A stretch of DNA of 41,482 bases from a virus (lineage: Duplodnaviria > Caudoviricetes): positions 1-41,482 of IMG/VR virus record IMGVR_UViG_3300030095_001216; one strand, given 5' to 3'. Position 1 is the stretch's first letter. Every line of letters begins with the position of its first letter. This document shows, piece after piece, positions 1 through 41,482 of the stretch. Position numbers and translations under genes: made by a program. The notes under the pieces are model-generated. The model ran no database searches. It had not been told where the DNA came from and saw only the letters and a list, made by a program, of their open reading frames with translations.

Positions 1-13
1 TAAGGAGTATTGA

Positions 14-529
14 GTGGTATCACAACTTAAAGTAAATGAGATTATAAAGCAGTCTGGCTCATCAATTACGATTGGTGAGAGTGGAGATACTGTATCTGGA
101 CCTTTTACTATGGTTCCAGCTTTTTATGCTACGCAAGAATCAGCACAAAGTATATCAAGTGGATCAGTCACTGTAATATCATTTGATACTGCCTCACTTG
201 ATACCAATAGTTGCTATAGCACTTCTACTTATAGATTTACTCCAAATGTTTCAGGGTTTTATTGCGTTTTTATGCACTCTGCTTTTGATTCAAGCACAGA
301 TTTTGATGGTGTGGAAATGCAAATGTATAAAAATAATTCCACGCAGATTGCTGCAGGTATAGTTAGAAATGAAAGCAAAGACAATATTTCTCTTTCTGTC
401 ATAGTGCAATTAAATGGATCTTCAGATTATGTTGATGCTAGAGCTTATCAAAATTCTGGAGGAGCAATAGAACTAAGACGAACAGGTGGTCAAACAGTTT
501 TTGGTGGATACAGGATAATAGGAACATAG
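14..529 (+). CDS. C1q/TNF-like beta-sandwich tail or virion-associated protein
   Basis: GTG start after TAAGGAG; MVSQLKVNEI N-terminus; PAF..DT..YRFTP..G.Y..V.LNGSSDYV pattern typical of C1q-like phage tail proteins; paralogous to the next gene. Confidence 0.7.
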   Translation: MVSQLKVNEIIKQSGSSITIGESGDTVSGPFTMVPAFYATQESAQSISSGSVTVISFDTASLDTNSCYSTSTYRFTPNVSGFYCVFMHSAFDSSTDFDGVEMQMYKNNSTQIAAGIVRNESKDNISLSVIVQLNGSSDYVDARAYQNSGGAIELRRTGGQTVFGGYRIIGT

Positions 530-1054
530 ATGACCAGTAAGCTTAAAGTAAATATACTCGCTGACGGTGGGGATAATGCGATTATGACCTCTAATGGGTC
601 AGGCACATTAACACTGAATAATGCTGCGTTGAAAAATACTCCTGCCTTTCAAGCTAGTTTAAGTTCAAGTGTGTCATTGAGTGATAATACTCAGACTAAA
701 ATGCAAGCGGATACAGAGAATTTAGACACTGATAACTGTTATGACAATTCAACTAATTACAGATTTACCCCAACTATTGCTGGCAAATATTTTTGTTATG
801 GACAAGTAAATATACAAGGCGGAACTATCAATACAATCGCACAAATTTATTTAAGAAAAAATGGTAGTACAGTAAAAATGTCAATTGATAGATATGCTGG
901 AGACGGTGACATTATCGCACAAGTGCAAGCCATTATAGAATTTAATGGGAGCAGTGATTATTTTGAGGCATTTGTAAGACAAAACACAGGAGGCGCAAAA
1001 AATATGTTTGATACAAATAGTTTTTTTGGAGCATATAGGTTAGTAGGAGCGTAA
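530..1054 (+). CDS. C1q-like tail protein, paralog of 14..529
   Basis: MTSKLKVN start; PAFQA..LDTDNCYDNSTNYRFTPTIAGKY..FNGSSDYFE aligns by eye with the upstream ORF. Confidence 0.7.
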   Translation: MTSKLKVNILADGGDNAIMTSNGSGTLTLNNAALKNTPAFQASLSSSVSLSDNTQTKMQADTENLDTDNCYDNSTNYRFTPTIAGKYFCYGQVNIQGGTINTIAQIYLRKNGSTVKMSIDRYAGDGDIIAQVQAIIEFNGSSDYFEAFVRQNTGGAKNMFDTNSFFGAYRLVGA

Positions 1055-1055
1055 C

Positions 1056-2186
1056 ATGGCACTGAACACTTTACCCAATGCAGGATTAACGAATAGAGGT
1101 TACCCAAGCGATAGAATCGTAACTCCTATTATCATCAACGGAGATATGTCCGTGGCTCAGAGAGCTACAAGTGTTACAGGAGTTACAAGTGGTACATATA
1201 AAACTGTGGATAGATTTAGATTAATGATTAGTAGTGCAGGAACTTGGACTGTTTCACAAAGCACCACCGTTCCAACAGGGCAAGGTTTTAACAATTCATT
1301 TAAATACGATTGCACAACTGCAGACGCTTCTCTTGGTTCAGGTGACATATTAGGATTAAGCCAAAAAATAGAAGGATTTAATCAGGCTGCAGTAAAAAAA
1401 GGCACCGCTAATGCTGAAAAAACAACTTTAGCATTTTGGGTTCGCTCTAATAAAACAGGCACTTATATATGTGAATTATATGATGACCAAAATACAAGAC
1501 AAGTTTCAAAAAGCTATACAATAGACTCTGCAGACACATGGGAAAAAAAGGTAATAGTTTTTCCTGCTGACACTGTAGGCGCAAATGATTTCGATAATAC
1601 TCAAGCTATGCAAGTTAATTGGTGGTTAGCTATGGGTTCAGATTATACATCAGGAACATTAAGTGAAACATGGACAGCAGCAACATCTGCTAACAGAGCA
1701 GTAGGTCAAGTAAACTTAGCTGATAGCACATCTAACGAATGGTATGTTACAGGAGTACAACTAGAAGTTGGTGAGTTTGATTCTACATCCATACCTAGTT
1801 TTCCTTTTGAGAGTTATGCGAATAATTTAAGTAAGTGTCAGAGGTATTATCTTCACTATCTTTCTGGTAACAATAAATTAGTAGGGTCAGGAATAGCTTA
1901 TTCAAGTAATCAAGCAAATGTACCAATTCATTTTCCAACTACCATGAGAACAAGTCCTAGTTTAGATGCTGATACAGGAACAGCTTATTATAGGGTGTTA
2001 GGTTCAAATAGTTCAGGAAATGGTTATGTTGATGATTTTAATGCTTTTGTAATAGATAGAGCACATGAAAATGCAACAGGACTATTTATAAATACAAGTG
2101 ATGGTTTTTCAGGAACAGGAGGCGGAGGTTTTTATATGATAACAGAAAACTCTTCGGCAAGTATTGCTTTTGATGCAGAATTATAG
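1056..2186 (+). CDS. Tail fibre / carbohydrate-binding virion protein
   Basis: IIINGDMSVAQR..DRF N-terminal motif and VTGVQLEVG..FESY..L.KCQRYY C-terminal motif, common in marine phage tail proteins. Confidence 0.7.
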   Translation: MALNTLPNAGLTNRGYPSDRIVTPIIINGDMSVAQRATSVTGVTSGTYKTVDRFRLMISSAGTWTVSQSTTVPTGQGFNNSFKYDCTTADASLGSGDILGLSQKIEGFNQAAVKKGTANAEKTTLAFWVRSNKTGTYICELYDDQNTRQVSKSYTIDSADTWEKKVIVFPADTVGANDFDNTQAMQVNWWLAMGSDYTSGTLSETWTAATSANRAVGQVNLADSTSNEWYVTGVQLEVGEFDSTSIPSFPFESYANNLSKCQRYYLHYLSGNNKLVGSGIAYSSNQANVPIHFPTTMRTSPSLDADTGTAYYRVLGSNSSGNGYVDDFNAFVIDRAHENATGLFINTSDGFSGTGGGGFYMITENSSASIAFDAEL

Positions 2187-2194
2187 GAGAAAAA

Positions 2195-2389
2195 ATGTTT
2201 GATAATTGTACAATAGAATATGTATATAATATAGAAAATAAAAAATGTTGTATTAAAATTACTTATCCTGCTGATAGTAATGGAAAAGTTAAAATAATTG
2301 GTGTGCCTTTAAACAATGAAAACAGACACTATCAAGAGATCCTTGAGTGGGTTGCAGCAGGTAATACAATAACCGACCCAGGAGCGTAA
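2195..2389 (+). CDS. Small tail-associated protein
   Basis: AGGAG RBS; VP...NRHYQEILEWVAAGNTI motif often seen after such tail genes. Confidence 0.6.
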   Translation: MFDNCTIEYVYNIENKKCCIKITYPADSNGKVKIIGVPLNNENRHYQEILEWVAAGNTITDPGA

Positions 2390-2391
2390 CC

Positions 2392-2592
2392 ATGAAAATA
2401 GATCTTAAATTAGTAGCACCATATGTAGTAATGGCTTTTGGTATAGCTATGACATGGGGTATGTGGAGTGAGCGTTTAGACGCAGTAGAAAGAAAAGCAG
2501 ATACAATAGTTGAGATGCAGAAAGACATTGCCATTATCAAAGAGAAGATAATGTGGATGGAGAATTTTTTAGCAACAACACCTAACAGGTAA
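2392..2592 (+). CDS. Small membrane protein (one TM plus coiled coil)
   Basis: GGAG RBS; hydrophobic N-terminus followed by a heptad-like segment. Confidence 0.6.
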   Translation: MKIDLKLVAPYVVMAFGIAMTWGMWSERLDAVERKADTIVEMQKDIAIIKEKIMWMENFLATTPNR

Positions 2593-2609
2593 GGAAGGGG
2601 GCACGGCAA

Positions 2610-4463
2610 ATGCCATTAGTACAATTAACAGCGCCTCCAGGAGTTATCACAGACATAACAGATTATCAGGCGCAGATGCGCTACACGAACGCAGACAAGG
2701 TGCGTTTCTTTCAAGGGTATGCAGAGAAGATAGGCGGCTGGACCAAGAGGTTTAGTTCAGCACAACTCAATGGAGTATGCCGAAAAATATTTCCACACAG
2801 AGATACAGATGGTAGTAAGTTTATATTTATGGGAACATCTACTCACTTCTTTGTTGAGTATGGTGGTCAAGTATATGACATCACGCCATTCAGAACAGAC
2901 CCAGTAAATTTAACTAACCCGTATACTACAGGCGGAGCAGGTACTAATGTTGTTACAGTTACACACAGTAATCATGGTCTAGCTAATACCAGCCCAGGTT
3001 CTCGTGTTGTTATACAATCAGCAGTTACATTTGATGGTGTTACAATTGCAGCACAAGAGTACATAGCTACTTATGTTAATGCTAATCAGTATACTATTGT
3101 AGCTTCTTCAGGCACAGCCACGTCTGGAAGTCAAACAGGTGGAGGCTCTATAACACTTAGATACTTAACTAACAACGGACCAGATGATGGTCTGACAGGT
3201 TACGGTTTTGGTGCTGGTGTATGGGGAGCTTCTTCATGGGGCACAGCCCGTTCTGCTTCTGGTGTTGTATTGTCACCTAGAGTTTGGTCTATGGACGCAT
3301 TCGGTGAAGACATTGTAGCTTCTGTAGGTGGTGGCGAAGATACAATATATTATTTTGATGTCAGTGCTTTTGTAGCAGCTCCTACTACTTATAGGGGAAC
3401 GACACTAGCTTACTATGTAACAAATACTTTAAGTGGTGATGCATCACAAATACCAACTAAGGTTGGACAAGTGTTAGTATCTACACCAGATAGACACTTA
3501 GTAATATTTGGCGCTAACCCACAAGGCTCTACAACTTATGATAGAATGACAATAAGATTTTCTGATCAAGAAAGTTTAAGTACATGGAATGCCCAGATAA
3601 CAAATACAGCTGGTGAACAAAGACTAGGTACAGGTACTAATATAGAAGCAGTAGAAAAAGGACGTGGTCAAATATTTGTTTGGACAGATGCGGACGTATA
3701 TTCTATGCAGTTCATTGGTCCACCTTTTACATTCTCATTCTCTGTGCTAGGAGAAATATCTGGTACTATATCTAAGAACGCGGCTACTACAATCGAAGGT
3801 GCCTCATTCTGGATGGGTGTGGATAACTTCTATATGTATGATGGTGCAGTTAGAACTCTACCATGTCCTGTATTACAACATGTGTTTGATGACTTCAATC
3901 AAGTACAAAGAGAAAAAGTTTTTGCTGGACAGAACATTAAGTTTAATGAGATATGGTGGTTCTATCCATCAGCGGATTCAGATGATATTGATAAGTATGT
4001 AATATATAATTACATAGATAACAACTGGTCTATTGGTACACTAGACAGAACAGCATGGGTAGATTCTAATGTCTTTGCTAATCCTTTGACTACAGATAAA
4101 ACTGGTTTACAATTTAATCAAGAAGTAGGAACAGATAATGCGGGCAGTGCTATCAATGCATTTGTAGAAACAGGTTTCTTTAATGGTGATGCTAATGGAG
4201 ATAGTCTTTATTTTGTAAATAGAGTTATCCCTGATGTTACATATAGTGCAGGTTCTAATATAAAGTTTACTTTAAAATCTAAAGTATACCCACAAGATTC
4301 TGAAATAACTAAAGGACCTTTTACAATATCAAGCACAGATCAAAGACTAGATATGAGAGCTAGAGGCAGATCATTCCAAGCTAGGTACGAATCAGATGCC
4401 ACAGGTGTATCGTGGAGATTAGGAACATGGCGTGCTGAAGGCAGAACAGACGGGGCTAGATAA
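2610..4463 (+). CDS. Podovirus tail tubular/hub protein (P22 gp10-like DNA stabilization protein)
   Basis: 617 aa, beta-rich; NADKVRF..EKIGGW, IRFSDQE, NEIWWFYPS and WRLG motifs; lies just before the ejection genes. Confidence 0.7.
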   Translation: MPLVQLTAPPGVITDITDYQAQMRYTNADKVRFFQGYAEKIGGWTKRFSSAQLNGVCRKIFPHRDTDGSKFIFMGTSTHFFVEYGGQVYDITPFRTDPVNLTNPYTTGGAGTNVVTVTHSNHGLANTSPGSRVVIQSAVTFDGVTIAAQEYIATYVNANQYTIVASSGTATSGSQTGGGSITLRYLTNNGPDDGLTGYGFGAGVWGASSWGTARSASGVVLSPRVWSMDAFGEDIVASVGGGEDTIYYFDVSAFVAAPTTYRGTTLAYYVTNTLSGDASQIPTKVGQVLVSTPDRHLVIFGANPQGSTTYDRMTIRFSDQESLSTWNAQITNTAGEQRLGTGTNIEAVEKGRGQIFVWTDADVYSMQFIGPPFTFSFSVLGEISGTISKNAATTIEGASFWMGVDNFYMYDGAVRTLPCPVLQHVFDDFNQVQREKVFAGQNIKFNEIWWFYPSADSDDIDKYVIYNYIDNNWSIGTLDRTAWVDSNVFANPLTTDKTGLQFNQEVGTDNAGSAINAFVETGFFNGDANGDSLYFVNRVIPDVTYSAGSNIKFTLKSKVYPQDSEITKGPFTISSTDQRLDMRARGRSFQARYESDATGVSWRLGTWRAEGRTDGAR

Positions 4464-4651
4464 TGTCAATCTATAGTAGACCAGCATATCCAGAACCTTC
4501 TTATAAAGAACGAGCCGAAGGTAAGATAGATGTTAGAACGTTTGATACATTAGTACAAGTTTTAAAGTTAAAAGATTTTGCAGAAGAAAGTCCACCTGTT
4601 AAGATAGCAGATCAAACAGAGCAGACTTCTATGAATTGGTTTATGAGTTAA
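4463..4651 (+). CDS. Small virion protein
   Basis: TAATG coupling at both ends; ends in NWFMS. Confidence 0.6.
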   Translation: MSIYSRPAYPEPSYKERAEGKIDVRTFDTLVQVLKLKDFAEESPPVKIADQTEQTSMNWFMS

Positions 4652-4992
4652 TGGCTATAGAATACAAAAGTAAAAAAGTAGATTTAACTACTACAAATAA
4701 TACAGTAATATATACATGCCCAGCTGCAACCAAGACTATAATTAAATCTATATTAATATCAGATGATTCAGGTTCTGGTGACACAGCAACCTTAACTCTT
4801 ACTGACTCTGGTTCTAATATATTTAGACTAAAGAAAGAAGCTGTGGCTGGAGATGCTACAGATGAGATATTAATTAACCCGTTAGTCATGGAAGCTTCAG
4901 AGATATTAAAAGCTCAGGCTGTGACAGCAGGAAGGCTACATGTGATAGTAAGTTTAATGGAGGTAACGAGTGATACAAATAACCCGCTTTAA
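4651..4992 (+). CDS. Small beta-sandwich virion protein
   Basis: Start revised to ATG 4651 (TAATG overlap); YTCPAATKTIIKSI..PLVMEASEILK..S.ME pattern. Confidence 0.65.
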   Translation: MAIEYKSKKVDLTTTNNTVIYTCPAATKTIIKSILISDDSGSGDTATLTLTDSGSNIFRLKKEAVAGDATDEILINPLVMEASEILKAQAVTAGRLHVIVSLMEVTSDTNNPL

Positions 4993-5009
4993 TTTTGCCC
5001 GTGCCCCCC

Positions 5010-5038
5010 TTGTAAGTAAGACGCAAAGAAGGTATAAT
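5010..5038 (+). promoter_or_regulatory. Sigma70-type promoter for the ejection-protein operon (probably leaderless)
   Basis: TTGTAA-17 nt-TATAAT; ATG follows after a 6-nt spacer; GTGCCCCCC abuts the -35. Confidence 0.65.
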
Positions 5039-5044
5039 ATTTAA

Positions 5045-6352
5045 ATGCAATATGCAGGACCTCTCAATACAGGTGATATGGCTGTGCGCAGAAATGAAGT
5101 AGCGCCAGGTGTTGCCGCATTATTACAGAAACAATCAAGAAATCCAGGCAGTGGTATATATGAATTACCTACAGCCAAGCCAGAGAATCCAGATTTTTAT
5201 AACATGTCACTAGACAACGTACAAGCTCAACTAAGAAATGCCGCAAAAACTATTAACACATTAGCACCAGAAGGTGAATCTCTTGCATACATTAATCCCG
5301 AAGAAGCAGGCATACTTAAACTACTAGGTGGTGCAGGTGAACCAGATCCTGTTACAGGAATACCTTCATTTTACATTTCAAATTTTAAAGGAGGCAAGCC
5401 TGACAAACCTATAGGGCAAGCACAGAGAAATAGAGAAGCTGCAGCAGATAGAGTTTCAAAAACAAAAGAGATGTTTGCTAATAATAGAGGAGGCAGAGAT
5501 GATAAGCCAGAACCTGTGGGTCCTTCAGAAACTTACGGCGGATCACAAGACCCAAATCAATTTGATTATGTGCCTATGGTTGCTGGTGGTATTGGTGAAA
5601 AAGAATTTGATAAAGATACTCCTTTAGACCAAAAGTTTGCACAACAAGCTTTGATAAATGCCTACGTAGGCAACACTGCTAATCTAATGGATAAAGATTC
5701 AGACGGCAAATATAGATTTGACAAAGCAGGCACGTCACAAGCAGGACTAGATGCTCTTCAAGGTTTAGAAGCTTTACGTGGGCAAGCTAACAATACTTTA
5801 TTTAGCAGTGACTTTAGTAAAATGTTTAATGAAGCGTTAAAAAGTGAAGGCATGGTTAAAAAAGGAATCTTTGGAGATTACCAAACTGATGATGGAAAGA
5901 TGTTAGCACAAGCACTTGGTGGTGGGTCTTCTGGTATAGGAAATTTATTTTCAAACATAGGCTTAACAGGATTGTTAAATAACTTATTCAATACAGATGA
6001 TTTAACATTGGAAGAAAGATTACGTAGACAAAAGATGGTCAAGGATGCTATGGACAGACAGAATAAAAGAGGCGGTGAAAGTGGTCAGGGTAAACCTACT
6101 ACATCTGATAACGAACTTATTGCTGAAGACGAAGAAGAAGAAGAAGAGTTTCCATATTTTAGTTATAAAAGAAAATTTAATATGCCACTAACTCTTGAGT
6201 CTTTAAAGAAAAGATTTCAGACAGGAGATACTGAACGTCAAAATATGTTAGAAGATTTGCCTGATGCATTAGCCAGAGCTGAAAAAGAAAGGGAAGAAAA
6301 AGATAGATTTCCTATAGAAATATTACCAGTATTATTTGGGGGCAACGCATAA
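5045..6352 (+). CDS. Putative internal virion/ejection protein
   Basis: LAYINPEEAGILKLLGGAG..TGIPSF motif; low complexity; position in the gene order. Confidence 0.55.
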   Translation: MQYAGPLNTGDMAVRRNEVAPGVAALLQKQSRNPGSGIYELPTAKPENPDFYNMSLDNVQAQLRNAAKTINTLAPEGESLAYINPEEAGILKLLGGAGEPDPVTGIPSFYISNFKGGKPDKPIGQAQRNREAAADRVSKTKEMFANNRGGRDDKPEPVGPSETYGGSQDPNQFDYVPMVAGGIGEKEFDKDTPLDQKFAQQALINAYVGNTANLMDKDSDGKYRFDKAGTSQAGLDALQGLEALRGQANNTLFSSDFSKMFNEALKSEGMVKKGIFGDYQTDDGKMLAQALGGGSSGIGNLFSNIGLTGLLNNLFNTDDLTLEERLRRQKMVKDAMDRQNKRGGESGQGKPTTSDNELIAEDEEEEEEFPYFSYKRKFNMPLTLESLKKRFQTGDTERQNMLEDLPDALARAEKEREEKDRFPIEILPVLFGGNA

Positions 6353-7248
6353 TGTTAGATTTTTTATTTGGAAGTAAACAAGCACAACAAACTTCTACAA
6401 GTCAAGTACAACTTCCTGATTACATGGAAAAAGCTGCTTCATCTTTAGTAGCAACTGCAGGTGATGTAGCAAAAGAAAATTTTATACCATACACAGGACC
6501 TAGACTTGCGGGCTTCTCTAACCTAGAACAACAGGCTATGAATCAAGCTCAGCAAGGAGCTGGTGTTGGTGGTCTCAGAGGGGCACAGGCATACACAGCT
6601 ACGACAGCCGCGGGAATGCCAGCTGCAACTGACATCTCAACATATATGAATCCATATATGACAAACGTGGCAGATGTTGCTGCTAGAGAATTAACCCGAA
6701 GATCTGAAATGCAACAAGTTGCTAACCAAGCACAGGCTACACAAGCAGGCGCATTTGGTAGTTCAAGAGCGGACATAGTAGAGGCAGAACGCCAAAGAAA
6801 TTTACAACAAGGGCTTGGTGATATTTATACACAAGCACAAGGCAGAGCTTTTGACACAGCACTAAAAGCTGCACAACAAGATAGAAAAACACAACTAGCT
6901 TCTGGGCTAGGTATGGCACAAACTGCAGCAGCAGCTGATACATTAGAAGCATCGGATATTAATAGGCAGTTAGGTATAGGAGGATTGCAAAGAGGCATGG
7001 ATCAATCAGTATTAGATTTAGGTTACCAACAATTTGTACAAGAAAGAGATTACCCGAAAGCGCAACTTGGATTTTACTCAGACATTTTAAGAGGCGTGCC
7101 TACAGGATCAATGACTACTACAACAGGACCAGCTCCACAACAACCTAGTTTGTTTGGGCAGATAGCTGGTGCAGGTATAGGTGCATTGGGAGCAGCAGGT
7201 AACTTAGGATTAACATGGGGTGACATAACAGGATTTGTAAATAGATAA
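6352..7248 (+). CDS. DNA ejection/pilot protein (P22 gp7-like)
   Basis: Ala/Gln-rich; YMNPY, AGAFGSSR and a Gly-rich hydrophobic C-terminus. Confidence 0.65.
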   Translation: MLDFLFGSKQAQQTSTSQVQLPDYMEKAASSLVATAGDVAKENFIPYTGPRLAGFSNLEQQAMNQAQQGAGVGGLRGAQAYTATTAAGMPAATDISTYMNPYMTNVADVAARELTRRSEMQQVANQAQATQAGAFGSSRADIVEAERQRNLQQGLGDIYTQAQGRAFDTALKAAQQDRKTQLASGLGMAQTAAAADTLEASDINRQLGIGGLQRGMDQSVLDLGYQQFVQERDYPKAQLGFYSDILRGVPTGSMTTTTGPAPQQPSLFGQIAGAGIGALGAAGNLGLTWGDITGFVNR

Positions 7249-8432
7249 TGGCAGCACTAGAAAAACAAGATGACGGTTCAACAATTATTAATCTAACAGA
7301 TGATTACAATTTACCTGATGAATTTTTAAAACAAATAGGTTTGCTTAAAAGTTCTCCTGGTGGAGAGCTAGAAAATATGGGAATGCCTATGTTTATTTTT
7401 CCTAAAGACACAAACCGTATAGAAGACTTAGATCCTTCTCGTTTAATTTCAGAGCCTGAGCTTAAAGATAATTTATTCGCAAAGATAATGGGAGGTGCTT
7501 TAGATAAAACTGAAAGTGTAAAAGATTATATATCTGGTAAACTACAGGAAGCCAAGGATAGAAAAGAAAGTGAACTTACTGACGGAGCTCCCCCAGGTAA
7601 AGAGGTTAAACTAAGCAACATGGATGCAGTAAGACAGATACTTAAAGAAGCTGCACAGGATAAAGGTCCAGCAGGTCCAGGTGGAGAACCTAGAAATAAA
7701 TTTGGAATACGAGATATATTAGGTTTTGAAAAATCAGGGAAAGATTATTCAGGAACATATGACTCCCCATTAGGTCCAATAACAATCGGAGACGATAAAT
7801 CTGATAAAGAAACAGTTAAAGAAACTAAACCTAACGCCCCAGGAGGTAAGGGAGGCAGCACAGAAGAAAAACTTAATGACTTTGAAATTGAATTAAAAGA
7901 TAAACCAGAGCCTCCTTCTAAAGTTAAAATGCTTTTAAATAAGATGATGGAAAAAGATGATTTCCTAATGGACTTGGGTTTAAGATTAATGCAAGGTGAA
8001 GGTTTATTCCCTGGTGCTATTAAAGCAGCTAAGACTCAAAAGAAAGCAGATCAAACAGAAGCTTCAACTGCGTTAGCTAACTTAATAACTGAGGCGACTA
8101 TAAAAGAAAAACTATCTGGCACTAAAGAAGAACGTAATGCTGCTAAGTATGCTTCACTATTTTCATCTGATCCAAAGTCTGACGCATATTTGTCTGCCTA
8201 CAAAAAGTATTTTGAGATGGATTTAAACGATAAAAATAGTAAGGCAGACCTAAGTGATTTAAGTAATCTTATGATCGCGAGTGCTATTAGTCAAAATGGT
8301 GATATAGATAAAGATATGATACAAAGATTGGTAAATCAATCTATGGGTATAGTAGATTCACCATTAGGTAATATAAATGTTGGAGATCAAAGCGGTCAAA
8401 ATATACAAAAAGAATATATAACCGCCAGTTAA
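7248..8432 (+). CDS. Putative ejection protein
   Basis: Coupled (TAATG) to the pilot protein and followed by the giant protein; no recognisable motif. Confidence 0.5.
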   Translation: MAALEKQDDGSTIINLTDDYNLPDEFLKQIGLLKSSPGGELENMGMPMFIFPKDTNRIEDLDPSRLISEPELKDNLFAKIMGGALDKTESVKDYISGKLQEAKDRKESELTDGAPPGKEVKLSNMDAVRQILKEAAQDKGPAGPGGEPRNKFGIRDILGFEKSGKDYSGTYDSPLGPITIGDDKSDKETVKETKPNAPGGKGGSTEEKLNDFEIELKDKPEPPSKVKMLLNKMMEKDDFLMDLGLRLMQGEGLFPGAIKAAKTQKKADQTEASTALANLITEATIKEKLSGTKEERNAAKYASLFSSDPKSDAYLSAYKKYFEMDLNDKNSKADLSDLSNLMIASAISQNGDIDKDMIQRLVNQSMGIVDSPLGNINVGDQSGQNIQKEYITAS

Positions 8433-8477
8433 TTAAAGAGGCGTAAGCTTTTTGAATACACACTAGTGTAAATAAGT

Positions 8478-11400
8478 ATGGTAGACATAAACGAATTAAG
8501 ATCTATAGTAGATCAATACAAAACAGCAGATGAGCTTGGTCCAACTAGTTCATTTGAATCTTCTCAAGCCCCAGAAGACCAATTTACATATCATCAAATA
8601 TCAGAAGATCCTTCTGCTCCAATAATAAGAATACCTAAAAGTTTTACACAAGAGCAACGAGAATCTTATCTACAATCTCCCAAGTTATCAGCAGAATTAT
8701 TTTCTAAAGGATTTCTATATCAACCTGGTGTAGACAAAAACGTACGTGCTCCTGCCATAAAAGTAGAAGCTCCTACTATGGATGATAGGGGAGACTTTAT
8801 GCGTAATGTAGAGTCTGCCATGAGTATATATCCAACAATAGTGCAATCAGCTAAAAATATTTTTGGTGATATTTTTAATAATGAAGAGATGATGGAGAAT
8901 AGCCAGAGAGCTATTAATTTATATCAGCAACAAACTGCAGCTAAAAGATTTTTTACAACAGAAGAGGGTGAAGTAAAACCTTATGGGCAAACACTTGAAG
9001 AAATATTTCAAGACGAAGATAAATTATCTGCCTTTATAGATTGGGGTCAAGGGGCACTCGGAAACGCAGTAGTTAGTTGGTTACCTATGATTGTGTTAGG
9101 AGGGGTTGCAGGGTTGGCAGGAGGAGTACCTCTTGCTATAGGTTCTTTAGGTTTTGCAGGCTTCTCATATGGTATAGGTGAAATAAGACCAGCTCAATTA
9201 GAAAATATGGACGACCCTAATACAGCAAATACTCTATTAGGAGCAACTGTCTATGGTACAGCTGAAGCAGTTCTAGGTGGTCCAGGTAGAATACTTAGAA
9301 AAGTATTAACGAAAAAATATGGTAAAGAAACTGCTGATAGCATATTAAAAAGATTTGGAAAAGGCGCAGCAGAAGCTGCACCAGCTGAAGGTTTGACAGA
9401 GGTCATACAAGAAACTGTAACACAAGCTGTTCCTGAATGGGATAAAGCAAATACTGTAGGTGAGGCTATTGATTTAACTAAACAAAAATTATCTGATCCT
9501 GAAGTTCAAAAACAAATAAGAGAAGCTGGATACCAAGGAACATTTGCTGGTGGTGTTTTAGGTGGTGGTACTAACGTAGTTTTAGGAAATAGAAATAGAG
9601 ACGCGTATGAAGCACATAAGAAAAACTTTAAAGCTCAAATAGATTTAGGAGAGATAAGTAATAAAGATCCAGACATACAAGACTTCCAAGGTAAAACAGT
9701 AACAGTAAAAGATATTAGCATTATGCGAGATGCTGATGATAATATTATAAAAGACAAAACAGATAGAGCTGTCGAGCCTACATACACTGTAGTTGGAACA
9801 AAGACAATAGATGGTGAAAAACACGCTGTCTTATTATCTACAAGAGGCGGTGTAAAAAATCCTGTACACATCGTACCTATGAAAGATGTTCCTAATGTAT
9901 TAAATGAATACGCTGAACCTGTTGAAGTTGCTAAGTCAGAAGAAATTAAAGTCGAAGAAGATGCCCCGCAAGTAGGTGATGTGTATCTAGATAGAAGGGG
10001 AGATCCAGTAGTAGTAAAAAGTGTAAGTGAAGAAAATGGAGTATTGTATGATGAAGCTACTCTTGTCAACCCTGTTACAGGTGAACCTCAATTTAAGCAG
10101 GGTATGTCACAGTATAATGATTTTATAAAAACATTTAAGAAACAAGATCCTAAAAAAGTAAAATCAAAAAAAGTAACTTTTGGATCTCCAGAACAAATAG
10201 CTAACCTTGAAAAAGAAATAAAAAATATTAATAATTTAATTGCCAAAGAAAAAGATCCAGCAGCTAAATTAATTTTACAAGAAAATCGCCTTGAGTTAAG
10301 GAGAGAACTACAAAGATTAAAACAAACACAGTACACAACTGAAACTACAATAGATGAAACAAATAAAACTGCAGAAGAAGTTCAAGAGTACGTAAAGCAT
10401 AATACTAACACAGTCAAAGCTGCAAAGAAAAGATTAACTGAGCGCGGATTTAAAGATGTTAAAAAACTTACAGATGATGACGCAGTAGTACTAGCTGAAG
10501 ATAATTTAAATGAAATTAGTGGGAAAGAAAGAGAAGAGCTAACTAAGCTAGGTTATTTTAATGGGCAAAATGGCGAAGCCAAGATACAAAGTTTAGAAGA
10601 AGATATTAAACTAACCGACACTAAAGATAAAACTCGTGGCAGAGCTGAGATAGAAAGAATAATAAAAGATAAGATATCTTTTGAACCTATGAAGGTTACA
10701 CAGAATGTGCAAGTAGGTGAAACCCGCGTGCCCCCTCTGACTAAAGAACAATTAAAACAACAAGGTTACAGTGTAAAAGATTTTGATTATAAAGCAACAG
10801 ACTTTGAAAGAGATATTAGAGCTATAGATTTAGAACTAAGACAAGCACAAACACCAGAACAAATAAATGCCATCAATGAAAGAAAGAGATATCTGCGCTC
10901 TTTATATAGAATAGCTACTCAACCAATTGATTTAAGATATCAAGAGTTAATAAGAGCTATACAAAATAGACCTTTAAACTATATAAATAAACAACTACTA
11001 GATGGTAGCTTTTTTAATACACAACAATTGCCTTCTTTGTTAAGAGGATTAGAGCAACAAATAGAGATTACACAAAACAGAACTAACATATCTCCTGAAG
11101 ATAAGTCACAAGCTCTTAGTTATTTTAACGAACAATTAGAATCTTTAAAACAGTTTAAATCTGATATGGATACTTTACAACTAAGCTTAGGAGTAGATGA
11201 AGTAATACCTTTAGACGAATATCTAACACTTTCTAGGTCTACCAAGGGTATAAGTAAAATAGTAAAAGATATTAAAGGAACTATCCAAAAGAAATATGAA
11301 AAAGAAACAACTGCTTTTTGGTCTGCTAAGAATAATAACCCTAGATTACAAGTTGAATTTATAGAGGATTTACCTGCTATAGAACAAAAGCTTAAAACAG

Positions 11401-14400
11401 AATTAGAAAGATTAGGGTTAACAGGTGTAGACTTAAAAGTATTAGAAGATTATTTTGTAAATAAAAAATCTACAAATGGAGCTTACCTAGTGCATTTAAA
11501 TGTTTTAGATATAGCAGATAGAATGAAAGGGATTGCCATGAAGTTAGCTGGCGGCATGAACTTTGATAAGGCTTTGCTAACTACACCACATAGTATACCA
11601 CAGAATAAAATAATAGTATCTGCTGCAGCAGAAAATCCAATAGCTTTTGAATTAAAACAAGACCCTAGAATGTATACTTTACATCACGAAGTAATGCATT
11701 TACTATTTAACAATGGATTTTTTACAGCAAATGAAGTTAAAGTATTAAAGAATGCAGCTCAAAATTACTGGTTAAAACAATATGACATAGCAGGGTACAA
11801 AACGTACGCTAAAGAATCTAAGGAAATACAAATAGAAGAAGCTATATCAGAGGCGTTTGCCGCATACATGGCTAATAAATATCAACCTCGTGGCGTAATA
11901 GCTTCTTTATTCTATAGATTAAAAGCATTCTTAAATGGATTAAGTAATGCGTTATTTAGCACAGGGTACACTTCCCCTGAATCTATATTCAATGCAATAG
12001 ATTTAGGGAAAATACAAAATAGAAAGTTTAATAGAGAAAGCACAGATCTTGTGGATGTTGCCTACAAAAATTCCGCTTACTTATCAGACACATCTCAAAG
12101 TAATTTTGATAAATTCTTTAGTGGGTCAAAGGTTAAAGGGGGCACGGATGAGGGAACTCTAGGTGTAGGTCCTTCTATTACAAACGTTTACTTAAACACT
12201 TTGTACAATAGTCCGTTTTATACAAACACAAGAACAAGAATATTAAACAGGTTAAACGAAAGAGCCGCTACTTTAGAAAGTTTAGATTTAGTGCCTTTAG
12301 TAGATAGACTGTTTTCATACTACAATTTATTAACTGGTAGTGAAAATGGAACAGGTATCCCTACGACTAGCAACCTTGTAGAGATGAATAAACTTGTAGC
12401 AGAGATGCGTGAGCTAGCTCAAAAAGCAGACATAACAAACATGACACCTGATAAATTTGTTGGCACTACTACAGAATTAAATTTTATAGAAAGATTAGAA
12501 ACTGCTTCTATTACTCCATTGCAAAAAATTACACTAAGATCAATAGCAGCTATAGTTAATATGAACAATCCAGGTCTCTTACCTCAAAACGATACAGAAC
12601 TTAAAACTGCTAGAGATACACTAGTGAATGAATTAAATTATATATTTGCAAATAAATTAGCTAACACACATCTTACACAAGCCAACAGCCCTCTAATAGT
12701 TTTTCACGGAACAGACAGAGACTTTGAAGAGTTTTCAAAGTATAGAGATTTCTTTTTTCATTTTGGTTCGCAAACAGCTGCAATAGCTAGAGCAGATTAC
12801 ATTACCAAGAATTACAATTCATTTCGTAGGTCTGATAACGATAGTAAGATTATGCCCTTCTTTTTAAATTTAAAAAATCCTTTATTGATGAGGGATTTAG
12901 GTAGTTGGGATGCTAGATCTATATTAAGATCTTTAACTAATGATAAAGATCCTAAAGGAGCTAGACTATTTAGAGATAAAGGTACAGGTTTAACATTTCA
13001 TACTATTAAAAATGACATGGGTAAAGCGGGTAGCGTTATTTACGGTGACACAATTGATGTATTAAATCAATTAATATTTACACCAGAAGAAGCTAAAAAT
13101 ATAGAAGCACAAATGGATGTGGTATATAACAGATTAATGGATCAAAGGGCTAAGACCGAAGCAGAAAGCACAAGATTGGAAGATCCTTACGAATCATATC
13201 TTAAAACAGAAAAATTAAAAAATGATGTTGGTGCTAGAATAAATACAGAGTCAGATAAAATAATTGTAAAAGCAATTAAAGATAAAGGATATGATGGTAT
13301 TGCTTATTTAAATTCCACAGAGATGGGTAGTTTAGATATAGCTCCACAATATTCATACATAGCCTTTGATGCTACACAAATAAAACATGCAACAGAAAAC
13401 TCTGGTGACTACGATGTAAGTTCTCCTAAATTTAGACGCTCAGATAAATATGAACAAGACCCTTCAGAGATAGATCAAGATCAACCTCCTACATATACCA
13501 GACAAAAATTTAGACAACAAGAAAAATCTATGGATAAACTTATTAAAGATGATGATAAGTTATTAGACCAAAATGATAGAGCTGATGAAGAAACTAAAAC
13601 AAAAAGATTTGGAAACTTTAATAGGATTATGTCACATGCTAGAATATGGGCGCAACAGTTTCCAATATTTACTCCGCTATTTAATATAGTAAGAAGCAAG
13701 CAAGAATTTGTTAACACTTTAAATACCCGAGCAGTAGATAAATTGACAGAAAACTTTATACCTTTAATGCGTGACCCCGAAGCTTCTAAATTGCTTATGA
13801 AAGCTATGGAAATATCACAGCAAGTTCCTGGAAGATACAGACCAAACGAATTAGGCGACATAATTTTTGTTGCTAGAGAAAATGGAAGAGGCGCAGGAAG
13901 CACAGTTAAAGCAGGAGAAACAATTACTCTTACAGGGCAAGCAGCGGCTGCTTATTTAGATGTGCAAGAACAGATACAGTTACAACATAAAGAAATTATT
14001 AGAGGAATGTTAGCTAATGAGAATGTAAGCAATATTATAAAAGAAGCAATAGCTATACTAAGAAATAATAGAAAAGACTTACTTGATAACCCTATTTTAA
14101 ATTTAACAAGTGATCAACTGGAAAGTTTAGAATACAATGATTTGCGTTTTATAGTTAATGAATTACAAAATACTTCTACTTACTTACAACCCAGTGGATT
14201 ATATAGCAGAGATTTATTTAATAAAGTATCATCTATAATAAGTAAAACAAAAGTTAAAAGAGATGCTGTAGGAAATCCTGTAAGTGCAGACAAAACATCT
14301 GCAGGATTGTCAGGTATTTTACAAGAGCTAGGTCAATACAATAGGTTTAAACAAAACGATTATATTCCATTACAGAGGTACGGTAACTTTTTTATAGCAG

Positions 14401-16649
14401 TAAAAAATGAAAGTGGTAATCTTTTAGAATATAGAATGTTTAACAAAGGTAAGTTCGGCACTAAGTTTCTAGACGAAGAAAGAGATGTTAGACAACAACT
14501 CAGAGAAAAATATCCAGACATTAATATAGATGCTATACAGACAGAAGCTGTTACAATTAATAATCTTAGAAGATCTGTTAATGCAGACTTGCAAACTTTA
14601 GATTCTATATCTCAATTCTTATCAGATATTAATGCTAATCACTATGTGGAATTACGTAAGGAATTAAATACCTTAGTTAACAAAAAGTTTGGAGCAGATA
14701 TAAGAGGTTATAGTATATTTCTAAAACCTAGAAAAGAACAGGCGGGTGTAGCAGGATTTAGTACAGATTTTGGCAGAGCTATTAGCCAATACATCTCTAC
14801 ATCTTCTGAATTTGCTGGTCAAAATAGGTATAAGAGTACGCAGATTAGATTAAAAAATAATATAGAAAATCAATCTAAAAATGAAACATTAAAAAGAGCA
14901 GTAGATTCTTGGTATGGATACACAGATGATCCTAAACAAGAGTGGGCTAAACTAAGACGTGCGGGTTTCTGGTGGTTCTTAGGTGGTAACATATCTTCTG
15001 CTTTATTACAGACAGTAACTATACTACAATTTTCTGGTCCATTTCTGTCTGAATTTTCTAATACACCTAGAGTTTTAAAAGAACTTACAAGAGCAACTAA
15101 TGATGTAAGAAAAATGATGATATTTAAAAATAGAAAATTTCAAGACGTGTTTATGAACTTTGATGATGCTCCTACAGATATACAAGGAATGAAAGAAGAT
15201 TATATAAAAGATGTACAGAGTGGTTTAATAAAACAAGGGGCAGCTTTAAAAGAAGCCGCCATGCCAACAGACACAGCTAGCTATAGGTCTAGAAGTCGCG
15301 CAAGGAATGCGTTACGAATATTAGAAAATACCATTATGGGTGGTCTGTTTAATACATTCGAAACCATGTCACGTTCTTCTGTTTACTTTGCTACATATAG
15401 ACTTGCACAAGATATTAAATTTAGAGAAAAGATAGCAGACTTTTTAAGTAATGATGAAAATTTCCAACTTAATGTTAGACTAAATAAAGGAGAAGTAACT
15501 CCCAGAATTATTGCGCAACATTTGATTGATGAAACATTTGGATTGTATGGTAAAATAAACAGACCTACTTGGGCTAAAGGTTTAGGCTCTGTAGTATTTT
15601 TATTTAACACTTACATATCGCAGATGTTTAGTCTAATGGGCAGAATGCTAACCCACAGAGGAGGGCAGAGAAAGTTAGTAGGTCAAAGAATACTTGCTAA
15701 ACAATTAGCTATGATCATGGCAACAGGAGGTATATTTGCTTTACCTTTTGCAGACGATGCGACATGGTTAGCTGAATTTATATACAATATATTTACAGGC
15801 ATGCGTACTAATGTCAGACAAGAATACAGAAGATTTATGGACGAGCATGGTTTTGATGCGGGGCTAATCGAAGGTTTTGAAAATGGTTTAGTAAACAAAT
15901 TGTTTGACGCGGACTTATCTAGAAGAGTTAGATTTAATGTTCCAGGTGGCACACAATTAAAAGCAATTTTAGATATTGGAGGATTAGCATCTGGAGGCAG
16001 AGTAGAAGAACTAGGTGGTGCTGTTGGTACTATGATATTTGGAAATGCCCGAGGCATAGTAAATGATATAGCAGAGGAAGGTGAATTAAATTCAGAGTTG
16101 TTTAATAAAATATTTAAAAGAACTACTCCCACTTTTATAAAAAACTTTTCAGCTTCTTTAGATTATTTAAATGGTGGTCCTATCCTATCATCCAAAGGAA
16201 CTTTATTAATAGATGATCCTACTTTATACCAAGCTTTTATGAAGAGTATAGGTTTTAATCCTACGGAGATTAGTAAAAAACAAGACCTTTTATATTTAGA
16301 AAAAGTAAATGGCGGAGTTACTTCGGGAGCTAGGAAAAGATTTAATAATAGAATAACTAATTCTTTTAGAAGATATTTAGTAGCTATTAGAGAAGGTGAT
16401 ACAGAAGAACAAATTGAGCAACAAGAAAAGTTAGCAGAAATAATGGGGGATTTGGTTAAGTTTAATTACAATTTATCACAGACAAAACCTGGTCTAGTAT
16501 ATACTCCAGATACATGGACTCTATTTAAAGAAGCTGTAAAAGATATTAGTACTGAGTACAGGATTAGCCAAGGTTCTGCCTATGAAATATATTCTAACTT
16601 ATTTGATTACCAAGCAGCGGGTTACCCATTATTTTCAAAGCCTAATTAA
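8478..16649 (+). CDS. Giant polyvalent/internal virion protein (zincin metallopeptidase, ADP-ribosyltransferase-like and PLxRxG/LPD39-like regions)
   Basis: 2723-aa ORF; Gly-rich hydrophobic stretch near aa 195-230; HHEVMH..EEAISE; PLIVFHGT..FHFGS..FLNLKNP..GYDGI..YIAFDATQIK; YIPLQRYGNFFIAV. Confidence 0.75.
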   Translation: MVDINELRSIVDQYKTADELGPTSSFESSQAPEDQFTYHQISEDPSAPIIRIPKSFTQEQRESYLQSPKLSAELFSKGFLYQPGVDKNVRAPAIKVEAPTMDDRGDFMRNVESAMSIYPTIVQSAKNIFGDIFNNEEMMENSQRAINLYQQQTAAKRFFTTEEGEVKPYGQTLEEIFQDEDKLSAFIDWGQGALGNAVVSWLPMIVLGGVAGLAGGVPLAIGSLGFAGFSYGIGEIRPAQLENMDDPNTANTLLGATVYGTAEAVLGGPGRILRKVLTKKYGKETADSILKRFGKGAAEAAPAEGLTEVIQETVTQAVPEWDKANTVGEAIDLTKQKLSDPEVQKQIREAGYQGTFAGGVLGGGTNVVLGNRNRDAYEAHKKNFKAQIDLGEISNKDPDIQDFQGKTVTVKDISIMRDADDNIIKDKTDRAVEPTYTVVGTKTIDGEKHAVLLSTRGGVKNPVHIVPMKDVPNVLNEYAEPVEVAKSEEIKVEEDAPQVGDVYLDRRGDPVVVKSVSEENGVLYDEATLVNPVTGEPQFKQGMSQYNDFIKTFKKQDPKKVKSKKVTFGSPEQIANLEKEIKNINNLIAKEKDPAAKLILQENRLELRRELQRLKQTQYTTETTIDETNKTAEEVQEYVKHNTNTVKAAKKRLTERGFKDVKKLTDDDAVVLAEDNLNEISGKEREELTKLGYFNGQNGEAKIQSLEEDIKLTDTKDKTRGRAEIERIIKDKISFEPMKVTQNVQVGETRVPPLTKEQLKQQGYSVKDFDYKATDFERDIRAIDLELRQAQTPEQINAINERKRYLRSLYRIATQPIDLRYQELIRAIQNRPLNYINKQLLDGSFFNTQQLPSLLRGLEQQIEITQNRTNISPEDKSQALSYFNEQLESLKQFKSDMDTLQLSLGVDEVIPLDEYLTLSRSTKGISKIVKDIKGTIQKKYEKETTAFWSAKNNNPRLQVEFIEDLPAIEQKLKTELERLGLTGVDLKVLEDYFVNKKSTNGAYLVHLNVLDIADRMKGIAMKLAGGMNFDKALLTTPHSIPQNKIIVSAAAENPIAFELKQDPRMYTLHHEVMHLLFNNGFFTANEVKVLKNAAQNYWLKQYDIAGYKTYAKESKEIQIEEAISEAFAAYMANKYQPRGVIASLFYRLKAFLNGLSNALFSTGYTSPESIFNAIDLGKIQNRKFNRESTDLVDVAYKNSAYLSDTSQSNFDKFFSGSKVKGGTDEGTLGVGPSITNVYLNTLYNSPFYTNTRTRILNRLNERAATLESLDLVPLVDRLFSYYNLLTGSENGTGIPTTSNLVEMNKLVAEMRELAQKADITNMTPDKFVGTTTELNFIERLETASITPLQKITLRSIAAIVNMNNPGLLPQNDTELKTARDTLVNELNYIFANKLANTHLTQANSPLIVFHGTDRDFEEFSKYRDFFFHFGSQTAAIARADYITKNYNSFRRSDNDSKIMPFFLNLKNPLLMRDLGSWDARSILRSLTNDKDPKGARLFRDKGTGLTFHTIKNDMGKAGSVIYGDTIDVLNQLIFTPEEAKNIEAQMDVVYNRLMDQRAKTEAESTRLEDPYESYLKTEKLKNDVGARINTESDKIIVKAIKDKGYDGIAYLNSTEMGSLDIAPQYSYIAFDATQIKHATENSGDYDVSSPKFRRSDKYEQDPSEIDQDQPPTYTRQKFRQQEKSMDKLIKDDDKLLDQNDRADEETKTKRFGNFNRIMSHARIWAQQFPIFTPLFNIVRSKQEFVNTLNTRAVDKLTENFIPLMRDPEASKLLMKAMEISQQVPGRYRPNELGDIIFVARENGRGAGSTVKAGETITLTGQAAAAYLDVQEQIQLQHKEIIRGMLANENVSNIIKEAIAILRNNRKDLLDNPILNLTSDQLESLEYNDLRFIVNELQNTSTYLQPSGLYSRDLFNKVSSIISKTKVKRDAVGNPVSADKTSAGLSGILQELGQYNRFKQNDYIPLQRYGNFFIAVKNESGNLLEYRMFNKGKFGTKFLDEERDVRQQLREKYPDINIDAIQTEAVTINNLRRSVNADLQTLDSISQFLSDINANHYVELRKELNTLVNKKFGADIRGYSIFLKPRKEQAGVAGFSTDFGRAISQYISTSSEFAGQNRYKSTQIRLKNNIENQSKNETLKRAVDSWYGYTDDPKQEWAKLRRAGFWWFLGGNISSALLQTVTILQFSGPFLSEFSNTPRVLKELTRATNDVRKMMIFKNRKFQDVFMNFDDAPTDIQGMKEDYIKDVQSGLIKQGAALKEAAMPTDTASYRSRSRARNALRILENTIMGGLFNTFETMSRSSVYFATYRLAQDIKFREKIADFLSNDENFQLNVRLNKGEVTPRIIAQHLIDETFGLYGKINRPTWAKGLGSVVFLFNTYISQMFSLMGRMLTHRGGQRKLVGQRILAKQLAMIMATGGIFALPFADDATWLAEFIYNIFTGMRTNVRQEYRRFMDEHGFDAGLIEGFENGLVNKLFDADLSRRVRFNVPGGTQLKAILDIGGLASGGRVEELGGAVGTMIFGNARGIVNDIAEEGELNSELFNKIFKRTTPTFIKNFSASLDYLNGGPILSSKGTLLIDDPTLYQAFMKSIGFNPTEISKKQDLLYLEKVNGGVTSGARKRFNNRITNSFRRYLVAIREGDTEEQIEQQEKLAEIMGDLVKFNYNLSQTKPGLVYTPDTWTLFKEAVKDISTEYRISQGSAYEIYSNLFDYQAAGYPLFSKPN

Positions 16650-17884
16650 CACATCCAAGAAACCCAGTCTTTAGATTTCGCGCCAGTCGGTTCATCCACT
16701 ACTACAGGTACTTGAAAAGTGACACCATATTCTGGGTGAGTAAACCATAAAGCTTGCTGAGGTCTCTCAGATGTGAACCTGTTTGAGTAAGCATACTCAT
16801 CATAACCTTTTGTAGAGCCATTAACTATACAACCTTTGAGGGATATGTACTGGTGATAGTGACCTAAGATTACGTAATCAATAGTTTTGTTTTGATTATT
16901 ATATTCTTGCTTAATCTTCTGAACGCCACGAGCAATAGGACCTAACATACCTACAATCCCCGTGCCCCCTGCCACACCTAAACGATCGCCATGTGTCAGT
17001 AAATAGCTAACACCATACACTTTGTATACTGTATCAAAACCAGTAGGTATTTGGAACTGTATTCTCTTGTCATTTTTAAAGTGCCTAGCTAGCAGATTGT
17101 ATAACATCCAATCGTAGTTAGTTTTTGCGGCTTGCTTATGCCTATATTGTTTGTATGTTCTAGAGTGATTACCGAACGTACAAGGAACAAAGACTCTACC
17201 AAATACTTTAGCAAATTTCTCTAGTGCCCATGTCATATTGTCTAGCAAATCTAGTACATGTTCTATATTAGTACCGTCATTATTTTCTGCTAGCTCATCA
17301 TGGATATCACCAGATATCATGTCGCCACCAAGAGCACATATAATACCAGGATACTTAGGATTTACCATATGATTAGTACATAAGTCTATAGTAGTATTGA
17401 TTACATTTTTAAATCTTCTCAGTGCTATCTCTCTATCATACTCATTTATACCATTGACAGCTTGTTTATCTACAACTTCTCCCCAATGGAAATCAGATAA
17501 GAATATAGTAGGCACACCTGGTGCGCCTTTCGCTGGTGTATTTTTAGATATCCACTTAGGTGGTTTAATAGTATGGTTCTCTGCTTTGATGAGACTGTTC
17601 TTTAATTTTTGATGTGATAAATTTTCTTTGGCTAGTACATCTACTTGCCTTTTCATATCGCGCATCTCTGCGTCATGTGAATACTGTTGTTCTATTAAAG
17701 CCGCTTCAGCATCGGGGGGCACCATAGTAGGTTTAATCCCCTGCAGTTGGGCTTGTTCTATTCTCTCAAGTAAAGTAGTGCGCGGTATTCCTAGATCTCT
17801 AGAGGCTGCCGCTTTGTTGCCTTTGTTTCTAATTACTGCATTCAATGCATCAATTAGTATGCTTTTAGCTGTTGGTTTTGCCAT
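16646..17884 (-). CDS. Calcineurin-like metallophosphoesterase with N-terminal Fis-type HTH
   Basis: Start revised to MAKPT (AGGAG RBS); GNKAAASRDLGIPRTTL HTH; DFHWGE, GDMISGDIH, GNH, HGD and GHYH metal motifs. Confidence 0.8.
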   Translation of the reverse strand: MAKPTAKSILIDALNAVIRNKGNKAAASRDLGIPRTTLLERIEQAQLQGIKPTMVPPDAEAALIEQQYSHDAEMRDMKRQVDVLAKENLSHQKLKNSLIKAENHTIKPPKWISKNTPAKGAPGVPTIFLSDFHWGEVVDKQAVNGINEYDREIALRRFKNVINTTIDLCTNHMVNPKYPGIICALGGDMISGDIHDELAENNDGTNIEHVLDLLDNMTWALEKFAKVFGRVFVPCTFGNHSRTYKQYRHKQAAKTNYDWMLYNLLARHFKNDKRIQFQIPTGFDTVYKVYGVSYLLTHGDRLGVAGGTGIVGMLGPIARGVQKIKQEYNNQNKTIDYVILGHYHQYISLKGCIVNGSTKGYDEYAYSNRFTSERPQQALWFTHPEYGVTFQVPVVVDEPTGAKSKDWVSWMC

Positions 17885-17906
17885 GTTTTTCTCCTGTAGT
17901 GCGTGA

Positions 17907-17935
17907 ATAATATCACTTTTTTTACCTATTGTCAA
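17907..17935 (-). promoter_or_regulatory. Sigma70 promoter for the phosphoesterase
   Basis: TTGACA-17 nt-TATTAT on the minus strand. Confidence 0.7.
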
Positions 17936-17957
17936 GCAAATTGTGTTATGATATAAT
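17929..17957 (+). promoter_or_regulatory. Sigma70 promoter for the small-protein/lysis operon
   Basis: TTGTCA-17 nt-TATAAT with TG at the extended -10 position. Confidence 0.7.
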
Positions 17958-17963
17958 AATCAA

Positions 17964-18068
17964 ATGATACAAACAGATGCAATAGTAATGACAGCTCCTG
18001 TTGTTAAGATCGGTGGAGACGCTATCAAAGTAGAAGAATCTTCAGACGATTCGGATTCCAAAGAGTAG
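17964..18068 (+). CDS. 34-aa acidic-tailed peptide (not in ORF track)
   Basis: MIQTDAIVMTAPVVKIGGDAIKVEESSDDSDSKE; ATG at the expected +1 of the promoter. Confidence 0.5.
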   Translation: MIQTDAIVMTAPVVKIGGDAIKVEESSDDSDSKE

Positions 18069-18078
18069 GACAACACCC

Positions 18079-18294
18079 ATGAACAGAGCTGCTATGGAGC
18101 AACAATTAAAAAATGCTCCTGCTTCTCGAAAGAGAAAGCCTAAAAAACCTAACGTAGATAAGAGAGTTAAAAAGTTAATGTCTAAGTCGGCTAAGAAAAA
18201 AAGTTTTATGTCTAACTTAAATAAACCATCTCCTACTTTAAGTAGAATAACAAAAGATTTAAAGATGAAAAAAAATAAATTACAGAGACCATGA
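18079..18294 (+). CDS. Small basic protein
   Basis: AGGA RBS; K/R-rich. Confidence 0.6.
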   Translation: MNRAAMEQQLKNAPASRKRKPKKPNVDKRVKKLMSKSAKKKSFMSNLNKPSPTLSRITKDLKMKKNKLQRP

Positions 18295-18467
18295 AGAAAA
18301 AATCTACAGTTAATAAGGCAGGCAACTATACCAAACCTGGCATGAGAAAAACTATCTTTAACAGAATTAAAGCTGGAGGAAAAGGTGGAGCTCCAGGGCA
18401 GTGGTCAGCGCGCAAAGCGCAGATGCTAGCTAAACAGTACAAAGCAAAAGGTGGAGGTTATAAATGA
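18291..18467 (+). CDS. Small basic protein, N-terminal half of a DUF5872-like family (not in ORF track)
   Basis: ATGA overlap; NYTKP.MR..GGKGGAPGQWSARKAQMLAKQYK.KGGGY. Confidence 0.75.
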   Translation: MKKKSTVNKAGNYTKPGMRKTIFNRIKAGGKGGAPGQWSARKAQMLAKQYKAKGGGYK

Positions 18468-18559
18468 TGAATATTATTAGAAAGTTTATTTGCAAATTGT
18501 TTCGCATAAAACAATGTGAGTGCAATACGCCGAAGAAAAAAAAGAAAGGGAAGAAGTAA
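18464..18559 (+). CDS. 31-aa Cys/Lys-rich peptide (not in ORF track)
   Basis: GGAGG RBS; MMNIIRKFICKLFRIKQCECNTPKKKKKGKK; coupled at both ends. Confidence 0.55.
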   Translation: MMNIIRKFICKLFRIKQCECNTPKKKKKGKK

Positions 18560-18732
18560 TGCCAAAAGGACCTGGAACATACGGAAGTAAAAAAGGTAGA
18601 CCATCCAAGAAAGCCAAGAATCAGAAGCCAATGAAAGAAGTAAAGAATGGTAATGGTACTAAAGGTAAATTGACTGGTGCACAAAAGACACTACCTGCAT
18701 TCTTGCAAAAGAAAATAGCTAAGAAAAAATAA
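18559..18732 (+). CDS. Small basic protein
   Basis: Start revised to ATG 18559 (TAATG); MPKGPGTYGSKKGRP..Q.TLP.FLQKKI. Confidence 0.65.
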   Translation: MPKGPGTYGSKKGRPSKKAKNQKPMKEVKNGNGTKGKLTGAQKTLPAFLQKKIAKKK

Positions 18733-18734
18733 CA

Positions 18735-18995
18735 ATGGCTTTAGCCAAATCGCAGAAGAGTTTAAAGTCTTGGACTAAACAGAAATGGAGAACCAAATCT
18801 GGAAAGCCTTCTACTCAAGGACCTAAAGCTACGGGTGAGAGGTACTTGCCTTCAGCTGCTATTAAGAATTTATCAGCAGGTGAATACGCCGCAACAACTG
18901 CGGCTAAAAGAAAGGCAAGAGCACAAGGTAAACAGCATGCTGCTCAACCTAAGAATATAAAAAAGAAAACTAAAAAATATAGGAAGGTATCATAA
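18735..18995 (+). CDS. Small basic protein, C-terminal half of a DUF5872-like family
   Basis: SQKSLKSWTKQKWRT..GERYLP..EYAATT..KR..GKQ. Confidence 0.75.
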   Translation: MALAKSQKSLKSWTKQKWRTKSGKPSTQGPKATGERYLPSAAIKNLSAGEYAATTAAKRKARAQGKQHAAQPKNIKKKTKKYRKVS

Positions 18996-19402
18996 TGCTT
19001 AACTTGTTAATAGGTCCATTGACATCTCTACTAGGGGATACAGTCAAAGGATTTGTAGCTACTAAAAAGGCTAAAGCAGATCTAGCTTTAACGGAAATCA
19101 AAGCACAGAAGTCTTTGAAAGAACAGCAGATCGCGGGTAAAATTTCGTGGGAGGCTAGTGCAGTTGACCAAATGAAAGGGTCGTGGAAAGACGAGGTAAT
19201 TTTATTATGCCTGCTAATTCCTGCGGTACTAGTATTTATTCCTGGATGGACACCACATATCAAGGCAGGATTTGAAGCACTACATAGTTTACCAGATTAT
19301 TATAAACATCTATTATACATTGCTTGCTCTGCAAGTTTTGGTATCAAAGGTGCTAAAGGTGCTATGGGATTACTATCTAAAAATGGCTCCAAGAATACCT
19401 AG
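18995..19402 (+). CDS. Holin-like membrane protein (3TM/GTA-holin type)
   Basis: Amphipathic N-terminus, SWKDE motif and two hydrophobic segments; lies upstream of the lysozyme. Confidence 0.65.
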   Translation: MLNLLIGPLTSLLGDTVKGFVATKKAKADLALTEIKAQKSLKEQQIAGKISWEASAVDQMKGSWKDEVILLCLLIPAVLVFIPGWTPHIKAGFEALHSLPDYYKHLLYIACSASFGIKGAKGAMGLLSKNGSKNT

Positions 19403-19676
19403 GAAGAAAGGACAACCAGCTGGATCTAAAAAACATTCAGACTTATATACAGATGAAAACCCGAAAGGAACAATCAAAGGACTTGGATTCAGAGATGAGT
19501 CATCGGCTCGCAGTAGCGTGGCTAAGATTCGTAGATCTGGTAGAAGCCATGCCCACAAAACTCAAGCGGCTATTGCAATGGAGCAACGAGCGCGTGTTGC
19601 TGGCAAGAATAAGCCTGCCGCTATTTATAGAAAATTTATTGAAGCCCAGAAAAAAATCACAAAAAGACGAGCATGA
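19383..19676 (+). CDS. Conserved small basic phage protein
   Basis: Start revised to MAPRIPRKKGQ..SKKHSDLYTDENPKGTI.GLGF. Confidence 0.65.
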   Translation: MAPRIPRKKGQPAGSKKHSDLYTDENPKGTIKGLGFRDESSARSSVAKIRRSGRSHAHKTQAAIAMEQRARVAGKNKPAAIYRKFIEAQKKITKRRA

Positions 19677-19703
19677 GGAACACTGGGGTATAGGAGGAAA
19701 ATA

Positions 19704-20150
19704 ATGTTTGAAGAACTTAAGGAGAGAATTAAAGAACACGAGGGATATAGGGGTATCGTATACAAGGACAGCCTAGGATTCGCTACCATAGGATACGGTC
19801 ACCTTGTCACTAAGGAGGATAACTATGAAGAAGGTATTGAATATAGTCAAGAACAATTGGAAGCCGTGTTTGAAAGTGATTTTCAAAACGCCTGTGATTG
19901 TGCTGACATGGTCGCTCAGAATAGTAATATCAATTTTGACGAGCATCCGCAACCAGTTAAAGAAGTTCTTATAGAAATGGTATTTCAGCTAGGTGTTGGA
20001 GGTGTAAGTAAGTTTAAAAAATTCTTAGCAAACTTATCTACTAAGACCTATCACCTAGCCGCAGATGAAATGCTCGACTCGCGTTGGGCAAAACAAACTC
20101 CTATGCGTGCAGAAAAACTATCTTATATTATAAGGGAACTCGCTCACTAG
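19704..20150 (+). CDS. Endolysin, GH24/T4-like lysozyme
   Basis: AGGAGG RBS; HEG.R..VYKDSLG..TIGYGH catalytic E/D/T pattern; MVFQLG, EMLDSRWAKQTP.RA. Confidence 0.9.
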   Translation: MFEELKERIKEHEGYRGIVYKDSLGFATIGYGHLVTKEDNYEEGIEYSQEQLEAVFESDFQNACDCADMVAQNSNINFDEHPQPVKEVLIEMVFQLGVGGVSKFKKFLANLSTKTYHLAADEMLDSRWAKQTPMRAEKLSYIIRELAH

Positions 20151-20151
20151 A

Positions 20152-20790
20152 ATGTCTTTTCTGGTAGCTAATGTACCTCCTGTAAAAGTTTGGATTAAAA
20201 AACAATATCTCTATGACTTTGAAAGGGGGCACGGAGAATACGTAGAGGGTATATGGGCTACTGTTAAGTCTATACAAGGTAGAGCTTTGTATTTCGAAAC
20301 ATATATACCAGAATATGCAGCTCTTTACGACAAGCTGCCAATCAGTGCTTTTGTTAGTTCACCTAATGTTAAAGATGATTTACCCTTAGAAGAGTTAGAA
20401 TTATGGGATGCTTTTAGCTATCATATCACGGTAATTGAGAAAACAACTGTACCACCAAGAGCAAAATATTTATCCCCCACAAAGAATTGGTATCAAGGAG
20501 AATATCTATTTACAATAGATAGTTGCCATGCCGATCATAATTTACCCAACATAAATTACTCACAAGTTCCAGAGGAACATAAGTCATTTAATATTTTAGA
20601 ATTAGAGAACGGGCACTTCGCTGCCCAGCCAAACAATAGAACATTGTTTTATGATAAATCTTTGACTCCTGCAGAACCAAAGCAACCAGATTTTAAAGTA
20701 TCAACTATAGAATATAACGTAGAATCTGTCAGTAAATGGACAGCAGGTGACGATACTAACTTCTTTTATAAATTCAAAGAACAAAGCTAG
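20152..20790 (+). CDS. Conserved hypothetical marine phage protein
   Basis: GHGEY, LPISAF, LWDAFSY, EHK and G.FAAQPNNR motifs. Confidence 0.7.
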   Translation: MSFLVANVPPVKVWIKKQYLYDFERGHGEYVEGIWATVKSIQGRALYFETYIPEYAALYDKLPISAFVSSPNVKDDLPLEELELWDAFSYHITVIEKTTVPPRAKYLSPTKNWYQGEYLFTIDSCHADHNLPNINYSQVPEEHKSFNILELENGHFAAQPNNRTLFYDKSLTPAEPKQPDFKVSTIEYNVESVSKWTAGDDTNFFYKFKEQS

Positions 20791-20803
20791 GCATAAGCCT
20801 AGC
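20786..20803 (-). terminator. Intrinsic terminator at the convergence of the two arms
   Basis: GCTAGGC-ataa-GCCTAGC; T-rich tail on the minus strand. Confidence 0.6.
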
Positions 20804-20818
20804 CCATTCCTCAAATAA

Positions 20819-21016
20819 TTATTTAGTGATAACTTTATGTACGTTCGGAAACGCTTTGTTTCTGTTGTAAAAATTTAATGCCCACTGCCAGTCCTCTTTA
20901 TACTCAGTTCTGCAGTAGTCTTCTAGTGTGTCTCCGTTTGTTTCGGCACTGTTAAAAAAGTTTAAACACTTATTAACAAATGCTGTCGTTACGGAGAAAG
21001 TTCTTGGGTACTCCAT
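20819..21016 (-). CDS. Hypothetical protein
   Basis: AGGAG RBS; YCRTEY..DWQWA. Confidence 0.6.
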   Translation of the reverse strand: MEYPRTFSVTTAFVNKCLNFFNSAETNGDTLEDYCRTEYKEDWQWALNFYNRNKAFPNVHKVITK

Positions 21017-21189
21017 AGATTCTCCTTTGTTGATATCTCAGCCAAGGCTCTCCAATAGTCCTTGTCTTTGATAGGGAGTCTATCAAACTTATACTTAGAA
21101 GTCAATGATTTATTACTGAATGACAGGTATAGCTTTTTTGCAAACCTATCATACTTAGTTGAATGCGGATAGTTGTGTGTATTTTTCAT
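20989..21189 (-). CDS. Hypothetical protein
   Basis: GGAG RBS upstream of ATG. Confidence 0.55.
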   Translation of the reverse strand: MKNTHNYPHSTKYDRFAKKLYLSFSNKSLTSKYKFDRLPIKDKDYWRALAEISTKENLWSTQELSP

Positions 21190-21197
21190 GTGTCTCC

Positions 21198-21236
21198 AAA
21201 AGAAAAAGGGCTGATCCCAATGAAGAAAATCAGCCC
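21198..21236 (-). terminator. Intrinsic terminator
   Basis: GGGCTGAT..ATCAGCCC stem followed by TTTTTCTTTT on the minus strand. Confidence 0.65.
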
Positions 21237-21334
21237 CTTATACGGTTGTGGAAGTGGTTCCCCAAACTGTTTCTAAATATTTCATCTAGAAGAAGTAAGG
21301 TTCTTTGTGCCCCCCTGTCTCCGTTGTTAGTCTT

Positions 21335-21363
21335 ATTATATCAAAAGATATAACATTTGTCAA
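21335..21363 (-). promoter_or_regulatory. Consensus sigma70 promoter
   Basis: TTGACA-17 nt-TATAAT overlapping the nrdB stop codon. Confidence 0.75.
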
Positions 21364-22325
21364 GAGGTAAATGCCTCACTCCAATCTCCTTGGACTGCTC
21401 CCTTTGCGTACTCAGTTGCTCTAGTCTCAAAGAAGTTCTCGTGTGCCTGCCCGTTGACAATATAGTCCACCCATTCAAGTGGGTTCTCTTTAACTCCATA
21501 GTTAGGTTTTAAACCTAGCTGAAGTAATCTTCTGTCTGCCATGTAGTGTATATAGTTCTTTACTTCTTGAGGTGTAAGTCCTTGCACTGGTCCTTGCGCA
21601 AACGCAAGATCAATAAACTTTTCTTCAAGAGTTACCATATCCCTACATATATCGTAGAGTGACTTCTTAAATTTATCATTCCATAATTCTGGTTGTTCAT
21701 CCAGTATAGTATGAAATAACTTTAACATATTTTCTACGTGGTGGTTCTCATCTCTGATAGACCATGCAACAATCTGACCCATGCCTTTCATCTTACCAAA
21801 CCTTTGAAAGTTTAATAACATAATGAATGAGCCAAACAACTGCAAGCCTTCACCAAATGCAGAGAATACTGCCATGTCTCTGATAGCCTTTTGATTATCA
21901 TTGCCACCTTTATTTTCCCATAAGTAATTATGTTTGTCAGCCATCTCTTTATATTCTTGGAAAGCTTTGTACTCTCTATCATCCATACCTATGGTATCGT
22001 TTAGTAAAGAGTAACTGTGTGCATGGTTAGCCTCTGATGTAGCTATAGCAGATAACATCATGCGCACTTCTGGTTTTTTAAACATGGGTATATACACATC
22101 CATATACGCTTGTGCAATATCTACATCTCCTTGCGTAAAGAAAGTTAGAATCTGTTTAACTAGATTCTTTTCTGCATCATTCATCTTCGCGTTCCAATCA
22201 CTTACATCTTCATGTAATGGAACTTCACTTGGTAGCCAATGCATCTTCTGTTGTTGGTCGTAGGCTTCAAAAGCCCACGGATATTCAAATGGTTTATAAT
22301 ATTCTCTTCCTTCAAATACTGACAT
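21360..22325 (-). CDS. nrdB: Ribonucleotide reductase class Ia beta subunit
   Basis: FFTQGD, EANHAHSY (radical Tyr), EGLQLF, RDENHH and NFFE.R.TEY; start revised to MSVFEG. Confidence 0.95.
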   Translation of the reverse strand: MSVFEGREYYKPFEYPWAFEAYDQQQKMHWLPSEVPLHEDVSDWNAKMNDAEKNLVKQILTFFTQGDVDIAQAYMDVYIPMFKKPEVRMMLSAIATSEANHAHSYSLLNDTIGMDDREYKAFQEYKEMADKHNYLWENKGGNDNQKAIRDMAVFSAFGEGLQLFGSFIMLLNFQRFGKMKGMGQIVAWSIRDENHHVENMLKLFHTILDEQPELWNDKFKKSLYDICRDMVTLEEKFIDLAFAQGPVQGLTPQEVKNYIHYMADRRLLQLGLKPNYGVKENPLEWVDYIVNGQAHENFFETRATEYAKGAVQGDWSEAFTS

Positions 22326-22336
22326 CTCTCCCCTTT

Positions 22337-24094
22337 CTATGCCTCGCACGCGGCGCAGGCGGTTTCGTCTGTGTCAAAGTCTTGTCTAATTGTTCTCTCT
22401 ATTTTACTAGATAAGTTCTCTACTTTCTTAAGTGATTGACTTCTCATGTAGTATAGAGTTTTAACTTTATTTTTCCACGCTCTCAAGTGTATACCGTGTA
22501 GTGTTTTAGTATCTACATCTGGTGGTAAAAATAAATTTAAACTTTGTGATTGGCAAATATACTTTTGCCTATCTGCTGCTAGGTCTATAAGCCACCTTTG
22601 GTTCATCTCAATAGCAGTTTTAAATACTTCTTTATCTACATCAGATAGAAAGGATAAGTGTTGAACACTACCACCATTAGTCACAATAGATTTCCATACT
22701 TCTTTATTATTTCTATCGTACTTTAGTAGTACCTTTTCTAAGTATTTATTCTTCATTAAGAATGTACCACTCAAAGTCTTTTGAGAAAAAGCATTTGCTC
22801 TTAGTGGTTCTATAGATGGAGAAGTTCCCCCACAGATTACTGATGAAGAAGCATTAGGAGCAATGGCGATGACATGTGAATGTCTTAGTCCTGTGCCTTC
22901 CATATCTGCAGGTGAACCCCTCTCTGCCCCGAGCTTCTTGTTAGCAGCTTGAGCCTCGTTGTGTATATGCTTAAAGGTATAATCGTTTATAGACTTAGCC
23001 ATAGGACTATCCATAGATATACTTCTCTTCTGAAAATAGCTATGTAATCCCATTGCACCTAAACCTATTGCCCTTTCGCAACGCGCAGAATTGACAGCTC
23101 TCCACATGTAATCGGGAGCGTCCTTAATAAAAGTTTCTAACACATTGTCTAGCATACGTACAATATCTTCTATGAATTGTGGGTTATCTTTCCACTCATC
23201 AAAATATTCTAAGTTAACAGAAGACAAACAACACACAGCAGTTCTATCTTTAGCTGTAGGTAATGTAATCTCTGAACATAAATTAGAATGATTAAACTTT
23301 AAACCTAGTTTCTTTTGTGATTCTGGTAGAGCTTCGTTAACTGTATCAATAAAACTTATGTATGGTTCACCTGTAGCTATTCTAGTTTCAAGTAATTTAA
23401 TCCATAAAGTTCTGGCATCTATTGTCTTTATAGTTTGTTTAGTATGAGGATCAATTAAATCCCAAGACTCACCTTCAGTTACAGCTTCCATAAACTTATC
23501 AGATACATTTACACCATGATGTAAGTTAAGATTTTTTCTATGTATGTCTCCGCCTGTCGGCTTTCTCATCTCAATAAATTCTATAATTTCTGGATGGGAT
23601 ATATCCATATAAGAAGCATAGCTTCCTCTTCTAGTAGCGCCTTGATGAAACGCAGTCATCTGTGAATCAACAACATGCATGAAAGGAATGACACCTGTAG
23701 TTTTGTTTCCAATACTTGTAGCCATACCTTGTGATCTTACATCACCCCAGTAGCCTCCTATACCACCGCCCATACTAGACAACCAAATGTTCTCAGTATA
23801 GTGGTCCGCTAATCCTTCTCTAGAATCATCCACGTAATTTAAGAAACAAGATATAGGTAGTCCACGCGTAGTGCCCCCATTGGATAACACAGGAGTAGAG
23901 AACATAAACCATAGTTTACTTGCATAATCATATAACCTTTGTGCATGAGCTTGATCGTCTGCAAATGTCTTTGCAGCTCTGGCAAATGCATCTTGAGGAC
24001 TAGCCTCCGTTGGTAGTAAGTATCTATCTTTGAGTATAATCTTGCCCGATTCGGTTAAAAAATTATCACGTGAGTATTCTATATTTATTTTCAT
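22337..24094 (-). CDS. nrdA: Ribonucleotide reductase class I alpha subunit (no ATP cone)
   Basis: LPISCF, GGGIG, SNLCSEI, VCCLSS, APNASSS, KTLYY and C-terminal CAAC. Confidence 0.95.
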   Translation of the reverse strand: MKINIEYSRDNFLTESGKIILKDRYLLPTEASPQDAFARAAKTFADDQAHAQRLYDYASKLWFMFSTPVLSNGGTTRGLPISCFLNYVDDSREGLADHYTENIWLSSMGGGIGGYWGDVRSQGMATSIGNKTTGVIPFMHVVDSQMTAFHQGATRRGSYASYMDISHPEIIEFIEMRKPTGGDIHRKNLNLHHGVNVSDKFMEAVTEGESWDLIDPHTKQTIKTIDARTLWIKLLETRIATGEPYISFIDTVNEALPESQKKLGLKFNHSNLCSEITLPTAKDRTAVCCLSSVNLEYFDEWKDNPQFIEDIVRMLDNVLETFIKDAPDYMWRAVNSARCERAIGLGAMGLHSYFQKRSISMDSPMAKSINDYTFKHIHNEAQAANKKLGAERGSPADMEGTGLRHSHVIAIAPNASSSVICGGTSPSIEPLRANAFSQKTLSGTFLMKNKYLEKVLLKYDRNNKEVWKSIVTNGGSVQHLSFLSDVDKEVFKTAIEMNQRWLIDLAADRQKYICQSQSLNLFLPPDVDTKTLHGIHLRAWKNKVKTLYYMRSQSLKKVENLSSKIERTIRQDFDTDETACAACEA

Positions 24095-24143
24095 TTATAT
24101 CCTTTCATGTTGTCCTGTGAAGAAGCGCGAGCCTTTGATTCTA

Positions 24144-25400
24144 TCATAACTTGATTGGGAACACAAGCCCGTCTTTAACTTGAATGTATCCAGCCTCTTC
24201 CATAGCCCTAACTGTTTGCTCTGATTCGCCTGGTGCGAGAGTTCTTCGAAGTAATTCGCGCTTGAAGTGGCGCAGACTTATGAAGTTTCTCTCTGTATTT
24301 AGCATAGTTTCTTTAGTCCAGATTGCCATATCCTGTGCTAGCTTACCCGCTCTAGCCATACCAAACCCTGCCAATGCTTTAGGCATAGCTTCTTCTACTT
24401 CAAACATAAGGTCTTTAGTTCTTTGCCAATGATCCCAAGTAATTACTTTCTGTGTAGAACAACTTGCAGACACAGCCAAAGCTACTTTAATAAAGTGTGA
24501 TACTCTACGTTGAGTATACTCAGCTAAGTTAGGGTCTGTAGGTATAGGCTTTAAGCCAGATTCTATATCAAGATTGATCTTATCAAATGCTCTGTCATCA
24601 AAGCGCATAGGTCCGTACATCTTTGCTATCTCTGACAAGTCGCATCGTAAGTTATGTATAGTAGAATCTTCTACTCTATCTTGTAATAAAGATTGTGGTA
24701 TTTTTTCCCCGTCAAAAAAGACAGGTATAATTCTTGATAACAAACCTTGTGACCTAGCGTCTTCGGGCAAGTTATCAACAAACTGTTCGGGTGTAGCACA
24801 TGCTATCCAATTTAAACAAGGACCTTTTATTATATGCTCACCTGCGGTTTTAGTTTTATGTGAGTACTCTTCTTTACTATCCCACATATCAGTAAGAAAC
24901 ATTTGTAAATATCTTTCATGTCTGTGTAAGAATGTACCTAACTCTGATGTAACTAATGTTAATGACCCATCATAAAACTCATCACCTATTGTAGATAAAC
25001 GCATATCAAATCTAGATGCCTTAGACATATCTACTGCTAACTTCTCTGGTGTTATTCTATCTTGTATACAATACAAAGGATACTCTTTTAAACCGTATTC
25101 AGTTAAGCCAGAGTTAAAATTTTCATGGTCTGGTGTAGTACCTACAGGTGTAGTTAGCTTACGAAATACTTTAGTAAATGGTAGAATCAAACTGACTGAT
25201 TTATTACGCCCAGGTCCAGCCACTAACACAACGAATATATTGGCACGTATATCGTAGTTAGCCATAGGCATCCAGACTCTTCTACCTAGTGCACCAGACA
25301 CAGATGACAGAGCCGCCCACCTTCTAAACAGTTTAGGTATAGGACTTTTACTAGTAGCATCTACGCATGCTTCGATGTAGTCTTTATATATTCTAGACAT
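24144..25400 (-). CDS. DUF3987/YfjI-like P-loop ATPase (putative replicative helicase)
   Basis: SP.P..F..W..LS..SGALGR.VW; Walker A-like GPGRNKS; SELGTF; LTDMWD; GLLSR arginine finger. Confidence 0.65.
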   Translation of the reverse strand: MSRIYKDYIEACVDATSKSPIPKLFRRWAALSSVSGALGRRVWMPMANYDIRANIFVVLVAGPGRNKSVSLILPFTKVFRKLTTPVGTTPDHENFNSGLTEYGLKEYPLYCIQDRITPEKLAVDMSKASRFDMRLSTIGDEFYDGSLTLVTSELGTFLHRHERYLQMFLTDMWDSKEEYSHKTKTAGEHIIKGPCLNWIACATPEQFVDNLPEDARSQGLLSRIIPVFFDGEKIPQSLLQDRVEDSTIHNLRCDLSEIAKMYGPMRFDDRAFDKINLDIESGLKPIPTDPNLAEYTQRRVSHFIKVALAVSASCSTQKVITWDHWQRTKDLMFEVEEAMPKALAGFGMARAGKLAQDMAIWTKETMLNTERNFISLRHFKRELLRRTLAPGESEQTVRAMEEAGYIQVKDGLVFPIKL

Positions 25401-26943
25401 TGTGCCCTCCCTTCCATGTTTTTAAATTCTTCCAAGTGTTACCAACTTCTACAGAAGAAGGAATGATTAACTCTCTATCTTGCACAACCATAGGATTAGT
25501 CATGCAGTTAACTATCTTAGGCATCAACTCGTCTACCTTCTCATTAGGTACTTGACCTAGGATAGCATCGTGCACCTGTCCTAAGACTTGTACACCTTCA
25601 TCTTGCAACTCATTCCATACTCTATACAGTCCTATATTTAATAGATCACCTATAGTAGATTGAGGTACATAAGCAATAGCACCACGCAATGTAGTAGCAT
25701 CATTGAGTCTACCCCAGAATTGTCTACGCCTACCCAGTGGTGTAGTAAGCGTTCCAGTATTTGATAGCTCATTTGCTATACTGTCATGCCACTTCCTGAT
25801 TCCAGGGAAAGCGCCTGGAACATCCAGGTATTTAATCTTATCACCATATACTTTACCATATGCTAGAAGCTCATCAAAACCAGCTTTAGGATCTTGTTTA
25901 TGCCACCTATTAACTGATTCTAAGGCTACTACACCACCATAATACAGCAGTTGGAACCTTGTAGCATGCGCTACTTTAATCTTTAAATGCCTAGCTAATG
26001 ACGTAGCTGACAAGCCATAGTTAGTACCATGACCTGCACGTTTACACATATCTCTAAAACTAAACTGTAAATAGTAAGGGTTCTCAGCAAGCTCTCTTTC
26101 TTGTGCAGGATCACCGCTCCAACCCATGTTTTTCCAAACCATTTTAACAACAGTAGTATGCAAGTCACCACTCTCACAAGCATTGATGTACCCCTCGTCA
26201 CCTGTAAGATAAGCAACCACACGGGATTCAGCTTGCTCTAGATCAGCGTAGAACATAGTCATACCTTCATCGGGTATAAATATTTCGCGCAAGTCTTTTG
26301 TTATATTTTGAAGATTAGTTCCTGTACCCCAAGGGGCTTCTGAAGAAGACCAACGCCCTGTCTCTGTGCCTGCCACATTATAAGAACAACGTATTCTATT
26401 GTCGTTATCTCTGTCTGTGTCCAGCACACCAAGGTGTTTGTCTATGTCACGTAATGCAAGAATAGCATTACAAAAAGGTTTTGCTCGTGGATAATTTTGG
26501 CGCATGTATTCAAGCGCTTCACGATCTGTTGAAACTTTTTGCTTACCTTTCTTATAAGACATAACTTTAGGTATGCCTAAGTGTAGGTAAAATAAATTCT
26601 GTAATTGTTTAGGTGATGCATGGTTTAGATCTTTACCTGTTGCCGCGTTTGCAAACAAGTTAAGCATGCGTTCTAGTTTAACTCTGGTATCTTTCAAGGG
26701 GGCACGCATATTTTTAACTGCGTCTAAGTCCACACGTAATCCTTTTAACATCATAGCCATAGCAGGCTTGATGCTATCTAACTCAAAGTTGTATGTGCCT
26801 GTGGTGGTATCGTCTAGATCTGTCTTGATCTTCTGCCAAATCTCTTGGGTGACTGCACAATCTAATGCACAATAAGTCCAGAGTGTTTGTTCAGAATCTA
26901 GATCTATGTTTTGAATGTCTACATTCTTTATTATTTTTGCCAT
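25393..26943 (-). CDS. polA: DNA polymerase family A (polymerase domain plus ExoIII motif only)
   Basis: TETGRWSS, NLQN, motif A DLEQAESR, motif B RDMCKRAGHGTNYG, motif C QVHDA; N-terminal YCALD. Confidence 0.92.
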   Translation of the reverse strand: MAKIIKNVDIQNIDLDSEQTLWTYCALDCAVTQEIWQKIKTDLDDTTTGTYNFELDSIKPAMAMMLKGLRVDLDAVKNMRAPLKDTRVKLERMLNLFANAATGKDLNHASPKQLQNLFYLHLGIPKVMSYKKGKQKVSTDREALEYMRQNYPRAKPFCNAILALRDIDKHLGVLDTDRDNDNRIRCSYNVAGTETGRWSSSEAPWGTGTNLQNITKDLREIFIPDEGMTMFYADLEQAESRVVAYLTGDEGYINACESGDLHTTVVKMVWKNMGWSGDPAQERELAENPYYLQFSFRDMCKRAGHGTNYGLSATSLARHLKIKVAHATRFQLLYYGGVVALESVNRWHKQDPKAGFDELLAYGKVYGDKIKYLDVPGAFPGIRKWHDSIANELSNTGTLTTPLGRRRQFWGRLNDATTLRGAIAYVPQSTIGDLLNIGLYRVWNELQDEGVQVLGQVHDAILGQVPNEKVDELMPKIVNCMTNPMVVQDRELIIPSSVEVGNTWKNLKTWKGGHNV

Positions 26944-26960
26944 TGCTTTTGTCTCCCATT

Positions 26961-27179
26961 CTAGTCGTAGTCTCTTTCAATAATCATATCTATATAGTGT
27001 TTAGCTTTTTCTAAATCTTGTTTGCCTCCCTTCAATGCGTGTCTGCATATGTACTTTATAGCATTACCTTCTGCGAATAATAATTTATTACCATTAATAA
27101 ACATTGAAGGTTGTATCTCGTAATCTTGGTAGTGGTCACCACCTACTTGCGTAGAGTATGCGTCATCTGTAGAGCTCAT
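26961..27179 (-). CDS. DUF3310 protein (T7 gp1.7 nucleotide-kinase-like family)
   Basis: QVGGDHY..EGNAIKYICR..KGG..DLEKA.HYI. Confidence 0.8.
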   Translation of the reverse strand: MSSTDDAYSTQVGGDHYQDYEIQPSMFINGNKLLFAEGNAIKYICRHALKGGKQDLEKAKHYIDMIIERDYD

Positions 27180-27450
27180 CCTGTCCTCCTATAATTTCAA
27201 AAATCTTTTGTCTTGTATTGTGCGCATGTAAAAAAGAATAGTCGCACACTATAATAAAATCTTCTGTCTTTCCTCTCAGCCATATCTTGGCACGTTCCTT
27301 GTTGGCTATACTTTCTCTTGACTTGTTTGTTGATAAGAAGTCTGATATCGCTAGGTCAATGACGGATCTCCACAACCGCACTTCACTTTCGATAGTTACT
27401 AAATCATTTGGTATATGTAACTCCGAAAAATATGGAGCACGCTTGTACAT
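27163..27450 (-). CDS. Hypothetical protein
   Basis: E.RLWRSVI..AI.D..A..W..DF..VC motif common in phage small proteins. Confidence 0.65.
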   Translation of the reverse strand: MYKRAPYFSELHIPNDLVTIESEVRLWRSVIDLAISDFLSTNKSRESIANKERAKIWLRGKTEDFIIVCDYSFLHAHNTRQKIFEIIGGQDELYR

Positions 27451-27458
27451 TATTACAT

Positions 27459-28547
27459 CTATTCATCTCTCTTAGTACTCTTTGAAAACTTAGCCATAGT
27501 TTTCCAAGCACCCTCGTTTGTGTATATAGAACCAAGAAAGCCTAAGCCCTTCTGTTGTTCTGGCTGTAGCGCATGTTGAGCATGCATTGTATCGTGTATC
27601 TTACCTTTAACATTTATGTTCTGCTTATAAGATAACCATGACACATCATACGTTTGGTTCTGTGCAACCTTAGTAATCTTTTCGTTTTCTAAAATTCTTT
27701 TAACCCAAGCCCATGCCTGTTGCTCATGCTTATTATCTTTCCAATAGTTTTGTAAAGCATTTCTTGTATCTTTAAATGGTATAACTAAAGCAACGGAATC
27801 AGATGGAGCAAAACCAATACAAGTAATAAAACCTCCACTAGTTTCAATGTCAAAGCTAAGTGGGCTAGCTTCATTGTCTTCTCGTATATATTGTTCTTCA
27901 AATTTATTAAGGTCTTCGATAGTAGGTTCAATCCATAACTCTCTTTCTTTTATTTGTATATCGGGTGTCTCAGATTCTGCTATTGCTTTCTTAATATCTG
28001 AAAGAACAACAGGTCTGAAGTCAAAGTTTCTTATCACGGCACTAGGGCTAAAGGTAGGCAAGACTTTTGTTCCCCCTGTGAGGTTAGATTTAAGAACAGT
28101 TCCCCTGTAAGTTCCTATCTTATCTAGCCCTGTCAGCGCCCATAACGCGATACTTCCCATTGCAATAATTACATTAGGTTTGCACGCGTTAAGCTCGGTC
28201 TCTAGTCTATCTATCTCTCCCTCGTATTCTTCTTTCAAGAAGCCGAAGCCATTCACAGGAAACTTCGAGCGACTCTTCCCCTCTTTAAGCAAAGCTTTAT
28301 AAGAGTTTTTATTATTGAAGAAGTGTGCAGGATTCTCCTGTGCTGGCTTCTGAGAGAGAGCATAAGTGAGCAAACAGTTTTCCACATTTAGGTTTAATAT
28401 CTCACACATCTTGTGAAACATTTTACCTGTACTACCAACCATGATTTGACCAAGACGTTGTTCATCTGTACTTGGAAAGTCAAAGACGAACGCGATCATG
28501 GATTGACCATTGCTTGGTTGCTGTGAAGGAACTGTCTGCTTTGTCAT
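27459..28547 (-). CDS. Family-4 UDG-like domain fused to a partial DnaQ 3'-5' exonuclease (ExoI and ExoII)
   Basis: G..MVGSTG, KPNVIIAMG..A, I..YRG and PTFSPSAVIR (UDG fold); SFDIET, AQNQTYD and HDTM (exonuclease). Confidence 0.8.
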   Translation of the reverse strand: MTKQTVPSQQPSNGQSMIAFVFDFPSTDEQRLGQIMVGSTGKMFHKMCEILNLNVENCLLTYALSQKPAQENPAHFFNNKNSYKALLKEGKSRSKFPVNGFGFLKEEYEGEIDRLETELNACKPNVIIAMGSIALWALTGLDKIGTYRGTVLKSNLTGGTKVLPTFSPSAVIRNFDFRPVVLSDIKKAIAESETPDIQIKERELWIEPTIEDLNKFEEQYIREDNEASPLSFDIETSGGFITCIGFAPSDSVALVIPFKDTRNALQNYWKDNKHEQQAWAWVKRILENEKITKVAQNQTYDVSWLSYKQNINVKGKIHDTMHAQHALQPEQQKGLGFLGSIYTNEGAWKTMAKFSKSTKRDE

Positions 28548-28548
28548 G

Positions 28549-28986
28549 CTAGAGTATTCTTTTTACTGAGGCTTGTAGAATATCTTTATTCTTACCAACC
28601 ATTTCGTGCTTGATTAAACCCTTAAAGGTTTTACCAATTGCCATTTCTAGCAACTCACTATATGGTAAGTCATCTACATGACCCATGTCCAGTCCACTTG
28701 TAAGGAAAGACTTTAATCCTGTAGCAGGATTCTTAACCTTCAAGGCATTAGGTGTAGCCCAGAACTCCATACGTGTGGGTTCTGCATTACCTAGTTTGTC
28801 GTCAGTTAGGTCTGAATCAATCACCCCAACTGCTTTGACATTTAGTCTGATGAGTGGTGTTGAGTTTTCCCCAACCTCATCTGCTCTGTAAGATGTCACA
28901 GAGAATTCATAACTACCCTCGGGAAGTACAACCGATTCGGGTGTATCTTGAGGTGTCATGTTTAAAAAGTCAGCAACGTTAGACAT
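28549..28986 (-). CDS. Putative ssDNA-binding protein (DUF669-like)
   Basis: LPEGSY motif; follows the Sak4-like ATPase, the usual arrangement. Confidence 0.6.
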   Translation of the reverse strand: MSNVADFLNMTPQDTPESVVLPEGSYEFSVTSYRADEVGENSTPLIRLNVKAVGVIDSDLTDDKLGNAEPTRMEFWATPNALKVKNPATGLKSFLTSGLDMGHVDDLPYSELLEMAIGKTFKGLIKHEMVGKNKDILQASVKRIL

Positions 28987-29789
28987 TATTTATCTCCTTT
29001 CGAATTGCTCTCTTTGAGTTTTGCCTTTGCATTTTTCTGAATAGAATCAAATAGCTTACTTAAATCTAATTCGATATTAGGTTCTATTAAAGAAGGCGCT
29101 GTAACTTTCAGATCCATTTTATGATCTGACATTGTACGTATCGTGCGCTCTGTTCCTTTACTAGATGATCTAGTATCTATTCTGCAAACACAGTTAAAGT
29201 ATCTACCAATCTTAGTTGATAGCTTAGAACCCACGGAAGTTGGGTATGCTTTTGACACACCTAAATCACCTTCCATATACTGCATGTGTGCTGTCACAAC
29301 AACATTACACTTCACTTCATCGCCTGTAATGTACTGTATAATATTCTGCACATCACGCGCTGCAGCACCCCATTCTGGTTGGCTAGCTTGTTCAGTAGGT
29401 TTCCTGTTATTAAAAACGAGAGCGGCTCGTAGGGCAGCCTCCCCCATAAGTGTTAGGGAGTCAATCACTAGAACCGTATCCTCTCCCCATTCTTTCACGT
29501 GACCCAAGTCTTCATCACCGTCTTTCCAATGAGACAACAATCGTGCCCCTCTTCTAAACGAATCAGCTTGAGCTAGTGAATCTCTTAACGTAACATATGA
29601 GACGTTCTTTACTGCTTCTGGTTTCAGAAACTCTGGCAGTATGTCAAGTCCGTCATCATAATCTAGTATACGTAGCTTCTTACCTGCGTTAGCTAAACTC
29701 GCTAGGGCAGATGTCTTACCACTACCACTGTCTCCGCAGAGAAGTAGCTTAGTAACACTCGTAGATTTATGTTTACTTATATTTGCCAT
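28986..29789 (-). CDS. AAA_24/Sak4-like ssDNA-annealing ATPase
   Basis: GDSGSGKT, ILDYD.G, VIDSLT and VVVTAH. Confidence 0.8.
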   Translation of the reverse strand: MANISKHKSTSVTKLLLCGDSGSGKTSALASLANAGKKLRILDYDDGLDILPEFLKPEAVKNVSYVTLRDSLAQADSFRRGARLLSHWKDGDEDLGHVKEWGEDTVLVIDSLTLMGEAALRAALVFNNRKPTEQASQPEWGAAARDVQNIIQYITGDEVKCNVVVTAHMQYMEGDLGVSKAYPTSVGSKLSTKIGRYFNCVCRIDTRSSSKGTERTIRTMSDHKMDLKVTAPSLIEPNIELDLSKLFDSIQKNAKAKLKESNSKGDK

Positions 29790-29814
29790 AAGTTGGTCTC
29801 CTGTTATGTTTGTA

Positions 29815-29842
29815 ATTATATACTAAATAAATTATTTGTCAA
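29815..29842 (-). promoter_or_regulatory. Sigma70 promoter for the replication operon
   Basis: TTGACA-16 nt-TATAAT upstream of an AGGAG RBS. Confidence 0.65.
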
Positions 29843-30038
29843 CAAAATATTTGTTGAGCATCTCAATTTGTTCTTCATACTTCCCCATTGCATTAAGTTC
29901 TTTCTCTATACTTTCTAGTATATCAGTGTGTTCACCAACACCAACAGCACTATCCATATAAATTAATACATTGGCTCGATGCTTTGCAATCTGTCCTTCA
30001 GCATGCTTTAACATTGCGTCAATCATTATCAGCTTCAT
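29832..30038 (-). CDS. Conserved small phage protein
   Basis: HAEG.I.KH.ANV..Y..VGVGEH.D motif. Confidence 0.7.
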   Translation of the reverse strand: MKLIMIDAMLKHAEGQIAKHRANVLIYMDSAVGVGEHTDILESIEKELNAMGKYEEQIEMLNKYFVDK

Positions 30039-30997
30039 TGTTTACCTCCTTCTATTACTTCTAATTTTATTGGTTTAGTTTCTTCAAGATCGGGGTGATA
30101 CTCTTGTTTGAAATCAGTGCCAAAGAATATATGTCTTTGTGATTTCGCGTGAGCACATGCCTCTCTATATCTGCAACCCCCGTAGTTTCCACAAGAGGTG
30201 AAGTTCGCTGGGTAGTACTGCGAGTTAGCATATACATCTGATATCTCAAGATGGTGTAGCGTATCGTTGTACCACTCATCAATTAATTCTTTGGATACAT
30301 TGTATACTTGCCTAGCAAATCGGCAGAAGTTAGCACCTGTCTGAACTCCGTCAATAATAAAGCCGTCAACAGGTAGCTTCAGTACCTCACGGCATGCCCA
30401 GATGTAAGCAAAGACTTGGTTAGCTGGCATATAGCCATTGAAATAGTACTCTGATAAGGCAGTCTTTGTAGTCTTAGTATCAACAAGATATAACCTGTCA
30501 TCAACAGAAACAATCTTATCTATACGACCACTAAACCTGTGTCCTCTATCACCAATAGGCACTTCGAATCTCTGCTCCAATGCAGGCGATCCGTCTGGCA
30601 TGGTGGCAAGTTTCAAGTTGTCATCCCAAAACTCCTCAGCTTTCCATACAACTGCACGAAGAGCGGCTTCCAATCCTCTTGCACTATCGTCTGCAAGTTT
30701 TAGATCTTCACCATAATCTTTTAGTACTAGAGATACAGCTTGGCTAACTGATGCTTCCTTAGTCATGCCTTCATGTCTAGCCTTATCTAACTCTTCCAAT
30801 CCTGCGTGTACTGCAGAACCAAATCCTGTAGCACTAGAGTACTTGGTAGATTTCCAACCGTCTAGTACAGAGAACTTGTAGTATCTAGGACAAGCTAAAA
30901 AAGAACTAAGGCTTGAAGTATCCCATATCTTTTGTATAGGTTGACCATTGTCATCCCAAACAAACTTTCTTATTCTTGGTAAGTTATCGTCTCCCAT
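30035..30997 (-). CDS. PD-(D/E)XK nuclease (Cas4/RecB-like exonuclease)
   Basis: S.L..F..CPR.Y, FGSAVH, E..F, GRIDK..LVDTKT, Q...Y and C-terminal C..C..C. Confidence 0.85.
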   Translation of the reverse strand: MGDDNLPRIRKFVWDDNGQPIQKIWDTSSLSSFLACPRYYKFSVLDGWKSTKYSSATGFGSAVHAGLEELDKARHEGMTKEASVSQAVSLVLKDYGEDLKLADDSARGLEAALRAVVWKAEEFWDDNLKLATMPDGSPALEQRFEVPIGDRGHRFSGRIDKIVSVDDRLYLVDTKTTKTALSEYYFNGYMPANQVFAYIWACREVLKLPVDGFIIDGVQTGANFCRFARQVYNVSKELIDEWYNDTLHHLEISDVYANSQYYPANFTSCGNYGGCRYREACAHAKSQRHIFFGTDFKQEYHPDLEETKPIKLEVIEGGKQ

Positions 30998-31013
30998 ATG
31001 TATCCCCTTTCGT

Positions 31014-31253
31014 TTACTTTATTTCTGGTAATATTATCTCTGGTCTATACTTGATGTAGTTCTCTATTAAGTCAGAAGGTACACAAGTTAGTATTAAACT
31101 ATCAATGTCATCCAACTCTGTCATAATATTTTCTTTAGCTATTTCGCAATTAGGTACATCAAGATATAAATATTGTGAAGCTATGTTTATACATTTCTTA
31201 TCATCAATAGGACCTAAACATAAATACCCTAGTAAAAAGACTGCTGTTTTCAT
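31014..31253 (-). CDS. Small Cys-containing, possibly secreted protein
   Basis: Hydrophobic N-terminus and four spaced Cys residues. Confidence 0.55.
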   Translation of the reverse strand: MKTAVFLLGYLCLGPIDDKKCINIASQYLYLDVPNCEIAKENIMTELDDIDSLILTCVPSDLIENYIKYRPEIILPEIK

Positions 31254-31489
31254 GTCTCTGATACTAGCATATCTAATATGTTCTTGTCAAATTTCTTTGG
31301 TACTTTTTTAACAGCACTCTTCTTAGAAATTCTTTTACCGCTAGCCTCTGCTTCTCTTACGTTTACCCTAGTAGCTTGTAAGTATTTTACAATCTTACTT
31401 ATGGCATCATTGTCTTTAGATAACTCAACTGATTCTTTCTCAAGTAGATCTGTTGGTATCTCTATTGTTTCTTGCTCTTCCATACTCAC
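31250..31489 (-). CDS. Hypothetical protein
   Basis: AGGAG RBS; tightly packed with neighbours. Confidence 0.6.
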   Translation of the reverse strand: MSMEEQETIEIPTDLLEKESVELSKDNDAISKIVKYLQATRVNVREAEASGKRISKKSAVKKVPKKFDKNILDMLVSET

Positions 31490-31491
31490 TC

Positions 31492-31809
31492 CTAATGTTT
31501 AGTCTTTGGGTCTGTCTGATTTTCTTTTAGCTTAATAAATATTGAATCAAGTGTGTTGCCTGTCTTGTCCTGTGCTTTCTGCATCTCATCAATCAGTGGT
31601 CCTGCTGATGTAAATGTATGTAGCACGTCAGCTAACAATCCAAAGCTACCCATTGTTCCATACTTTAATAAAGACAATCTCATACCTATCTCATATAATG
31701 ATGATATCAATACATCAATATCATAATCCTTAGATACTTTTATTAATGGTTCTCTTAAGTCTTCTACACAAGCCTCAAAATTTGCTCGGTACTTATCTTC
31801 CTGCGTCAT
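31492..31809 (-). CDS. Hypothetical protein
   Basis: GGAG RBS; ATGA overlap. Confidence 0.6.
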   Translation of the reverse strand: MTQEDKYRANFEACVEDLREPLIKVSKDYDIDVLISSLYEIGMRLSLLKYGTMGSFGLLADVLHTFTSAGPLIDEMQKAQDKTGNTLDSIFIKLKENQTDPKTKH

Positions 31810-32129
31810 AGTTTCTCTCCTGTCTCTGCATTCACTACGTCAAGTTCTTCTAGGTCATCTAGAATATGTAGTATTTCTACACCTTTGTCAAGTTGATTTA
31901 TTTTTAAGGTGTCGTATTTATACGGGTCGCCCTCGCCCTTCTCTTCTGCTAACCCTCGGTATGCTTTTATGTATTGGTATATACGCATACGTAAACTGAA
32001 AGGTCGGTCATGTTTAATTATAAACTTGGGTGCTTCCTCTGAGTTTGGGTTATCTATTTCTTTTAGAACCTTTTCCAAAGCGACTGAAATATCTGTCCAA
32101 CGGTAAAGGTTGCCCTTCTGTTTCGTCAT
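31806..32129 (-). CDS. Hypothetical protein
   Basis: AGGAG RBS. Confidence 0.6.
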   Translation of the reverse strand: MTKQKGNLYRWTDISVALEKVLKEIDNPNSEEAPKFIIKHDRPFSLRMRIYQYIKAYRGLAEEKGEGDPYKYDTLKINQLDKGVEILHILDDLEELDVVNAETGEKL

Positions 32130-32274
32130 TGTTTATCTCCTGTAAATATTCGTGGTCATTGGGGTCAAACATGGCATCATTTTCAAAATCTTCCACGTCA
32201 AACACATCATCAACCAAATCAATAGTCTCGTCTAGTAAGTAGTCATCACCTGTTGTGTATCTTTTCTTAGTCAT
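32050..32274 (-). CDS. Small acidic protein
   Basis: AAAGGA RBS; D/E-rich core. Confidence 0.55.
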   Translation of the reverse strand: MTKKRYTTGDDYLLDETIDLVDDVFDVEDFENDAMFDPNDHEYLQEINNDETEGQPLPLDRYFSRFGKGSKRNR

Positions 32275-32284
32275 TGTGTCCTTT

Positions 32285-32395
32285 CTAATTAAATATACCT
32301 AACCAATTTAATACTATCATTATACTTAAGCCATATGTTGTTATCCATAAAGCGCAACCCGTAATTAAATAACAAATATCTTCGAACGTATTCAA
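32285..32395 (-). CDS. Possible 36-aa membrane peptide (not in ORF track)
   Basis: TTG start overlapping the GGCT stop; hydrophobic LITGCALWITTYGLSIMIVLNWLGIF; fills the gap between genes. Confidence 0.35.
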   Translation of the reverse strand: MNTFEDICYLITGCALWITTYGLSIMIVLNWLGIFN

Positions 32396-32823
32396 ATTTT
32401 AGTAGACCATTCTTTTATATTATCTGTTGTGATAATTCTTTTGTTTGATAGTACAGATGAGTTAGTAGATATAGCGGGAGTGTCCTCTATGATAAACATA
32501 TCAGCGATATGTTCTTTACCATCTAAGGTTTCTACTATAGTATTTACTAACGTATATCCTGCGCCAAGTTCCATAGCTTTTACAGACTCGTAAACAACAT
32601 CACTCTTTATCTCATACAGTTCTCCTTTTATTTTATACCTACATATCTTTGTATCGTAATGTCTAAATGTAATTGGATAACTGTTTAAGAAATCTTTTAT
32701 AGTGAAGTTGCTATCAGTAGTGATAGCATCACCAATTTTCTTTTGCTTAGTAAGTAGTCCGTGTAATCGCTCACCCTTTTTAAGAGTGCCATACACAAAC
32801 ATCAGTCTCTTTTTATTGCTCAT
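32392..32823 (-). CDS. Gamma-glutamylcyclotransferase (AIG2/GGCT-like)
   Basis: FVYGTLKKG, YP, IKGELY and ME..GY. Confidence 0.85.
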   Translation of the reverse strand: MSNKKRLMFVYGTLKKGERLHGLLTKQKKIGDAITTDSNFTIKDFLNSYPITFRHYDTKICRYKIKGELYEIKSDVVYESVKAMELGAGYTLVNTIVETLDGKEHIADMFIIEDTPAISTNSSVLSNKRIITTDNIKEWSTKI

Positions 32824-32824
32824 A

Positions 32825-33166
32825 TTATACCCTCATATTTTCGCGTAGCCAATCCTTTAACTCTGAATTACAGAATAGTTCTGTCATAAAATTACCAAAG
32901 GAATTAACTATGTGTTCTTCGTCTTTGTCTTTCATGTTGTACTGATAAAATGCTACGTGCATACACTCATGCACGACTACATTGAAAGCATCAGCACCAC
33001 CCTCTTCAATCATCTCTTCGTCTAGATAGATTTTATATGGAGGTTTCTGAACAAACATACCTTGTGCTTCACCCATTTCATACATCACTTCATGGGGGGC
33101 AACAATTAATTCTACTTTAAAAGGTCCGATCGTTACAAATTTAGGGAGTCTTTTATTTTTTGCCAT
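32825..33166 (-). CDS. Zincin-like HExxH protein
   Basis: VVHECMH..EEHIV; start revised to MAKNK. Confidence 0.7.
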   Translation of the reverse strand: MAKNKRLPKFVTIGPFKVELIVAPHEVMYEMGEAQGMFVQKPPYKIYLDEEMIEEGGADAFNVVVHECMHVAFYQYNMKDKDEEHIVNSFGNFMTELFCNSELKDWLRENMRV

Positions 33167-33276
33167 AGATTTGTATACCATGCTTTGTCTTTCTTGTCAA
33201 GTAAAATCTTATTACTGTTGTTATTATTAAGGATATGATACCATACCCAAAACATTTTTCCTTTCTTTCTATTCAT
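33133..33276 (-). CDS. Small hypothetical protein
   Basis: GAGGA RBS before MNRKKGK. Confidence 0.4.
   Translation of the reverse strand: MNRKKGKMFWVWYHILNNNNSNKILLDKKDKAWYTNLWQKIKDSLNL
33172..33200 (-). promoter_or_regulatory. Sigma70 promoter (probably leaderless)
   Basis: TTGACA-17 nt-TATACA with TG extension; ATG follows after a 5-nt spacer. Confidence 0.55.
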
Positions 33277-33499
33277 TTTTATCCTCGTCATTGTGTCGGG
33301 GTGTGCAGTATAGCCAACCCATATCACTTATCTCTTGCTTGTTAAATGCTTCGACAAATTGTCGGACACTATAACACTTGGGATTAATTTCGGAAGTGCC
33401 TACGCCACTATCTAAGAATCTTTGCAGTTCTTCATCCGTCACTCTGTCGTCTGGTATCCAGTGTGCTATATCCCATACTAATTTTTCCTCAGCCTTCAT
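33269..33499 (-). CDS. Hypothetical protein
   Basis: AGGAG RBS. Confidence 0.6.
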   Translation of the reverse strand: MKAEEKLVWDIAHWIPDDRVTDEELQRFLDSGVGTSEINPKCYSVRQFVEAFNKQEISDMGWLYCTPRHNDEDKNE

Positions 33500-33701
33500 T
33501 GTGAACTCCTAACCATTGTATGTATGCTTTGTGATCCTCTATCTTTTGCAAAGGAAATGCATCATAGCATGATGCCATGCGTTCCACAATAAATTCTTTA
33601 GTTTCTTTACTTGATATATTTCTATTCATAAATTCATATATGTGTTTAGCAAATAAAATATTATCTCTCGGAAACTTTGTCTTGTCTTTCTTCTTTGTCA
33701 T
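33489..33701 (-). CDS. Hypothetical protein
   Basis: Purine-rich RBS; tightly packed with neighbours. Confidence 0.55.
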   Translation of the reverse strand: MTKKKDKTKFPRDNILFAKHIYEFMNRNISSKETKEFIVERMASCYDAFPLQKIEDHKAYIQWLGVHNEG

Positions 33702-33870
33702 CTGCTTCCTTCCTTTCTGTATTGAATCGTATCATATGCTGTGCATAATCACGCAACACTTTATCTAAACCTTCTAACTCATCAGTTAATAAGTTCATTC
33801 TACTGTTTAGTGTTTCTATTTCTTGATTGAGATCTTTCATTCTCATCTTTATTATACTACTATTCGCCAT
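33661..33870 (-). CDS. Small coiled-coil protein
   Basis: GGAGG RBS; heptad pattern. Confidence 0.6.
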   Translation of the reverse strand: MANSSIIKMRMKDLNQEIETLNSRMNLLTDELEGLDKVLRDYAQHMIRFNTERKEADDKEERQDKVSER

Positions 33871-34402
33871 GCTTAGCCTCCATTTCTCTAAACCAACGCG
33901 GTTTTCTTACACCTTTATTCCATTGAGCAAAGTATTGTTTGTCGTGGAAATAATATTCGCGATACGAATCTATATGATTGTCGCACCACTTGTATTGATC
34001 GGGCATACACAATGGCACAGTTGTTAAATCATATGCGTCTTCTCCTTGATTGGAAATAAAAGATTCACGCATCTTATTCATAAGCCCCGACCCCCATATA
34101 TTATTGAGTATGCGTTCCGACTTGTGTATCTTACCAAAGCGATATTGATATTGTTTGTTTATCTCAACACCATGTTCGTATGTCCACACAAAATTTCTGT
34201 ATGAGTTGCCAACCCAGATGGTCATAGGGTGCTTGGGATATGCACTCTTATATACTAAATCATCTTTGATTACCTGAGGTATCTGGTTTCTTACCGCAGT
34301 TGATAACATCTGACAAGTTTCCAATAACATTTTTGGAACATGCTTATCACACAAATCCTTTGCTGATGCAGAGGGGCTATCATTTAAATGAAATATATTC
34401 AT
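33860..34402 (-). CDS. Pyrimidine-dimer DNA glycosylase-like protein (DenV/endonuclease V superfamily)
   Basis: MNIF.L..DKHV.KM.LE.CQMLST, HP.T.W, Y.YRFGK.H and YR.YY..K. Confidence 0.8.
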   Translation of the reverse strand: MNIFHLNDSPSASAKDLCDKHVPKMLLETCQMLSTAVRNQIPQVIKDDLVYKSAYPKHPMTIWVGNSYRNFVWTYEHGVEINKQYQYRFGKIHKSERILNNIWGSGLMNKMRESFISNQGEDAYDLTTVPLCMPDQYKWCDNHIDSYREYYFHDKQYFAQWNKGVRKPRWFREMEAKHGE

Positions 34403-34533
34403 GCTACTTTCTTTCCTTTCTGTTTAAGTTTGTCTCTCATTTCAAAGTATACAATCGCTTGTGCTATTGTCAATGTTCCATTGATTGACTTAGCTTTAAG
34501 TTCTTCGTATTTTCTTTCTTGTTGATTGTTCAT
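34399..34533 (-). CDS. 44-aa hypothetical protein (not in ORF track)
   Basis: GGGGA RBS; MNNQQERKYEELK..; ATGA overlap with the next gene. Confidence 0.5.
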   Translation of the reverse strand: MNNQQERKYEELKAKSINGTLTIAQAIVYFEMRDKLKQKGKKVA

Positions 34534-34675
34534 GTATCTTATCCCCTATGTAAGTGTATGCCATGTGTAGCTGTATATCTTTGGCTACAATTTCGCGTTG
34601 CATTATCTTATATGCTGACGCATATCCTACACAAGCCATAGTTATCATCATTAAAAATAGTATTAGGTTAGTCAT
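34496..34675 (-). CDS. Small membrane protein
   Basis: Start revised to MTNLILFLMM (AGGGGG RBS); N-terminal TM segment. Confidence 0.5.
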   Translation of the reverse strand: MTNLILFLMMITMACVGYASAYKIMQREIVAKDIQLHMAYTYIGDKIHEQSTRKKIRRT

Positions 34676-34853
34676 CACTACCCCCTTCTCTTGCAAGATT
34701 ACCCTCGTGTTCCCACCACATTCTTGCTTCTGCTTCTTCGTATGCTTCTCTATCCTCATCAATCTGTTCCAACAGTTTGGTTTCGTAGTCGGATAGGTTA
34801 TCTTCGTATCGTCTTTCTTCTAGTTCCATGAGCCATGCTTTTACTCTACCCAT
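34668..34853 (-). CDS. Small acidic protein
   Basis: GAGGA RBS; MGRVKAWLMELEE N-terminus. Confidence 0.6.
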   Translation of the reverse strand: MGRVKAWLMELEERRYEDNLSDYETKLLEQIDEDREAYEEAEARMWWEHEGNLAREGGSDD

Positions 34854-35037
34854 TTGCTTCCTCGCTTTCCTGTGTTAGTTGTTCTAGCATTTTGGTGAAG
34901 TGTTCTGTTGCTTCGTACCACCCTTGTGCTATGAGTTCATCATCATTCATTTGGTCTTGCTCTTTGTACCTATCAAGTGAATCAGATAGTTCTGAATTCA
35001 ATCTGATAAGTTCGGTCTTTAGTTTTTCTATTATCAT
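34846..35037 (-). CDS. Hypothetical protein
   Basis: AAAGGA RBS. Confidence 0.55.
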   Translation of the reverse strand: MIIEKLKTELIRLNSELSDSLDRYKEQDQMNDDELIAQGWYEATEHFTKMLEQLTQESEEANG

Positions 35038-35082
35038 ATTATAATCCTTTCGATAATAAAGTCAAGTTGATATTGTGTCGCA
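35038..35082 (-). promoter_or_regulatory. Promoter with upstream TGCGACA box
   Basis: TGCGACACAATATCAA, then TTGACT-16 nt-TATAAT. Confidence 0.55.
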
Positions 35083-35283
35083 GTCTTCGAGTATACACGA
35101 CATGTTCTCGGAATAAATCCGAGGGTCTATAAATTAACAGATCAGACCCTTATGCCCCTCTAATATATGAATTAAAATATAATATAATATATTTATATAG
35201 TATATAAATGGACACAGCACTATCGTTTCTGCCAACCCTCGTGTTTATGTCGGAGATATGTCGCATATCTACGTGAGGAAAGC

Positions 35284-36078
35284 CTATGCTAACTGCTGAT
35301 ATCCGTGCTCATTAAACGAGTTGACATTTGGACTGTCAAATGTTGGGCGGATATTGCCGAAGCCGTTCATGTAATTAACATAGGATAAACTTCTTGCCAT
35401 TTGTAATTCATTCGGTCTAGGAAATGGCACACCCACTTCTAGTATAGAAGTTTCGCTAAGAATACTACCACCATTCACAAAGTGTGGTATCTTTTCTTTA
35501 GCTACGGGATATAGGTTAGGATATGACCTCCATACGTTAGGCATTTTAAGTATCTTACGCATGGTTGCATGATGTTTTTCTTCAGCTAGTGCATTTGCTA
35601 ACCATTCTTCCCTGTCTATTTTAACACCACGCATACCAAGTATATATGTAGTATCATATAAGTTCTTTCTTTTATGATTAGGATATACTGTCGTGTTGTA
35701 TTTTTTAACTAGCTCAAGCATTGAACTGTTTGTTGACATCACTTCGAACGGGTGAACACCATCAGAAATCGCGGGTTTGACTTTGATTATAATGAACTCT
35801 ACTTGTTTCATATATCCATTGCCATTCCAACGAGTATGATCTCTTGCTATGGCAGACCAATCATGCCCTTCATATTCGAAGTCCTCATTCTGTGAGCCTA
35901 GTCGTCTGCCTCTGTTGGTAGTCAACACCCATGTGCTTTTGCGTTTAACCATAGTAAAGGTTTGTTTGTTGTCTACATATCCTTGATAGACACCCTTATC
36001 ATCAGCATGATATTCGGGTCTATATCCTACAATGTTTATGCTACCCACTGGAGTCGGGTATAGTTTTACATTAGTCAT
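35284..36078 (-). CDS. Hypothetical protein in the amidoligase operon
   Basis: Start revised to MTNVKL, with AGGGGG as RBS. Confidence 0.65.
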   Translation of the reverse strand: MTNVKLYPTPVGSINIVGYRPEYHADDKGVYQGYVDNKQTFTMVKRKSTWVLTTNRGRRLGSQNEDFEYEGHDWSAIARDHTRWNGNGYMKQVEFIIIKVKPAISDGVHPFEVMSTNSSMLELVKKYNTTVYPNHKRKNLYDTTYILGMRGVKIDREEWLANALAEEKHHATMRKILKMPNVWRSYPNLYPVAKEKIPHFVNGGSILSETSILEVGVPFPRPNELQMARSLSYVNYMNGFGNIRPTFDSPNVNSFNEHGYQQLA

Positions 36079-37024
36079 TTTTCGTGCCCCCTTTCTTGTT
36101 TGATCGTGCATCTATTAAGTGGTCGATTGCATCATACATATCCATTTCATCAGCAGTCACTAGATCACCCAGCATTTCTGCTGTGCCCATTGGGTTGTGG
36201 TATATGACCTCTGATATATCAGCCTGTGATAATCCAACCAGATCAGCTAGATTGTATGGCGTGTTATCATCACAAAGATCTACAGATTTTTTCGCGTTTG
36301 CTTTGCTTGTCCATTTATCATAGTTGTATATATCATCAGCATAGCTGTAGTCTGTAGCATTGTATCCGTTAAACCATGACTTGTTGTATGATGTGATTGC
36401 TTTTGGTTGCGTAGATATGGTGTCAGTCTTGACATCATAATCACTACCCATACCGCGTTGTATGGAGTATGTATTTGATAGCCACATACTATCCATTGTT
36501 TCACCATGATCTTCGTTGATGATTGTGAACTTACCATTACTTCCGTCAAGGAATAATAGTTTATCAGAGCCAATAGATTCTTCAATCATATCCCTCCAAT
36601 CCGAATTGTATAACAGTTCGGGATTGTGTGCTAACATTGGTCGTAATATCCACTTCACATATTGATGTGTATCTGATTTGTCTACATCAATCATTGGTGT
36701 TGGTAATTGCGGTCCGTTGTGCATAACCCATATAGATCTGTTATGCTGTTTCATATTAAGCACTTCAAATGGGTGGCAGTTTGATCTGTTAGTTCCACCA
36801 TTAGTTGTGAATCTGAAGTGCAATCCCATTGGGATATTCATATCTTTGTATCTATCCCATAGAGATACAACATCACCCTCAGTTTTAGGGAGATGTTTAA
36901 ATGTTTGTATCTTGCCGTCAGCAAGAAACATACCACCAAATCCGTCAGAATTATTGTGATATGCTGATGTCAGTAAGTTTTGTTTTAACTCACTAGCATT
37001 GTCTGATTTAATAATTAAACACAT
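36071..37024 (-). CDS. Class II (Ntn) glutamine amidotransferase
   Basis: N-terminal MC nucleophile, N.DGFG, HFR.TT.G, NCHPF, MHNG, SDT and SN. Confidence 0.88.
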   Translation of the reverse strand: MCLIIKSDNASELKQNLLTSAYHNNSDGFGGMFLADGKIQTFKHLPKTEGDVVSLWDRYKDMNIPMGLHFRFTTNGGTNRSNCHPFEVLNMKQHNRSIWVMHNGPQLPTPMIDVDKSDTHQYVKWILRPMLAHNPELLYNSDWRDMIEESIGSDKLLFLDGSNGKFTIINEDHGETMDSMWLSNTYSIQRGMGSDYDVKTDTISTQPKAITSYNKSWFNGYNATDYSYADDIYNYDKWTSKANAKKSVDLCDDNTPYNLADLVGLSQADISEVIYHNPMGTAEMLGDLVTADEMDMYDAIDHLIDARSNKKGGTKND

Positions 37025-38277
37025 TAACTTTCCTCACTTTCGTTTTGTATGTTTTTAGTTCTACCCTTGTTATAGCCCTTGCGAACTAACCATGAGAATA
37101 GGTAAGGATATGAGCCCTTATTCTCAGATGTATTCATATAGCTAACGAAGTTAGTATATGATAACCTATTTACTGTATCGGTATCTTTGTCCATACCCAC
37201 AGTTCTTACAAAGTTGCATAGTGCATCTACAAATTCAATGTTTCGCATGATACCTTGTTTGGCAATATTACCTCTGAATACTCTGAACTCAATGGTTTTT
37301 GGTTTGTGTGTTGCCAACGCTTCATACTTATCTGATCTTTGTAATGCGTCTTTGATACCTTTGAATTTCTTAACTGACCATTGTCTAGAATCACGACCTG
37401 CAATAGATTCCATAAATCTAGCATTAGCCTTGCCATTGACGAACACTAATAGCTTACCGATTTCAAGTGGTGTTAGTGAAGTGCGATCAACATGAATATG
37501 CATACCACAAGTTTCAGTATGCCATGATGATAGTTGATCTGAATAGTTTGCCTCACAGAATTTAGTCCAACCCTCTTTGAGTGCTGATATAGTTGCGGGT
37601 GCTGATACTATTTCAAAACCATTGTGTAGTGATCCGTCATGTTTGCACAATGCAAAGTTATCCATAGTAGTAGATACCATTTCAGCAATATTACTAGAGC
37701 AATCGTTTCGCCTCTCGACTTCTATTTCAGTTGCTAATAGTCGCTTCTCGTTGCCATGATATATGGGGCTGAGTTGTTCAGTCACATCATAATCATAGCC
37801 GTATACACCATTGTGATATCCGTCATCTTCCTCATCATATGGGTAGTCATCATCATGGTAGTATTCGTCATGCCCATCGTGGTATCTGTAATTATCACTA
37901 CAACAAGAGCCTACATAGTTGTCATATCCTGCAACATATATACTATCGTCCATATGAGCAGTGCAACCACAGTCATTACATTCTGTATAGCTATCTGACA
38001 TACTTTCATAAAGGTTTGCGATATGCCTCTCAAGAGAGTAAGCCCTTGAGGCGTTGTGTCGATCTGCGTTTAAGTAAGATGATCTTACAAGGTGTCTAAC
38101 TCTTTCGTATGCGTCTTTGATACCTTCATACAATTCTATATCCTCTACACCATACTCGTCTGTAAAGTCGCTAGACGAATAGTTATCATACTTCAAATGG
38201 GCATACATACCATATAAAGATAACTTACTACCAAAGTTTAAGCAGTTCTCGTTTCGTAGTTTACTTAATAATGTCAT
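37024..38277 (-). CDS. Amidoligase (COOH-NH2 ligase, glutamine synthetase-like fold)
   Basis: EIEVE, KHDGSL..GFEIVS.P, CGMHIHV and TIEFRVF; N-terminal Cys cluster and acidic Y/D/H tract. Confidence 0.85.
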   Translation of the reverse strand: MTLLSKLRNENCLNFGSKLSLYGMYAHLKYDNYSSSDFTDEYGVEDIELYEGIKDAYERVRHLVRSSYLNADRHNASRAYSLERHIANLYESMSDSYTECNDCGCTAHMDDSIYVAGYDNYVGSCCSDNYRYHDGHDEYYHDDDYPYDEEDDGYHNGVYGYDYDVTEQLSPIYHGNEKRLLATEIEVERRNDCSSNIAEMVSTTMDNFALCKHDGSLHNGFEIVSAPATISALKEGWTKFCEANYSDQLSSWHTETCGMHIHVDRTSLTPLEIGKLLVFVNGKANARFMESIAGRDSRQWSVKKFKGIKDALQRSDKYEALATHKPKTIEFRVFRGNIAKQGIMRNIEFVDALCNFVRTVGMDKDTDTVNRLSYTNFVSYMNTSENKGSYPYLFSWLVRKGYNKGRTKNIQNESEES

Positions 38278-38309
38278 TAAAACCTCACTCTCATTTCATT
38301 ATTAAAATT

Positions 38310-38354
38310 ATTATACAGATAACCACGCCAAAGTAAATTGTCCACTTTGACGCA
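38310..38354 (-). promoter_or_regulatory. Early promoter with upstream TGCGTCA box
   Basis: TGCGTCAAAGTGGACA, then TTTACT-16 nt-TATAAT. Confidence 0.6.
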
Positions 38355-38387
38355 GTTATAACTTTGTTGAAGTCGATCTTCAGCATA

Positions 38388-38654
38388 TCAACTGCCGTTA
38401 ATAGCTGTCGTGTCGACTTTAACAGAATTTTCAGCTGACATTGAATTGCTAGTATATAATACTGTAAATCCTTGTTTTTTCAGCTGAGTATTAAATCGTG
38501 AATAGGTGCTTGGATATGCCTTGCCTTGCCTATCCAAAGTCGGTGTTTCAGTATTTAAAAATGTCATAGCGAACTCATATAGTGCTTTCACATTTCCGAA
38601 TACCTTAGGCACATCTAAGTAATTAGATTGTGCCAAATATACAGTTTTTGCCAT
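38388..38654 (-). CDS. Early hypothetical protein
   Basis: GGGGGG RBS; coupled to the upstream gene. Confidence 0.6.
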   Translation of the reverse strand: MAKTVYLAQSNYLDVPKVFGNVKALYEFAMTFLNTETPTLDRQGKAYPSTYSRFNTQLKKQGFTVLYTSNSMSAENSVKVDTTAINGS

Positions 38655-38655
38655 G

Positions 38656-38871
38656 TTATTTTACCCCCCATGCTTCCTGTAAATCGTTTATATTTAGATT
38701 GTCGTGTCGTTTGTTAGATTGTGATTGTATTCGATCAGCAAATCTATGCTTATCAAATCTGTTATTACTACAAGCCATGATATAAGTTAAATCATCAACC
38801 ATAGCTTTTGTAGGATTATGTTTTGCTATTAAATCAGCAAATTCTATAAATTGTTTTCTTGTTAATGCCAT
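38656..38871 (-). CDS. Early hypothetical protein
   Basis: Start revised to MALTRKQF; TRK.F..A..N.RFD..RF motif common in early phage genes. Confidence 0.65.
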   Translation of the reverse strand: MALTRKQFIEFADLIAKHNPTKAMVDDLTYIMACSNNRFDKHRFADRIQSQSNKRHDNLNINDLQEAWGVK

Positions 38872-38872
38872 G

Positions 38873-39046
38873 TTATTTCCCCACCAATTCAATGCGTATT
38901 TCTTTGGCAGTTGTCAACATTGTGTGTTTTAGTTGATCAAACTCATCTTCAGAAATTAATCCGTCATTCATATAATCTCGCCATTTTTGGATAAGATTAT
39001 TTTCTACTCTATTAATAGAGAGCATTACGTTTTCGTTTACTTTCAT
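38873..39046 (-). CDS. 57-aa SHOCT-like protein (not in ORF track)
   Basis: GAGGT RBS; ..YMNDGLISEDEFDQLKHTML.. Confidence 0.55.
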   Translation of the reverse strand: MKVNENVMLSINRVENNLIQKWRDYMNDGLISEDEFDQLKHTMLTTAKEIRIELVGK

Positions 39047-39076
39047 TTTTATTACCTCACAATTTAATATAAGTAT

Positions 39077-39120
39077 AGTATAACACCATGATTTTAAAAA
39101 TCACTGTGCAATCTGTCGCA
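39077..39120 (-). promoter_or_regulatory. Early promoter with upstream TGCGACA box
   Basis: TGCGACAGATTGCACA, weak -35, TGtTATACT extended -10. Confidence 0.6.
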
Positions 39121-39130
39121 CCTAGCAGAA

Positions 39131-39361
39131 TTATCTGCTAGACGCTAATTTCATATATTTATCGTAGTCGGGGTGTTGTTGTGCTTTTCTAAGTAAAGCC
39201 ACGCGACCACCATCACCAAGCCTTTGATTTTCACTACTAAAGACATAACCCGTAAAAACGGATTTTGCTGAACTTTCGTATTTATCTTTTTGACCATTGA
39301 AAATTGGGGATTTACCAATCGGTAAATAACCGCGTCCAATGATGCTCATTCTTGATTTCAT
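39131..39361 (-). CDS. Early hypothetical protein
   Basis: GAGGG RBS; TTGACT-16 nt-GATACT upstream. Confidence 0.5.
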   Translation of the reverse strand: MKSRMSIIGRGYLPIGKSPIFNGQKDKYESSAKSVFTGYVFSSENQRLGDGGRVALLRKAQQHPDYDKYMKLASSR

Positions 39362-39743
39362 AATCAAACCCTCACAATCTATAATCAGTATCTCACAACC
39401 ATTTTCAAAGTCAAGAACTTCTTTGAGGGTGCGACCAAAATGCTCAAAATAGTCTTACCTTTATTATCAAAGTTAATGACTTTGAATAACAGTTGTTTAC
39501 TTTCTACAATAAACAATCTTTTAAAGTAGTTGTTTAAAGTAGGGTTATGATCTCAAATTCAAATCAATAAATCAATAGAAAAATTCAAACTGCGTTGTTC
39601 TGCCACAGTGCGACAATACGCCGAGTATATGCGACACTATATCCTGCGTCAATTTGCCACATGTGGCATAATGTCGCACCTACTTTTGGGCGTGGGGTGC
39701 CCTACGATTTACACGCATCAGTTTTTCTTCCTAGCTATAACTC

Positions 39744-39775
39744 TAGGCATTAGCCCCCGAAGGGGCTAGTGTCTA
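39744..39775. other. 14-bp stem-loop (C-UUCG-G loop on the minus strand)
   Basis: TAGGCATTAGCCCC-cgaa-GGGGCTAGTGTCTA. Confidence 0.65.
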
Positions 39776-39952
39776 AATTTATTTGGCTACTGTATCATAT
39801 ACCCTTGCAAACCACCCTGTGTCATTTCGCCACACTTTATATATGGGTGCGACATTTCGTGCCTTATATATCGTGTTAGTGTTTCGCTCAACCATTGCCT
39901 TAATTAAAGGATATGATTTATTTTTTAATAATTTTCTTTTTATCATGGTTTA

Positions 39953-39997
39953 AGTCTAGCACGATTTGAAAAAAATTTATATGTGCGATTTGTCGCA
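39953..39997 (-). promoter_or_regulatory. Promoter with upstream TGCGACA box
   Basis: TGCGACAAATCGCACA, no clear -35, TGcTAGACT extended -10. Confidence 0.5.
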
Positions 39998-40183
39998 GGG
40001 GTTTTGGGGGGTTGTTCATAGTTTGTTCCAGTATATGAAACATATATAGTGGTAATAAAATATTACTTTTACGGGTAGTATGGTAGCGAGGTATTGGGGT
40101 AGGATCTATATATTAACCCCCACCCCCAAAAAACGCAACGCCCACATACATACATATGCGTCAGAAAAAATTTTAGCAAAAAT

Positions 40184-40399
40184 TTAGACTTTTTTATTTT
40201 CGCGTCTAAGCTGGTGTATGTAATCGTGCAGGCGCAGATCAGGTCTGTTAGGATTTCGCGTGCCCCTCTCCTCAGTAAGATAAGTAGAGAGTATATCCAC
40301 AAATTCCTTAGGGCTCAGGTTATTAGATAGCGTTTTCAAATAGCGGTTTATGTGCCGCTTCACTTTTTCTGGGGTTAGTATTCTATGGGATTCTTTCAT
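40184..40399 (-). CDS. Small basic hypothetical protein
   Basis: AAGGAG RBS upstream of MKESHR. Confidence 0.55.
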   Translation of the reverse strand: MKESHRILTPEKVKRHINRYLKTLSNNLSPKEFVDILSTYLTEERGTRNPNRPDLRLHDYIHQLRRENKKV

Positions 40400-40427
40400 A
40401 GCGCGCGCTAACTCCTTCCATTTGTGC

Positions 40428-40501
40428 GAGGGGGTATGCCCGAAGGCATTTTTAACCCCCTCTTCTTACAGGAGACACCCTCGGGGAGAGGGATGCTGTA
40501 A
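40428..40501 (-). ncRNA. Candidate structured leader/ncRNA (two hairpins)
   Basis: GAGGGGGT/ACCCCCTC outer stem plus ATGCC-cgaa-GGCAT; TTACAG/CTGTAA plus CCCTC/GAGGG; lies downstream of a TGtTATGAT -10. Confidence 0.4.
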
Positions 40502-40518
40502 TGCTATCATAACAACCC

Positions 40519-40547
40519 TTGTTTACACAAGAGGTCTATGTTATAAT
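40519..40547 (+). promoter_or_regulatory. Promoter for the terminase operon
   Basis: TTGTTT-17 nt-TATAAT with TG extension. Confidence 0.6.
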
Positions 40548-40555
40548 TTTTTTAT

Positions 40556-41017
40556 ATGGATACAAATAAACCCTTGACAGGGAGACAAGAACTATTCTGT
40601 CAGGAATACATTAAGGATCTAAACTCAAAGGCAGCGGCAAAGCGGGCAGGTTACTCAGACAAAGTAGCAGACGCGAAGTCGTACCAGTTTTTGAAGATGG
40701 ATCGTATTAGAGATAGAATATCAGAACTTAAAAAAGATTCTATGAAAAGACTGCAGCTTGATGCAGATGATATACTAAGAAGGTTAGTGCGTATCGCGGA
40801 TCAAACAGAACAAACAGGTGATTACAATGCAGCCATTAGAAGCTTAGAGTTGTTGGGGAAACACAAAGCACTATGGACAGATAAGACTATAAATGAAACT
40901 ACTTTAGTAAATGCATTTGCATCTGGTAATTCTGATGAAGACATACAACGAGATGTAGAACGTTTAAAGAAAATTGCTACACCTAAATTAAAAGTTATAT
41001 CGGGAGACAAGAAATGA
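40556..41017 (+). CDS. terS: Terminase small subunit
   Basis: LT.RQELFCQEYIKDLN..AA.RAGYS N-terminus; A.RSLELLGKH. Confidence 0.88.
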   Translation: MDTNKPLTGRQELFCQEYIKDLNSKAAAKRAGYSDKVADAKSYQFLKMDRIRDRISELKKDSMKRLQLDADDILRRLVRIADQTEQTGDYNAAIRSLELLGKHKALWTDKTINETTLVNAFASGNSDEDIQRDVERLKKIATPKLKVISGDKK

Positions 41018-41115
41018 TTTTAACACCTAAGCTAGAACCGTACGCAAAACAACCAGACATAGATATCTATTCTCAAATAGTTTTGTGGGGCGGCATTGCA
41101 TACATCAGAAGATAG
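41014..41115 (+). CDS. Possible 33-aa peptide between terS and terL
   Basis: GGGAG RBS; ATGA overlap with terS; MILTPKLEPYAKQPDIDIYSQIVLWGGIAYIRR. Confidence 0.4.
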   Translation: MILTPKLEPYAKQPDIDIYSQIVLWGGIAYIRR

Positions 41116-41482
41116 AGACGCAGCCACTAGGCTAGCGGTTAAACAAGCCAGGGATGACTTATTAGCATTTGTGATGCTAATGAATCCTAGCTTTAATGTA
41201 GGACCGCACCATCGTTTACTTTGTGATCAACTAATGCAGTTGGAACAAGGAGAAACTGATCGTCTCATGGTCTTCGTTTCTCCTCGTTCTTCTAAATCTT
41301 TAATCACATCTACTTACTTTCCTGCTTGGGCGCTGGGTCGTAACCCCTATTGGCAAGAGATAGCAGTATCTCACTCAGATGATTTAGCAACTAAGTTTGG
41401 TAGAACTATTCGTGACATCATAAATACAACTGCATACAATACAATCTTTCCTAAAGTTAAAATTAGAAAAGATAATCGTGCG
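41096..41482 (+). CDS. terL: Terminase large subunit, N-terminal part (runs off the window)
   Basis: Open frame from TTG 41096: ARDDLLAFV..HH..RLMVFVSPRSSKS..FPAW.LGRNP..SHS.DLA..FGR. Confidence 0.85.
   Translation, partial: MHTSEDRDAATRLAVKQARDDLLAFVMLMNPSFNVGPHHRLLCDQLMQLEQGETDRLMVFVSPRSSKSLITSTYFPAWALGRNPYWQEIAVSHSDDLATKFGRTIRDIINTTAYNTIFPKVKIRKDNRA

Follow-up and report, generated by a model that had tools for sequence, protein, structure and literature searches.

The stretch of DNA analysed here (the window, 41,482 nucleotides) carries the replication genes listed in Table 1, a 145-aa ORF at 28549-28986 that may encode an SSB, a predicted small RNA, and many copies of a short GC-rich word, GGGGGCAC. 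The word-bearing clade to which it belongs is made up of aquatic podophages of ~60 kb that have an MCM-like helicase and a split PolA and in which no primase was detected. The DUF3987 helicase has the PHROG label 'DNA primase', yet its fold is MCM-like. A search of the window's ORFs and of 26 extra ones from the complete genome G001 brought up no primase domain, which agrees with an earlier note on this DNA that had described a phage with no recognisable primase; a highly diverged domain could escape such a search. The orphan ORF X has no Pfam match and no convincing PHROG or PDB match.

Table 1. Copies of the word, replication genes and predicted RNA unit in the window.
Feature	Position	Strand	Context
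GGGGGCAC	2597..2604	+	intergenic, RBS position ahead of ATG at 2610
GGGGGCAC	5001..5008	-	intergenic, directly upstream of -35 of a + strand promoter (TTGTAA-17-TATAAT)
GGGGGCAC	10728..10735	-	2723-aa gene, antisense (RVPP)
GGGGGCAC	12138..12145	+	2723-aa gene, sense (KGGT)
GGGGGCAC	16962..16969	-	HTH-phosphoesterase gene, sense (AGGTG)
GGGGGCAC	17715..17722	+	HTH-phosphoesterase gene, antisense (MVPPD); GTG and CCC codons invariant in 12/12 orthologs
GGGGGCAC	20225..20232	+	212-aa gene, sense (ERGHG); GGG in 13/13 orthologs
GGGGGCAC	21307..21314	-	promoter-linked copy, within RNA leader
GGGGGCAC	23871..23878	-	nrdA, sense (NGGT); lineage-restricted, GGC in 6/31 orthologs
GGGGGCAC	26698..26705	+	polA, antisense (MRAPL); CGT 46/46, GCC 46/46, CCC 44/46
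GGGGGCAC	36084..36091	-	gene overlap, RBS position
4-G copy GGGGCAC	3238..3244	+	
4-G copy GGGGCAC	6580..6586	+	
4-G copy GGGGCAC	9051..9057	+	
4-G copy AGGGGCAC	29543..29549	-	Sak4-like gene; GGG and GCA invariant in 31/31 orthologs
4-G copy AGGGGCAC	40260..40266	-	
Predicted small RNA, ~131 nt	21198..21328	-	ends predicted from promoter and terminator
Intrinsic-terminator-like hairpin and T tail	21198..21239	-	stem 21239-21205
Sigma-70 promoter TTGACA-17-TATAAT	21335..21363	-	12/12 consensus; overlaps nrdB stop, precedes RNA
DUF3987 helicase	24144..25400	-	MCM-like AAA+ fold (pLDDT 96); C-terminal element reads as winged helix
Family A DNA polymerase domain	25393..26943	-	~40-aa insertion specific to word-bearing clade
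ORF X, 95-aa orphan	27163..27450	-	candidate partner; present in all distant lineages tested that have the word
UDG-like and 3'-5' exonuclease subunit of split polymerase	27459..28547	-	candidate trimmer of annealed RNA

An exact count gives 11 copies of GGGGGCAC, all where the earlier note had placed them. The five four-G variants and two copies of GGGGGCAAC (6338, 33095) were likewise found, the peptides read from copies inside genes (KGGT, ERGHG, RVPP, MRAPL, NGGT, MVPPD) translate as it had claimed, and copies 2597 and 36084, which it took to double as ribosome binding sites, sit at such positions. The -35 that it saw next to copy 5001 was confirmed, and copy 21307, which it assigned to a candidate sRNA, lies within a unit bounded by a promoter and a terminator. 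The 3' G that it regarded as the usual flank lies outside the clade-wide core: G comes next after GGGGCAC in 14/45 independent site groups. The enrichment survives the codon-preserving null that the note had named as a check, since synonymous shuffling across 58 hand-listed ORFs yields a mean of 0.28 copies and a maximum of 5 in 2000; a dinucleotide shuffle gives a mean of 0.22 and a maximum of 2 in 100. Under the codon-preserving null, GGGGCAC is observed 16 times where 1.3 are expected, and AGGGGGCACG seven times (0.016 expected). The word occurs in five or six of six reading contexts (194 sense, 90 antisense and 71 non-coding sites, G416 duplicate matches included). In related phages, where the earlier note had suggested looking for conservation and turnover, it fixes synonymous positions in orthologs, and sites are gained and lost over time. 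These lines of evidence agree in supporting the note's claim that the word is selected as DNA, not as protein.

Counting both strands, the word lies about every 2 kb (~4 kb per strand, ~29 copies per 60 kb). It is not polarised to one strand, as had been noted, with 5 copies on + and 6 on - in the window and splits of 14/15, 16/13 and 10/15 in relatives. Spacing per strand is even in G001, G002, G417 and the minus strand of the window (CV 0.26-0.60, p ≤ 0.04), and not significantly so in G003 and most loosely defined site sets. The use of two strands and the Okazaki-scale spacing expected of primase sites are thus both found, with evenness that varies by record. Distant lineages have private words (AGTGGGGGAWWGGAGAC, AAGGGGAGCAAG, AGGAGGGGTGGCG, TGGAGGGATTTGG); five different words, 8-17 bp long, occur along the phage PolA lineage.

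While the earlier note had noticed the copy in the candidate small RNA, it missed the key role that this copy may have. Judging from sequence, one word copy per genome heads a predicted RNA of 55-130 nt that is bounded by a sigma-70 promoter and by a hairpin or terminator; this finding is new. The unit lies directly downstream of the RNR genes and is laid out as a 5' leader ending in GGGGGGCAC, an A-rich linker, a covarying inner stem and a terminator hairpin. The fold z of the window RNA is -2.9 and the mean for 18 short RNA forms is -5.1, and in most folds the end of the word falls in or beside an A-rich bulge. In the stem, 6 of the 14 pairs change on both sides, with 18 cells altered on both sides as against 0/500 shuffles. 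Exactly one promoter-linked copy is present in each of 14/19 records (14/411 sites), records of one lineage not being independent, and four of the five records without such a copy end within or before the RNR genes. In three lineages, the promoter-linked copy is the lineage's own word: GGGGGGCAC/G, AGTGGGGGATTGGAGAC (G416 and L154, where it begins 6 nt past the -10) and TAAGGGGAGCAA (L378). A short promoter-to-terminator unit with the word was found in 8/13 records, in seven of them as the sole such unit (chance ~0.01 per record), whereas 61 outgroup loci contained eight promoter-to-terminator units, none of them (0/8) with an enriched leader. Rfam covariance models gave no match over the whole window at E ≤ 0.5, and the searches made returned no match for a small RNA with a leader that co-evolves with a DNA word spread over the genome. 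Phage sequence was almost absent from the contigs of four RNA runs.

The RNA and the many dispersed sites are identical over no more than 8-17 nt. At base 8 the sites follow the leader, with C:G ratios of 199:20 where the leader has C and 22:49 where it has G; such covariation is equally expected from a protein that reads all copies. Past the shared end, the RNA has A, while the sites favour G (window 67%, G003 42%, L378 70%, G416 38%), as expected at a primer end. At position 1, the one enriched change is G to A, of the G-T wobble class, with 39 cases where 4.4 were expected. Several observations count against a primer. In the leader-G records, G exceeds C at site base 8 in only 6/9; in G416, 75% of sites show A at a position that is U in its RNA, and the sites of G003 and G412 retain a 5' A where their RNA has U. 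The last base of the word is loose in G007-type and G412 genomes, which is hard to square with a primer end if no trimming takes place. Furthermore, some sites look like operators, adjoining a -35 in seven records, as copy 5001 does, and lying within promoter spacers in four. G417 (36% complete) has 15 copies of TGGAGGGATTTGG, none of them promoter-linked, while its second word, GGGGGCGG, has one that is. Finally, an RNA-DNA duplex of 8-10 nt is short.

We give roughly even odds (a probability of about 0.5) to the reading that the dispersed GGGGGCAC copies are selected two-strand DNA sites at which the predicted phage small RNA anneals and primes, in place of a primase; among the earlier note's three options, the best fit is that of priming signals in a phage without a primase. 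The 55-130-nt RNA would be transcribed by host RNA polymerase, and its leader would be freed either by a host RNase (e.g., RNase III or E) or by being trimmed once annealed, for which the phage exonuclease subunit is a possible agent; the resulting 3'-OH would lie at the A-rich bulge, the point at which the word ends. The leader would then pair with the C-rich strand (GTGCCCCC) opened by the MCM-like helicase and be extended by PolA, preferably with G as the next base. Sites ~4 kb apart on each strand would define the starts of Okazaki fragments for forks in either direction. The fuller proposal, a primase-free system in which the 8-17-nt leader of one hairpin RNA is a universal primer and the word is written on both strands every few kb, falls a little short of an even chance. 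In this proposal, RNA and sites co-evolve, so that each lineage would have a private priming code by which synthesis would start on phage DNA only. Primase-less outgroups such as PaP2 and Kuura show no comparable word or RNA; the helicase-PolA module can therefore prime in another way.

The strongest competing explanation, in our view an unlikely one, is that a phage protein reads the word: a primase of PolA and ORF X, similar to CCPol-MP, that starts de novo at the C-run, a DNA-binding regulator or a self-loading MCM. In that case, the promoter-linked copy would serve as operator, attenuator or decoy RNA. This would accommodate the operator-like positions, the site preferences that depart from the RNA and the partial genome G417, and primases made of PolA and a small protein do exist (according to PMC7581432 and PMC10061031). 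The word is accompanied by both ORF X and the PolA insertion, ORF X in 15/16 word-bearing records as against 0/36 by BLAST, with L378 added by HMM; RNR accompanies the word equally well (15/16 vs 1/36). However, no candidate protein follows the changes of word. Lineages with different words have a similar PolA insertion (RWHKQD..GGF), the C-terminal domain of the helicase differs between L376 and L378 despite their common word, and the change from CAC to CAG goes along with 5-11 scattered substitutions in helicase, exonuclease subunit, Sak4 and PolA that form no evident cluster. ORF X has homologs in 48/301 proteobacterial genomes, with no replication neighbours evident at 12 loci inspected by eye, and L254 has an ORF X homolog and no word. 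A protein reader would also leave the conserved covarying RNA, and the A that it consistently has in place of the site G, unexplained. The HTH-phosphoesterase, which the earlier note had named as a possible reader, is not a general one, since it was BLAST-negative in all seven distant word-bearing records, including the complete G416.

More doubtful still is that the RNA base-pairs with the sites as an uncut guide, be it for helicase loading, for directing Sak4 and the PD-(D/E)XK exonuclease, or as a self mark. A guide would fit all RNA-site covariation as well as a primer does, it would more easily accommodate a loose 3' base and internal mismatches, and the RNA body is conserved and structured. 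It would, however, leave the missing primase unexplained; the scanned ORFs showed no RNA-guided effector domain, and the preference for G directly after the word fits extension.

Very improbable is the Chi-like self mark read by the host, another of the earlier note's options, even though a GC-rich asymmetric octamer on both strands would suit it. Distant relatives have words of their own, which argues against a host mark, and these words are up to 13-17 bp long and, in three lineages, recur in the phage's own RNA leader. Among 401 proteobacterial genomes searched, none came near the phage density (at most ~81/Mb, with ~62 for the reversed control, vs ~400/Mb in G001). Just as improbable are sites for nicking virion DNA, or packaging or ejection signals, the latter also raised in the earlier note. 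The nick motifs of T5, phiKMV and tf are dispersed asymmetric words of 7-20 bp; in tf, an asymmetric 9-mer occurs 14 times, and a weak tf homolog exists for one virion protein here. The nick words are described as lying on one strand only (PMC3517423), whereas here the strands are balanced. Packaging or ejection is disfavoured because HTVC027P, which has a related virion protein, shows no comparable word over the 50 kb retrieved out of 57.6 kb, and either role leaves the RNA copy unexplained. Least probable of all, an origin as a side effect of codon use, protein motifs or Shine-Dalgarno sequences would fit the copies at RBS positions and the excess of sense over antisense copies, but is refuted by the codon null, the variety of reading contexts and the fixed synonymous positions.

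How the lagging strand is started in primase-less dsDNA phages is an open question, which PMC4889955 raises for phage 119X, describing it as primase-less with possibly non-canonical priming. If the primer reading is true, a primer RNA that acts in trans and is programmed by its sequence would provide a priming route distinct from DnaG, AEP and self-priming polymerases, and an abundant marine phage clade could copy its own DNA and not that of its host. A change of the leader should then shift the start sites. The Pseudomonas phages 119X and PaP2 are similar in having the MCM-like DUF3987 helicase beside PolA and no primase (PMC4889955); they differ in that they have no PolA insertion, detected ORF X, comparable word or detected RNA unit.

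Among systems with known priming sites, T7 is comparable in that short asymmetric sites, 5'-(G/T)2GTC-3' with a 3' flank for its gp4 primase, are spread over the genome, ~26 being active according to PMC12839067 vs ~29 per 60 kb here. T7 uses a DnaG-type primase, whereas none was detected here, the words are lineage-specific and 8-17 bp long, and one of them opens a predicted RNA. A recognition site for an encoded DnaG or AEP primase does not fit, as no primase domain was detected in the ORFs surveyed. The CCPol-MP/PolA-SSB system of SCCmec shares with these phages a PolA with a truncated exonuclease part, a small neighbouring gene, a helicase and no canonical primase (PMC7581432, PMC10061031), and it starts mostly with dGTP, that is, with G opposite C. 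CCPol-MP has no strict consensus, it favours a site at one origin, and MP has an OB fold; in contrast, the sites here are genome-wide, ORF X looks helical by alignment and the exonuclease subunit is encoded separately.

A stoperator-like role, as the earlier note also suggested, does not fit, since 194 sense sites stand against 90 antisense ones; the stoperators of mycobacteriophage L5 have one orientation relative to transcription. ColE1 RNA II and retroviral tRNA are transcribed, structured RNAs that are cut or annealed to prime DNA synthesis, and a structured transcript is proposed to do so here as well. ColE1-type priming in cis through a long hybrid was rejected on the short RNA-site identity and the dispersal of the sites. 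RNA II serves a single origin in cis and the tRNA primes at a single binding site, whereas here one RNA would serve ~30 short sites on two strands in trans.

All 11 copies of the octamer GGGGGCAC that the earlier note had reported were found at its positions, compared with 0.22 expected from dinucleotide shuffles. That note had inferred selection on DNA, and the excess persists under a codon-preserving null (mean 0.28 and maximum 5 in 2000 synonymous-codon shuffles of 58 hand-listed ORFs of the window); the four-G form GGGGCAC occurs 16 times, with 1.3 expected from the synonymous-codon shuffle. Copies occupy sense frames, antisense frames and intergenic positions, and neither hairpins nor AT-rich flanks gave a consistent signal at the sites (mean z from -0.7 to +0.9). 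Across related sequences, the third base of four-fold codon columns within the word equals that of the window in 277 of 321 cells, with 7 of 12 columns invariant, versus 3261 of 6644 cells and 15 of 265 columns for other GC-ending columns; word columns with enough orthologs were available in 5 of 14 genes. Synonymous positions are thus held, and sites are gained and lost between relatives, as selection on DNA would have it; the nrdA copy is restricted to one lineage, and an nrdB copy frequent in relatives is missing from the window.

The octamer was present in all 55 loci of a first scan, and in the 25 loci longer than 11 kb it was the top 8-mer in 19, an overlapping word was top in 3, and it was not top in 3. 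In the related records G001, G002 and G003, GGGGCAC reaches 29, 29 and 25 strand-balanced copies, the reversed control none. Spacing per strand is even in G001, G002, G417 and on the minus strand of the window, and evenness is not significant in G003 and most loosely defined site sets. Divergent close site pairs were considered as origins, an idea that we dropped because they were significant in just two of 16 records (G002 and G003).

GGGGGCA is common to subclades with a PolA identity of at least 65%, one of which favours G at base 8. More distant lineages that share the PolA insertion of the clade have two-strand words of their own in 7 of 8 records, the remaining record being only 4 kb long. 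These are AGTGGGGGAWWGGAGAC in G416 and also L154 (AGTGGGGGA, 16 copies for 0.7 expected), TGGAGGGATTTGG in G417 (15 copies in 36 kb, along with a second word, GGGGGCGG, 16 for 2.4), AGGAGGGGTGGCG in L332 (9 for 0.3) and AAGGGGAGCAAG in L376, L230 and L378. L378 also carries a dispersed palindrome, CTTTAAAG, often as GCTTTAAAGC, with 13 copies in 21.5 kb (0.8 expected), located in genes in several frames. In the insertion-less set (56 plus 16 loci and six named phages), no G-run word of equal strength was found, the strongest being GAGGGAC in Kuura (33 for 9) and GGCGGGCA in L267 (8 for 0.7). Weaker two-strand words of primase-less outgroups, namely that of Caulobacter phage Kuura (L057), AGGCTA in PaP2 (L068; 85 for 34) and CCTCAAG in L387 (29 for 6), may serve as short signals for priming or stem from codon-pair effects. 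The outgroup locus L317 is enriched in GCTGGTGG (8 for 0.6), the E. coli Chi word.

The window represents 41.5 kb of a podophage genome of roughly 60 kb (the relative G001, rated complete, has 60.6 kb). One of its virion proteins is 35-37% identical to those of HTVC023P/027P, DSL-LC04 and CRP-901, and the phage is contained in marine metagenomes, with at least half of the words in 14 of the 24 runs listed, two of which may be its source. A host search of genome contigs matched one 2.7-kb contig of a Neptuniibacter MAG, which was not accepted as host. The replication block comprises a Sak4-like gene, a 145-aa ORF, a UDG-like/exonuclease subunit, the orphan ORF X, a PolA domain, a DUF3987 helicase and RNR. 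Neither the window nor 26 extra ORFs of G001 yielded a primase domain. Motif B of PolA, KRAGHGTNYG, has a His four residues past the lysine in all 52 clade members aligned, a position that is usually Phe, Tyr or Leu. The helicase, in an alignment-based model (pLDDT 96; 33 for a single-sequence fold), matches MCM subunits; for that of L376, a search for viral relatives returned none. Phage 119X has the same helicase-PolA pair as the window. Kazlauskas et al. (PMC4889955) class DUF3987 as MCM-like and name 119X as primase-less, with possibly non-canonical priming.

Coordinates of features in the window and in related records
Feature	Record	Position (strand)	Observation
Predicted small RNA	window	21198..21328 (-)	word copy at 21307, ~20 nt downstream of a 12-of-12 sigma-70 promoter and ~70 nt ahead of a terminator
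PolA domain	window	25393-26943
ORF X, 95 aa	window	27163-27450 (-)
2723-aa protein	window	8478-16649	probable internal virion protein; ART-PolyVal (ADP-ribosyltransferase) domain at residues 1404-1644
Glutamine-amidotransferase-like and amidoligase gene pair	window	36071-38277	clade-wide, distant G416 included
637-aa gene	G007:C1	20894-22807	single gene in place of nrdA and nrdB, without BLAST match to them; RNA unit directly after it
Intergenic region, 400 bp	G417:C1	32570-32971	promoter-linked GGGGGCGG (32867, -), then likely hairpins
Record ends	G416:C1	near 725 and 66125	identical site context; suggests a terminal repeat of ~1.7 kb holding one word copy

A promoter lies 3-33 nt upstream of the word at 14 of 411 sites over 19 records; 14 of these records have exactly one such site, and wherever gene maps were at hand (window, G001, G007, G416, L378) this copy follows the RNR genes. 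Four of the five records without a promoter-linked main word stop in or before RNR. The exception, G417, may hold two systems, since its promoter-linked word is that genome's second dispersed word. The promoter-linked copy bears the word of its own lineage: AAGGGGGGCAC, GGGGGGCAG, AGTGGGGGATTGGAGAC (beginning 6 nt past the -10) or TAAGGGGAGCAA. A short promoter-terminator unit with the word is present in 8 of 13 records, and four more have a hairpin after the word for which our script called no terminator; in 61 outgroup loci, none of eight promoter-terminator units had an enriched leader. The shortest forms, of ~55 nt, consist of a leader, an A-rich bulge, a strong stem and a U tail. Stems vary in sequence and loop length with pairing retained, as compared by script, loops of unequal length misaligning in a consensus fold. 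In the window lineage, with related sequences set on the window's own fold, both sides have changed in 6 of 14 pairs, and 0 of 500 shuffles reached the observed score. Rfam gave no match, and contigs from RNA runs, in which the phage is barely present, left the locus uncovered. A viral-contig scan for a promoter plus AGGGGAGCAA added no lineage: its 55 loci had neither helicase nor X and no clear enrichment, so that the mere combination of promoter and word does occur by chance.

The word is a real DNA signal, under selection throughout the clade, and is accompanied by a predicted small RNA that matches it lineage by lineage; it is the link to the RNA that makes the finding new and testable. 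UDG-PolAs and HTVC023P-type phages have been described (PMC10201439, PMC9599517), and the available passages of these papers mention neither word nor RNA; the literature searched, incompletely covered and without supplements, yielded no description of either.

We give a probability of about 0.5 to the reading that the RNA is a primer precursor and the dispersed copies are its annealing sites, where it would be annealed and then extended. A host RNase such as RNase III or RNase E might do the proposed cutting. Just past the shared end, sites favour G where the RNA has A (window, G003, L378, G416), and at word position 1 only G-to-A is tolerated among sites; the two features agree with an RNA that pairs and is then extended. 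A preference for G as first base is likewise described for CCPol-MP and T7 RNA polymerase (PMC7581432). At base 8, the sites can be predicted from the leader (199:20 versus 22:49; 24/24 and 6/9 records), a match that a protein reading the word predicts equally well. Such a protein is a possible explanation, if a tentative one, and pairing alone is at odds with several observations: opposed to a U in the RNA, sites show A in G416 and retain a 5' A in G003 and G412, the final word base varies freely in several genomes, and some sites adjoin or fall within promoters.

No reader was identified among the candidate proteins compared. The HTH-phosphoesterase, one of the proteins that the earlier note named for binding assays, was rejected as reader, since BLAST gave no match to it in the seven distant word-bearing records. 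BLAST detected X in 15 of the 16 records that bear a word and in 0 of 36 others; an HMM added L378 and found it in 197 of 211 loci that our own sorting rule classed as insertion-bearing, the 14 misses being distant loci (24-41% identity) that the rule seems to have placed wrongly, and in 1 of 80 other loci (L254, without the word). RNR co-occurs with the word as closely as X does. The X family has stand-alone cellular homologs: 48 of 301 proteobacterial genomes encode it, many of them with 2-3 copies; at four of the homolog loci L429-L440, the downstream gene has an RRRGRPK-type basic motif. For X, no usable annotation came from Pfam, PHROGs, PDB or ESM Atlas, DUF6280 (0.87) being a lead only. 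Differences in the word are not mirrored in the PolA insertion or in the helicase C-terminal domain, and no cluster of residues covarying with CAC versus CAG was evident.

That the RNA acts uncut, as a guide, is doubtful; leader and sites would covary under it too, and mismatches would be easier to accommodate. A host Chi mark, an option of the earlier note, is unlikely in view of the words' lineage specificity among phages and of the low density found in proteobacteria, the highest among 401 genomes being ~81 per Mb (its control ~62), far below the ~400 per Mb of G001. Nicks or packaging signals are as improbable, nick words known elsewhere being one-stranded (PMC3517423), whereas the present word is on both strands. 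Least credible is a by-product of codon use or protein motifs, which the codon-preserving null speaks against.

The primer-precursor reading has its closest parallels in ColE1 RNA II and in tRNA priming, where the idea is similar, but here there would be many short sites in trans and on both strands. In its layout the word is like the T7 priming sites (PMC12839067), but unlike in T7, no primase was detected. Because of these differences, the word and its RNA fall outside T7-type, ColE1 RNA II and tRNA priming alike.
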